Source of the DNA: Rebecca billardiae RCC1528
Lineage: Eukaryota; Protista; Haptophyta
DNA length: 64,000 nucleotides
Direction of reading: 5' to 3'
NCBI GenBank assembly: GCA_965240325.2
Contig: OZ260671.1
Span: forward strand, 31,031 to 95,030
In this document: piece after piece, positions 1 through 64,000 of the stretch
How the letters are laid out: every line of letters starts with the position of its first letter
How positions within the stretch are numbered: position 1 is the first letter of the stretch
Notes under the pieces: generated by a model
The model's input: only the letters and a program-made list of their open reading frames with translations
Databases searched by the model: none
Told to the model about the DNA's origin: nothing
Translations under genes and position numbers: made by a program

Positions 1-1940
1 ACGAATTTTCATATTTATCATCCGATAAAGAAGAAAACTTAGTTTTAGCCGCCGGCGATACTAGAGTTAACAAAGCTGGTTTTATTGAAAGTGAAGACCT
101 TCCGGTACGTTATCAACGTGAGTTTTTAACGGTATCTCCTACTAAAGTTGACTATTTAGCTGTTTCTCCGATTCAGATATTCTCGATTGCATCTTCTCTA
201 ATCCCCTTCTTAGAACATGATGATGCAAACCGAGCGCTTATGGGTTCGAATATGCAACGCCAAGCTGTTCCTTTACTTTACCCTGAAAGACCTTTAGTTG
301 GTACTGGATTAGAATCTCATATTACGCGTGATTCTAGTATGGTTGTTGTTAATGAACAGCCAGGTATTGTAAAGTATGTCGCCTCGGATAAGATCGTTGT
401 TCGTTCTAAAACCGTTGAAACCATATACAGCTTAGAAAAATATAAAAAATCTAACCAAGAAACTTGTATTACACAGAAGCCTATTGTTTGGACTGGGGAA
501 CGAGTTGAACGCGGCCAAATTATTAGTGAAGGTACTGCTTCTTGTGGAGGAGAGCTGGCACTTGGAAAGAATATTCTCCTTGCTTATATGCCATGGGAAG
601 GTTATAACTATGAAGATGCGTTCATGGTTAGCGAACGCCTTGTTTTAGATGATATATATACCTCTTTACATATTGAGAAATTTGAAGTAGAAGTCCGACA
701 GACAAAAGCTGGCGTTGAAGAATTAACTAAAAACATTGCTGGTATGTCCGAGCGTAATACAAAAGTTCTTGATGAAAATGGTATTGTCCGTTTAGGTTCT
801 TTTGTTGACTCTGGTGATATTCTAGTCGGTAAATTAACACCTAAAGAAGAAGAAGACCAATCACCTGAAGGTAAACTACTTCGTGCTATTTTTGGTGAAC
901 GTGAAAGAAATGTACGTGATACCTCTTTAAAGGTTCCTAATGGTGTAAAAGGAAGAATACTAGATATTCGTATTTTATCGCGTGAAAATGGTGATGACTT
1001 ACCGCCAGGAATAAATCAAGTTATCCGTATTTTCTTAGTAAAAATAAGAAAAATTCGCGTTGGTGATAAAATGGCCGGACGCCACGGTAATAAAGGTATT
1101 ATTTCATGTATTTTACCTGCTGTAGACATGCCATTTTTACCAGATGGTACTCCTATTGATGTCGTCTTAAATCCGTTAGGTATTCCTTCACGTATGAATG
1201 TAGGCCAACTTTTTGAATGTCTATTAGGTCTAGCTGCCGAGCACCTTAATAAGTTCTACCGCATTATGCCTTTTGATGAAATGCATTCACCAGAGGCTTC
1301 ACGAATTTTAGTTAACAAAAAATTACAAGAAGCGGCCCTAGTTAGTGGCCAACAGTGGATCTTCAATTCTAAACATCCTGGAAAACATAGACTGATAGAT
1401 GGTCGTACTGGTACCTATTTTGATAACCCAATCACTGTAGGTCGTAGTTATATGTTAAAGTTAATCCATTTAGTTGACGATAAGCTACATGCACGTTCTA
1501 CAGGTCCTTATTCACTAGTAACACAGCAACCGTTAGGTGGAAAAGCTCAGCATGGTGGTCAAAGGCTAGGTGAGATGGAAGTTTGGGCGTTAGAAGCTTT
1601 TGGAGCTGCTTACACCCTTCAAGAACTTTTAACTGTTAAGTCAGACGATATGGATGGTCGTAATGAAATGTTAAATGCTATTGTGAAAGGTCGTGATATA
1701 CCAAAACCAGGTATTCCTGAATCATTTAAAGTTTTATTACGCGAGCTTCAATCACTAAGTCTAGATATTTCCGCTTATAAGGTTGTTTCTGACGGCAACC
1801 AAAATTTCGAAGCTACAGAAGTCGATTTAATCTCTCCAATAAGACACGAATCTAATGCTTCGAGCCCTTACTTTAATAGTAAGTTGAATACATTCTCGAT
1901 GCCTTCCGACTCTTTTCCAGAAAAAGTCAATGAGTCTTAA
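1..1940 (+). CDS. rpoB: RNA polymerase beta subunit, 5'-partial (frame open from window start)
   Basis: [32 protein letters not shown] and [14 protein letters not shown] motifs. Confidence 0.99.
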
Positions 1941-1974
1941 ATGTACTATTTAAATATAATTTCATCTTTTTGAA

Positions 1975-3840
1975 ATGGTTAAATCAGAACAGTATTTTGA
2001 TTATATAAAGATAAAAATAGCTTCGCCTGAACGTATTAGAAGCTGGGGCCAACGTAAGTTACCTAACGGGTCAGTTGTTGGAGAGGTTACAAAACCAGAA
2101 ACAATAAACTATCGAACCCTTAAGCCTGAAATGGGTGGTTTGTTTTGTGAGCGCGTTTTTGGCCCTATTAAAGATTGGGAATGTCACTGTGGTAAGTACC
2201 GTCGTGTTCGAGATAAAGGTACAATATGTGAACGTTGTGGTGTCGAAGTGACCGAATCTCGTGTCCGCAGACAACGTATGGGTTATATTAATCTTTCAGC
2301 ACCGGTTACGCACATATGGTACTTAAAAGGTACACCTAGTATTATCTCCCACCTTTTAGGGATGCCACTAAAAAAGGTAGAGGAAATTGTTTACTTTGTC
2401 TCGTATGTGATCATTGAACCTGACAATTTTCCAGGCTTATCTTATAAACAACTCTTAAATGAGAATGAGTGGATTGCATTAGAAGATAAACTTTTTCAGC
2501 AAGAGCAACGTTTTAATGTCTTCTGTCAAATAGGTGCTGAGGCGATACTTTTACTACTGAAAGATCTTGACCCTAAAGATATGATAGCTCGTTTAAGAAC
2601 GAATATATTACTAGTAAATGATAAAGGTAAACGAGAAAAATGGATCAAACGTTTGAGAATTCTCGAAAACTTTGTCCATACAAATTCAGACCCCTCATGG
2701 GTTGTTTTAGATGTTCTTCCAGTTATACCCCCTGACTTAAGACCTATGGTGCAACTGGACAGTGGTAGATTCGCTACCTCGGATTTAAATGATCTTTACC
2801 GACGAATTATTAATCGTAATAATCGTCTCGAGCGCTTAAAAGAAATTCTGGCACCGGAAATTATAACCCGTAATGAAAAACGCATGCTGCAAGAGGCAGT
2901 TGATGCATTAATAGATAACGGAAAACGTGGGCGTACGGTTCTAGGTGTTAATAACAGGCCTTTAAAGTCCTTATCTGACATTATCGGTGGAAAGCAAGGC
3001 CGATTTAGACAAAACTTACTTGGTAAGCGAGTTGACTATTCAGGGCGTTCTGTTATTGTTGTTGAGCCTCAACTTTCACTGAACCAATGTGGGCTACCTA
3101 AAGAAATGGCACTAGAATTATTTCAGCCTTTTGTAATTCACCGTTTAATTCATGAAGGCCTTGTTAATAACATTAAGGCTGCGAAAAAGATGATTAAAAA
3201 CAAGAATTCTATTGTTTGGAGTGTTCTTGATGAAGTTATCGAAAACCACCCGATACTACTTAACCGCGCACCTACATTACATAGGTTAGGTATTCAAGCT
3301 TTTGAACCCGTTTTAGTCGAAGGCCGAGCAATTAAGCTTCATCCAATGGTCTGCCCGGCGTTTAATGCAGATTTTGATGGTGACCAAATGGCGGTCCATA
3401 TTCCTTTAACATTGGAGGCCCAAGCGGAAGCACGCTTTTTAATGCTCGCTCCAAGAAATTTCCTGTCGCCAGCGACAGGGGACCCCATTGTTTTACCTAC
3501 CCAAGATATGGTATTAGGGTGCTATTATTTAACATTGATGAGCCCAAATACACCTCTTAATAAAGATAAATACTTTTCTTCCCTTGAAGATGCTAAAGTT
3601 GCTTTTGAACACGGTTTAATTGAATTACAAACACCCATTTGGGTACGTTATGAAGGTTTCGTAAATGATGAAGATACAAAAGCTTTGAAAACGTTTAAAT
3701 ATAAAGACGGTAGTTTCACTAAAGTTTTTCAAAATAAATATTTAAAACAAGACGTTGAAGGTAATCTCATCAGCCAATACATGCGAACTACTGTAGGTAG
3801 GGTTCTTTTTAACCAAGTTTTAGATGGAGTAGTACAGTAA
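1975..3840 (+). CDS. rpoC1: RNA polymerase beta' N-terminal part (gamma)
   Basis: Zn-finger CHCGKY...CERCG and catalytic [12 protein letters not shown]. Confidence 0.99.
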
Positions 3841-3868
3841 AAATATTGTCATAAGTTTAATTCAAAAT

Positions 3869-6800
3869 ATGGGAAATTCTTGTGTATCGCGAGACACTTT
3901 ATTTACAAACAAAGTCGTCGATAAGCGTCAACTTAAAGGTTTAATGTCTGACTTATTTAATAAGTATGGCCCTTCGAAGTGTACTTACGTTTCTGATAAT
4001 TTAAAATTTTTGGGTTTCCATTTTGCAACCCAAGCTGGTCTTTCATTAAACGTTGAAGATTTACGTGTGCCTGATACTAAACGCCAAAATTTAGCTTTTG
4101 GTGAAAATTTTATCAGTGACGTTGAGGAATCTTTTGTTCGTGCTGATATTACTAGCGTAGACCGTTTCCAATATATCATCGATAAATGGAGTTCGATTAG
4201 TGATAAGGTAAAAGAAGAAGTAGTTAATTATTTCGTAAAGACGGACCCTTTTAACCCAATTTATATGATGGCGTTCTCCGGAGCACGAGGAAATTTATCA
4301 CAAGTTCGTCAGCTTATTGGGATGAGAGGGCTAATGGCCGACCCACAAGGCCAGCTTATAGGATTACCCATTAAAAGTAATTTCCGTGAAGGTCTAACAG
4401 TTACCGAATATATCATTTCTTCTTATGGTGCAAGAAAAGGTATTGTAGACACAGCTTTACGTACAGCTGACTCAGGTTATTTAACTCGACGTCTTGTTGA
4501 TGTTTCTCAAGATATTATCGTTCGTGCGTTTGATTGTGGTACTAGTCGGGGAATAAAAGCAGCAACAAACTCCAATATCACACTGCAAGGTCGTACTTTA
4601 CTAAAAGACTTATTTGATAACGAGGGAAATATAATCCTTAGTAAAGATAAGCAAATTAGCCGAAAAACAATAGAGTCTATAAAGACTAACAATATTAAAT
4701 ATATTGAGATTAGGTCATCTATTACCTGCAATTTAAACCATTCCGTATGCCAACTTTGTTATGGATGGAACCTGGCCACTAGAAAATTAATAGATCTTGG
4801 CGAAGCAGTTGGTATTTTAGCTGCTCAGTCGATTGGTGAACCTGGTACACAATTAACTATGCGTACATTCCATACAGGTGGTACCTTTATGGGGACTCTT
4901 TCAGACGCCGTGTACTCTTTTACCGCCGGAAAGGTAAGTGTAGTTGGAGATAAGAAAAAATTTATACCTGAAAAATTTTCTGAAAGCGATTGGGCTATTA
5001 AAGTAAAGCAAGATTCGTCTTTACAGTTAAAAACTACTACAGACCGATTAATCTCATTAAAAGTACCTGCAAATTCTACTTTACCTTTTGCGACTAATGG
5101 TTTAGAGGTGAAAAGAAATGAGGTTATTCTTAAGCCACCCATCATTGAATCTACTGGTTCTGAACAAGTGACAAAAAGAATATCTTCTGATAAAGAAGGT
5201 TTAGTTTTTTTAGACGGTTTAAGCCTCAAAGAAATAGAAGATAAAAACCAAAACAAGACTTTAATCGCCCAAAACCAAGGTTTTATATGGATTTGTTCTA
5301 GTAATGTGTTAAGTATTCCAACAAATGCGGAGGTTGAAGTTAAACCAGGGACTATTGTAAGAGAAAACAAATGCTTTGTTAAAGTAAATTTTTCAAATTC
5401 TTACGGGGGGTTTTGTTTAGATAGTGCTGATGATAGAGCATTTAATATTTTACTAACTTCATACTTCTTAGACGATAGCTTCGTTACCCGAACAGAAGAT
5501 AATAAATATATTCTTACTACTAAAGCAAACGAAAACTATTCCTTAGCTTTTACAAAGGTTTCTTATAGTGAAAATCTACAAATTATCGGCGAATCTAAGC
5601 CAAAACTTTCGTTTACGTACCAAAGTGGTCGAATTAAAATCGATTATTTACAAAACGAAAATGCTAGTAAATCAAAGATAGGTAGTCAGCCACCTGGTTC
5701 ATATATTCACTTAATTCCGGAATACTATTTCACAGTAGTCGCCACTTCAAAGCAGATTTTTGTTAAAGCTGGTGATTTTGTTGAAAAAGGTTTCGAACTT
5801 TTTACCGGAACTTTTTCCGAGCAACAAGGTATCGTTGACATACTTGAAGTCGACGAAGATACTTTTGATATTATCTTACGACCAGGGATACTGGTTGATT
5901 CAAATTCAACATTTAAGAATACTTTTTCAAAAAATAATAAAAAAATCATTTCTTACCCTCAGGGCCTAGAAATTGGAGAAGGTTTTTCAGAACCGGAATT
6001 TATATATGTAGAACAGTTAGTCTTCGAAGAAGGTAAACAGTCTTACCTAATTTCGCCCGTAGAAACGTCTTTTATACCGCCTGAAAAAGAACTGAGTTTT
6101 GCAAATAATTACCAGAGTAGCGATTTCCAAAAACCATTCCGTATTTTCGAAAAAACCGAAATTCTGGTTAATGAAGGCGATACAGTTAGGAATATTGATG
6201 AAAGTATACTTGTCTTAAAGCACCTCGTAATTGAATTTAATTTAATCCAAGGTAGGTTTAACGCAAATATAAAATTAGAAAAATTAGCAAATAAAAATAC
6301 GTTTGGATTAAAGGTAGATATTTTTGAAAAATTGAATACGTCTTTTGGTAAATTCAGCGCTGAATATATTCAGAATCAAAAACTCATCCATGAAAAACAG
6401 TATATTTATGGTTTAAGTAAAGCATACCAAAGCCAAATTCTTTCACAAGAGAAAAGTATTGTTACAGCATTAGAACGCATTTCATCAAATAAAAAACTAT
6501 TATGTTTAGCAAAAAAATCAGACTTCCAAATTTTCCAAAAAAACACGGACCAATTATTTAGCTCCAGAGAAAAATTAGCAAAAGATACCTATCTTTTTAT
6601 TCGACGTGGTGATAAGTTCAATAATAATAAAGTTGCACAAGCAGCAGGTCGATTAACGATTAAAGAATTCAAAGAAAACGGTGCTAGTTTTACGGTTCTG
6701 CAACGTGCTAAACCTTACTTAATTGCCAAAAATTCAATCCTAAAAGCAAAACAAGACTACCTTATTCATAAAAATGACTTGATAGCTTTCCTTACTTATG

Positions 6801-7687
6801 AAGTGGCGAAGACAGAAGATATCATACAAGGTTTACCTAAAGTTGAAGAGCTTCTTGAAGCTCGACCACCTAAAAATAAATCTATTATTTCAACAATTCC
6901 TGGTTACGTGTCAGTAGTTTCAAAAATTGAAAATGAATATCCTGAAAGTAATGAATTAGTAACAATTAATGTAAAAAATCAAGGTAACCTCGAAGAGAAA
7001 TATACAGTACCGAAACTTAGAAAAATAGTAAAAACTGGCGATTTTGTAAACTTAGGAGATCGTTTAACAGATGGTCAAGTAGACCTTCGTGAACTATTAC
7101 AAGTAATTTTTGATTTTTATAGATCTATTTTAAAGCTAGACAACTATAGCGCCTCATTAAAAAGTTTCAAACAAATCCAGATGATTCTCATAAGCGAGAT
7201 TCAAAATGTTTACAAATCCCAAGGTGTTGATATCTCTGATAAGCATATCGAAATTATAGTTCGACAAATGACTCAAAAAGTCAGGGTAGAAGATAGTGGA
7301 AAAACTACATTAGTTCCAGGAGAACTTGTTGATTTAGAGAAGATTCGTCGTATTAATGTCATTGCGGATTTCCAAGGCTATGAAACAGCAACATATACTC
7401 CAATACTTTTAGGAATAACTAAAGCTTCTTTAAGTACAGATAGTTTTATTTCGGCAGCAAGTTTCCAAGAAACAGCTCGTGTATTAACAAAAGCAGCTGT
7501 TGAAGGTAAAAAAGACTGGTTAAAAGGATTAAAGGAAAATGTAATTGTTGGCCGCCTTATCCCTGCCGGAACTGGTTTTAAGCCAAACCAAATAAAAACT
7601 AACCTTCAAAAAGAAGATGAATCCGTTACTAATGACTTAAATATGGATGCATTAATACTAGACAAACGTATTAAAAATCTAGAATAA
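3869..7687 (+). CDS. rpoC2: RNA polymerase beta'' subunit
   Basis: TADSGYLTRRLVDV, QSIGEPGTQLTMRTFHTGG, SFISAASFQET; long divergent central insertion. Confidence 0.99.
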   Translation: MGNSCVSRDTLFTNKVVDKRQLKGLMSDLFNKYGPSKCTYVSDNLKFLGFHFATQAGLSLNVEDLRVPDTKRQNLAFGENFISDVEESFVRADITSVDRFQYIIDKWSSISDKVKEEVVNYFVKTDPFNPIYMMAFSGARGNLSQVRQLIGMRGLMADPQGQLIGLPIKSNFREGLTVTEYIISSYGARKGIVDTALRTADSGYLTRRLVDVSQDIIVRAFDCGTSRGIKAATNSNITLQGRTLLKDLFDNEGNIILSKDKQISRKTIESIKTNNIKYIEIRSSITCNLNHSVCQLCYGWNLATRKLIDLGEAVGILAAQSIGEPGTQLTMRTFHTGGTFMGTLSDAVYSFTAGKVSVVGDKKKFIPEKFSESDWAIKVKQDSSLQLKTTTDRLISLKVPANSTLPFATNGLEVKRNEVILKPPIIESTGSEQVTKRISSDKEGLVFLDGLSLKEIEDKNQNKTLIAQNQGFIWICSSNVLSIPTNAEVEVKPGTIVRENKCFVKVNFSNSYGGFCLDSADDRAFNILLTSYFLDDSFVTRTEDNKYILTTKANENYSLAFTKVSYSENLQIIGESKPKLSFTYQSGRIKIDYLQNENASKSKIGSQPPGSYIHLIPEYYFTVVATSKQIFVKAGDFVEKGFELFTGTFSEQQGIVDILEVDEDTFDIILRPGILVDSNSTFKNTFSKNNKKIISYPQGLEIGEGFSEPEFIYVEQLVFEEGKQSYLISPVETSFIPPEKELSFANNYQSSDFQKPFRIFEKTEILVNEGDTVRNIDESILVLKHLVIEFNLIQGRFNANIKLEKLANKNTFGLKVDIFEKLNTSFGKFSAEYIQNQKLIHEKQYIYGLSKAYQSQILSQEKSIVTALERISSNKKLLCLAKKSDFQIFQKNTDQLFSSREKLAKDTYLFIRRGDKFNNNKVAQAAGRLTIKEFKENGASFTVLQRAKPYLIAKNSILKAKQDYLIHKNDLIAFLTYEVAKTEDIIQGLPKVEELLEARPPKNKSIISTIPGYVSVVSKIENEYPESNELVTINVKNQGNLEEKYTVPKLRKIVKTGDFVNLGDRLTDGQVDLRELLQVIFDFYRSILKLDNYSASLKSFKQIQMILISEIQNVYKSQGVDISDKHIEIIVRQMTQKVRVEDSGKTTLVPGELVDLEKIRRINVIADFQGYETATYTPILLGITKASLSTDSFISAASFQETARVLTKAAVEGKKDWLKGLKENVIVGRLIPAGTGFKPNQIKTNLQKEDESVTNDLNMDALILDKRIKNLE

Positions 7688-7747
7688 TTAATAATGATGT
7701 CACACTATTGAATTTCAACAACTAAAGTAAAATTAAATTAAAACCGG

Positions 7748-8458
7748 ATGGAAAATTTAACATTAACCGAACTTTTAGAAGCGGGTGTACACTTCGGTCA
7801 CCAATCGCAAAGATGGAACCCGAAAGCGTTTCCTTATATATTTTCAGAGCGAAACGGTATACACATTATCGATTTAGTTCAAACCACTCAGCTATTAAAA
7901 TATGCTTATAAATATTTATATAACGAAGCAAAGAACGGCGGTGAATTCCTTTTTGTCGGAACTAAAACGCAAGCTTCAAAAATAGTTGCACAAGAGGCAG
8001 AAAAATGCTCTTCTCATTACGTGAACCAAAGATGGTTAGGTGGTTTATTAACAAACTGGGAAACTCTTCAAAAGCGTGTTAACCGTTTAAAATACCTAGA
8101 AAAAATGCAAGAAGAGGGTGGCTTTAACGGCTTACCAAAAAAAGAAGTTGCGGTTCTAAAAAAAGAATTAGATCTTTTAAAGAAGAATCTAGAGGGTATT
8201 AAAAATATGGGAGGTTTACCATCCGCCGTAATTGTAGTAGATCAAAAACGTGAGAAAGGTGCAGTACTTGAAGCAAGAAAATTAGGAATACCTGTGGTTT
8301 CTCTATTAGATACAAATTGTGACCCAGACCTTATAGATATTTTAGTTCCTGCAAATGACGATGCGGTAAGCTCAATTGAGTTAATATTAAGTAAGCTTTC
8401 TGATGCTATTAAAGAAGGTAAAGCTGCATCTAGCGAAGCAGTATTTACGGGCGATTAA
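7748..8458 (+). CDS. rps2: 30S ribosomal protein S2
   Basis: [32 protein letters not shown]; follows rpoC2. Confidence 0.99.
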
Positions 8459-8530
8459 AAATAAAATTTGACCAAAACAATTTTTTGATTATACTTGTAT
8501 CTATATGGATATAATATTCAATATAATCAC

Positions 8531-8603
8531 GCGTCCTTAGTTCAGTTGGTAGAACGTTGGTCTCCAAAACCAAATGTCGAGGGTTCAAGTCCTTCAGGGC
8601 GTG
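8531..8603 (+). tRNA. trnW: tRNA-Trp(CCA)
   Basis: Cloverleaf; anticodon arm TTGGT-CTCCAAA-ACCAA; GGTTCAAGTCC T-arm. Confidence 0.97.
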
Positions 8604-8768
8604 TAAATTTGGTAAAAATAAAATTGATGATATTTTTTTTATTATTGAGTATATAATAATGGTGTATAAACTACGAAGGTATATTGGTTTGTTTATCAAT
8701 GCCAGATAAAAACCGTAGTTGGGAAAATAAATTACTTTTATATAAGATAAAAATCTTGGAGAAAAAAC

Positions 8769-9824
8769 ATGACTATTTCAATCGGTAAAGAATCAGAACG
8801 TAGCACGTTCGATCTTATTGATGACTGGCTAAAGCGCGATCGATTCGTATTCGTTGGTTGGTCTGGTCTACTACTATTCCCTTGTAGTTATCTAGCTCTT
8901 GGAGGATGGTTAACAGGGACAACATTTGTAACATCATGGTACACTCACGGATTAGCAAGTTCATACCTAGAAGGTTGTAACTTCCTAACAACTGCTGTTT
9001 CTACTCCAGCAAACAGTATGGGTCACTCACTACTATTCCTTTGGGGACCTGAGGCACAAGGTGATTTTACTAGATGGTGTCAAATCGGAGGCCTTTGGGC
9101 TTTCATCGCTCTACACGGAGCTTTTGGACTAATTGGATTCTGTCTACGTCAATTCGAAATTGCTCGTCTTGTAGGTATTCGCCCGTACAACGCGATTGCC
9201 TTCTCTGGACCAATCTCGATTTTCGTTTCAGTATTCTTACTTTACCCATTAGGACAAGCTAGTTGGTTCTTCGCACCTAGTTTTGGTGTAGCTGCGATTT
9301 TCCGTTTCCTACTATTCCTACAAGGTTTCCACAACTGGACTCTTAACCCATTCCACATGATGGGTGTTGCAGGTATCTTAGGTGGAGCACTTCTTTGTGC
9401 GATTCACGGTGCAACTGTAGAGAACACTCTATTCGAAGATGGTGATGCTGCAAACACTTTCCGTGCATTCAGCCCTACACAATCGGAAGAGACTTACTCA
9501 ATGGTTACAGCTAACCGTTTCTGGTCACAAATTTTTGGTGTAGCTTTCTCAAACAAGCGTTGGCTTCACTTCTTCATGCTATTCGTACCAGTAGCTGGTC
9601 TATGGGCTAGTTCTCTTGGTATTGTAGGTTTAGCACTAAACCTACGTGCTTACGACTTCGTATCTCAAGAGCTAAGAGCTGCAGAAGATCCAGAATTCGA
9701 AACATTCTACACTAAGAACAACCTTCTAAACGAAGGTATCCGCGCATGGATGGCTGCACAAGATCAGCCGCACGAAAACTTTGTATTCCCTGAGGAGGTA
9801 TTACCACGTGGAAACGCCCTTTAA
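8769..9824 (+). CDS. psbD: Photosystem II D2 protein
   Basis: [16 protein letters not shown] ... [10 protein letters not shown]. Confidence 0.99.
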
Positions 9825-11190
9825 TGCACCAGTAGTAGCAGGCCGTGATATTGAATCTACAGGTTTTGCTTGGTGGGCAGGAAACGCTCGCCTAATTAAC
9901 GTATCAGGAAAGCTTTTAGGAGCTCACGTAGCACACGCAGGATTAATGGTATTCTGGGCTGGAGCTATGTGTCTTTTTGAGGTTGCTCACTTCTTACCAG
10001 AGAAGCCTTTATATGAGCAAGGTCTTATTTGTCTACCTCACCTAGCTGCTCTAGGTTGGGGTGTAGGACCAGGTGGTGAAATTATTGATACATACCCGTA
10101 CTTCGTAGTGGGTGTAGTTCACTTAATTTCATCAGCAGTTTTAGGATTTGGTGGTGTTTACCACTCACTAATCGGGCCAGATACTCTAGAAGAGTCATTC
10201 CCATTCTTTGGTTATGACTGGCGTGATAAGAACAAGATGACTACAATTCTAGGAATTCACCTTATCTTCCTAGGGCTTGGTTCTCTTCTACTTGTATCTA
10301 AAGCTATGTTCTTTGGAGGACTTTACGACACTTGGGCTCCAGGTGGTGGTGACGTACGTCTAGTAGCGAACCCAACACTTAACCCAGGAGCAATCTTTAA
10401 CTACGTTCTTAAGTCGCCTTTCGGTGGTGATGGATGGATTGTAAGTGTAAACAACTTAGAAGATCTAGTTGGTGGACACGTTTGGATTGGTCTAATGTGT
10501 GTTGTTGGTGGAGTTTTCCACATTGTAACTAAGCCTTTTGCATGGGCACGTCGTGGATTTGTTTGGTCAGGTGAAGCTTACCTATCTTACAGCCAAGGTG
10601 CTCTATCTCTTATGGGTCTAGTTGCAAGTGTATTCGTTTGGTACAACAACACTGCTTACCCTAGTGAGTTCTTCGGTCCTACAGGTCCTGAAGCTTCACA
10701 GAGTCAAGCATTCACATTCCTAGTACGTGACCAAAGACTAGGTGCTAACGTAGCATCTGCTCAAGGTCCTACAGGACTAGGTAAATACCTAATGCGTTCA
10801 CCTTCAGGTGAGATCATTCTAGGTGGTGAAACAATGCGTTTCTGGGATCTACGTGCTCCATGGCTAGAGCCTCTACGTGGACCTAACGGTTTAGATCTAA
10901 ACAAGATTCGTAACGACATTCAACCATGGCAAGAAAGACGTGCTGCAGAGTACATGACTCACGCACCTCTAGGGGCTCTTAACTCAGTAGGTGGTGTAGC
11001 AACTGAAATTAACTCAGTAAACTACGTAAACCCTCGTTCTTGGTTAACAGCTTCTCACTTCTTCCTAGGTTTCTTCTTCTGGGTAGCTCACCTATGGCAC
11101 GCAGGACGTGCTCGTGCAGCTGCTGCTGGATTCGAGAAAGGAATTGATCGTGAAAACGAACCGGCTCTATCTCTAAAACCTCTAGACTAA
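9808..11190 (+). CDS. psbC: Photosystem II CP43; GTG start overlapping the psbD 3' end by 17 nt
   Basis: GTG-GAA-ACG start preceded by GGAGG; [21 protein letters not shown]. Confidence 0.98.
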
Positions 11191-11218
11191 TTATCTAGAT
11201 AAAAGGTTTTAATTCAAG

Positions 11219-11260
11219 AAAAGCAATAGCTTACTTAATGTAAGCTATTGCTTTTTTTTT
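11219..11260. terminator. Bidirectional hairpin between convergent psbC and cbbX
   Basis: AAAAGCAATAGCTTAC-ttaat-GTAAGCTATTGCTTTT followed by a T-run. Confidence 0.85.
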
Positions 11261-11262
11261 TA

Positions 11263-11314
11263 AGCGAATGTAGGGATTTGAACCCTAAATTAGTCCTAAT
11301 AAACTAACATTCGC
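11263..11314 (-). ncRNA. 52-nt tRNA-like element (acceptor stem + one arm + T-arm; no canonical anticodon arm)
   Basis: Minus strand GCGAATG-TTAGT(TTATTAGG)ACTAA-TT-TAGGG(TTCAAAT)CCCTA-CATTCGC-T; all three stems pair perfectly. Confidence 0.6.
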
Positions 11315-11343
11315 CATAAAGGTAATAGTAATTAAACTAAGAA

Positions 11344-12210
11344 TTAATCCTCAAAAACACGACTCTTTAAAATATCCTCAGCTTGGATAGTAACAAGGTC
11401 CGATTTAGTTAGAACATCTTGGTTCGATGAGAAGATACGGTTAGCTTGACGCATACGGCTTCTATCTAATGCGTTACGGATGCTTCGAGCATTTGCAAAA
11501 TGTGGAAGCCCACGTCTACGATCAATATACTTAAATAGTGCATCTTCCGCATCTGGCGTTAACACATATTGCTGTTCATCTAGAATAAGTTTTCCGATTT
11601 GTACAAGCTCTTCTGGCGTGTAATCTGGGAAGTCGACGTGGTTAGCAACACGAGAGGATAGTCCAGGGTTAGATTCATAGAATTTATCCATTTTTTCTTT
11701 ATAACCTGCGAAAATCATAACAAGCTCATCACGCTTATTTTCCATTACCTGTAGGATAATTTCAATGGCTTCTGAACCATAGTCACGCTCGTTATCTGGC
11801 TTGTATAAGTAGTAAGCTTCGTCGATGAATAATACACCACCCATAGCGTTCTTTAGTACTTGCTTAGTTTTTGGTGCAGTGTGTCCGATGTACTGACCTA
11901 CAAGATCATCACGTGTAACAGTTAAAAGTTGAGCCTTCTTAATGTAATTTAAGCGATATAAAATGTCGGCCATCTTTTCTGCAACTGTAGTTTTTCCAGT
12001 ACCAGGACTTCCTGTAAATGACATGTGTAGACCTGGACTAGATGAAGTAAGGCCTAGGTTTTTTCTTAAGCGGTGCACTAATAGAAGCGCGGCGATTTCT
12101 TTAATTCTTTGCTTTACTGGGCGAAGCCCTACTAGATCAGTTTCTAATTGGTCTAGAAGCTCTTGAATTTGAGTGTTTTTATATTCTTCCTGTAAATTTA
12201 ATGAAGACAT
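11344..12210 (-). CDS. cbbX: Red-type Rubisco activase CbbX (AAA+)
   Basis: [49 protein letters not shown]. Confidence 0.98.
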
Positions 12211-12304
12211 AGTTATATACCAAAAATTTAAATAATTAAATACATTTCTTTATTAATTAGCTATCCTAAATTGTACCTAAATAAAAAGAAGTTTATTAAA
12301 TATG

Positions 12305-12336
12305 TGTATCAAGATGGGTATATCCACCTTGATACA
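12305..12336 (-). terminator. Hairpin after psaL
   Basis: TGTATCAAG...CTTGATACA inverted repeat 5 nt past the stop codon. Confidence 0.6.
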
Positions 12337-12341
12337 AGAAG

Positions 12342-12776
12342 TTAGAATAGGAAAGCTGCGTTCAAAATAAGTAAGTAAACAAAGCCAGCTCCACCAGCCC
12401 CACCTACAAAGAAACCAGCTGTAAAGCTACTCCAACCCTGTGAAGTTTGTAATGGATCTGAACCTTCGTCATCGAAAGAAACAATTCCATACATAGTTAA
12501 ACCCGCTGTTAATAAAATGATAAGGCCAAATGTAGAAAGTAAACCTGCAAGTAATGCAACTTCAGAGTCTCTAAGTGGACCTAACTTATAAAAGGGGCCT
12601 AATAGAAAATAACCATGAGCCATACCTACTTCTAGACCACGTAAAAGAGGCGAAAGGTCTTTACGGTAAATAGGTAAATTTAAAAGCCAAGTCTTCGTAA
12701 AAGCTGAAGCTGTAATAGGTGTAGCTAAATTACCAACAAATGGATCGTTATTATAAGGTTTAATAAACTCCGACAT
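12342..12776 (-). CDS. psaL: Photosystem I subunit XI
   Basis: [29 protein letters not shown]. Confidence 0.98.
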
Positions 12777-12955
12777 AAGAAGTCTCCTATATTAATATGT
12801 GATAGATTTTAGTTTATTTATATTCTCAGTATAAATCATTTAACGGCGTTTTTATAAAAACTCTTTGTAAGAATTGCTCAAATAAACAACTTTATTGTAT
12901 CATTTACAGTAATAAATTTTAAATTCTTACGAAAAAAAAAAGAAAGGTAGCTAAA

Positions 12956-14542
12956 ATGAGTAAATCTATATTATATAACGAAACAGCTCGACAAGCTTTA
13001 GAGAAAGGAATGGATATTTTATGTAAAGCGGTTGCTACAACATTAGGACCTCGTGGACGAAACGTCGTAATAGAACGCAAATACGGTGCACCCCAAATTA
13101 TCAATGATGGCGTTTCAATTGCAAAAGAAATTGAATTAAAAAATCATATTGAAAATACAGGTGTAGCTCTAATCCGCCAAGCGGCTTCTAAAACGAATGA
13201 AGTATCTGGAGATGGAACAAGTACAGCAACAGTTTTAGCCCACGCAATGGTTAAACAGGGTATGAAAAACTTGGCGGCAGGTGCAAACCCAATAGCATTA
13301 AAACGAGGGATTGAAAAAGCATCTGCCTTTATTGTGAACCAAATCTCTGAATATGCCCAACCAGTAGAAGATACAAATTCGATAATGCAGGTAGGTGCTG
13401 TTTCAGCAGGAAATGATGCTGAGACTGGTAAACTAATCGCTGATGCGTTAGAAAAAGTAGGAAGAGACGGAGTTATTTCGTTAGAAGAAGGGAAATCTAC
13501 AGTTACTGAGTTAGAAGTAATTGAAGGGATGAGTTTTGATCGAGGTATGATTTCACCATACTTTGCATCAGAAGGCGAACGTATGGAAGTTGTTTTAGAA
13601 AACGCTTATGTTCTCTTAACTGATAAAAAAATTACATTAGTTCAACAAGACTTACTACCAGTTCTTGAGCTCGTAACAAAGACAGGGCGACCTTTATTAA
13701 TTATCGCAGATGATGTTGAAAAAGAAGCTTTAGCAACACTAGTAGTAAATAAACTTCGTGGAATTCTAAACGTTGTTGCGATTAGATGCCCAGGGTTTGG
13801 AGACCGTAGAAAGACGTTCCTAGACGATATCGGTATTCTTACAGGAGGTAAAGTAGTTTCTGATGATATTGGAGCTTCATTACAAAATGTAGACTTAGAA
13901 ATGCTTGGCGAAGTTAAGAAGGTAATTGTTACAAAAGAAAATACTACATTAATATCTGACTACTTTAAGGAAGAAGTTCAAGCGAGATGTACTCAGCTAC
14001 GACGTCAATACGATTTAGCAGATACGGGATATGAAAAAGAGAAGATTCAAGAAAGACTTGCAAAGCTTGGTGGTGGTGTAGCATTATTAAAAGTAGGGGC
14101 AGCTACTGAAACGGAAATGAAAGATAAAAAGCTACGCCTTGAAGACGCGATCAACGCAACAAAAGCTGCAGTGGAAGAAGGTATTGTTCCTGGTGGAGGG
14201 GCTACGCTTGTTCATATTGCAGATGATTTACATGAGTGGGCAGAAGAAAACTTAGAAGGAGATGAACTTATAGGAGCGACTATAGTAGAAAAGTCTATTA
14301 TATCTCCACTGCAAGCAATTGTAGCTAACTCAGGAAATGTTGGAGCTGTTATTGTTTCAAAAGTGAAAAAACTAGATTTTAATTTTGGTTATAATGCAGC
14401 AAATGGAAAGTTTGTTGATATGATTGAAGCTGGTATAATAGATCCAGCAAAAGTAACGAGATCTGCTGTACAAAACGCAGCATCAATTGCTAGTATGGTC
14501 TTAACGACAGAGTGTTTAATCGTTAATAGTGAGAAAGACTAA
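12956..14542 (+). CDS. groEL: Chaperonin 60
   Basis: [29 protein letters not shown]. Confidence 0.99.
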
Positions 14543-14604
14543 AAAACAATTATTAACTACTCAACTTTTTATATAAATAATAAAAATTTAATAGGTGTGT
14601 TAAA

Positions 14605-14919
14605 ATGAATTATGCTATTGTTGAAGCATGTGGAAAACAGTACTGGTTTGAACCAGGCTTTTTCTATGAAGTAGATCGGCTGGCTGGAACAAAGCCTGGT
14701 GATAAAATATCTTTTAATAAGATACTACTTTTTAAAGATGGAAGTACTACAACTGTAGGTAAACCATGTATTGAAAATGTTACTGTAAATGCGACAGTAA
14801 TGAAACATTCACTGGATAAAAAACTTGTTGTATTTAAAATGCGACCAAAAAAGCGTAGTAGATTTAAAACTGGGTTCCGTCGCAAGACTACTCGTATACA
14901 CATAGATTCAATAAACTAA
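14605..14919 (+). CDS. rpl21: 50S ribosomal protein L21
   Basis: YAIVEACGKQY; paired with rpl27. Confidence 0.96.
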   Translation: MNYAIVEACGKQYWFEPGFFYEVDRLAGTKPGDKISFNKILLFKDGSTTTVGKPCIENVTVNATVMKHSLDKKLVVFKMRPKKRSRFKTGFRRKTTRIHIDSIN

Positions 14920-14925
14920 AAAAAA

Positions 14926-15177
14926 ATGGCACATAAAAAAGGTAGCGGGAGTACTAAAAATGGCCGTGACTCACAAGCACAACGTCGCGGTGTAAAAGCT
15001 TACGGTGAGCAATTAGTTACTCCAGGAAGTATAATAGTTAGACAGCTTGGTACAAAATTTAAACCAGGTTATAACGTAGGAATGGGGAAAGATTACACTA
15101 TTTTTTCTCTTGTACATGGAAAGGTTTCTTTTAAGAAAAGTCAGGGATCATGCTCAATTAACGTGGTTCCAGCTTAA
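14926..15177 (+). CDS. rpl27: 50S ribosomal protein L27
   Basis: [16 protein letters not shown]. Confidence 0.99.
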
Positions 15178-15240
15178 TTAAGCTAAAGGAGTTCAATTTT
15201 TCCTTCCAAAATTTTAAATTCAAATTTGAACAAAAAAACT

Positions 15241-15681
15241 ATGAGTGATTTAAATTGGCAATCTGCTACTCCAACATTTGGTGGAGGTACTGGTGGTTGG
15301 TTAAAAGCTGGTGAAAGCGAAGAGAAGTATGCGATGACTTGGACAGGGCCAGGCGAAAAAATTTTCGAACTCCCTACTGGCGGTGCTGCTATTATGAAAC
15401 AGGGTGAAAACCTTGTTTACTTTGCTAGAAAAGAGCAATGTTTAGCATTAGGTTCACAACTTCGTACAGGTTTTAAAATTAATGACTACAAAATTTACCG
15501 TATCTTTTCAACAGGTGAAGTACAATACTTACACCCGAAAGATGGTTCTTTCCCTGAAAAGGTAAACGAAGGTCGTGTAGGAGTAAATAACGTAAACCAC
15601 TCAATTGGTAAGAATTTAGAACCATCTAAGGTTAAGTACACAAACAAAGATATTAGTGAATCTTTAAGTGTTATTGGGTAA
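15241..15681 (+). CDS. psaD: Photosystem I subunit II
   Basis: [36 protein letters not shown]; ATG at 15241 preferred over upstream TTG. Confidence 0.97.
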
Positions 15682-15758
15682 ATTGAATAAACATATGGCG
15701 ACGAACGAATTTCTGTTGATTTAAAATAGAAACTATGTTACCATATGTTTATATAAAA

Positions 15759-15842
15759 GGAGAGATGGCAGAGTGGTCGATTGCGTTTGATTTGAAATCA
15801 AATGATACCATGTATCCGTGGGTTCGAATCCCACTCTCTCCT
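15759..15842 (+). tRNA. trnS: tRNA-Ser(TGA)
   Basis: GGAGAGA/TCTCTCC acceptor, TTTGA-TTTGAAA-TCAAA arm, long variable arm. Confidence 0.95.
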
Positions 15843-15927
15843 ATAGAGGAATTTCGTAGCTTGAGAAAGCTTGTAAAAAAGTTAAATATGTAGTATATTA
15901 TAGAGCAATTAAGTAATACGAAGAAGC

Positions 15928-16161
15928 ATGGTAAAAATACGTTTAACAAGATGTGGGAAAAAGAAAAAGCCATCTTACCGAATTGTGGTAGTAGATAGCA
16001 GAACACGCCGCGATGGAAAGCCTATTGAAGAAGTAGGTTTCTATGACCCTATGCAAAATCAAGTTCACCTACGTGCAGAAGCAATTAAAACACGCTTAGC
16101 TAATGGAGCAAAGGTTTCAAACACAGTGCGTACTATTTTAGTAAAAGCAAATATTATGTAA
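15928..16161 (+). CDS. rps16: 30S ribosomal protein S16
   Basis: MVKIRLTRCGKKKKPSYRIVVVDSRTRRDG. Confidence 0.98.
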   Translation: MVKIRLTRCGKKKKPSYRIVVVDSRTRRDGKPIEEVGFYDPMQNQVHLRAEAIKTRLANGAKVSNTVRTILVKANIM

Positions 16162-16257
16162 AAAGAGTTAAAATTCGAAAAAAAAAAATCAAATTTTAAT
16201 CTCTTTTTTTATGGTATTTACTAAAGTAAGAAACTATGGTATAGTTGAGAAAGTTAT

Positions 16258-16331
16258 CGGGATATAGCGCAGTTTGGTAGCGCGCCTGCCTTGGGAGCAG
16301 GATGCCACAGGTTCAAATCCTGTTATCCCGA
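16258..16331 (+). tRNA. trnP: tRNA-Pro(TGG)
   Basis: CGGGATA/TATCCCG acceptor; CCTGC-CTTGGGA-GCAGG. Confidence 0.97.
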
Positions 16332-16403
16332 CTAAAAAGAGAAAAAAAAAATCTAAAAACTAGACAAGAAAAGGGAAATTGTAGTATATTCTATTTTAAA
16401 TAA

Positions 16404-16477
16404 GGCGAGTGTAGCCAAGTGGTTAAGGCACTGGGTTGTGATTCCAGCATTCGCGGGTTCGATTCCCGTCATTCGCC
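16404..16477 (+). tRNA. trnH: tRNA-His(GTG), with encoded G-1
   Basis: GCGAGTG/CATTCGC acceptor, C discriminator, anticodon GTG. Confidence 0.96.
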
Positions 16478-16555
16478 CTTTATAGTTAAGCTAATAAAAA
16501 AAAATTATATGCTTTCGTTTTAAATGGTTTAATTAAAACGAAAGCAACCATTTTA

Positions 16556-16684
16556 TTACATTGGAACAAAGAGCGCATCAGGAAAAGCTCGGTTTGCTTC
16601 AATAAGTAAAGCTGCTGTAAAACTCATCAGAAGAGTTAATAACACAGGAGCAGTTGAAAGGTATGTAAGAAAATTTTTGTCCAT
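16556..16684 (-). CDS. psaJ: Photosystem I subunit IX (not in ORF track)
   Basis: Manual translation [42 protein letters not shown]; downstream of psaF. Confidence 0.97.
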
Positions 16685-16729
16685 AATTTTATTGATTGTC
16701 AATTAAATTGAATGCTTAGACGGCTAATG

Positions 16730-17278
16730 TTATCGTGGAGAACATGTTATATCTGAGTTTGCAGCTAGGAGTTCACCACTTGTAAATTCTGACCAAGCTT
16801 GAGCAGGCCAAGTGAAACCAGAAAGCATAATCTTTGATGCTAATGGAACATCAATAATAATTTCTTTTTCAGTAGCTTTCGCATCTTTACGCGTGATCGA
16901 TAAGTATGAACGACCAGCCCAACCAATCCAGCCAGTAGTATAAAGGAACATTAACCCTGGAATAACAAACTCACCAGCGTGGTTCCAGTCACCATCAGTA
17001 ATTAAATGTGGAAGACCGTCTGTACCACACATTAAGTTACCAGCACCGTAACGGCTAAATCTACTTTTAGTCTGTTCGATTTGCTTTTCAAGAGCTAAGG
17101 CCGAAAGCGAGCCTGGCTCATATTTTTTTAAGCGGTTATCAAGCTTCTTAAGGCTAGTTTTCTCACGCTTAGCAAAAGCAGGTGAATCTTTACAAAGAGT
17201 AAGTTCAGCAGCATCAACTTTTGATACACTAGTAAAGGCAAAAGTTAAAGCAACAAATAAAGATAATAATTTTTTCAC
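16730..17278 (-). CDS. psaF: Photosystem I subunit III; probable GTG start
   Basis: [31 protein letters not shown]; GTG preceded by AAAGGGA. Confidence 0.96.
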
Positions 17279-17472
17279 AAAGATAGTTCCCTTTGGTAAA
17301 AACAAATGTACTAAAAAACGTTTTATTTTAAAATTAAATGAAAAACGTAATTTTTTGTATCAAAAATTTTATGGTATTTAACACGTAGTATAACATAAAG
17401 GGTATACTTTTCTGCGCAAATAGGGTAAGCTGAGACAGTATGAATGATAAAAACTTATAAAATTTAGAGTAA

Positions 17473-17955
17473 GTGATGAAATATTTAAATCCTTTTAAAA
17501 TATTTGATAGAATAATTTCTGTGGCCATATATGCTTTTCCGTTTTTAGAACTATACGGCTTTTTTAACCCTTTCTTACGTAGCGTAAACTTATCTTCAAA
17601 CGTTCTTGAAGAAGCGGCTTTCTTTTTACGAGAAAATGGTTGGTTAAACTTTCTTCTATTTACAGTAATTATAGTATTAACGCAATCAAGAAAGCTAAAT
17701 TTGAGTTATTTTACTCGTTATAATATGCTGCAAGCATTAGTTATATTATTTATGAGTTCACTCATTGATACATGTGGGTACCTATTCCCATTATTTATCC
17801 TTGCCGAGGGTTCTATAGGCTACCCGATATTTAACGGGTGCTGTTTTTCTTGTATGTTACTAATAATTTATTGTGCTATTTATGCACTAAGAGGAAAAAT
17901 TCCTTATATACCACTATTATCAGAATCGCTACGGTTACAACTTTGGAGAGAGTAG
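17473..17955 (+). CDS. ycf60: Tic20-family membrane protein (Ycf60)
   Basis: DRIISVAIYAFP, SYFTRYNMLQAL, C-terminal GKIPYIPLLSESLRLQ typical of the Tic20 family. Confidence 0.8.
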   Translation: MMKYLNPFKIFDRIISVAIYAFPFLELYGFFNPFLRSVNLSSNVLEEAAFFLRENGWLNFLLFTVIIVLTQSRKLNLSYFTRYNMLQALVILFMSSLIDTCGYLFPLFILAEGSIGYPIFNGCCFSCMLLIIYCAIYALRGKIPYIPLLSESLRLQLWRE

Positions 17956-18003
17956 AAACTCTAAAAATTATAAAACAGTTCTTAATAATTACGAATTATA
18001 AAT

Positions 18004-18300
18004 ATGGAACAACAGAAATATCGCACATATAAAACTTTTATCTTTTTTCAACCAGACCTAGATAAAAGCGCAGTATTAGAAAATTTAAAAAAATATTACA
18101 AACTATTAGCAAATAATAGTGATTCGAAATTTTGTTTTCAAAACCTAGGTACAAAACTTTTATCTTACCCGGTAAAAGGGTTTTCAAGTGCAACTTATGT
18201 ACAAATGACATACCAAGGTAATGGGCCACTTGTGAAAGATATTAATAGACAACTTTCACTGAGTGAAAACGTAATTCGACACATTACGATAAAAAAATAA
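18004..18300 (+). CDS. rps6: 30S ribosomal protein S6
   Basis: YKTFIFFQPDL, LGTKLLSYPVKG, LSENVIRH; divergent. Confidence 0.88.
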   Translation: MEQQKYRTYKTFIFFQPDLDKSAVLENLKKYYKLLANNSDSKFCFQNLGTKLLSYPVKGFSSATYVQMTYQGNGPLVKDINRQLSLSENVIRHITIKK

Positions 18301-18310
18301 ACTCTAAACA

Positions 18311-18454
18311 ATGAAAGTAGTAAATTCAATAGGTTCTTTAAAAAACCGTAGTAAAGATTGTCAAGTAGTAAGACGACGTGGAAAAATTTATCTTATTTGC
18401 AAATCAAACCCTAGGTTTAAAGCACGACAAGGGCGCAAAGTGAAGAAGGGATAA
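18311..18454 (+). CDS. rpl36: 50S ribosomal protein L36, non-cyanobacterial (C-minus, HGT-derived) type (not in ORF track)
   Basis: Manual translation [47 protein letters not shown]; upstream of rps13. Confidence 0.97.
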
Positions 18455-18492
18455 AAAATCCTATTAAAAAAATATAAAAAAGAAGACAAAAC

Positions 18493-18843
18493 ATGATACG
18501 TATTGCTGGTGTAGACTTATCAAACGAAAAGCAAGTAGGTATTGCTTTAACAAATATATATGGTGTTGGTCGATGGAGAGCATTAAATATTTTAAACCAA
18601 TACAATATCGACCCATCTAAAAAATGTAAAGATTTGACTGACGAAGAAACGAGTTCATTGCGTGATAATATCGATAAAATATATCAAATTGAAGGAGACT
18701 TAAGACGTATAAAAATTATGAATATTAAACGTCTAGTTGACATACAATCATATCGAGGAAAAAGACACAGATCAGGTCTTCCACTACGTGGGCAAAGGAC
18801 TAGAACAAACTCGAGAAACGCACGGGTTCGAAAAGGTGCATAG
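18493..18843 (+). CDS. rps13: 30S ribosomal protein S13
   Basis: [25 protein letters not shown]. Confidence 0.98.
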
Positions 18844-18899
18844 TAATTAATTTACACGTGCATAAAAAATTAAGCAAAAAGTCTTAGCAACATAATTAT

Positions 18900-19292
18900 A
18901 TGATTAAGCAGATTACAAAATCTAATAAAAAAGCAACTAAAACAAGTGCTTTAGTGGGTGTAGCACATATAAAGTCTACATTTAATAATACTATTGTCAC
19001 AATAACAAATCTAACTGGTGAAACAGTTTCTTGGTCTTCAGCAGGTGCCTGTGGTTTCAAGGGTGCAAAAAAAGGCACGCCTTTTGCAGCACAAGTTGCG
19101 GCTGAAAAAGCATGTAAGACCGCGTTAGAGTTAGGAATGAAAAAAGCAGCCGTTTTGGTGAACGGACCAGGCTCAGGCCGCGAAACAGCAATAAGAGCGT
19201 TACAAGCTACAGGTTTACAAATTACATTAATTCGTGATATTACGCCTGTACCGCATAATGGTTGTCGACCACCTAAAAAGCGAAGAGTATAA
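18900..19292 (+). CDS. rps11: 30S ribosomal protein S11
   Basis: [27 protein letters not shown]. Confidence 0.99.
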
Positions 19293-19327
19293 GGATTTAA
19301 ATAAGGAAAGGGGATAAATTTATCACT

Positions 19328-20311
19328 ATGATAAAATCTCAGATAGACTCAACGAGCAGCCTGGCCAAACTTCATATTGAGTCATTAGAATCTCGATGTG
19401 ATGGACCCCGATCACTATACGAAAAATTCACGATATACCCATTAGAAAAAAACCAAGGTATTACCATAGGTAATGCTCTACGACGAGTTTTGCTTTCAGA
19501 TATTGAAGGAGTAGCATTTACAGCTGTACGTTTTAATAATGTAGATCACGCTTTTGCAACAATAGCTGGAGTAAGAGAAGATGTTTTAGATATACTATTA
19601 AATGTAAAACAAATAGTACTGAAAAGCACCGACGAACTCATAGACAATAAAAGCTTAATAGGTAGATTAAGTGTCCAAGGCCCAGAAATTATTACATCAA
19701 ACTTAATAGAATTACCCCCCGGAATCGAAATTGTAGACAAGGAGCAATATATAGCGACTGTATGTGACAACGAGAATTTTGAGATGGAGTTTGTAATACA
19801 AAAAAACAAAGGGTATAAGTTATCGGACGAAATTGAATTGGAAAAAAGTTTCGATGATTTTATAAGCATTGACGCTAGATTTACCCCAATAGTAAAGGTA
19901 AATTTCGAAATTGAAAAAATACTTATAGAAAAAGGTGAAACTAAAGAAAAAATCAATTTTGACGTATATACAAACGGAAGTATCCATCCAGAAGAAGGTT
20001 TAAAACGAAGCACTGGACTTTTAACAACAGTATTTGAATCATTAACGACAAAACCAGTCTCAAAAAATGAAGCAACTGCTGAAGAAGAAGAAAAAGAAGT
20101 AGTTGCTGAAATTTTAATTGAAGAGATACCTATTTCTGTCCGAGCATACAATTGCTTAAAAAGAGCACAAATCAATACAATAAATGATTTAATTAATTAT
20201 TCTAGGGAAGAACTTCTTGAAATAAAAAATTTCGGACGAAAGTCTGTAGATGAGGTTATTTTGGCCCTGGAAAAACGCTTTAATATAAAAATAAGTGACG
20301 AAAAAGAATAG
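19328..20311 (+). CDS. rpoA: RNA polymerase alpha subunit
   Basis: GITIGNALRRVLLS, SVRAYNCLKRA, KNFGRKS. Confidence 0.98.
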   Translation: MIKSQIDSTSSLAKLHIESLESRCDGPRSLYEKFTIYPLEKNQGITIGNALRRVLLSDIEGVAFTAVRFNNVDHAFATIAGVREDVLDILLNVKQIVLKSTDELIDNKSLIGRLSVQGPEIITSNLIELPPGIEIVDKEQYIATVCDNENFEMEFVIQKNKGYKLSDEIELEKSFDDFISIDARFTPIVKVNFEIEKILIEKGETKEKINFDVYTNGSIHPEEGLKRSTGLLTTVFESLTTKPVSKNEATAEEEEKEVVAEILIEEIPISVRAYNCLKRAQINTINDLINYSREELLEIKNFGRKSVDEVILALEKRFNIKISDEKE

Positions 20312-20333
20312 ATATTTATTATAAAAATTACAC

Positions 20334-20729
20334 ATGAGTACTTTTTTATCTGTAGGGCGAAGAAAAAGTTCTATAGCACAAATACGCCTAGTAAATAATG
20401 GGTCAGGAAAGATATCAGTAAACGGGAAAGTTATTGAAGAATATTTTCAATACATTCCAAACTACTTGGATGCAGCATTACAACCACTAAAGCTTATTGG
20501 TGGGGAAACTAGTTACGATATTGTAATTAAAACAAAAGGTGGAGGCCTTGCTGGTCAATCACAAGCAATTAAGTTAGGTATAGCCCGAGCTTTATGTACC
20601 GTGATACCAGAGAACCAACAATTACTACTTCGATCGTTAAATCTATTAACGCGTGATCCTAGGGTAAAAGAGAGAAGAAAGTATGGTTTAAAAAAGGCAC
20701 GTAAGGCACCTCAGTTCTCAAAGCGTTAA
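20334..20729 (+). CDS. rps9: 30S ribosomal protein S9
   Basis: GRRKSSIA, KERRKYGLKKARKAPQFSKR. Confidence 0.99.
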   Translation: MSTFLSVGRRKSSIAQIRLVNNGSGKISVNGKVIEEYFQYIPNYLDAALQPLKLIGGETSYDIVIKTKGGGLAGQSQAIKLGIARALCTVIPENQQLLLRSLNLLTRDPRVKERRKYGLKKARKAPQFSKR

Positions 20730-20778
20730 TTTTTTATACAATATACAAAGCCATTTTTATTTAACAAGAACACCTAAA

Positions 20779-20994
20779 ATGAAAAAAGATTTACACCCTA
20801 CTTGGTACCCTGATGCAAAGGTATATTGTAACGGTGAAATGATAATAGAGATAGGGTCGACAAAGCCTGAATTAAATGTCGATGTTTGGTCAGGCAACCA
20901 CCCTTTTTACACCGGTTCTCAAAAGATTATTGACACAGAAGGTCGAGTAGAAAAATTTAACCGTAAATATAACTTAAAAAGTACAGACGAATAA
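20779..20994 (+). CDS. rpl31: 50S ribosomal protein L31
   Basis: DVWSGNHPFYTG...EGRVEKF. Confidence 0.98.
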   Translation: MKKDLHPTWYPDAKVYCNGEMIIEIGSTKPELNVDVWSGNHPFYTGSQKIIDTEGRVEKFNRKYNLKSTDE

Positions 20995-21010
20995 ATAAAA
21001 GGAATTTTAT

Positions 21011-21385
21011 ATGCCAACAATTCAACAATTGGTAAGAGAAGAACGCCTACTTCAAAAGAAAAAAACAAAATCACCTGCATTAAAAGACTGCCCACAAAGA
21101 CGTGGTGTTTGCACGCGTGTATATACGACGACCCCGAAAAAACCAAACTCAGCGTTGCGTAAAGTAGCCCGTGTACGTTTAACTTCAGGGTTTGAAGTAA
21201 CAGCATACATTCCAGGAATAGGACACAATATTCAAGAGCACTCCGTAGTGCTTGTCCGTGGAGGGCGTGTAAAAGATTTACCTGGTGTAAGATACCACAT
21301 TGTTCGTGGTTCTTTAGATGTTGGTGGAGTAAAAGATAGAATGCAAAGCCGTTCTAAATTTGGTGCTAAGAAACCAAAAGATTAA
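21011..21385 (+). CDS. rps12: 30S ribosomal protein S12
   Basis: [19 protein letters not shown]. Confidence 0.99.
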
Positions 21386-21412
21386 TTTATTTTTAATTTG
21401 TAAAACTAAAAT

Positions 21413-21883
21413 ATGTCACGACGTTCAAAGTCAACTAAGAGACTAGTTCCTATTGATCCGATATACAATAGCAGACTAGTAACTATGTTAATCGTTCGAG
21501 TTTTAAAAGAAGGGAAAAAATCACTGGCGCAGCGTATTGTTTATAAGGCACTGGAGCATATCGCAACAGCTACAAATGCAAACCCTCTATTAGTTCTTGA
21601 GAAAGCTGTGAGAAATGTAGCACCAGTAGTAGAAGTAAAAGCACGCCGTGTTGGTGGATCGACTTATCAGGTACCTGTCGAAATAAACCTATTGAGAGGT
21701 ATAAACTTAGCAGTAAGTTGGATTATTAAAAGTGCTCGTGAGCGATCAGGTAAAGATATGATAAGAAAATTAGCAAACGAGTTAATTGATGCATCAAACC
21801 AAGCAGGAAACGCTGTTAAGAAGCGTGAACAAACACATCGTATGGCTGAAGCAAATAAGGCTTTCTCACACTACAAATACTAA
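21413..21883 (+). CDS. rps7: 30S ribosomal protein S7
   Basis: [21 protein letters not shown]. Confidence 0.99.
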
Positions 21884-21953
21884 ACTTAAAAAATTATCAA
21901 ACCGCTAAAAGTAAAAAAAACAAAACATAAAAAATAAGGAAGGGAAAAAAAAA

Positions 21954-23183
21954 ATGGCACGTGAAAAATTTGAGCGTACGAAACCACACGTAAACATTGG
22001 TACTATTGGTCACGTAGACCATGGTAAGACTACATTAACAGCAGCAATTTCAGCAACTTTAGCAATTAACTCAAGTAAAGAGGCTAAACGTTTTGATGAA
22101 ATTGACTCAGCACCAGAAGAGCGTGCTCGCGGAATTACAATTAACACATCTCACATTGAGTACGAAACAGAAACTCGTCACTATGCCCACGTGGACTGTC
22201 CAGGACACGCGGATTACGTAAAAAATATGATTACAGGTGCTGCACAAATGGATGGAGCAATTCTTGTAATCTCAGCGGCGGATGGTCCAATGCCACAAAC
22301 CCGTGAGCACATCCTACTAGCAAAACAAGTTGGTGTACCAAACCTAGTAGTTTTCTTAAATAAAGCAGACCAAGTAGATGACGAAGAACTACTAGAACTA
22401 GTAGAACTAGAAGCACGTGAACTACTTTCAAACTATGATTTCCCTGGTGATGATCTACCATTTGTCTCTGGATCAGCTTTCTTAGCTTTAGAAGCGTTAA
22501 AAGAAAGTGGACCTATTGAGCGTGGTAAAAACGAGTGGGTAGACAAGATCTTCGCCCTTATGGATGCTGTAGATGACTACATCCCTGAGCCAGAGCGTGA
22601 CGTAGATAAAACATTCTTAATGGCAGTAGAGGACGTGTTCTCGATTACAGGGCGTGGTACTGTAGCAACAGGTCGTATTGAAAGGGGTATTGTTAAAGTA
22701 GGAGATACAATCGAAATTGTAGGAATTACAGATACAACTAGTACAACAGTTACGGGCGTTGAAATGTTCCAAAAAACTCTAGAAGAAGGAATGGCTGGAG
22801 ATAACGTAGGTATTCTACTGCGTGGTGTACAAAAAGACCAAATCCAACGTGGTATGGTACTTTCAAAGCCAGGTTCAATCACACCTCACACGAAGTTTGA
22901 AGCTGAAGTTTATGTACTTAAAAAAGAAGAAGGCGGACGTCACACACCATTCTTCTCGGGCTACCGACCTCAATTCTATGTTCGTACTACAGACGTTACA
23001 GGAACAATTGAAAAGTTCGAAGGCGATGATGGAAGCGAAGCAGAAATGGTAATGCCAGGTGACCGTATTAAAATGATTGCTCAGCTAATCAACCCAATCG
23101 CTATTGAGCAAGGAATGCGATTCGCTATCCGTGAAGGAGGTCGTACTGTAGGTGCAGGTGTTGTAGCAAAAATTATTGAATAA
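21954..23183 (+). CDS. tufA: Elongation factor Tu
   Basis: [24 protein letters not shown]. Confidence 0.99.
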
Positions 23184-23188
23184 AAAAA

Positions 23189-23491
23189 ATGAAAATACGT
23201 TTACAAATAAAAGCATACGATTACAAATTGCTAACACAAGTATGTGAAAAGATTTGTTCAATTGTTCAATTAACAAATGCGACATTAAAGGGCCCAGTAC
23301 CTTTACCAACGAGAAGAAGAATATATTGTGTTTTACGTTCTCCTCACGTGAATAAAGATGCAAGGGAGCATTTCGAGATACGTACTTATAAGCGTCTAAT
23401 CGATATCCAGAATTCATCTTTACAGACAATTGATAGTTTAAAACAACTGAACTTACCGGCAGGTATAGACTTATGTGTAAACTTTATTTAG
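23189..23491 (+). CDS. rps10: 30S ribosomal protein S10
   Basis: GPVPLPTRRRIYCVLRSPHVNKDAREHFE; post-tufA position typical of red-lineage plastids. Confidence 0.98.
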   Translation: MKIRLQIKAYDYKLLTQVCEKICSIVQLTNATLKGPVPLPTRRRIYCVLRSPHVNKDAREHFEIRTYKRLIDIQNSSLQTIDSLKQLNLPAGIDLCVNFI

Positions 23492-23512
23492 AAAAATTAA
23501 TAGAGTCTAAAA

Positions 23513-23863
23513 ATGAGTAAAGAGATAAAGCTGGTTGAAGATAAATACTTAACCAAAAACAGTAAACTAAAATGTCCGGAGATAGGAGATATTCTTCGAG
23601 TATCTGTACAAATACGTGAAGGGCAAAAAGAACGTATCCAAAAAGTACAAGGGGTAGTAATTGCAACAAATAACGGAGGAATCCGAAAAACTTTTACACT
23701 CCGTAGCTTTCTACAAACAGGTGGGATAGAGCGTATTTATGCTCTAAATTCACCTAGTTTAAAAGAGATTGAAACTATAAAACAATCAAAGGTAAGACGT
23801 TCAAAATTATACTATCTTCGTGATAGATCAGGTAAATCAACGCGATTACCGAGCCGTATTTAA
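23513..23863 (+). CDS. rpl19: 50S ribosomal protein L19
   Basis: EGQKERIQKVQGVVI, KVRRSKLYYLR. Confidence 0.97.
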   Translation: MSKEIKLVEDKYLTKNSKLKCPEIGDILRVSVQIREGQKERIQKVQGVVIATNNGGIRKTFTLRSFLQTGGIERIYALNSPSLKEIETIKQSKVRRSKLYYLRDRSGKSTRLPSRI

Positions 23864-23873
23864 AACACGGACG

Positions 23874-23902
23874 AATGAATGGGATATTCTATCCCATTCA
23901 TT
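23874..23902 (+). terminator. Hairpin ending the ycf60-rpl19 gene run
   Basis: AATGAATGGGATA-ttc-TATCCCATTCATT followed by T-run. Confidence 0.8.
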
Positions 23903-23934
23903 TTTTAGAAATAATATGCTATTATCATTGATAT

Positions 23935-24019
23935 GCATCTGTAGCTAAGTGGCCGAAGGCATCGGACTCATAATCCGCTTCTCAACGAGACATCGCTGGT
24001 TCAAATCCAGCCGGATGCA
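23935..24019 (+). tRNA. trnI: tRNA with CAT anticodon and long variable arm; probably tRNA-Ile(CAU, lysidine type), otherwise elongator Met
   Basis: GCATCTG/CGGATGC acceptor like plastid trnI-CAU; loop CTCATAA; variable hairpin TCTC-AAC-GAGA. Confidence 0.7.
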
Positions 24020-24045
24020 GTTTTAGGAGAATGAATGTTTAGCAT

Positions 24046-24243
24046 TTATTCTCCTTGATTAAAACTCTCTTCAAAAATATCATTCACAGATTGAACAATA
24101 ATATTTTCTTTTGAAGAAGTAGATGAAAGATCTTCAATGCTTTTTTTACGTTTCGCTAAAAAAGCTATTTGTAACGTAACAACATATCGATTTTCCGATT
24201 GATCAAGTAGATATTCTACTTTTTCAAGTAAAGGATTAGACAT
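24046..24243 (-). CDS. rpoZ: RNA polymerase omega subunit (Ycf61), divergent
   Basis: NRYVVTLQIAFLAKRKK resembles the cyanobacterial/red-algal omega motif NRY-IT-QVA-RAKRR. Confidence 0.75.
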   Translation of the reverse strand: MSNPLLEKVEYLLDQSENRYVVTLQIAFLAKRKKSIEDLSSTSSKENIIVQSVNDIFEESFNQGE

Positions 24244-24260
24244 AAGAAGTTACCGCGGCA

Positions 24261-24824
24261 CTACATACCGTCTAAATAAACATTCAAAAATTTAGCAAGG
24301 TTTGCAGCTCTTTCTTCAATTTCTTTAATTGTAGGGTTTGGAGCTAATTCAGTTAATGGAATTTCACGTTTGTCCTTTAAACAAAGAAAGATTGAAGGTA
24401 TTGAATTAAAAGATTCTGTAGATTTCAATCTAATAGATTCAACCTCAGTAATTGGATAGACAAGTTTTATCTCTCTATTACGACCAATAAAACCTTTACG
24501 AAAAATTGTGATAGTACCTTTTTGCCTATCATACGAATTTGACCCGCTGCCAACGTCTAAAAAGATAGTAAGCCAGATGAATAGACTAACTGTTATACCT
24601 AACGTACCATAAAAGAGTAGTGTAATACCCTGTGGCAGAAAAAATAGCCCAGTTAAGTCAGAGAAAGGGATGAAGTTGATTTTAAAATAGCTTGACAAAC
24701 CTGCTAAAAAAAATGCGAGCCCTCCGCTAAGTAAAACTGTAGCAAAGAGAAAATTACTAATACGGCGCGAGCCTAGTATGTATTCATACTTTACAGCATC
24801 TTCAGCATTTAAACTGTCAGACAT
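24261..24824 (-). CDS. ycf4: Photosystem I assembly protein Ycf4
   Basis: ILGSRRISNF, PQGITLLFYG, EERAANLAKFLNV. Confidence 0.97.
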   Translation of the reverse strand: MSDSLNAEDAVKYEYILGSRRISNFLFATVLLSGGLAFFLAGLSSYFKINFIPFSDLTGLFFLPQGITLLFYGTLGITVSLFIWLTIFLDVGSGSNSYDRQKGTITIFRKGFIGRNREIKLVYPITEVESIRLKSTESFNSIPSIFLCLKDKREIPLTELAPNPTIKEIEERAANLAKFLNVYLDGM

Positions 24825-24869
24825 TTATAAATTTCTAATTTAATATAATTTAACTAAGTAATAAACTTA

Positions 24870-24965
24870 TTAGATAAGTTTAATACTTCTAAGGGCATAG
24901 TAAATACCTGTAACGATGATAGCAAGACCTGTTAATAAGAAAAGATATGTAATAAAAGTACTCAT
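24870..24965 (-). CDS. petL: Cytochrome b6f subunit VI (not in ORF track)
   Basis: Manual translation MSTFITYLFLLTGLAIIVTGIYYALRSIKLI; 31 aa ending IKLI; next to ycf4. Confidence 0.9.
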   Translation of the reverse strand: MSTFITYLFLLTGLAIIVTGIYYALRSIKLI

Positions 24966-25052
24966 AGTTAAATTCTTTAAGTTTATAATAGACTGAGACC
25001 TATATTCAGTGTAAGGCCTCAGTATTTAAAAATCGGGCTGGTGGGCTCTATA

Positions 25053-25145
25053 TTACGAATAGAGAGCTCGTCCGAGGCGTATCGCTAGGATCATCCCAAC
25101 TAATGCGATACCTAAAGCGATAAAAATTTGGCTTTCTGTAATCAT
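25053..25145 (-). CDS. psaM: Photosystem I subunit XII (not in ORF track)
   Basis: Manual translation MITESQIFIALGIALVGMILAIRLGRALYS. Confidence 0.95.
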   Translation of the reverse strand: MITESQIFIALGIALVGMILAIRLGRALYS

Positions 25146-25223
25146 ACCTTCCTCTAAATCAAGTATTTAAAAATAAGAAGATTTTCTCTTTATTATAAGT
25201 TTAGTGCTACGTGTAAAGGTTGT

Positions 25224-25364
25224 TTATCTAAACCCAACTGCAGCTTGCCATACGAACGCTAATGCAAGAAATAGAACAGGGATTACCGGTAAAACGTCAA
25301 CAATAGGCTTAAATACAGCATAAGCTTCAGGTAATCGAGCAATTAATAATAAACTATTTTCCAT
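25224..25364 (-). CDS. psbK: Photosystem II subunit K (not in ORF track)
   Basis: Manual translation ...[38 protein letters not shown]. Confidence 0.98.
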
Positions 25365-25556
25365 AATTGATTGTTAATCCTTTATACAACAAACTGTATT
25401 TAAGTATATAACAAAAATAGTGATATTTACTAAATCGTTTGGTAATAATTTATGTTTCAATTGATCTATTGTGTTTAATTATTTAATTTTAAAATATGCT
25501 ATAATTCGTTATAACAATCCATAGAATATAATTTTGAACATATTAAGCCTTTAAAT

Positions 25557-25742
25557 ATGATTGCCGCTATACAATTATCAACAAGCATATTAATTTTAGT
25601 TTCATTTGTTTTAGTTGTTGGAGTTCCTGTTGTACTTGCAACACCTGGCCAATGGGAAACTTCAAAAGGTACTGTTTTTCAAGGTACTGCTTTATGGGCT
25701 TTACTAGTTATACTTACAAGTTTTCTAAATTCACAAGCATAA
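25557..25742 (+). CDS. psbZ: Photosystem II subunit Z
   Basis: SFVLVVGVPVVLATPGQWETSK. Confidence 0.96.
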   Translation: MIAAIQLSTSILILVSFVLVVGVPVVLATPGQWETSKGTVFQGTALWALLVILTSFLNSQA

Positions 25743-25845
25743 AAAGCACATTTTTTAAGTGAGGAGTAAAGAAAATTCTCACTTAAAGAAAAAATCTTTA
25801 TTTATTTTATTTTTTATGTTAATATATTAATTAAATAAAACCAAT

Positions 25846-25919
25846 GGGTTTGTAGTTCAATTGGTTAGAGCACCGCCCTGTCACGGCGGAAGTTGCGGGT
25901 TCGAGTCCCGTCAGACCCG
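25846..25919 (+). tRNA. trnD: tRNA-Asp(GTC)
   Basis: CCGCC-CTGTCAC-GGCGG anticodon arm. Confidence 0.97.
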
Positions 25920-25953
25920 TATAAGTATTAAAATAAAGATAAAAAAGAAATAA

Positions 25954-26337
25954 ATGATAAATATAAACTTCGGTTCTAATTTTATTCTTGGTTGTTTTGT
26001 GAGTGTAATAGGTATTGCATTATATTCAGTAAGATTCTTAAACCCTAAAGTATCGGAAGAAAAGGATATATTTTTCTCAACACTTTTTTTGTTATACAGT
26101 GGAATTATTATAATTCATGGCTGGAGGCTAGATCCTATCTTATTTTTTTCGCAGATATTAATAGTTTTCTTATCAATAAGTTTTTTTAGTGAGAACCTGA
26201 GCCTACGCATTCAATTATTAAAACAAAAGAAAAGAAAGGTTATTAAAGCTCAGTATAAGAAAAAGCCAGTACCAATTTATGATTATAGCGAAGAAGACGA
26301 AGACGACCCAAACGACATTTTTAAGATCTTTAGTTAA
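25954..26337 (+). CDS. ycf66: Ycf66 family membrane protein
   Basis: N-terminal MININFG and DIFFS...HGWRLDPILFFSQ signature. Confidence 0.88.
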   Translation: MININFGSNFILGCFVSVIGIALYSVRFLNPKVSEEKDIFFSTLFLLYSGIIIIHGWRLDPILFFSQILIVFLSISFFSENLSLRIQLLKQKKRKVIKAQYKKKPVPIYDYSEEDEDDPNDIFKIFS

Positions 26338-26446
26338 GCTTAAAAATGAGAATTACCCTTTGCTTAAGGAATTAATCAGTCATAATAAAATTATGATAAA
26401 ATACTCTCATCAAAGAAAAATCTAGAAGAAAGTGAGTATTTAATCT

Positions 26447-28927
26447 ATGTTTGAAAGATTCACAGAAAAAGCGATTAAAGTTATTATGCTAGCGCAAGAG
26501 GAATCACGCAGGCTGGGCCATAACTTTGTCGGTACTGAACAAATTTTATTAGGCTTAATTGGTGAAGGGACCGGTTTAGCTTTTAAAGTTCTAAACTCAA
26601 TGGGCGTTACTTTAAAAGATGCCCGCGTAGAAGTTGAAAAAATAATTGGCCGAGGCACGGGTTTTGTTGCTGTTGAAATACCTTTCACACCACGCGCAAA
26701 ACGTGTATTAGAGCTTTCATTAGAGGAAGCACGCCAACTAGGTCACAACTACATTGGAACAGAGCACTTATTGCTAGGTTTAATCCGAGAAAATGAAGGT
26801 GTTGCTGCAAGAGTTTTAGAAAACCTAGGGGTGGTTTTTTTATCAAAACTACGAACACAAGTTATTCGTTCATTAGGTGAAGCTGCTGAAGTTTCCGTTG
26901 GAAGCAGTCAAAGTCGAAGTAAAACACCTACTTTAGAAGAGTTTGGTAGTAACCTAACAGAAAAAGCTGAAGAAGGTAAGCTAGACCCAGTAGTTGGCCG
27001 TGAAAAAGAAATTGAGCGTGTAATTCAAATTTTAGGCAGAAGAACAAAAAACAATCCCATCCTTATCGGTGAACCTGGTGTTGGAAAAACGTCTATTGCA
27101 GAAGGTTTAGCACAAAGAATTATTGCAAGAGACGTACCAGATATTCTTGAAGATAAACGCGTTGTTACCTTAGATATAGGTTTACTTGTTGCTGGTACTA
27201 AATACCGCGGTGAGTTTGAGGAACGCTTAAAGAAAATTATGGAGGAAATTCGTTCAAATAGTAATGTAATATTAGTAATTGACGAAGTACATACATTAAT
27301 CGGAGCAGGTGCTGCAGAAGGTGCAATCGACGCAGCAAATATTTTAAAGCCTGCACTAGCTCGAGGCGAACTACAATGTATCGGAGCAACAACTTTAGAA
27401 GAATATCGCAAGCACATTGAAAAAGACGCTGCACTTGAGCGACGTTTTCAACCAGTAATGGTAGGTGAGCCTAGCGTAGACGAAACAATTGAAATCTTAT
27501 TCGGATTACGTGAGCGCTATGAAAAGCACCACAAGCTAAAAATCGAAGACGATGCTGTTCGTGCAGCTGCGAAACTAGGTGATCAGTATATTGCTGACAG
27601 ATTTTTACCAGATAAGGCGATCGACTTAATAGATGAAGCAGGGTCTAGAGTACGATTATTAAATTCCCAACTACCCCCAGCTGCCAAAGAATTAGACAAA
27701 GAATTACGCGACATTCTTAAAGAAAAAGATGAGACTGTAAGAAACCAAGATTTCGAAAAAGCTGGCCAACTTCGTGACCGCGAAATGGAAATTAAAGCAC
27801 AAATAAGTTTAATTGCCCAGAATAAAGACGAAGGCGAGCAAACTGTGACAAACCGAGATGATATAAAAGTAACTGAAGAAGATATTGCTGAAATTGTAGC
27901 ATCTTGGACAGGGATTCCAGTAAATAAGCTAACTAAGAGTGAATCAGAAAAGCTTATGAACATGGAAGAAACATTACACAGCCGAATCATTGGTCAAGAC
28001 GAGGCTGTAGTTGCTGTTTCACGTGCTATTAGACGAGCTCGAGTAGGTTTAAAGAGCCCGAATCGACCTATCGCAAGTTTTATTTTCTCAGGCCCAACAG
28101 GTGTTGGTAAGACTGAGTTAACAAAAGCTCTAGCTTCATATTTCTTTGGATCTGTAGAAGCTATGGTACGATTAGATATGTCTGAGTATATGGAGCGTCA
28201 TACAGTTTCAAAGCTTATTGGTTCACCACCTGGTTATGTAGGATACAGTGAAGGGGGGCAATTAACAGAAGCTGTGCGAAGAAGACCATACAGTGTTGTA
28301 CTTTTTGACGAGATCGAGAAGGCACACCCAGATGTATTTAACTTACTACTACAAATCTTTGAAGATGGTCGATTAACAGATTCGAAAGGTCGAACAATCG
28401 ATTTCAAAAACACATTACTTATCCTAACATCAAACATTGGTTCAAAAGTAATTGAAAAAGGTGGTGGTGGTTTAGGTTTTGAGTTTTCTGAAGACCAAAC
28501 AGAATCTCACTACAACCGTATTAAATTACTAGTAAATGAAGAATTAAAGCAATACTTTAGACCTGAGTTCTTAAACCGTTTAGATGAGATTATAGTATTC
28601 CGACAACTAACGAAGGATGAAGTAGGCCAAATTGCAGAAATTATGCTACGTGAAGTTTTTGACCGAATAGCGAAAAAAGGTATACATTTAGAAGTTACTG
28701 AAAAGTTTAAGTCAAGACTTATAGATGAAGGATTTAATCCTAGTTACGGAGCTCGACCATTACGTCGTGCTGTCCAGCGAATGCTAGAAGATAGCTTAGC
28801 AGAAGAAGTATTATCATCACGCGTAGGTGAAGGTGACACAATAGTAATTGATGCAGATGAAAATGGAAAAGCATTAATTCTAAAGAGTGGCACACAAAAT
28901 GAAAATGTAAACGAACTTGTTACATAA
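26447..28927 (+). CDS. clpC: Clp protease ATPase subunit
   Basis: [19 protein letters not shown]; two Walker A motifs GEPGVGKT and GPTGVGKT. Confidence 0.99.
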
Positions 28928-28930
28928 AAA

Positions 28931-28962
28931 AAAAAAGGCTGGCCAAAAGGCCAGCCTTTTTT
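28931..28962. terminator. Bidirectional terminator between clpC and petD
   Basis: AAAAAAGGCTGGCC-aaaa-GGCCAGCCTTTTTT. Confidence 0.9.
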
Positions 28963-28980
28963 ATTTATATTGATTATTGG

Positions 28981-29463
28981 TTAAAAGAACCCTAGAGTTA
29001 GAGCTTGAGAGATAGGCATAGTTGCCCCGATACCTAACCAAATAGCAACAAAAGTACCAACGATAAATGTTAGTGAAGCAATAGGTCGGCGGAAAGGGTT
29101 TTGGAATTTATTTACGTTCTCTAGGAAAGGAACAGTAATAAGTCCTGCTGGAACAGCTGCCATACTTAGAACCCCAAGTAACTTGTTAGGGATAACGCGT
29201 AATAAGTTAAATGTAGGGAAGAAGTACCACTCTGGAAGAATTTCTAAAGGTGTAGCAAACGGGCCAGCTTTTTCACCAAGAGCAGAAGGCTCTAATACTG
29301 AAAGGCCAACGATACAAGCGATTGTACCAAGAATAACTACTGGGAAAACGTAAAGTAGGTCATTAGGCCATGCTGGCTCACCATAGTAGTTGTGACCCAT
29401 ACCTTTTGCAAGCTTAGCACGAAGCTTAGCATCTGTTAAATCTGGTTTTTTTAAGATAGACAT
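28981..29463 (-). CDS. petD: Cytochrome b6f subunit IV
   Basis: [23 protein letters not shown]. Confidence 0.99.
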
Positions 29464-29514
29464 AAGAGCTCCTTATTTAAATTTTATGTTAGGCTATATT
29501 TGCATACGCTCAAT

Positions 29515-30162
29515 TTATAGAGGTCCTGAGATACCTTGCTTTCTAATCATAAGGAAGTGCGCAAGCATAACAACTGCTGCAAGAGCAGGAAGCACAAAAG
29601 TGTGTAAACTGTAGAAACGTGTTAAAGTTGGTTGACCAACAGCAAGACCACCACGAAGAAGTTGTACAATAGTTCCACCAACTACTGGAACTGCGTCTGG
29701 AACACCCGTTACAATCTTACAAGCCCAGTAACCTACTTGGTCCCAAGGTAGTGAGTAACCAGTTACACCAAATGATACTGTAAGTACTGCAAGAATAACA
29801 CCTGTAACCCAAGTAAGCTCACGTGGCTTTTTGAAACCACCAGTTAAGTAAACTCGGAAAACGTGTAATAACATAGAAAGTACCATCATACTAGCTGACC
29901 AACGGTGAACAGAACGGATTAACCATCCAAAATTTACACTAGTCATTAAGTACTCAACAGAAGCGAATGCATCAGTAACCGTAGGACGGTAGTAGAATGT
30001 CATTGCGAAACCTGTCGCTACCTGAATAATGAAGCAAACAAAAGTAATACCACCTAAGCAGTAGAAAATGTTAACGTGCGGGGGAACATATTTGCTTGAA
30101 ATGTCATCTGCAATAGCTTGAATTTCAAGACGTTCTTCGAACCAATCGTAGACTTTACTCAT
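29515..30162 (-). CDS. petB: Cytochrome b6 (start corrected to MSKVYDWF)
   Basis: 215 aa; [22 protein letters not shown]. Confidence 0.99.
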
Positions 30163-30387
30163 AATAATATAATAATTAAATTTAGATGTAGATCTGTATA
30201 TTTGTAAAAAAAAAGCACTGATAAGCAAATGAAGAAAAAATTCTTCATAAAAGAAATTCTATGTCAGTTATTTATACGACAAAATCACCTAAATTAATTA
30301 TAATTCATAATTAAGGAAAAATAAACTTGGTAAAGCGAAATAGTTTTATACCAGGATTGAATTAATAAATAAATTGTAAAAAATAAT

Positions 30388-31383
30388 ATGAATTATTCGT
30401 TAAGCCTTCAAAATATTGCCGAGAACACAGCATTTCTATCCTTTATGGTTGGAATGGTGTTCGCGTGGGCAAGTTTAATATTTGTAAATAATAAATCTAT
30501 TTTAAAGATTGACTATATCGCTAATATAATCGGCTGTACTACTTTAGCCGGTTTACTTGCGGAACGTTGGATAACAGCACACTATTTTCCTATAAGTAAC
30601 TTATACGAGTCAATGCTTTTTTTAGCATGGGGTCTAAGTTTTGGTAGTTTAGTAATAAGAAGCCAAGTAAAAACACGATTAATTAGTGCAATTGTAACAC
30701 CAATTGTAACGTCTATTATAGCTTTTGCTAGCTTAATTCTACCTGAAGAAATGCAGCAACCGATTCCATTAATTCCAGCCTTAAAATCAAACTGGTTATT
30801 GATGCACGTAAGTGTAATGATGGTAAGTTATGCAACTTTATTAATCGGTTGTTTATTTGCGATAGCTTTTCTAATACTATCACAAGGAAAAGAAGTAATA
30901 CTTCAAGGAAACTCATTAAATAATGTTGGTAAAAATGAACCGCAACCTGTGATGGTAATGAATTTTCAGGCGCAATCAACAAGTATAGCGATACCGCCAG
31001 AAGAAGAAAATGAAAATAGAAAAATACCAAACGAACTAAATGGGGCTGGAAATACAAAATTAATAAACCTACTAGAAAGTTTTGATAACATAAGCTATCG
31101 ATTTATTGGCTTAGGATTTCCATTTTTAACATTAGGAATTATTTCTGGTGCAGTTTGGGCAAACCAAGCCTGGGGATCTTACTGGAGCTGGGACCCGAAA
31201 GAAACATGGGCTTTAATAGCATGGCTTGTTTTTGCAACATATTTACACACTCGTATAAGCAAATCTTGGCAAGGGCGTAAACCTGCATATATTGCAACTC
31301 TAGGGTTTATTACAGTTTGGATTTGCTATTTAGGTGTAAATTTCCTGGGTAAAGGTTTACATAGCTACGGATGGGTTTTATAA
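30388..31383 (+). CDS. ccsA: Cytochrome c biogenesis protein
   Basis: WWD domain WANQAWGSYWSWDPKETW; GLHSYG. Confidence 0.99.
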   Translation: MNYSLSLQNIAENTAFLSFMVGMVFAWASLIFVNNKSILKIDYIANIIGCTTLAGLLAERWITAHYFPISNLYESMLFLAWGLSFGSLVIRSQVKTRLISAIVTPIVTSIIAFASLILPEEMQQPIPLIPALKSNWLLMHVSVMMVSYATLLIGCLFAIAFLILSQGKEVILQGNSLNNVGKNEPQPVMVMNFQAQSTSIAIPPEEENENRKIPNELNGAGNTKLINLLESFDNISYRFIGLGFPFLTLGIISGAVWANQAWGSYWSWDPKETWALIAWLVFATYLHTRISKSWQGRKPAYIATLGFITVWICYLGVNFLGKGLHSYGWVL

Positions 31384-31528
31384 GTAAAAAAAGCTGGTCT
31401 TACTAAAAAAGGTTAAAAATTAGTTATAATAATTGAAAGATTTCTCTTAAAAATTAAAGAATTAAATATTTTAGAACCTTATAAATTTAATTTTTTAAAA
31501 GCCCTAATTTTCTGAATAAAAAAAAACT

Positions 31529-32023
31529 ATGTCAAAAAAACACTACTTCGGTTTTATATTAGGCCTATGCGTTTCTTTCTTAAGTTACTCAACGCAACCA
31601 GCGCAAGCTGTAGAGTTAGATGAAGATATTAGAACAGTACCTCTAAACGCAAAAGGGGCAACTACTGTTTTAAGTAATGAGCAAGTTAAGCGTGGAAAGC
31701 GACTTTTCAACACTACTTGTGCAACATGTCACAACGGTGGAATTACTCGAACAAACCCTAACGTAGGTCTAGACCCTGAAGCATTAAGTTTCGCTACGCC
31801 TTCACGTGATAATATTGAAGCGCTTGTTAGTTACATGAAATCTCCAACAACTTATGACGGGTTAGAATCAATTTCAGAGACTCACCCAAGTATTCAAAGT
31901 GCGGACATTTTCCCTAAGATGAGAACTTTAACTGACGAAGACCTTTTCGCTATTTCTGGACACATTCTACTACAACCTAAGGTAGTTTCTGAGAAATGGG
32001 GTGGAGGAAAAATCTACTATTAA
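31529..32023 (+). CDS. psbV: Cytochrome c550
   Basis: CATCHNGG heme motif; KWGGGKIYY. Confidence 0.98.
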   Translation: MSKKHYFGFILGLCVSFLSYSTQPAQAVELDEDIRTVPLNAKGATTVLSNEQVKRGKRLFNTTCATCHNGGITRTNPNVGLDPEALSFATPSRDNIEALVSYMKSPTTYDGLESISETHPSIQSADIFPKMRTLTDEDLFAISGHILLQPKVVSEKWGGGKIYY

Positions 32024-32182
32024 AACGTTGAAATTAACGTAAGCTAAGCCATTTTATTATAAAAAAAATGATAAAATGGCATTAGGCTATCTATAGCACT
32101 ACGGCCAATAAAGGAACTATATATATTACAAAAGAATAAAATTTGCCAGGAAATAAAAATTTTGCTAAAATTCTGACATATC

Positions 32183-32189
32183 TGCGGGA

Positions 32190-32227
<38 letters not shown>

Positions 32228-32256
32228 AGTCAATGGTTCAAATCCATTTCCCGCTA
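32183..32256 (+). tRNA. trnfM: Initiator tRNA-fMet(CAT)
   Basis: 1:72 mismatch, three G-C pairs (GGG/CCC) in anticodon stem, CTCATAA loop. Confidence 0.95.
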
Positions 32257-32407
32257 ATTAGTTGTATTTTACTAGGTATTATTTTACATAATGAAAGAAT
32301 TTGGTTTGAATGAAAAGCAAAATTTAAATTTTTATACTTATGAAATATAGTTTAAATAGAAAAATTTAACTATACTTAAAATAATAAGTAAAACAATTTA
32401 AAAAGTA

Positions 32408-33145
32408 ATGACCTCAGAAACATATGAAACGTTATCTAATGACGTAGAAATGTCTTTTTCCGAACACGTTGAAGAATTTCGACAGAGGCTGTTTTTTTCG
32501 TTCGCCATGTACGTCGTAATATCTCTAGGGTGTTTCTATTTTTTAAATAGCATCGTAGATATTGTAAAAAGCCCTGCTGTTGGAGTAAAATTCTTCCAAT
32601 TTGCACCGGGAGAGTACTTTTTTACTTCTATAAAATTAGTGCTATATTGCGGTCTTGTGCTAAGTAGCCCTTTATTTATTTACCAAATTGTGCTATTTTT
32701 AATACCTGGTATGACTTACCAGGAGCAGAAGATCTTAATTCCCGTTCTTTTAGCATCGTACGTATTATTTGGATTTGGTTTAATATTTTCTTATAAACTA
32801 TTAATACCGAGTGCACTAAAATTCTTCTTACAATATGGAGCAAATGTTGTTGACCCGTTATGGTCGTTTGAACAATATTTTGAATTTTTTTCTTTTTTAG
32901 CATTTACTTGTGGGTTAGGTTTTCAAATCCCTATTGTTCAACTTATACTTTGCCTAACGAACGTTATTAAACCACAAAATTTAGTCGATTCGTGGAGATA
33001 CGTAATTTTAGGCTCAACAATTTTAGCTGCTGTTTTAACACCAACAGTAGACCCTTTAACGCAATTATTCTTGTCGTTAGCTTTTTTAGGCTTATACTTT
33101 ACTGGTTACATTCTATCCTTGGCTATAAAAGGAAACGGAAGGTAA
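32408..33145 (+). CDS. tatC: Sec-independent translocase TatC (Ycf43)
   Basis: MSFSEHVEEFRQR, APGEYFF, AAVLTPTVDP; adjacent to petA. Confidence 0.97.
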   Translation: MTSETYETLSNDVEMSFSEHVEEFRQRLFFSFAMYVVISLGCFYFLNSIVDIVKSPAVGVKFFQFAPGEYFFTSIKLVLYCGLVLSSPLFIYQIVLFLIPGMTYQEQKILIPVLLASYVLFGFGLIFSYKLLIPSALKFFLQYGANVVDPLWSFEQYFEFFSFLAFTCGLGFQIPIVQLILCLTNVIKPQNLVDSWRYVILGSTILAAVLTPTVDPLTQLFLSLAFLGLYFTGYILSLAIKGNGR

Positions 33146-33292
33146 AAAAAAAGGAATAAGTACCGAGCAAAGCAGAATAGGTATTATAATTAATAGTACA
33201 GAAAATTTAAAAAGTTAATTTAAGAGAATATAATAATAGAAACATATTGTGTTTCGGTCTTGAAGTTAATTTTTGCATAATAAACATTAAAG

Positions 33293-34237
33293 ATGAAAAA
33301 TTTATTTACCAAAAAAGCGAATATCATTGTAAGTTCTCTAATGGCTTTTATAAGTTTTTTAATTCCATTTGAGAATTGTTCAGCATTTCCAGTATATGCA
33401 CAGCAAGCATACGCTAGTCCACGTGAAGCTACAGGAAGACTTGTTTGCGCAAACTGTCACCTAGCTCAAAAGCCAGTGGAAATTGAAGCACCAACATCAG
33501 TACTACCAGATACAGTTTTTGAAGCTGTATTAAAAGTTCCATACGCAGATGGCTTAAAGCAAGTACAAGCAAACGGGACAAAAGGTGGGTTAAATGTAGG
33601 TGGGATTGTAATCCTACCTGAAGGTTTCAAACTAGCTCCAAAAGACCGATTATCGGCGGAATTAAAAGCAAAAACGAAAGGTGTATTTATCCAACCATAC
33701 AGTGATGAAAAGCCTAATATCTTAGTAGTAGGTCCTATTCCTGGAGATAACCACCGAGAAATTACTTTCCCAATCCAATCTCCAAACCCTGCCCAAGATA
33801 AGAACACTTTCTTTATCAAGTACCCTATTTATGTAGGGGGTAACAGAGGACGTGGTCAAGTAAACCCAAATGGTGAAAAGACAAACAATACTGTATACGC
33901 TTCATCTTCTGCAGGAAAAGTTCAGTCTATTGAAAAAGACGAAAAAGGACGTTACACAGTAGTTATTAAAACAGATAACAACAATGTGGACGAAAAGATT
34001 CCAGCAGGGTTAGAAGTATCAGTACGTAAAGGGGATTTTGTAAAAGTAGATCAACCTTTAACTTACGATCCTAACGTTGGTGGTTTTGGTCAGAACGAAA
34101 CGGAAATTGTACTGCAAAGTGCAAACCGTGTAATCGCACTTGTTGCATTCTTCTTTACAGTAGTAATGTCACAGACATTCTTCGTATTAAAGAAAAAGCA
34201 ATATGAGAAAGTTCAAGCAGCAGAAATGAACTTCTAA
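33293..34237 (+). CDS. petA: Apocytochrome f
   Basis: [31 protein letters not shown]. Confidence 0.99.
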
Positions 34238-34248
34238 TAAAAAAAAAA

Positions 34249-34299
34249 TGAAAAAATTAATAAAATGAAGCTTAAAACTTCACTTTATTAATTTTTTCA
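34249..34299. terminator. Long AT-rich hairpin between convergent petA and rps4
   Basis: TGAAAAAATTAATAAA..TGAAG / CTTCA..TTTATTAATTTTTTCA. Confidence 0.75.
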
Positions 34300-34300
34300 A

Positions 34301-34900
34301 TTAAATCTTACGTGAGTAGTACTCAACAACAAGAAGCTCTTTTAAATTAACTCCAACCCAATCACGTTCTACAATACCTTTTAATTTACCAGTCATTGTT
34401 TTTTTATCTAAATCAATATGAGGAGGTACTTGTAATAAAGTGGGTGTCTCGAACGACTTTTTAACGAGTTCTACAGAAGTAGGATTATCTTTAACAGAAA
34501 TAATATCACCTGGCTTACAACTATAGCTAGGAATAGAAACAACGCTATTTTTTATGCATATATGTCCGTGGCGGATTAACTGGCGAGCTGCCGGTATTGT
34601 TGGTGCAAAGCCCATACGGAATACAGTATTATCTAGACGCATTTCAAGCATTTGTAATAAAATCTCACCTGTTGGACCTTTGCAACGTTTAGCAGATTTC
34701 ATATAATTTAAGAGTTGTTTTTCACCAATACCATAATTAAAACGTATTTTTTGTTTCTCTTCTAAACGAATACCATAAGAAGATGTTTTTTTACGAAAAT
34801 TATTACTCTTTACGTTATTGGAGATAGACTTACGTGTAAAGCCAGGTAGTTCACCTAAGCGACGTATTTTTTTTAAGCGTGGACCTAAATATCTAGACAT
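34301..34900 (-). CDS. rps4: 30S ribosomal protein S4
   Basis: MSRYLGPRLK, LEMRLDN, LVVEYYSR. Confidence 0.99.
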   Translation of the reverse strand: MSRYLGPRLKKIRRLGELPGFTRKSISNNVKSNNFRKKTSSYGIRLEEKQKIRFNYGIGEKQLLNYMKSAKRCKGPTGEILLQMLEMRLDNTVFRMGFAPTIPAARQLIRHGHICIKNSVVSIPSYSCKPGDIISVKDNPTSVELVKKSFETPTLLQVPPHIDLDKKTMTGKLKGIVERDWVGVNLKELLVVEYYSRKI

Positions 34901-35051
34901 ATTTATTTATATGTATTTAAAAATTTTTATACTATCAAAGTTATGTACTATGTATATATATTTAAAAAGGGGAATAAAATAAAAACTAAATAAATATATA
35001 CGAATATTCTACCAAAAATTAGAATTAGTTAAAAGTTTTTTTGTAAAAAAC

Positions 35052-35080
35052 TTGACGTAAACTAAATTTTCCAATACTAT
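35052..35080 (+). promoter_or_regulatory. Sigma70-type promoter of trnL(TAG)
   Basis: TTGACG-17 nt-TACTAT, 15 nt upstream of the tRNA. Confidence 0.7.
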
Positions 35081-35095
35081 TGAAGCATATCCAAA

Positions 35096-35178
35096 GCGGC
35101 TGTGGCGGAATTGGTAGACGCGCTAGATTTAGGTTCTAGTAAGCAACCCTTGTGAGAGTTCAAGTCTCTCCAGCCGTA
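35096..35178 (+). tRNA. trnL: tRNA-Leu(TAG)
   Basis: CTAGA-TTTAGGT-TCTAG arm; variable arm. Confidence 0.96.
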
Positions 35179-35256
35179 TAAAGAAGTTTATATTAAAAGA
35201 AATACTCTTAAAAAAAAAGCTAGACCGAAATATCAAATTTTATAAGTATGTACATA

Positions 35257-35328
35257 TGGGATGTACAGGATTTGAACCTGTGACCATCTGCTTGTAAGGC
35301 AGATGCTCTACCACTGAGCTAACATCCC
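35257..35328 (-). tRNA. trnV: tRNA-Val(TAC)
   Basis: Minus strand TCTGC-CTTACAA-GCAGA. Confidence 0.97.
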
Positions 35329-35357
35329 TATCTAGCTAATAGCTAAGCTATATAAAG

Positions 35358-35386
35358 ATTATGCATCCTTTTTAGGCAAATGTCAA
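35358..35386 (-). promoter_or_regulatory. Sigma70-type promoter of trnV
   Basis: Minus strand TTGACA-17 nt-CATAAT. Confidence 0.6.
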
Positions 35387-35449
35387 ATAAAAAAAAAGAG
35401 GCTTAAAAGAATAAGCCTCTTTGATGAAAAACATCAAGAAAAGTATTAA

Positions 35450-35650
35450 TTAACCAAGACTCTTCCAATCTACATCAACGTTATCAAGGATTAGTGATGA
35501 GTTGTAAATTTGTAAAATAATGATTAAGAACAGAGCAAACATGAACATGAAGAAAAGCATAATAGGAGCTGTTCCCCATCCTGGAGATACTTTTCCATAT
35601 TCAGAGTTTAGGGGTTTTAAAACATCCCCTAAGCGTGTACGTAGAGCCAT
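35450..35650 (-). CDS. psbH: Photosystem II subunit H
   Basis: [17 protein letters not shown]. Confidence 0.98.
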
Positions 35651-35748
35651 AAATCAATCTCGTTTTTAAAACTATAAATTTTATGCAATAAATCTTGCTT
35701 TTCTATATATAATAATTGGAAATATAGAAATTTTCTAAAGACATAACA

Positions 35749-35880
35749 ATGGAAACAGCAACAATATTAAGTATCTTTATATCAAGCCTACTTATAGGTA
35801 TTACTGGTTACTCCATCTATACATCTTTTGGACCAACCTCAAAGAACTTACGTGACCCATTTGAGGAGCACGAAGACTAA
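35749..35880 (+). CDS. psbN: PsbN (not in ORF track)
   Basis: Manual translation [43 protein letters not shown]; antisense between psbT and psbH. Confidence 0.98.
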
Positions 35881-35925
35881 AAAAAGCAGAAATTAGCGAT
35901 AATTCACTAATTTCTGCTTTTTTTT
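35881..35925. terminator. Bidirectional hairpin between psbN and psbT
   Basis: AAAAAGCAGAAATTAG...CTAATTTCTGCTTTTT. Confidence 0.85.
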
Positions 35926-35933
35926 TTTTTTAT

Positions 35934-36032
35934 TTACTTCTTAGCAATTCTAGGTGGGTCTCTAAAGAAAATAGCAAAGAAAATCACAACTAAAGTTCCG
36001 ATTAATAAAGTCGAGTATACGATTGCTTCCAC
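35934..36032 (-). CDS. psbT: Photosystem II subunit T, GTG start (not in ORF track)
   Basis: Manual translation (M)[31 protein letters not shown]; AGGAGA Shine-Dalgarno upstream. Confidence 0.97.
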
Positions 36033-36066
36033 AGGTTATCTCCTAAAATACAAATGTAGATAAAAA

Positions 36067-37596
36067 TTAAACAATACCTTGCTTTTTAGTAGTCTTATCA
36101 CCTAGTTTTTGGAAAGCACCAAATTCTACTTGCTCAACAACCTCAGCACCAATACCAGTGAATACATCACGGAATAATGTACGTCCACCGTGCCATAAGT
36201 GACCTAGGAAGAAGATTAAAGCGAAGTTCGCGTGCCCAAAAGTGTACCAACCACGTGGACTACTTCTAAATACACCATCAGATTCTAAAGTAGTTCTATC
36301 AAACTCAAAAACTTCTCCAAGTTGAGCTTTACGAGCATACTTCTTAACAGTAGGTGCATCTTTAAATACTTGGCCGTTTAATTTACCACCATAGAAACTT
36401 ACAGTAACTCCTACTTGCTCAATACTGTACTTAGATTCAGCACGACGGAATGGGATATCTGCACGAACAACACCATCTTTATCTACAAGAATTACTGGGA
36501 ATGTCTCGAAGAAAGCTGGCATACGACGAACAGTAAGCTCTCGACCGTCTTTATCTTGGAATACAGCATGTCCTAGCCATGCTTCTGCAATACCATCACC
36601 TTTGTTCATAGGGCCTGCACGGAATAGACCACCCTTAGCTGGGTTGTTTCCGATGTAGTCATAGAACGCTAGTTTATCTGGAATTGAAGACCATGCCTCT
36701 GTTAGCGACTTACCTTGACCTAATGAAGACTCAACACGTCTTTCAATTTCTTGTTGGAAGTAACCACTATCCCATTGATAACGAGTAGGACCGAATAGTT
36801 CTACTGGAGTAGTAGCACTACCGTACCACATAGTCCCTGAAGTAACGAAAGCAGCCCAGAATACAGCAGCAATACTACTAGAAAGAACTGTTTCAATATT
36901 ACCCATACGTAAAGCACGGTAAAGTCTTTGTGCTGGACGAACTGTTAAGTGGAAAACTCCTGCAAGGAAACCAAACGCACCTGCTGCAATGTGGTGAGAA
37001 GCAACACCGCCTGGGTTAAATGGGTTGAAACCTTCAGGTCCCCAAGCTGGAGCTACTGGTTGTACTTTACCAGAAATACCAAAAGCATCGGAAACCCAGA
37101 TACCTGGCCCGAAAAGACCAGTACAGTGGAATGCACCAAAACCGAAACATAGTGTTCCAGCAAGGAATAGGTGGATACCGAAGATTTTAGGTAAGTCTAA
37201 TGCAGGCTCACCAGTACGCTCGTCGCGGAAAAGGTCTAGATCCCAGTAAACCCAGTGCCAAATAGCAGCAAGGAAACAAAGACCAGAAAGAATAATGTGT
37301 GAAATTGCTACACCTTCAAAACTCCAAATACCTGGGTTTGAAACACTTTCACCCGTAATACTCCAACCAGCCCAAGAATCTGTAACACCAATTCTAGACA
37401 TGAAAGGCATAACGAACATACCCTGTCTCCACATAGGATTTAGAACAGGGTCTGAAGGATCAAAAACTGCTAGTTCATATAAAGCCATTGATCCAGCCCA
37501 ACCAGAAACAAGAGCTGTGTGCATTAAGTGAACCGAAAGAAGTCGACCCGGATCATTAAGAACAACTGTGTGAACTCGATACCAAGGTAACGCCAT
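36067..37596 (-). CDS. psbB: Photosystem II CP47
   Basis: [19 protein letters not shown]. Confidence 0.99.
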
Positions 37597-37800
37597 AAAA
37601 ATACTCCTAAAAATTTGTTTTTTATTTAGCTTTCTTACTTTAAATTACTAAATTCATACTCCATAGGAAAATCCTATGAGATATTACTAATATAGTAAAT
37701 ATTTGTATTTAATTATAATACACATTTTATGATTTGCATGACTTATATTAAATTTATTCAAACTTAACAAATAAAAAATATACGGTCTTATAAAAAAAAA

Positions 37801-37828
37801 CACTTGAGTAGAAAAATCTACCCAAGTG
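37801..37828 (-). terminator. Hairpin after rbcS
   Basis: CACTTGAGTAGA-aaaa-TCTACCCAAGTG with adjacent A-run (U-run on minus strand). Confidence 0.8.
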
Positions 37829-37837
37829 CGATAAAGC

Positions 37838-38257
37838 TTAGTAACGCTCGTTCTCTGGCTTAGCAACAGCAGCGTAAGACTCAATTGTGTAAGCAATACG
37901 ACGTCCTTCCATTTCTTGACGCACAAGACGGAATCCAGGCTCGTTAGCAGGACGGTTTGCAATAAATGAAAGTGAAGAAGACTCAACACCACGACTGTTG
38001 TCGAAAGCAGTAATCTTTACGTAGTAGTTAGGCTTAGCCTTCTTACAAGCGTTGATTTCGAAAACAACTGCAGCAGTATCTTTCATATCGAAAAGTGGAA
38101 GACCCCACATTTCCCAGTAAGCGTTACGAGGGTGTGGATCATCAGTGTACTCGATAGATATAGCCCATCCTTTGTTCATAGCGAACTGAACTTGCTTTGT
38201 GATTTGATCATCAGTTAAATCAGGAAGAAATGAAAAAGATCCCTGTGTTAGTCTCAT
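37838..38257 (-). CDS. rbcS: Rubisco small subunit, red type (form ID)
   Basis: MRLTQGSFSFLPDLTD, TDDPHPRNAYWEMWGLP; red-type C-terminal extension. Confidence 0.99.
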   Translation of the reverse strand: MRLTQGSFSFLPDLTDDQITKQVQFAMNKGWAISIEYTDDPHPRNAYWEMWGLPLFDMKDTAAVVFEINACKKAKPNYYVKITAFDNSRGVESSSLSFIANRPANEPGFRLVRQEMEGRRIAYTIESYAAVAKPENERY

Positions 38258-38354
38258 TTGAATGCTCCGTGGTTAAAAAAGTTTTTTTTTAGGTTATAAA
38301 ACTTCCTTAAATTAATATTTAAGGAAGTAATATTGTCTTTTAGTCTTTTAGATA

Positions 38355-39830
<1,476 letters not shown>

Positions 39831-40004
39831 CTAGATTTAATTAGGTAAAAGTTATTTTTTTTTTATGCCAGGATTGGCTTTATCTGATATCTTCTATTTA
39901 TCACCAAATACTAATACAGTTTTTATTACGTTTTTTATATTTAATATTAGTTTTATTAATGTATTGGAAAAATTATATAGAATAACAGGGAAAATAAAAA
40001 AAAA

Positions 40005-40027
40005 TTAGGTAGAAAGAATCTACCTAA
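40005..40027 (-). terminator. Hairpin overlapping the rps5 stop codon
   Basis: TTAGGTAGA-aagaa-TCTACCTAA with adjacent A-run. Confidence 0.75.
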
Positions 40028-40491
40028 CTTCTTAAATTTGAAAGTGCATCAAGCGTAGCTCGCGCATTATTCAATAAATTGTTTGAGCCCATTTGCTTAG
40101 ATAATATATTCTGTATACCAGCCAATTCTAAAACAGTACGGATAGAACCACCAGCACGTACACCAGAACCTGCAATAGACGGACTTATAAAGACTTTAGC
40201 AGCACCAGCTCTTCCATCAACATGATGAGGGATTGAAAAATCTTTTGTAATTGGTACAAAAACTAAATGTTTTTTTCCATCAGTGATAGCTTTTTTAACA
40301 GCATTAACAACATCTGTTGCTTTACCAACACCAACACCAACCTGACCATTTTCATTACCAATAACAACTAAAGCACGGAAACTAAGTTTTTTTCCACCTT
40401 TAACTACTTTTGTTACACGGCTAACTTGTACAACTCTTTCTTGCCACTGTGTATCTTTTTGATTAGCGACTGCACTTTTACGACGAACCAT
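40024..40491 (-). CDS. rps5: 30S ribosomal protein S5 (short C-terminus)
   Basis: [29 protein letters not shown]. Confidence 0.98.
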
Positions 40492-40543
40492 AGGAATTAA
40501 TTTTTTAAAAAATAAGAAAAAGTATAATTATTTAAACTGTTAT

Positions 40544-41080
40544 TTATTTACCACCTTTACCTACTTTACGGCGAACATATTCACCACGGTACTGAACACC
40601 TTTACCCTTATAAGGCTCTGGCGGTCTAGTCCCACGTATATTAGCAGCTAATTCACCAATAACATCTTTACGACTACCCTTAATATGAATAACGTTATTA
40701 CCTTCTAATGAGAAAGTAACACCTTCTGGAGGGCTGAAAGTAATTGAATGGCTATAACCAACGAAAAGAACAAGATCTTTACCATTCATTTGTGCTCGAT
40801 AACCAACACCAACAATATCGAGCGTTCGAGTAAAGCCTTCTGAAATTCCGATAATAGAATTTGAAATTAGAGTGCGTGTCAGGCCATAAAGGCTTAAACT
40901 GTCTTTATTTACAGTATCAAGCTCTAGCGTAAGTTCTCCATCATTGATCGAAGGAGTAATTGAACTTGGCATTGGTATTTCATGCTTTTCATTAGATTTA
41001 CTAATTGAAACAAGATTATCTGCAAATTCAACCTTGACATCAGAAGGTATTTTTATGGGTAATTTTCCAATACGAGACAT
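40544..41080 (-). CDS. rpl6: 50S ribosomal protein L6
   Basis: MSRIGKLPI, RPPEPYKGKG. Confidence 0.99.
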   Translation of the reverse strand: MSRIGKLPIKIPSDVKVEFADNLVSISKSNEKHEIPMPSSITPSINDGELTLELDTVNKDSLSLYGLTRTLISNSIIGISEGFTRTLDIVGVGYRAQMNGKDLVLFVGYSHSITFSPPEGVTFSLEGNNVIHIKGSRKDVIGELAANIRGTRPPEPYKGKGVQYRGEYVRRKVGKGGK

Positions 41081-41093
41081 TTTTTTTATCCTT

Positions 41094-41498
41094 TTACCAG
41101 ATGTAACATAAAACTTCTCCGCCTATTTTTTGGTTTTTAGCTTGACGATCAGTCATTAAACCCTTTGAGGTAGAGATAATTAAAGTTTTTGAATTAGTTG
41201 AAGCTGAGGGTAGCTCCGCATATGAACTATAAGAACGTAAACCGGGACGGCTAATACGTTGAATTTCTTTAATAATTGGATCTTTTGTACGATTACGCTT
41301 GTATTTTAATGAAATTAAAATATACTTAGCTTTATTAGCTAATTCTGCTTGGCGGTAGCTTAAGATAAAACCTTCGTCTAGAAGAATTTTTGCGATAGCC
41401 TCCGTCATTTTTGTTGAGCGAATCTTAACAATTTGGTGCTTCGCTTGACTAGCGTTACGTAATCGCGTAAGCATATCTGAAATAGTATCGTTAATCAC
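41094..41498 (-). CDS. rps8: 30S ribosomal protein S8 (GTG start)
   Basis: DTISDMLTRLRNA, ISRPGLR, IGGEVLCYIW. Confidence 0.98.
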   Translation of the reverse strand: MINDTISDMLTRLRNASQAKHQIVKIRSTKMTEAIAKILLDEGFILSYRQAELANKAKYILISLKYKRNRTKDPIIKEIQRISRPGLRSYSSYAELPSASTNSKTLIISTSKGLMTDRQAKNQKIGGEVLCYIW

Positions 41499-41520
41499 TG
41501 TGAACCCTTAAATATTCAAA

Positions 41521-42063
41521 TTATTTTTTAAAAGGTACACCTAGTACCTGAAGTAAAGCTAAACCTTCTTCATCTGTCTTAGCGGATGTAGTAATCGAGA
41601 TATTTAAACCTCGGATTTTGTCAATTTTATCGTAATCAATTTCTGGGAAAGTGGTTTGCTCCTCGAAACCTATATTAAAATTACCTCGGCCATCAAAACC
41701 AGAAGATTTATCAATACCTCTAAAATCTTTAATTCGAGGGAATGCTAAGTGAATAAGTTTATCTAGGAACGAATACATTGCGGTTTTGCGTAAAGTAACT
41801 TTGATCCCAATCGGAACATCTTGTCTTAACTTAAAACCAGCAATAGAAGTTTTTGATTGTGTGACAATAGGCGTTCGACCTAAAATTGTACCAAATTCTT
41901 CAACACTAAGGTCAATAGCTTTACTATTATTTAATGCTTCACCAAGGCCACGGCTAACAGTAATTTTTGTTACTTTTGGTACCTGGTGTAAATTTTTATA
42001 ATTAAATTGCTTACTTAAAATATCAGGGACGTCAGTTTTTGCAATTTCTGAGCAACTTTTCAT
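41521..42063 (-). CDS. rpl5: 50S ribosomal protein L5
   Basis: PRIKDFRG, FDGRGNF, FPEIDYD. Confidence 0.98.
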   Translation of the reverse strand: MKSCSEIAKTDVPDILSKQFNYKNLHQVPKVTKITVSRGLGEALNNSKAIDLSVEEFGTILGRTPIVTQSKTSIAGFKLRQDVPIGIKVTLRKTAMYSFLDKLIHLAFPRIKDFRGIDKSSGFDGRGNFNIGFEEQTTFPEIDYDKIDKIRGLNISITTSAKTDEEGLALLQVLGVPFKK

Positions 42064-42080
42064 AATCTAAACGTAAATTT

Positions 42081-42446
42081 TTAAACAACCTCAGGCGCTA
42101 ATGATATGATTTTTGCAAAACCTTTTTCACGCAATTCGCGTGCAATAGGACCAAAAACCCTAGTACCTCGAGGATTATTTTCTTTGTTAATGATAACAGC
42201 GGCATTATCATCAAAACGAACAGCTAAACCGTCAGGGCGCTGAATTACTTTTTTCGTACGAACTACAACAGCTCGGACAATGTCAGAGCGTTTAACATTC
42301 ATGTTCGGTGTAGCTGTTTTAACAACACCGATAATAACATCGCCGGTTTTTGCAATTTTTCTAGCAGAACCTAAAATACGAATACATAATATAGTTTTCG
42401 CACCGCTATTGTCTGCAACATTTAAATAAGTTTGTACTTGTACCAT
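42081..42446 (-). CDS. rpl14: 50S ribosomal protein L14
   Basis: [22 protein letters not shown]. Confidence 0.99.
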
Positions 42447-42461
42447 CTATAAGAGAATCCC

Positions 42462-42722
42462 TTAAACTAAACTACTCTTTGACGACTGTGAAAGAATAGA
42501 TTTTAAAACCCATCTTTTATTTTTACTTGTAGGTCGCGTTTCACTAATGATCACGCGGTCTCCAACTTTACAGTTATTGTCTAAATCAGTGGCTAAATAA
42601 TTTTTACTAACACTAATAACTTTACGAAATTTTTTATGAGCAACGCGGCGTTGGACTGAAACAGTAATAGTTTTTTCCTGTTTATCAGAAACAACAACTC
42701 CCGTTCTTTCTTTTGTAACCAT
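42462..42722 (-). CDS. rps17: 30S ribosomal protein S17
   Basis: GVVVSDKQEKTITV, ETRPTSKNKRW. Confidence 0.97.
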   Translation of the reverse strand: MVTKERTGVVVSDKQEKTITVSVQRRVAHKKFRKVISVSKNYLATDLDNNCKVGDRVIISETRPTSKNKRWVLKSILSQSSKSSLV

Positions 42723-42748
42723 AAGGTCTCCGATAATTACTGAATTAT

Positions 42749-43159
42749 TTACATTTCACGAGACACGAAGCGTGTCTTTATAGGTAATTTATAAGCTGCA
42801 TTACGTAATGCATTGTAAGCAACTTGCTTCGAAACACCATTCATTTCGAATAAAATTTTACCAGGTTTTATTACACAAACCCAATATTCAGGAGTACCTT
42901 TACCTGAACCCATACGTGATTCGGCAGCACGCTCAGTAATAGGCTTGTCAGGGAAAACACGAATCCATAATTTTCCAGTACGTTTAACGAATCTCGTGAT
43001 TGTTCGGCGGGTAGCCTCGATTTGTCTAGATGTTAACCAAACAGGCTCTAAAGCCTGAAGACCAAAATCCCCAAAGCTTAACTTATTTCCACGACAAGCT
43101 GTACCTTTTAAACGACCTCTATGTTGTTTACGATACTTAACTCTTTTAGGACTTAACAT
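42749..43159 (-). CDS. rpl16: 50S ribosomal protein L16 (start corrected to MLSPKR)
   Basis: [22 protein letters not shown]. Confidence 0.98.
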
Positions 43160-43228
43160 GTGACTAATAATTAATTTATAAAATATTGCTTTATTAGATA
43201 TAAAAAGCAAGATGAAGGTTTGAAATTA

Positions 43229-43897
43229 CTAAACGGTAGCCGACTCAAAGCGGCCAAAGTTTTTAGTAGATACAAGATCCTTAAAGACCCAAACTTTAAC
43301 ACCAAGAATTCCATACATAGTAGGTGCTTTAACAGAAGCGTAGTCTATATCTGCACGTAATGTTTGAAGAGGAACTCGGCCTTCACGAAGCCACTCAACA
43401 CGAGCAATTTCTGCACCATTTAAGCGTCCACCAACCTGGATTTTAACTCCTTTAACAACCGAAAGAGGGACTTTAGTTAAAGCTTGGCGTACTGCCTTTC
43501 TAAAAGCTACACGTTTACTTAATTGTTGAGTAATTGATTGAGCAATAAGTTGCGCATCAGCCTCCGGGTTTTGTACTTCGATAATATTAATTCGAATAAC
43601 TTGAGAAGTCTTTGTAATTTTTTTAATGTAAGACTTTATTTCATTTAGAGACTCACTGCCTCGGCCAAATAGTAAGCCAGGCTTTGCTGTATGTAAAAAA
43701 ATTTCAACTTGTATTGGAGTTCTATGGATTATAACTTTTGCTAAACCACAATCATATAATTTAGTTTCTATTGCTTGGCGTATAATGAAATCTTCTTTCA
43801 ATGAAGAAACATAATCAAACTTATTAGTGAACCAAGCACTCTTATGAGATTGACTAATACCAAGCCTAAAGCCCGAAGGATGTACTTTTTGACCCAT
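43229..43897 (-). CDS. rps3: 30S ribosomal protein S3
   Basis: [27 protein letters not shown]. Confidence 0.99.
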
Positions 43898-43939
43898 TTA
43901 GGTTTTCATTCCATTAATTAAATTTAAAAATCCACGATT

Positions 43940-44308
43940 TTACTTTACCGAAGAAAGTCGAAGCGTGATATGGCATGTAGGTTTATGTATTCTGAAACCT
44001 CTACCCTGAGCACGCGGTCGGAAGCGTTTTAAAACTGGCCCTTTATCAACATAGGCTTCTTTTAAAACAAGATCCTTTTTTGAGATGTTGTATTTAACTT
44101 TTGCATTAGCTGCTGCAGAAACTAAAACTTTATAGATAGGATCGCAACTTTTATACGGCATAAATTTTAGAATCTTGCTTGCCTGAGCAAAATCTTTTCC
44201 TCGGATCTGGTTCAACACACGTTGAACCTTTGTAGGAGACATACGAACAAATCGTGCAGTAGCTCCCACTTCTTTTTTATTATCAAATACTTGATCTATC
44301 GAACTCAT
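43940..44308 (-). CDS. rpl22: 50S ribosomal protein L22
   Basis: KRFRPRAQGRG...TCHIT. Confidence 0.98.
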   Translation of the reverse strand: MSSIDQVFDNKKEVGATARFVRMSPTKVQRVLNQIRGKDFAQASKILKFMPYKSCDPIYKVLVSAAANAKVKYNISKKDLVLKEAYVDKGPVLKRFRPRAQGRGFRIHKPTCHITLRLSSVK

Positions 44309-44332
44309 AACGGCTTTAAAAATGAATAAATG

Positions 44333-44608
44333 TTATCTTTTTACTTTTTTATCTTTTTTATGAGATTTAAAAGTACGAGTAGGTGAGAATTCACCTAATT
44401 TATGACCAACCATTTGGTCTGAAACATAAACAGGTATATGTGAACGACCATTATAAACAGCAATAGTATGACCAATCATTGAAGGCATAATAACAGAAGA
44501 ACGTGACCATGTTTTTACCATATCCTTCTTACCGCCTTCATTAAGAGATTGGATTTTTTTAGCAAGGTGTGCAGCCACAAAAGGACCTTTTTTTGCTGAA
44601 CGACTCAT
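44333..44608 (-). CDS. rps19: 30S ribosomal protein S19
   Basis: [20 protein letters not shown]. Confidence 0.99.
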
Positions 44609-44644
44609 AAATTTATCTAATCTTAACTAAAAATTAATTGGGAT

Positions 44645-45478
44645 TTAACGAGAGCGGTGACGTAAGATATAATCTTCACTCTTCTTTTTATTTCGGCGAG
44701 TTTTGACACCTAAAGCTACTTTACCCCATGGTGTTACAGGTCGGGCACGTCCGATAGGAGAACGTCCTTCACCACCACCGTGTGGGTGGTCTACAGGGTT
44801 CATAACAACACCACGTACGGTAGGTCTTCGGCCCAGCCAACGCTTACATCCAGCTTTACCATAGACACGTTGGTTTACTTCAACGTTACCTACTTGGCCT
44901 ATTGTTGCTAAACATTGTTCTGGGATTAGGCGGACCTCTGTTGACGGTAGCTTTAACGTTGCAAAACCACCTTCTTTCGCAATGATTTGAGCACCTGCAC
45001 CTGCAGCACGAGCGATTTTACCACCTTGATTAGGGATAAGTTCAACATTATGCACAAATGAACCTAATGGAATAGAAGAAAGTGGTAATGTATTACCCAC
45101 TTCAATAGGTGCACTGTCTTTTGACCAAAGGATGGCCCCTTTTTCTAAGTATCTTGGAGAGAGAATGTATTTTTTCTCACCGTTTTCATAGTGTAGTAAA
45201 GCAATATGAGCATTACGGTTCGGGTCATATTCAAAAGAAGCTACGCGCGCTGGAACATCGCTCATAGATCTCTTAAAATCAACAATACGATATCTCTGTT
45301 TGTGCCCACCACCTAAATGTCTTACTGTAATACGACCAAAGTTATTACGCCCTTTACAAGAGTGAAGTTTTCCAGTAGTTAATTTTCGCTGAGGCTTTAC
45401 TTTACTAAGACCAGCAAAACTAATTGTTGCTTTATTCCTTGTTCCTGGACTACAAGGCTTTGCTATTTTAATAACCAT
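44645..45478 (-). CDS. rpl2: 50S ribosomal protein L2
   Basis: EYDPNRNA, MNPVDHPHGGGEGR. Confidence 0.99.
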   Translation of the reverse strand: MVIKIAKPCSPGTRNKATISFAGLSKVKPQRKLTTGKLHSCKGRNNFGRITVRHLGGGHKQRYRIVDFKRSMSDVPARVASFEYDPNRNAHIALLHYENGEKKYILSPRYLEKGAILWSKDSAPIEVGNTLPLSSIPLGSFVHNVELIPNQGGKIARAAGAGAQIIAKEGGFATLKLPSTEVRLIPEQCLATIGQVGNVEVNQRVYGKAGCKRWLGRRPTVRGVVMNPVDHPHGGGEGRSPIGRARPVTPWGKVALGVKTRRNKKKSEDYILRHRSR

Positions 45479-45529
45479 AAATAATTTCTTAAAAGCTAAG
45501 GTGTTTATGAGAAATAAACCAAATAGTAT

Positions 45530-45832
45530 CTATTCTTCAGGGAACAGTTGTATCTTTTGGTTTGCTTCAAGAGTAATGATAGCCTTTTTAAAGCGAGACT
45601 GATTACCAATAAAACGACCGATTCGTCTAGTTTTTACTGGTAAATTAATAGTATTTACTTTCTTTATTTTCACATTGAAAAGCTTTTCAAGTGCAAGCTT
45701 AATTTCAGGTTTTTTAGCTTTTGGGCTAACTAAAAAACTGTACTGATTATTATTAATCAAACCAACAGTCTTATCACTTAAAAGAGGCTTTTTGATAATT
45801 TCTGTATCTATTTGCATTTTCTTTGTTTCCAA
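45530..45832 (-). CDS. rpl23: 50S ribosomal protein L23 (start TTG 45832 or ATG 45817)
   Basis: KPEIKLALEKLFNVK, KKAIITL; position in operon. Confidence 0.95.
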   Translation of the reverse strand: METKKMQIDTEIIKKPLLSDKTVGLINNNQYSFLVSPKAKKPEIKLALEKLFNVKIKKVNTINLPVKTRRIGRFIGNQSRFKKAIITLEANQKIQLFPEE

Positions 45833-45852
45833 AAATTTTTGCTTGTTAAAAA

Positions 45853-46446
45853 CTAAGCAATTTTTACTAAATTACCTCTCTTACCAGGTACAGAACCTTT
45901 TAAAACTAGTAAATTGTTTTCGATATCAATATCAACAACTTGTAAATTTTTAATAGTAACTGTATTACCACCTAAACGACCAGGCATTTTTTTACCTGGA
46001 AAAACACGACCTGGTGTTGCACAAGCACCAATAGAACCAGGAGCTCTATGGTTTTTTGAACCGTGAGCCATAGGTCCACGACCGAAATGGTGGCGCTTAA
46101 TAGTACCTGCAAAACCTTTACCAATAGATTTTGATGTAACTTGAACGGTTTGGCCAATTTCAAATTGTTCAACAGTAATTAATTGACCAACTTCATACTC
46201 TTCAGTGGAAGTAACACGAAATTCTTTTAAGTACTTTAGTGGCGTAACTTGTAACTTTTCAAAATATTTTTTCTTTGAATGGCTTAAAGCTTTCTCTGGG
46301 ATTTCTTTATACCCAAGCTGTACAGCACTATAATCTTTTAACAATTGTGTGACATGGCATGGGCCTGCACTTAAAACTGTAACAGGAACACGCGAGCCAG
46401 TATCATCAAAAATCTGGGTCATCCCCAGTTTGCTACCTAACATCAT
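45853..46446 (-). CDS. rpl3: 50S ribosomal protein L3
   Basis: KLGMTQIF, GPMAHGSKNHRAPGSIG. Confidence 0.99.
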   Translation of the reverse strand: MMLGSKLGMTQIFDDTGSRVPVTVLSAGPCHVTQLLKDYSAVQLGYKEIPEKALSHSKKKYFEKLQVTPLKYLKEFRVTSTEEYEVGQLITVEQFEIGQTVQVTSKSIGKGFAGTIKRHHFGRGPMAHGSKNHRAPGSIGACATPGRVFPGKKMPGRLGGNTVTIKNLQVVDIDIENNLLVLKGSVPGKRGNLVKIA

Positions 46447-46777
46447 AAGGGATAAATTTCTTTTTTTTTTTAGGCTTAACTCTTAAAAATAACTTCTCGA
46501 ACGCAAATACTTGATATAAAAACCTGAAAAATGAATTGATTTTTAACCCAACTAAAAGGACGAAAGAATTAAAGTTCTGTTCGTAGTTGAAAGCTGGAAA
46601 AACTAAAATTATGGGAATTTGTTATATATTCTCAGTACTCAATAAAGTATTCTTATATCAAATAAAAAACAAGGCGAGATTAATTAATTTTTACGAAAAG
46701 GAATGCCTGTATAACTAGATCGTAACTTAAAAAGACCTTTTTGTCTAGACATTCCTTAGAGTTTTGAAAAAACAGCT

Positions 46778-47887
46778 TTACAACCACTCGAAGGTCCAAT
46801 TGTTTTTATTTAAAGTAGGAGGGGCCGTATTAACTGTTAAAGGTTCTAAAAGTTTGTCATCAAAAATATGTAAGTATTGAAAGTTAGAAAATTTACATTC
46901 AACTACTTGGCGAAAATTATTTGAATTGTAAACTCGGATCTGGTGATCTAAGCGATAAGTATGAAGTATTTGGTCGACTGCTTTTTCTATATTAGGATGA
47001 ACTGCCCAAGTCTTAGGATCTGAGATTTCTAAGCCTATCTTAAAAGCAGGCCGAGCTTTGCGTTCTAGAACGCTTTTTTGTGTACCGCGATGACGCGCCT
47101 CTTCGTCTCCTAAAGTAACATATTGTATACCACCAATGAGGTCTGAAAGAGTAGGGTTCTTTATTAAACTTTCAAGCGAATTTCCGTGAGCAGTACCAAT
47201 CAACTTAACACCACGTTCTGCTATTGTACGGGCAGCTAATGCTTCTAACTCAGTGCTTATTTCATCAATAATAATGACTTGAGGCATATGGTTTTCAACC
47301 GCTTCAATCATTACATTATGTTGTAATTCAGGGTGAGAAACTTGCATACGGCGAGCACTACCAATAGCTGGGTGAGGAATGTCACCATCACCGGCAATTT
47401 CATTAGAAGTATCAATAATAATAACTCTTTTACCCATTTCATCAGAAAGAATTCTTGATATTTCACGAATAGCCGTTGTCTTACCTACACCGGGCTTACC
47501 TAAAATAAGTATAGACTCTTCTTCCTCTAACAAATCTCGAATAATACTAATAACGCCTAAGACTGCACGACCTACACGACAAGTTAAGCCAATGATGACA
47601 TTTTCACGGTTTCTAATAGAACTAATGCGGTGCAAAGTTCGTTCAATACCAGCACGGTTATCTGCGCTGAATTTACCAACACGTTTAATTAAAAAATCAA
47701 TATCTTTCCAAACAATTAAATGATCTGATAAAAAAACTGGGCGGTCTAAAAATCTAGCTTCAGGCATACGACCGAGATCAAGAACAACCTCAACCAATGA
47801 ATCAATATCCTTATCATTCTTCAAAGAGTTTTGAACAAATTGTGGCAAAACCTTTAAAAGGTTTTCAAAATCTTCAGCAATTAACAT
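46778..47887 (-). CDS. ycf45: Ycf45 (SpoIIIAA-like AAA ATPase)
   Basis: DNRAGIERTLHRIS, GKPGVGKTT, DTSNEIAGDGDIPHP, IEAVENHMP. Confidence 0.95.
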   Translation of the reverse strand: MLIAEDFENLLKVLPQFVQNSLKNDKDIDSLVEVVLDLGRMPEARFLDRPVFLSDHLIVWKDIDFLIKRVGKFSADNRAGIERTLHRISSIRNRENVIIGLTCRVGRAVLGVISIIRDLLEEEESILILGKPGVGKTTAIREISRILSDEMGKRVIIIDTSNEIAGDGDIPHPAIGSARRMQVSHPELQHNVMIEAVENHMPQVIIIDEISTELEALAARTIAERGVKLIGTAHGNSLESLIKNPTLSDLIGGIQYVTLGDEEARHRGTQKSVLERKARPAFKIGLEISDPKTWAVHPNIEKAVDQILHTYRLDHQIRVYNSNNFRQVVECKFSNFQYLHIFDDKLLEPLTVNTAPPTLNKNNWTFEWL

Positions 47888-48018
47888 AGAAAAATAAATT
47901 GTTTTTAAGTTAATTATGACCTAGTTAATAAAAAAATACTAAATAAACAAACTTTTATTTAGTGAAAAGAAAGTGAATTGTATTAAATTGTTCTATAATT
48001 ATATGTAGCGTGAATTAA

Positions 48019-48288
<270 letters not shown>

Positions 48289-48356
48289 AAGAAAAAGTAG
48301 CTACGTTTTGTTTTCATTTTTAAAGATGAAAACAAAACATAAAAAAAATATATATA

Positions 48357-48632
48357 TTAAATAGCAGCAGAAATTCTAGGGATAGCATCAATTAATATTT
48401 GAATTACTAAAAAAGCAAATAATGGTGAAAGATCCATTCCTAAAAATACGGGTAAAATACCTCTAAAAAGCCTTAAATACGGGTCTGTTACCCTAACAAG
48501 AGAATAAAAAGGTTGGTCATAAAATGAAACATTCGGAAACCAGTAAAGTAATATTCTCATAATAAGCATTAAAAAGTATATTTTTAAAAAATAAACAAAA
48601 GACCTTAAAAGTAAAGTAAAGCCTATGTCCAT
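48357..48632 (-). CDS. ycf19: YGGT-family protein Ycf19
   Basis: WFPNV..QPF..LVRVTDPYLRLFRGILP..GMDLSP. Confidence 0.93.
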   Translation of the reverse strand: MDIGFTLLLRSFVYFLKIYFLMLIMRILLYWFPNVSFYDQPFYSLVRVTDPYLRLFRGILPVFLGMDLSPLFAFLVIQILIDAIPRISAAI

Positions 48633-48730
48633 AACTATCCACCTTTTTTAGAAAATTTTACAATTAAGATATGGTAATATTCTAACATTAAAATATAGAT
48701 AAGCTTTATAAATAATATCAAAGATGCATC

Positions 48731-48745
48731 TAGGTCGCCCGGGAC

Positions 48746-48778
<33 letters not shown>

Positions 48779-48802
48779 ACTCTACCATTGAGTTAGCGAC
48801 CC
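48731..48802 (-). tRNA. trnK: tRNA-Lys(TTT)
   Basis: Minus strand TCGG-CTTTTAA-CCGA. Confidence 0.97.
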
Positions 48803-48892
48803 TAAATAATCATAAATAGATTCTATATTGTTTGAATGATAATTTCAAGTAAAAAGAATAAAAAGTTGAGTTATTTTCTTATTTTATAAAAA

Positions 48893-49011
48893 ACTCGATC
48901 TTAGTTTATTTTCACAGAAAGTCCCCCTTCTACTATCTTAACCACAGCAAGCCTTAACTATTGAGTTCGGGATGGTATCACAGTGTTTTTCTTGCCTCGC
49001 GAAGATCGAGT
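48893..49011 (-). rRNA. rrf: 5S rRNA, highly divergent
   Basis: 119 nt directly 3' of 23S; closing helix ACTCGATCTT/AAGATCGAGT; loop C motif CCATCCCGAAC. Confidence 0.9.
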
Positions 49012-49028
49012 ATAAAAAGAAATAATTA

Positions 49029-49155
49029 AGTCAAGTTTTCGGTCTATTAGTATATCTCAGCTAAATGCATTACTGCACGTACACTTGATACCTATCAAAC
49101 GGTTAGTCTAACCGTGACCTTAATCCTTTAAGGATGAGAGCACTCATCTTGAGTA

Positions 49156-49191
<36 letters not shown>

Positions 49192-49313
49192 CTACACATA
49201 GCTACCCAGCGTTTACTGTTGGCACAATAACTGGTACACCAGAGGTGTATCTTTCCCGGTCCTCTCGTACTAAGGAAAGCTTCTCTCAATGCTCTAACGC
49301 CTACACCGGATAT

Positions 49314-49361
<48 letters not shown>

Positions 49362-49397
49362 CATGGGCGAACAGCCCAACCCTTGGGACGTACTACC

Positions 49398-49438
<41 letters not shown>

Positions 49439-49642
49439 TCCGTCGATATGAACTCTTGGGAGAGATCAGCCTGTTATCCCTAGAGTAACTTTTATCCGTT
49501 GAGCGACACTCCTTCCACTCGGTAGTGTCGGATCACTAAGGCCGACTTTCGTCTTTGCTCGACTTGTAGGTCTCGCAATCAAGCTTCCTTATACCTTTGC
49601 GCTCGAAGGTTGATTTCCAACCAACCTGAGGAAACCTTTGCA

Positions 49643-49692
<50 letters not shown>

Positions 49693-49943
49693 AAAATGGT
49701 CCCTCAGCCGGATAACGGTCTGAGGTTAGAATTCTAGTCTTACAAGAGTGGTATCTCACGAATGACTCCAGAACCCCCGAAGAGATTCCTTCTTAGTCTC
49801 CCACCTATTCTGCGCATGCAAAACGTGAAAACAATTTCAAGCTACAGTAAAGCTTCATAGGGTCTTTTTGTCCAGGTGCAGGTAGTCCGCCTCTTCACAG
49901 ACATGTCTATTTCGCCGAGTCTCTCTCTGAGACAGTGCTCAGA

Positions 49944-50036
<93 letters not shown>

Positions 50037-50799
50037 TAGTTATCAGCTTCTTCAAAGAATAACCAACTTCTTAAACCTTCCGGCACTGGGCAGGCGTCAG
50101 CCTCCATACATCGTTTTACAACTTAGCGGAGACCTGTGTTTTTGATAAACAGTCGCCTGAGCCTGGATTTTGCAACCCTTTGCAGGGTACCTCTTCTTCC
50201 GAAGTTACGAGGTCATTTTGCCGAGTTCCTTAGAGAGAGTTATCTCGCGTCCCTTGGTATACTCTACCTACCTACCTGTGTCGGTTTCGGGTACAGGTCT
50301 TTATTACTTAAGATATTAAAAGCTTTTCTTGGAAGCCGGACTTTAACTCATTCGGTATAATTACTATACCTACCCATCATGCCTTAGCTCAAGACGTTTT
50401 CACCGTCTCTCAACACCTCGAACACTTAGACCGATAACCAACATTCGGCGAGTATGGCCTTCTTCGTCCCTCTATATCAGTAATAAAAAGTACAGGAATA
50501 TTAACCTGTTGTCCATCGCCTACGCTTTTCCGCCTCGGCTTAGGTCCTGACTAACCCCCCGCGGACGAGCCTTCCGGAGGAACCCTTAGGTTTTCGGGAT
50601 ATTGGATTCCCACCAATATTTTCGCTACTCAAACCAACATTCTCACTTCTATCCAATCCACACCCACTTTCGTTAGTGCTTCAATTCGGTATAGAACGCT
50701 CCCCTACCGATATTTATGTTATATCCTACAGCTTCGGCATATGACTTAGCCCCGTACATTTTCGGCGCAGGATCACTCGAACAGTGAGCTATTACGCAC

Positions 50800-50836
<37 letters not shown>

Positions 50837-51395
50837 TTGTTTCAGAATTCCCACCTCCTTTATCACTTAGTCATAATTTAGGGGCCTTAGCTAGTAGTCT
50901 GGGCTGTTTCCCTCTTGACAATGGAGCTTATCCCCCACAGTCTGACTGGTTAACTATAAATGTTCAGTATTCTTAGTTTGCTACGATTTGGTACCGCGTT
51001 AGCAGCCCGCACCGAAACAGTGCTTTACCCCTGAACTCAAACATTAACCGCTGTGCCAAAACACATTTCGGGGAGAACCAGCTAGCTCCGGATTCGATTG
51101 GCATTTCACCCCTAACCACAACTCATCCGCTGTTTTTTCAACAACAGTCGGTTCGTACCTCCACTTAGTGTTACCCAAGTTTCACACTGGCCATGGTTAG
51201 ATCATCCGGGTTCGGGTCTGTAAATAGTGACGACGCCCTATTAAGGCTCGCTTGCACTGTGGCTCCGGTATAACCTTAACCTGCCACTACCTACAAGTCG
51301 CCGGCTCATACTTCAACAGGAACGAAGTTAGACGTTATAGTCGTCCTTCTACTGCTTGTAAGCTTTCGGTTTCATGTTCTTTTCACTCCCCTCCC

Positions 51396-51429
<34 letters not shown>

Positions 51430-51909
51430 GCACTATCGATCATTCAGTAATATTTAGTCTTACGAGGTGGTCCTCGCAGATTCAAAGGGGGCTTCACTTA
51501 TCCCCTCCTACTTGGGAAAAAGACAAATATTTTATTTTGTTTTCGATGACAAGGCTATCACTTTCTATGGCGCGTTATTCCAAACGCTTTATCTAACAAT
51601 TAAAAATATTTTTAAAGTCTCTCCCACAACCCTAAACTTATATGTTTAGTTTAGACTGTTCCCGTTTCGCTCGCCGCTACTAAGAGAATCGCTATTGCTT
51701 TCTTTTCCTCCGGTTACTTAGATGTTTCAGTTCACCGGGTTCGCTCTTTTTAATCTATATATTCGAAAAAAAAGTATTAAGAGTTTCCTCATTCGGGAAT
51801 CTCCGGATCTAAGCTTGTTTCCAGCTCCCCGAAGTGTTTCGTCGGTAACCACGCCCTTCATCGCTTCTGAATGTCTAGGTATCCACCCAAAGCTCTTATT
51901 AACTTGACT
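49029..51909 (-). rRNA. rrl: 23S rRNA (ends approximate)
   Basis: Sarcin-ricin loop AGTACGAGAGGACC and peptidyl transferase motifs; ends flanked by a 21-bp inverted repeat (49017-49037 / 51901-51921). Confidence 0.98.
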
Positions 51910-51936
51910 TAATTATTTCTTTATTTTTTTTTTGTT

Positions 51937-52009
51937 TGGAGATAAGCGGATTCGAACCGCTGACATCTGCCGTGCAAAGGCAGCGCTCTACCAACTGAGC
52001 TATATCCCC
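51937..52009 (-). tRNA. trnA: tRNA-Ala(TGC)
   Basis: rRNA spacer; GGGGATA acceptor with G3:U70; intronless. Confidence 0.98.
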
Positions 52010-52012
52010 GGT

Positions 52013-52039
52013 TGGGCTATTCTGGATTTGAACCAGAGT

Positions 52040-52086
<47 letters not shown>
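52013..52086 (-). tRNA. trnI: tRNA-Ile(GAT)
   Basis: rRNA spacer; CTGATAA loop; intronless. Confidence 0.98.
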
Positions 52087-52130
52087 AACACAAATTGTGT
52101 TGATTTCAGGATTGTTTTTTTTGTCTCCTT

Positions 52131-52243
52131 AAAGGAGGTGATCCAGCCGCACCTTCCAGTACGGCTACCTTGTTACGACTTCACCCCAGTCATCAGCCCT
52201 ACCTTAGGCGAACCCTTGCGGGTAACGACTTTGGGTATGACCA

Positions 52244-52286
<43 letters not shown>

Positions 52287-52545
52287 AATTCACCGCCGTA
52301 TGCTGACCGGCGATTACTAGCGATTCCAGCTTCATGCAGGCGAGTTTCAGCCTGCAATCCGAACTTAGGCTAAGTTTGTGAGATTTGCTAGCTTTCGCAA
52401 GTTTGCTTCTCTTTGTCTTAACCATTGTAGCACGTGTGTAGCCCAAGATATAAGGGGCATGCTGACTTGACGTCATCCTTACCTTCCTCCCGCTTTTCAC
52501 GGGCAGTATCTTTATAGTCCCCCACTTAAGAATGGCAAATAAAGA

Positions 52546-52611
<66 letters not shown>

Positions 52612-52696
52612 CCACCTGTATCTAGGTTCCCGAAGGCACTTTCTCGATTAAGAGAAATTCCTAGTATGTCAAATCTTGGTAAGGTTCTTCGCGTTG

Positions 52697-52758
<62 letters not shown>

Positions 52759-52848
52759 CACTTGCGTGCGTACTCCCCAGGCGGGATACTTAACGCGTTA
52801 GCTACGACACCGCAGGTAAACCCGCAACATCTAGTATCCATCGTTTAC

Positions 52849-52883
<35 letters not shown>

Positions 52884-53359
52884 ACCCTAGCTTTCGTCTC
52901 TGAGTGTCAGTAATGGCCCAGTAGGACGCCTTCGCTAATGGTGTTCTTCCTAATATCTACGCATTTCACCGCTACACTAGAAATTCCTCCTACCCCTACC
53001 ATACTCAAGTTTAGCAGTTTCTGTCGCACCCCTGAAGTTGAGCTTCAGTTTTTAACAACAGACTTACTAAACCACCTGCAGACGCTTTACGCCCAGTGAT
53101 TCCGGATAACGCTTGCATCTCCCGTATTACCGCGGCTGCTGGCACGGAATTAGCCGATGCTTATTCCCCAAGTACCGTCAGAACTTCTTCCTTGGGAAAA
53201 GAGGTTTACGACCCACGAGCCTTCATCCCTCACGCGGTATTGCTCCGTCAGGCTTTCGCCCATTGCGGAAAATTCCCCACTGCTGCCTCCCGAAGGAGTC
53301 TGGGCCGTATCTCAGTCCCAGTGTGGCTGCTCATCCTCTCAGACCAGCTACTGATCGTG

Positions 53360-53395
<36 letters not shown>

Positions 53396-53552
53396 AGACG
53401 CGAGCTCATCTCCAGGCAGATTATTAAATCTATTTCACCAAAGGCATATGGGGTCTTTTATACCCCTCCTAGAGGCAGATTCTCACGTGTTACTCACCCG
53501 TTCGCTACTCAAATTTAAAAAATTTGCGTTCAACTTGCATGTGTTAGGCATA

Positions 53553-53588
<36 letters not shown>

Positions 53589-53591
53589 AAA
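52131..53591 (-). rRNA. rrs: 16S rRNA (ends approximate)
   Basis: AGAGTTTGATCCTGGCTCAG at 5' end, GTGCCAGCAGCCGCGGTAA, anti-SD ATCACCTCCTTT at 3' end. Confidence 0.99.
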
Positions 53592-53675
53592 TTTATATTC
53601 TTTGTTTTTAATTATTTTTCCTGTCCTCTTTAAAGATTTCATCAATCAAATTGAATCAACCTTCGTATGATTAGT

Positions 53676-53704
53676 AGAATACAATAGAAAATTAAAAAAG
53701 TCAA
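53676..53704 (-). promoter_or_regulatory. Probable rRNA operon promoter
   Basis: Minus strand TTGACT-17 nt-TATTCT about 85 nt upstream of 16S. Confidence 0.65.
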
Positions 53705-53836
53705 ATTTTTTAAAAATTTTTATTGAATGGATGTAGAAATCCCTTTTAATAACTGAAGAATACAATTTTATTTATAGGTTGAGAAGATCGTGTTTTATAG
53801 AAAAAAACTAAATATTTTCTTTATTTAAGAATAAAT

Positions 53837-53865
53837 TTGACAAAGTTTTTAATTGTTATTAGAAT
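53837..53865 (+). promoter_or_regulatory. Near-consensus sigma70 promoter facing the TA tract
   Basis: TTGACA-17 nt-TAGAAT. Confidence 0.55.
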
Positions 53866-53881
53866 CTCTTTTTAAAAGAAC

Positions 53882-53960
53882 TATATAAATATACATATAT
53901 ATATATATATATAAATATATTAATATTATTTAATTAAATATAATATATTATTAGATATAA
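53882..53960. repeat. (TA)n microsatellite and nearly pure AT palindromic tract
   Basis: ATATATATATATATATAT run plus ATATTATTTAATTAAATA(T)AATAT. Confidence 0.85.
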
Positions 53961-54194
53961 AAAATGTATTCTTTTTATCTTTTTCATAAACTTTTCGGAA
54001 TTTAATTTTCTATACTTTTTTCCTTTTTTAAATTATCTAAAATTTCAGATAGTTATTTTTGGTTTCGAGTCTCAAATTATTAATTTAATAAAAAATAAAA
54101 AAATTGTTTGCCTACCTACAAAATTTCTTTTATAAGTTTTTTGTGCTAAAATAAATTGATAAATCTTTATTATATTCTTGCGAACTAATTAAAA

Positions 54195-54299
54195 ATGATC
54201 AATTGGCAAACTGTTGGGCAAATCTTATCTATTGCACTTATCGGTCTTGCAGGCCCTGCAATTATTGTAGCCCTTTCTTTTAAAAGTGGGAATCTTTAA
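54195..54299 (+). CDS. ycf12: Photosystem II Psb30/Ycf12 (not in ORF track)
   Basis: Manual translation MINWQTVGQILSIALIGLAGPAIIVALSFKSGNL. Confidence 0.96.
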   Translation: MINWQTVGQILSIALIGLAGPAIIVALSFKSGNL

Positions 54300-54368
54300 G
54301 TTTTTCATAAAACAAAATATTAACTGCAATAGTTTTTGTTGTAGTTAATATATATTTTTTCTTTTTAT

Positions 54369-54451
54369 TGGGCCGAGTAGGATTTGAACCTACGTAGGTA
54401 ATAACCGACGGATTTACAATCCGTTCCCTTTAACCACTCGGGCATCGACCC
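54369..54451 (-). tRNA. trnY: tRNA-Tyr(GTA)
   Basis: Minus strand ACGGA-TTGTAAA-TCCGT; variable arm. Confidence 0.97.
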
Positions 54452-54455
54452 TTTT

Positions 54456-54529
54456 TAGGCGAGGAGGGACTTGAACCCCCGACACTTTGGTTCGTAGCCA
54501 AATACTCTAATCCACTGAGCTACACGCCC
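54456..54529 (-). tRNA. trnR: tRNA-Arg(ACG)
   Basis: Minus strand TTTGG-CTACGAA-CCAAA. Confidence 0.96.
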
Positions 54530-54560
54530 TTTCTGATGAAATTCATCGAAATATATATCT

Positions 54561-54589
54561 AATATATAGGTATATATTAAATATGTCAA
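54561..54589 (-). promoter_or_regulatory. Sigma70-type promoter of trnR-trnY
   Basis: Minus strand TTGACA-17 nt-TATATT. Confidence 0.65.
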
Positions 54590-54700
54590 ATAATTTTTGG
54601 TTTGATCTACACTTATGTTAGAATCTATACCATAGTCGGGCTATATAAGGTTAGCTTTTAAGGGTTTTTATTGAACTTAGTTTCATAAAAAATTACTTAA

Positions 54701-56173
<1,473 letters not shown>

Positions 56174-56206
56174 TTAATAATTAAAAAAAAAACCAGGCCT
56201 TACTAT

Positions 56207-56611
56207 ATGATATTAAATATAAAAATTATCGCTCCTGACCGTACTGTTTGGGAGACAGAGGCTGAAGAGGCTATACTACCTAGTAGTACTGGGCAAATTG
56301 GTATTCTTACTGGGCACGCCCCTTTACTAACTGCGTTAGATATTGGAGTTATGCGTGTTCGTGTTCAAGATAAATGGGTTCCTTTAGCTTTAATGGGTGG
56401 GTTTGTTGAAGTTGAAAATGACAATTTAACCTTACTTATTAATGCTGCAGAACAAGGTTCTTCTATTGATCTAAGTACTGCAGAATCTGATTTAGAGAAA
56501 GCTATAGCTCTTTCTAATGAAGCTACTTCACCTAAAAAGACAATGGAAGCTAAAAGAAGTATCGCAAAGGCTCGTACACGATTACAAGCAGCTACTTTAG
56601 CTAAAGCGTAG
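56207..56611 (+). CDS. atpE: ATP synthase CF1 epsilon subunit
   Basis: LPSSTGQIGILTGHAPLLTAL; follows atpB. Confidence 0.98.
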   Translation: MILNIKIIAPDRTVWETEAEEAILPSSTGQIGILTGHAPLLTALDIGVMRVRVQDKWVPLALMGGFVEVENDNLTLLINAAEQGSSIDLSTAESDLEKAIALSNEATSPKKTMEAKRSIAKARTRLQAATLAKA

Positions 56612-56691
56612 TTCTTTTCCTTCAATTTTTATACGAGGTTAAGTTATGGTTTTTACCATAGCTTAGCCTTTTATAGCCCTTCCTTTATTTT

Positions 56692-57369
56692 ATGGATAAA
56701 ATCAAAGTAGTTTTATACACTTTCGACCAAAATCTTTTTCATATTATTTTTTCTCGTCTTGTCTTTTTGGGCTTTGAACCATGTAATATCTTTTGGTCTT
56801 TACTTCCTTGGAGTACATTTATTCAGGAAAAACCTAGTTTAATTATTTTAGATGAAAAATTTTTATTAAAAAAAAGCGCCGAATTTTTAGCCTTTGTTAA
56901 TGGGAATTTTAATACACCAATACTGCTTATTTCTGAAAATGAATGTTTAAAAGCAAATATTTTAAATGAGTATATTAGTGCATCTCTGACTAAACCTTTT
57001 TTACTAAAATATTTCGATTGTAAAGTCCTATCTATTTTAGGTTTTTTACAGAGGAAGCCGAAAGCCAGGTTTGCGATGTGCCGTACCCTTGAATTACATG
57101 TTGAAAAATCTTTTATTAAAATAGATTCTAACCTTATTCCTTTAACTAAAACAGAGTTAGATATTTTATCATTACTTTTAAAGTTACCTTACTTAAACTC
57201 TACAAAAGCTTCGGTTTTAAAAGAAGTTTGGGATTACAGTGACGTGTGGTCATTAAAATCCAATATTTTAGAAATGCATATTTCTAAATTAAAATTAAAA
57301 CTTTCTCCATTTTTTAATGACTTTTCGGTTTTAAGTAAAAAAGAAACAATAATTAGACTTTTTTCTTAA
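56692..57369 (+). CDS. Divergent OmpR/RpaB (Ycf27)-like response regulator
   Basis: Receiver motifs PSLIILD, TPILLIS, LTKPF; winged-helix motifs LTKTELDILSLL, VLKEVWDY, MHISKLKLKL. Confidence 0.75.
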   Translation: MDKIKVVLYTFDQNLFHIIFSRLVFLGFEPCNIFWSLLPWSTFIQEKPSLIILDEKFLLKKSAEFLAFVNGNFNTPILLISENECLKANILNEYISASLTKPFLLKYFDCKVLSILGFLQRKPKARFAMCRTLELHVEKSFIKIDSNLIPLTKTELDILSLLLKLPYLNSTKASVLKEVWDYSDVWSLKSNILEMHISKLKLKLSPFFNDFSVLSKKETIIRLFS

Positions 57370-57379
57370 TTTTTTATTA

Positions 57380-57464
57380 TAGGGATGGAGGGACTTGAAC
57401 CCTCACGACCAAATTAGGTCAACAGATTTTAAGTCTGTTGTGTCTACCATTCCACCACATCCCC
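57380..57464 (-). tRNA. trnL: tRNA-Leu(TAA), no group I intron
   Basis: Minus strand ACAGA-CTTAAAA-TCTGT; variable arm. Confidence 0.97.
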
Positions 57465-57686
57465 TAAAACTATACTTTGATATTACACTACTTTGTTCAA
57501 AAAGTGTTAATTTTTTGATCTTTTATATTCTTTAAAATAGCTACAAAACTTTTTGTATAAGTTATACATAATATAATCGCACCTAACTTTGGGTTTTTAA
57601 CTATCTTGCTTAATTTTTGGATATAAAACATTTTGATTTTTTAATTGGGCAAATTAAGAGGGTTCTTTAAAAACCCCCCTAATTTA

Positions 57687-59579
57687 TTATTTTGTTTCTG
57701 TAAAATCTGCGTCGATTACATCATCGTTTCCGCTATTTCCACCACCCTCGTTTTCAGGTGGTTGTGCTTGAGCTTTTGCATAAGCTTTCTGGCCTATCTC
57801 CATCATTTGCTTTTGAAGTTTTTCATTTCCTTCTTTGATTTGTTCAAAATCTTCTGATTGGATAGATGCTCTTAATTTTTCGATAGTTTCTTTTATATCT
57901 TTAATAGCAGCTTCGTTTTCAGACTTTACTTCCTCTGGGAAATCATTTAGTTGCTTCTCTACTTGGTAACATGTAGAATCTGCTTCGTTTTTAATACGTA
58001 CTTGCTCTGATTTTTCTTTATCAGAACTCGCATTTTTTTCTGCTTCTTCTACCATGCGTTCTACTTCTTCTTTTGGTAATGTTGAAGCTCCAGTAATAGT
58101 AATACTTTGTTGTTTTGATGTCCCTTTATCCTTCGCAGTTACTGAAAGTATTCCGTTCGCGTCTATGTCAAATGTTACTTCAATTTGCGGTACTCCACGC
58201 GGCGCTGGCATTATGCCATCTAACCTAAATGTTCCCAGACTCTTATTGTCTTTTGCGAACTCGCGTTCACCTTGTAAGACGTGAATTTCAACGTTTGGTT
58301 GGTTATCGACTGCAGTTGAAAATACTTCAGACTTTTTCGTAGGTACTGTTGTATTTCGTGGGATTATTTTTGTTGTAACCCCTCCTAAAGTTTCAACACC
58401 TAGAGATAGAGGAGTAACGTCTAATAGTAAGATATCTTTAACTTCACCAGATAGTACACCAGCTTGAATCGCAGCTCCTACTGCTACTACTTCATCAGGG
58501 TTTACTGTTTCGTTTGGTTCTTTACCTAGAACTTTACTAACTAGATTTTTAATTGCAGGAATACGCGTAGATCCTCCAACTAAAACTACTTCATCGATTT
58601 GATTAGCGTTTAATTTTGCATCTTTAAGCGCATTTTCTACTGGAATACGGCAACGGTCTATTAAATCTGCACAAAGGCTTTCGAATTTTGCAGTCGTTAA
58701 CGTTTGTTCGATGTGTTTCGCTCCGCCTTCAGTTGCAGTAATAAACGGTAGATTTATTTCTGTTTGGCTTAAGTTTGATAATTCAATCTTTGCCTTTTCA
58801 GCAGCCTCTGTTAATCTTTGTAGAGCTTGGCTGTCATTTCTTAAATTATAATTCTCTGTTTTCTCAAATTCACTAATTAGCCAGCTTACGATTTTCTCAT
58901 CAAAATCATCACCACCTAATCTTGTGTCACCTGAAGTTGATAATACTTCAAAGACACCATCACCTACTTCTAGTACAGATACGTCAAAAGTACCACCACC
59001 TAAGTCAAAGACTAAGATTGTTTCATTATTTTTCTTATCTAATCCATAAGATAATGAAGCGGCTGTTGGCTCGTTGATAATACGCAGTACGTCTAAACCA
59101 GCAATTTTCCCAGCATCTTTAGTCGCTTGTCTTTGTGAATCATTAAAGTAAGCAGGCACCGTAATTACTGCTTGGTCAACTTTTTCTCCTAAATATTTAT
59201 TTGCATCATTTACTAATTTTCTTAGTACTTGTGCCGATATCTCCTCAGAAGCAAAGCTTTTATTTAAAATAGGGCATTGTAACCTTATTTTTCCGTTCGA
59301 CTCTTCTACTTTGTAAGATGTTTGCTTTAATTCATCCTCAACCTCAGAAGCTTCTCTCCCGATAAATCTTTTAACTGAATAAAAAGTATTCTCGGGGTTT
59401 ATTACAGCTTGTCGCTTTGCTATTTGTCCTACTAGTAAATCACCATTTTTAGCGTAAGCTACTACTGACGGAGTTGTTCTACCTCCTTCTGCGTTTGTGA
59501 TTACTGTAGGTTTCCCACCTTCCATTACGGCAACAACTGAGTTTGTTGTACCTAAGTCAATTCCAACAACTTTTCCCAT
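57687..59579 (-). CDS. dnaK: Hsp70 chaperone
   Basis: [27 protein letters not shown]. Confidence 0.99.
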
Positions 59580-59737
59580 AATATATCACCTTAATCTACA
59601 TAAAATAATTTTATATTTATTAACATTAATGATATATAATTCTAGGCTCTATTTAAGGGTGTATTTTCCGAACTTGTTTAAGTTAGGTTAATTTTAAATT
59701 TGCTATTTTTTTCTTTATAAGCTAATATATATTTATA

Positions 59738-59810
59738 GCCGGGATAGCTCAGTTGGTAGAGCAGTGGATTGAAAATCCTCGTGTCAGCAGTTCAAATCTG
59801 CTTCCTGGCA
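59738..59810 (+). tRNA. trnF: tRNA-Phe(GAA)
   Basis: GCCGGGA/TCCTGGC acceptor; TTGAAAA loop. Confidence 0.97.
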
Positions 59811-59853
59811 ATTTTTTAAAGCTTTTTTTTTATTTGTCCATCATAAAAAATCT

Positions 59854-59896
59854 AAAAAAAGAAGCAATGGTTTTTACCATTGCTTCTTTTTTTTTT
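59854..59896. terminator. Bidirectional hairpin between trnF and psaB
   Basis: AAAAAAAGAAGCAATGGT-tttt-ACCATTGCTTCTTTTTTT. Confidence 0.9.
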
Positions 59897-59899
59897 AAT

Positions 59900-62104
59900 T
59901 TAACCGAACTTTCCAGTAGTTGATGCAATTACAAATGCTGCGTAAGTTAAGATATAACCTACAGAGAAGTGTACTAGTCCAACTAAACGAGCTTGCACAA
60001 TAGATAGTGCTACTGGCTTGTCTTTCCATTTAACTAGGTTAGCAATCGGCGTACGCTCGTGAGCCCATGTAATAGTCTCAATAAGCTCTTGCCAATAACC
60101 ACGCCAAGAAATTAAGAACATAAATCCAGTTGCCCAGATAAGGTGTCCGAATAAGAACATCCATGCCCATACAGATAAGTTGTTTACACCGTAAGGGTTG
60201 TAACCGTTAATTAGTGGTGAAGAGTTTAACCACAGGTAATCTCTTAACCATCCCATTAAGTGAGTTGATGATTCGTTAAATTGCGTAGTGTTTCCTTGCC
60301 AAAGCGTAATGTGCTTCCAGTGCCAGTAGAATGTTACCCATCCTATTGTGTTTAGCATCCAGAATACTGCAAGATAGAAGGCATCCCATGGTGAAATATC
60401 ACATGTTCCTCCACGACCTGGTCCATCACAAGGGAAGCTGTAACCGAAGTCTTTCTTATCTGGCATTAACTTAGATCCACGTGCATCTAGAGCACCTTTC
60501 ACAAGAATTAATGTTGTTGTGTGTAGAGCTAGAGCAATTGCGTGGTGTACTAAGAAGTCACCAGGGCCAATTTTTAAGAATAGTGAAGTTTTTCCACTAT
60601 TTAGCGCTTCTAGCCAGTTAGGTAGCCAAATCTCGCTACTTGCTGCTGTTGCAACACTGCTTGGAGATGATAGTAGTACATCAAAACCATAAGCCGCTTT
60701 ACCAGAAGCAGCTTGAATCCACTGTGCAAAAACTGGCTCTACTAGGATTTGCTTTTCTGGTGTACCAAAAGCCATCATTGTATCGTTGTGAATGTATAGA
60801 CCTAATGTGTGGAAACCTAGGAATAAACTTACCCAACTTAAGTGTGAAATAATAGCTTCTTTGTGCTCAAGCATTCTTGCTAGAACGTTATCTTTGTTTA
60901 ATTCCGGATCGTAATCACGAACAAAGAAGATAGCTCCGTGTGCAAAAGCTCCTACCATTAAAAATCCTGCGATATATTGGTGGTGAGTGTAAAGAGCTGC
61001 TTGTGTCACAAAGTCTTTAGCCATGAAAGCATAAGCTGGTAATGCGTACATGTGTTGTGCTACTAGAGAAGTTGCTACACCTAGACAAGCAAGAGCCAGT
61101 CCTAGTTGCATGTGTAGAGACTCTGTAATTGTTTCAAATAGACCAACGTGACCATTACCTAGACGACCTGATGGTGGTCTGTGTGCTTCAAGGATCTCTT
61201 TCATTGAGTGACCGATACCCCAGTTACTACGGTACATGTGGCCAGCTAGAATAAATACTACAGCAATTGCTAAATGGTGGTGGGCAATGTCTGTAAGCCA
61301 CATAGACTGAGTTTGTGGATGGAAACCACCTAAGAAAGTTAGAATGGCTGTACCTGATCCCTCAGGTGTGTTGAAAATGTGTTGTAAACTATCTGGGTTT
61401 TGGCTGTAAGCACTCCAGTTACCTGAGAAGAATGGCTTTAAACCCTCTGGGTGTGGTAGTACTGATAGGAAGTTACCCCAGTTTACATCTTGTCCACGCG
61501 ATTCTGGAATCGCTACGTGAACTAAGTGACCTGACCAAGCTAATGAACTTACGCCGAAAAGACCAGAAAGGTGGTGGTTTAGACGAGATTCATTATTTTT
61601 AAACCAAGCAAGAGCCGGTGTAAATCTTGGTTGTAGGTGTAACCAACCTGCAAAAAGGAATACTGAAGCTAGTACTAATAGGAAGATTGCCCCAGTGTAT
61701 AGTTCTACATTAGTTCGCATTCCTATTGTGTACCACCAGTGGTATACACCTGATGTTGCTAAATCCACAGGATAAGGTGCTGCAGACTTAGTAAAAGCCT
61801 TCACTGCCGCTTGTCCAAAGTGCGGATCCCAAATAGCGTGAGCTACAGGTTTTACTTTAAGAGGATCCTGGATCCATTGTTCGAAGTTACCTTGCCAAGC
61901 TACGTGGAATAAGTGACCAGAAGCCCATAAGAAAATCACAGCAAGGTGACCAAAGTGTGATGAAAATATTTTTTGATACAGAACTTCTTCTGTCATACCG
62001 TCATGACTTTCGAAATCGTGTGCTGTAGCAATACCATACCAAATACGTCTTGTGGCAGGATCTTGTGCTAAAGCTTGACTAAACTTAGGAAATTTTGTCG
62101 CCAT
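59900..62104 (-). CDS. psaB: Photosystem I P700 apoprotein A2
   Basis: [28 protein letters not shown]. Confidence 0.99.
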
Positions 62105-62169
62105 AGATTAATTTTTTTTTGTAAAAATACTTCTTATTTCAGTTTTTATTTACAGTCTTTAATATAGTA

Positions 62170-64000
62170 TTAGCCTACTGAGATGATTCTTGCTTCGAAG
62201 AATGCCCAAGTTGTACCAATACCTCCTAGAAGGTAGTGAGCTAATCCTACTGCACGTCCTTGAGTAATACTTAGTGCACGAGGCTGAATTGATGGAGCTA
62301 GCTTAAGCTTGTTGTGAGCCCAAACAACTGATTCAATAAGCTCTTGCCAGTATCCTCGACCACTGAATAAGAACATTAAACTAAACGCCCAAATAAAGTG
62401 TGCACCTAAGAATATTAGTCCGTAAGCTGATAAAGCTGATCCGTAAGATTGGATAACTTGTGAAGCTTGCGCCCATAAGAAATCACGTAGCCAACCATTA
62501 ATAGTAATAGATGAGTTTGTGAAGTTTCCTCCAGTAATGTGTGAAACTGCTCCGTCTTCTGAAACACTACCCCAAACATCCGACTGCATTTTCCAGCTGA
62601 AGTGGAAGATTACTACAGAAATTGAGTTGTACATCCAGAAAAGCCCAAGGAATACGTGGTCCCAAGCAGAAACTTGACATGTTCCTCCGCGCCCTGGTCC
62701 ATCACAAGGGAAACGGAAACCTAGGTTTGCTTTATCTGGAATTAGTCTTGAACTACGTGCAAATAAAGTACCTTTAAGAAGAATTAGTACTGTTACGTGA
62801 ATTGTAAATGCGTGAATATGGTGTACCATGAAGTCCGCAGTACCTAAGTAAATAGGCATCATAGCTACTTTTCCATTTACACTAACAACATCACCACCAA
62901 AAGCGTAACTTGTAGTTGCTAGAGCGTTTGGTGCAGTTCCTTGGTTAGCAATAGTGTGTAAACTTTGAACCCATTTAGCAAAAATTGGCTCTAGCTTAAT
63001 TGCTGAATCAGAGAACATGTCCTTAGATCTACCTAATGCACGCATAGTATCGTTGTGGATGTATAGACCAAAACTGTGCATACCTAAGAAGATACAAACC
63101 CAGTTTAAGTGAGAAATAATTGATTCTCTGTGTCTTAGTACACGATCTAGTAGGTTGTTGTATGACTGTGTTGGGTCATAGTCACGTACCATAAAGATAG
63201 ATGCGTGAGCACCAGCACCTACAACACAGAAACCACCAATCCACATGTGGTGAGTGAACATCGATAGTTGTGTTGCGTAATCTGTAGCTAGGTAAGGGTA
63301 AGGTGGCATTGCATACATGTGGTGTGCAACGATAATACTTAGTGACCCCATCATAGCTAGGTTAATAGCTAGTTGAGCATGCCAAGAAGTTGTTAAGATC
63401 TCATAGAGACCTTTGTGACCTTCACCTGTAAAAGGCCCTTTGTGTCCTTCTAAAATTTCTTTTAGTGAGTGACCAATGCCCCAGTTTGTACGATACATGT
63501 GACCAGCAATGATGAATAAACATGCAATTGCTAAGTGGTGGTGTGCAGTATCGCTTAACCAAAGTCCACCAGTTACCGGGTTTAAACCAGATTTAAATGT
63601 TAGGAAATCTGAATAAGCTCCCCATTCAAGCGTAAAGAAAGGAATCAGACCTTGCTTAAAGCTTGGGTATAGCTGGTTCATTAGTTCGTGGTTCGAAATA
63701 AACTCGTAAGCACGAGGTAGTTCTTGTGGTGAAATACCTGCATCTAAAAGTTTATTGATCGGTAGCGCAATGTGAATCTGGTGACCCGCCCACGCAAGAG
63801 AACCTAAACCTAAAAGTCCTGATAAGTGGTGGTTTAACATTGATTCAACGTTTTGGAACCATTCTAGCTTTGGTGCAGATTTGTGGTAGTGGAACCATCC
63901 AGCAAATAGCATTAAAGCTGACATAAATAATCCGCCGATAGCTGTCCAGTAAAGTTCAACTTCGTTTGTAATACCAGCACCGCGCCAAATTTGGAAGAAT
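62170..64000 (-). CDS. psaA: Photosystem I P700 apoprotein A1, 5'-partial (continues past the window end)
   Basis: [19 protein letters not shown]; frame open to window end ([14 protein letters not shown]). Confidence 0.99.

Follow-up and report, generated by a model that had tools for sequence, protein, structure and literature searches.

The only pavlovophyte for which published plastomes were found is Diacronema lutheri (NC_020371, strain CCMP1325, and MT364382, strain NIVA-4/92; 95,281 bp), which served as the reference for this study together with its loci L103, L003, L001 and L114. Two genes, rpoZ and ycf66, were reported as unique to this alga, as Pavlova lutheri, among haptophyte plastomes (Hovde 2014, Table 2; PMC4226036), and a tabulation of 13 haptophyte plastomes lists both for the two strains of D. 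lutheri and for no other alga (PMC10341766, Table S3). According to the latter table, rpl4, rpl13, rpl18 and rpl29 are found in none of the 13 plastomes, and rpl24, rpl1, rpl11 and rps20 only in that of Pavlomulina. Plastomes of Prymnesiophyceae have an inverted repeat and carry ycf65, rpl34, secG and ycf80. The dark chlorophyll-synthesis genes chlL, chlN and chlB are lacking in D. lutheri and are reported among haptophytes from a few benthic prymnesiophytes only. Cryptophyte plastomes retain rpl4, rpl13, rpl18, rpl24 and rpl29 (literature table), and the replacement of rpl36 by a c-type copy is common to cryptophyte, haptophyte and leptophyte plastids.

The whole stretch of DNA analysed here, hereafter the window, comprises 64,000 nucleotides (64 kb) from a plastid genome of the red lineage, with 36.8% GC and about 88% of coding sequence. 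Its source is a nuclear assembly in 41 pieces that represents a single organism and is no environmental bin, and independent Logan contigs of runs ERR14847148-51 match it at 100% identity. We consider the window, with a probability of about 0.93, to come from the plastid of a pavlovophyte (Pavlovophyceae, Pavlovales, Haptophyta) belonging to a species other than D. lutheri, and to cover roughly two-thirds of that plastid's genome.

Gene content and organisation

In total, 72 protein, 16 tRNA and 3 rRNA genes were mapped on the window, with Rfam being used for rRNA and ARAGORN for tRNA genes. The loci on which the assignment draws are given in Table 1.

Table 1. Positions of the principal features within the window
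Feature	Position	Strand	Evidence and context
Pavlovales-type plastid genome segment	1..64000		partial rpoB to partial psaA
rpoB (C-terminal 646 aa), rpoC1 (1975-3840), rpoC2 (3869-7687)	3..7687	+	Pfam on the identical Logan locus L007
cbbX, red-type Rubisco activase	11344..12210	-	NCBIfam equivalog TIGR02880, PDB
rpl36, 47 aa, horizontally acquired c-type (type B, non-zinc)	18311..18454	+	NF002021, Pfam Ribosomal_L36
rpoA, then rps9	19328..20729	+	Pfam; 22-bp spacer
rpoZ (RNA polymerase omega), diverged, 65 aa	24046..24243	-	between trnM(CAU) and ycf4
ycf66, 127 aa	25954..26337	+	adjoins clpC; Pfam Ycf66_N, 79 bits
rbcL (38355-39821)-rbcS (37838-38257) operon, red-type (form ID) Rubisco	37838..39821	-	
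S10-spc cluster rpl3-rpl23-rpl2-rps19-rpl22-rps3-rpl16-rps17-rpl14-rpl5-rps8-rpl6-rps5	40024..46446	-	Pfam, every gene
rRNA operon 16S-trnI-trnA-23S-5S	48893..53594	-	single-copy genes on both flanks
ycf27, strongly diverged OmpR/RpaB-type response regulator, 225 aa	56692..57369	+	between atpE and dnaK

The ribosomal-protein genes follow the general haptophyte pattern in including a type B rpl36 while rpl4, rpl13, rpl18 and rpl29 are missing. At the canonical sites of rpl4, rpl29, rpl24 and rpl18 the spacers measure only 35, 26, 17 and 52 bp, respectively, which leaves no room for these genes, and rpl13 is lacking since rps9 begins immediately after the short spacer that follows rpoA. Furthermore, the two largest unannotated gaps in the window (600 and 331 bp) contained no ORF longer than 43 aa. 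The composition of the S10-spc cluster was identical in D. lutheri and in nine environmental plastome contigs, and the rpoA-rps9 junction was the same in D. lutheri and in the environmental contig L089. The rpl36 product scored 83 bits against the NCBIfam model NF002021, “type B 50S ribosomal protein L36” (cutoff 70). The first-pass annotation, which had pointed to an rpl36 of the horizontally transferred type and to the lack of these five rpl genes at their usual positions, was accurate in both respects. It should be added that rpl34, secG/ycf47, ycf80 and ycf65 were not found within the 64 kb, which cover about two-thirds of the plastome.

The photosynthetic carbon fixation genes are of the red type, as had been noted from the letters alone, with an rbcL-rbcS operon and the cognate activase gene cbbX both being found. 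Both subunits matched red-type Rubisco structures (entries such as 1BWV/1IWA), with rbcL scoring 920-996 bits against these and about 610 bits against green-type ones. CbbX exceeded the cutoff of TIGR02880 (508 vs 459 bits) and matched the CbbX structures 3ZUH/3SYL with an E value of 1e-121. The D. lutheri homologues were 96% (rbcL) and 92% (cbbX) identical, and rbcS was 92-94% identical to five proteins, one of which, at 93%, comes from an MMETSP culture transcriptome.

Both named genes restricted to Pavlovales among the 13 tabulated haptophyte plastomes, rpoZ and ycf66, are encoded in the window. The identification of ycf66 relies on its Pfam domain, and the gene occupies the same position in D. 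lutheri (66% identity) and is also present in L089. The rpoZ product had no Pfam match and reached an E value of 2.9e-8 with NF001574 (RNA polymerase omega), below the curated cutoff of that model; identity reached 71%, however, with its syntenic counterpart in D. lutheri, a gene annotated in GenBank as rpoZ (QKE31112/AGE93758), which lies between ycf4 and rpl19 as judged by accession order. The same 65-aa ORF was detected in L089. The initial reading of both genes as present was thereby sustained, and its statement that they are not typical of prymnesiophytes agrees with the published tables, which among haptophytes list them for D. lutheri only. Another diverged gene, ycf27, scored 30 bits with Pfam Trans_reg_C and 51 bits with the NCBIfam RpaB model, far below the cutoff of the latter, and was only 30-35% identical to the genes at the same position in relatives; in D. 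lutheri it likewise adjoins dnaK, as judged by accession order.

One rRNA operon was identified in the window, with the same single-copy flanks as in D. lutheri. The operon is probably single-copy in this plastome, of which 31 kb or more lie outside the window.

Comparison with Diacronema lutheri and environmental plastomes

Wherever the D. lutheri loci overlap the window their gene order is the same, including the ycf4-rpoZ-trnM-rpl19 and ycf66-clpC arrangements, and the region 48289-28371 aligns with D. lutheri as blocks in one orientation. Both plastomes lack the five rpl genes listed above, have rpoZ and ycf66 in matching positions, and share the c-type rpl36, cbbX, the diverged ycf27 next to dnaK, an rRNA operon in which trnI abuts trnA, and the same 85-nt tRNA(CAU). 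The only difference in gene order that was seen concerns the interval between psaC and ycf19, where additional ORFs (76, 140, 208 and 78 aa on L114) are found in D. lutheri but not in the window. This block adjoining psaC is peculiar to D. lutheri.

Nine environmental plastome contigs of 82-98 kb were colinear with the window from rbcL through rpl3-ycf45-psaC, and those reaching beyond psaC continued, as far as each extends, as ycf19-rrn-ycf12-atpB-atpE-ycf27-dnaK. They match the window in gene order and content, at a DNA identity of 77-84%. The contigs used for closer comparison were L117 (Ga0255784_10000042, 91,814 bp), L089/L105 (Ga0181567_10000030, 91,784 bp) and L109 (ENA k141_122500). 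The proteins of L117 were 88% identical to those of the window over 3,418 columns, and the RpoC1 of L109 was 94% identical. At least four or five deep pavlovophyte lineages thus have in common rpoZ, ycf66, a diverged ycf27 and the order of their genes.

Among the best 120 matches of RpoC1, 34 pavlovophyte-type proteins were 87-94% identical to the window (D. lutheri 88%), and nothing beyond these types exceeded 71%, with cryptophytes at 70-71% and cyanobacteria at 69%. Prymnesiophyte RpoC1 was not among these 120 matches and must therefore score below the listed cyanobacterial proteins. The ribosomal RNA genes gave a concordant picture: the 16S and 23S genes were 95.0-96.6% and 92.9-97.2% identical to those of pavlovophyte-type loci, respectively, and the 16S identity was 96.0% with D. 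lutheri vs 86.7% with the cryptophyte-like contig L009. On both markers the window clusters with D. lutheri, apart from the other algal groups.

In the phylogenetic analysis, the pavlovophyte-type clade received 100% SH-aLRT. The window paired with L109 in the rpo tree (support 92/94) and with L117 in the ribosomal-protein tree (100/100; 3,427 columns) and in the rDNA tree (88/91). These three form a clade separate from D. lutheri, in which L109 and L117 are metagenome lineages.

Assignment of the plastome

The first-pass annotation was correct in stating that this gene set fits neither prymnesiophytes nor cryptophytes. Prymnesiophyceae (Emiliania, Phaeocystis, Chrysochromulina and others) resemble the window in their ribosomal-protein losses, c-type rpl36, cbbX, size and GC content but have neither rpoZ nor ycf66. 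A cryptophyte plastid was rejected on the five rpl genes missing from their canonical sites and on the RpoC1 identity to named cryptophytes quoted above. The rappemonad option raised at first reading fared no better. Rappephyceae are haptophytes with knob scales, as are pavlovophytes, and Pavlomulina ranunculiformis, for which the comparison uses the published table only, shares with the window the c-type rpl36 and the loss of rpl4, rpl13, rpl18 and rpl29; it differs, however, in keeping rpl24, rpl1, rpl11 and rps20, in having two inverted rRNA repeats and in lacking rpoZ and ycf66, whereas the window has both of these genes and just 17 bp between rpl14 and rpl5, which contradicts a plastid of this class. 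Leptophytes (DPL2), judged by their description, also have the rpl36-c and miss rpl4, rpl18 and rpl29 (PMC12816646), but a 16S identity of 96% to D. lutheri together with a shared gene order would be unexpected in a sister group to all haptophytes. An origin of the window from either group is accordingly very improbable. The same holds for the suggestion that the window simply belongs to D. lutheri, whose plastome is described, or to a close congener: the identical gene order, the similar GC content (36.8% vs 35.6%) and highly conserved products such as rbcL and PsaC (100%) are in its favour, yet the DNA identity is only about 75% over 19.5 kb, RpoC2 (62%), ycf66 and rpoA (73%) have diverged widely, the psaC-ycf19 insertion of D. 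lutheri is missing, and D. lutheri falls in another clade of the trees, with good support. On these identity values D. lutheri and its close congeners were rejected.

A further proposal is that of the first-pass annotation, namely that the mosaic gene content points to a new haptophyte relative that may branch deeply and be uncultured or environmental; its weaker form would be an unsampled sister to all known Pavlovophyceae. Proteins of the window were not found outside the Logan assemblies of four runs, several of these proteins being singletons at 90% clustering, and the closest other DNA is about 83% identical. Moreover, the remaining pavlovophyte-type lineages together form the sister group of the window and L109 in the best maximum-likelihood rpo tree, and midpoint rooting of the ribosomal-protein tree selects this branch as well. 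However, the support for that root is just 48/84, and alternative rootings inside the class were not rejected (AU p 0.32 and 0.29); the distances among the pavlovophyte-type lineages are roughly equal throughout (16S 95-96.6%), and the stem to the outgroup is some ten times as long as the branches within the group. Gene content and order are those of the published Pavlovales type, and the clade probably has a cultured member, because the rbcS of the MMETSP culture is so similar. A new deep lineage is therefore improbable in our estimation, if less so than the readings rejected above. The annotation had itself named two findings that would speak against its proposal: membership of a known order in which both rpoZ and ycf66 occur, which Pavlovales provides, and near-identity to a described plastome, which was not seen, D. 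lutheri being the closest such genome considered here. Among the options that it listed, “a pavlovophyte” was the right one on gene content, gene order and sequence identity alike.

Within Pavlovophyceae, a basal placement is still conceivable given the weakly supported root of the rpo tree. It may be suggested, although we regard it as unlikely, that the window, L109 and L117 represent the earliest-diverging plastid clade of the class, one with no published plastome. If such a clade carried chlL-chlN-chlB, these genes would already have existed in the plastid of the last common ancestor of haptophytes. Membership of the crown group is judged from D. lutheri, the environmental contigs and one MMETSP transcript.

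For the pavlovophyte plastome favoured here, the apparent mosaic would reflect no more than the differential retention of ancestral genes of the plastid, a pattern that probably arose through retention and loss, not transfer, with Pavlovales as the sole haptophytes in which rpoZ and ycf66 persist. The directly observed parts of this explanation are gene content, synteny, sequence clustering and clade membership. The odd combination of genes needs no new lineage, and the assembly carries a normal Pavlovales plastome, which adds a second genus-level plastome to a class in which only that of D. lutheri has been published. Furthermore, many complete pavlovophyte-type plastomes already lie unlabelled in public metagenomes.

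The unusual residues that had been noticed in rbcL and psbC are real, with 4 and 13 private substitutions, respectively, relative to other pavlovophyte-type sequences, but the deviation is modest and the substitutions are mostly conservative.

Gene map and reliability of the sequence

The window plastome is that of a pavlovophyte, which carries the Pavlovales gene set and represents a lineage apart from Diacronema. Its 64,000 bases have a GC content of 36.8% (N = 0), and the gene map, built from six-frame ORFs, ARAGORN and Rfam, covers about 88% of them. The order reads: partial rpoB, rpoC1, rpoC2, rps2, trnW, psbD, psbC, cbbX, psaL, groEL, rpl21, rpl27, psaD, trnS, rps16, trnP, trnH, psaJ, psaF, ycf60/tic20, rps6, rpl36, rps13, rps11, rpoA, rps9, rpl31, rps12, rps7, tufA, rps10, rpl19, trnM, rpoZ, ycf4, petL, psaM, psbK, psbZ, trnD, ycf66, clpC, petD, petB, ccsA, psbV, trnM, tatC, petA, rps4, trnL, trnV, psbH, psbN, psbT, psbB, rbcS, rbcL, rps5, rpl6, rps8, rpl5, rpl14, rps17, rpl16, rps3, rpl22, rps19, rpl2, rpl23, rpl3, ycf45, psaC, ycf19, trnK, 5S-23S-trnA-trnI-16S, ycf12, trnY, trnR, atpB, atpE, a diverged ycf27, trnL, dnaK, trnF, psaB and partial psaA. 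Of the stretches left without an assigned gene, the two largest measure 600 and 331 bp, and neither has an ORF longer than 43 aa. In the rRNA spacer, trnA(UGC) and trnI(GAU) abut with zero spacer by ARAGORN coordinates, likewise in Diacronema (Pavlova) lutheri and in the environmental locus L117.

Logan contigs from four runs (ERR14847148-51), assembled independently, were 100% identical to the window, so its sequence is no assembly accident; precomputed Pfam families on these identical loci cover the window genes between 1869 and 28454. Moreover, the window derives from an organism in hand and not from an environmental bin, since its assembly is a 41-piece nuclear genome.

Coordinates of features in the window and in compared loci (L003 and L114, D. 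lutheri; L089/L105, one environmental contig; L113, L115-L119 and L121, environmental pavlovophyte-type loci; L090 and L091, further loci)
Feature	Sequence	Position	Strand
Diverged ycf27 (OmpR/RpaB-type regulator), near dnaK	window	56692-57369	+
ycf27 counterpart	L113	19189-19872	
ycf27 counterpart	L115	19089-19772	
ycf27 counterpart	L116	19086-19766	
ycf27 counterpart	L117	18881-19597	
ycf27 counterpart	L118	18996-19679	
tRNA with CAU anticodon, 85-87 nt	window	23934-24020	+
tRNA with CAU anticodon	L003	15509-15593	
tRNA with CAU anticodon	L089	15646-15730	
tRNA with CAU anticodon	L090		
tRNA with CAU anticodon	L091		
rpoZ	window	24046-24243	
cbbX, 354 aa	L089	2881-3945	
cbbX, 354 aa	L105	19321-20385	
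trnA(UGC)-trnI(GAU)	window	51937-52087	-
trnA-trnI	L114	16229-16379	
trnA-trnI	L117	13904-14054	
psaC-ycf19 ORF block, ~2.4 kb	L114	10248-12137	
Counterpart of the ORF block site	window	48289-48356	
ORF between rps8 and rpl5, 162 aa	L119	2953-3441	
ORF between rps8 and rpl5, 156 aa	L121	3022-3492	

Marker genes and their published distribution

The first-pass annotation had described a mosaic gene content, and every sequence feature that it listed was found in the window. Both rbcL and rbcS are of the red type, with rbcL scoring 920-996 bits against red-algal, diatom and related structures versus about 610 bits against green-type ones. The presence of cbbX was confirmed above the NCBIfam equivalog cutoff (508 bits; cutoff 459) and by matches to solved CbbX structures. 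The rpl36 product (47 aa) is a type B L36 (NCBIfam model 83 bits, cutoff 70), the paralog that has taken the place of the plastid-type gene in the plastids of cryptophytes and haptophytes; PMC12816646 adds those of leptophytes, a plastid lineage sister to haptophytes. Pfam confirmed each gene of the S10-spc cluster; rpl4, rpl29, rpl24 and rpl18 are absent at their usual sites, where the spacers measure 35, 26, 17 and 52 bp, respectively, and there is no rpl13, because rps9 begins 22 bp after rpoA. A clear match to Pfam Ycf66_N established ycf66. The weakest call of the set was rpoZ, which gave no Pfam match and was detected through the NCBIfam model of the omega subunit, at a significant E-value (2.9e-8) but below the model's cutoff. 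As for the unusual residues, the claim held for rbcL and psbC, with 4 and 13 private substitutions, respectively, relative to other pavlovophyte-type sequences. It should be added that cbbX of the environmental contig L089/L105 was called at 354 aa, longer than the 287-288 aa of the window, of D. lutheri and of the others; either the protein is extended at its N-terminus or the difference is an artefact of the start codon called.

Among haptophyte plastomes, the genes unique to Pavlova lutheri include ORF140, ycf66, ORF208, ORF66 and rpoZ (Hovde et al. 2014, PMC4226036 Table 2), and in a 2023 Ochrosphaera study of 13 haptophyte plastomes rpoZ and ycf66 occur only in two D. lutheri strains (PMC10341766 Table S3). 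In the same table rpl4, rpl13, rpl18 and rpl29 are found in 0 of 13 plastomes, and rpl24, rpl1, rpl11 and rps20 only in the rappephyte Pavlomulina. By the account of this paper, chlL-chlN-chlB are restricted to Ochrosphaera among the 13 plastomes, with PCR detection in Chrysotila and Ruttnera, and both D. lutheri plastomes are without them (PMC10341766). The accession order for D. lutheri in that table runs ycf66 ... petL_2, one gene, rpoZ, two genes, tufA, which fits ycf4-rpoZ-rpl19-rps10-tufA, and therefore the annotated rpoZ of D. lutheri is the ORF found in synteny with rpoZ of the window, at 71% identity. A brown-alga plastome table scores ycf66 only in its first seven columns, taken as heterokonts, which agrees with the description of ycf66 in the first-pass annotation as typical of ochrophytes; one column of it, taken as haptophyte, is alone in lacking 18 genes, the five rpl genes among them (PMC2765969). 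Our literature search on pavlovophyte plastomes returned only D. lutheri papers.

Retention and loss is the simplest account of this distribution: rpoZ and ycf66 are ancestral plastid genes, probably kept in Pavlovales and lost in the other two haptophyte classes. Their neighbours in the window, ycf4-rpoZ-trnM-rpl19 and ycf66-clpC, are conserved. Furthermore, ycf66 directly follows clpC in L028 (MDTC01038426.1, 9 kb, GC 34%), an unrelated, unlabelled red-lineage plastid contig outside the pavlovophyte type, with ClpC 70% and ycf66 47% identical; this adjacency therefore predates the pavlovophytes or is common to an ochrophyte-like lineage.

Synteny with D. lutheri and environmental plastomes

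Loci of D. lutheri were fetched via rbcL identical to YP_007476240 (L001 and L003), RpoC1 M1KFU7_DIALT (L103) and PsaC (L114). Their gene content and order equal those of the window wherever they overlap, the sole difference in order being a block of ORFs (76, 140, 208 and 78 aa; orf66/orf208/orf140/orf69 of the annotation) between psaC and ycf19 of D. lutheri, which the window does not have. The block is also missing from the environmental contigs reaching beyond psaC.

PsaC of the window is identical in D. lutheri, and the look-up with this protein retrieved nine further metagenome plastid contigs of 82-98 kb. All nine share rbcL, the reduced ribosomal cluster, ycf45 and psaC in a common order, and those extending beyond psaC continue with ycf19, the rRNA operon, ycf12, atpB, atpE, the ycf27-like gene and dnaK, to each contig's end. 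The contig L089/L105 (91,784 bp) is colinear with the window over rps2-clpC and carries a 65-aa rpoZ-like ORF and ycf66. Public metagenomes hold at least nine such near-complete pavlovophyte-type plastome contigs (82-98 kb) without taxonomic label, spanning four or five deep lineages; the sources are JGI samples (e.g. 3300018418, 3300023108) and ENA assemblies with record names starting GROS21, KRAE22 and TIMM21 (loci L089, L105, L107, L111, L113, L115-L122). An extra ORF without Pfam family lies between rps8 and rpl5 in L119 and L121, both contigs of the D. lutheri clade, and other lineages have no gene at this site.

Sequence identity and alternative assignments

DNA identity between the window and D. 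lutheri was about 75% over 19.5 kb, with protein identities of 62% for RpoC2, 66% for Ycf66, 86% for ClpC, 93% for TufA, 96% for RbcL and PsbB and 100% for PsaC; these values rule out D. lutheri itself. Among the best 120 matches to RpoC1, 34 proteins showed 87-94% identity (D. lutheri 88%), followed by a sharp fall to 71% in the cryptophytes Guillardia, Teleaulax, Rhodomonas and Hemiselmis and 69% in cyanobacteria. Outside the pavlovophyte cluster these 120 comprised cryptophytes and cyanobacteria, and none was a labelled prymnesiophyte or Pavlomulina RpoC1. With RbcS the search gave identities of 92-94% for five proteins, among them P0174 (93%) from the MMETSP culture transcriptomes. Besides P. 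lutheri, the MMETSP pavlovophytes include Pavlova sp. CCMP459, P. gyrans, Exanthemachrysis gayraliae and Pavlovales sp. CCMP2436.

The 16S sequence (window 52131-53594) was 95.0-96.6% identical to eight pavlovophyte-type loci versus 86.7% to a cryptophyte-like contig. ClpC discriminated poorly (85% to cryptophytes versus 86% to D. lutheri); the matches listed in a metagenome scan with this protein were cryptophyte-like, cyanobacterial and ochrophyte-like contigs, used solely for the rDNA outgroup (L009). A cryptophyte was ruled out by the missing rpl genes and RpoC1 identity of only 70-71%, and a rappephyte by gene content, namely no rpl24 together with the presence of rpoZ and ycf66, Pavlomulina being known from the published table. 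A leptophyte plastid is very unlikely: leptophytes would share rpl36-c and several gene losses (PMC12816646), but, known here from description only, they would show neither 96% 16S identity to D. lutheri nor colinearity. From the first-pass interpretation, the suggested pavlovophyte was thus upheld by synteny, identity and gene content, while the new deep or uncultured lineage was not.

Phylogenetic placement

The RpoC1 tree placed all 34 proteins of pavlovophyte type in one clade (SH-aLRT 100%), where the window paired with P0047. The 4,480-column concatenation of RpoB, RpoC1, RpoC2, Rps2, PsbD, PsbC, CbbX and PsaL united it with L109, a locus of the P0047 lineage, at 92/94. The window grouped with L117 at 88/91 in the 16S+23S tree and at 100/100 in a 17-protein tree of the rbcL-ribosomal-atpB region, where D. 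lutheri was placed elsewhere, in a 100/99 clade with L116, L119 and L121. The pavlovophyte type therefore comprises at least four or five lineages of similar depth, and that of the window excludes Diacronema.

That the window's clade is the deepest in Pavlovophyceae, and without described member, is a residual reading. It is compatible with the best root under a Guillardia-type outgroup (branch 3.85), which sets the window and L109 as sister to the rest with support of 48/84, but nothing requires it. AU tests did not reject a nested window (p 0.32 and 0.29), and the base of the rDNA tree is a trichotomy. The stem to any outgroup is about 10 times as long as the branches within the clade.

Fast-evolving ycf27 and a long tRNA(CAU)

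The diverged ycf27 evolves far faster than its neighbours, with 30-35% identity between pavlovophyte lineages versus 91-92% for atpB. Its receiver domain appears degenerate, since the C-terminal DNA-binding domain alone is still detectable. The long tRNA(CAU) has a long variable arm, a class-II-like body and A73, and its size is conserved in D. lutheri and in an environmental pavlovophyte plastome; other tRNA(CAU) of the fetched loci measure 74-77 nt. It is a candidate for either a Met tRNA or, after lysidine modification, an Ile tRNA.
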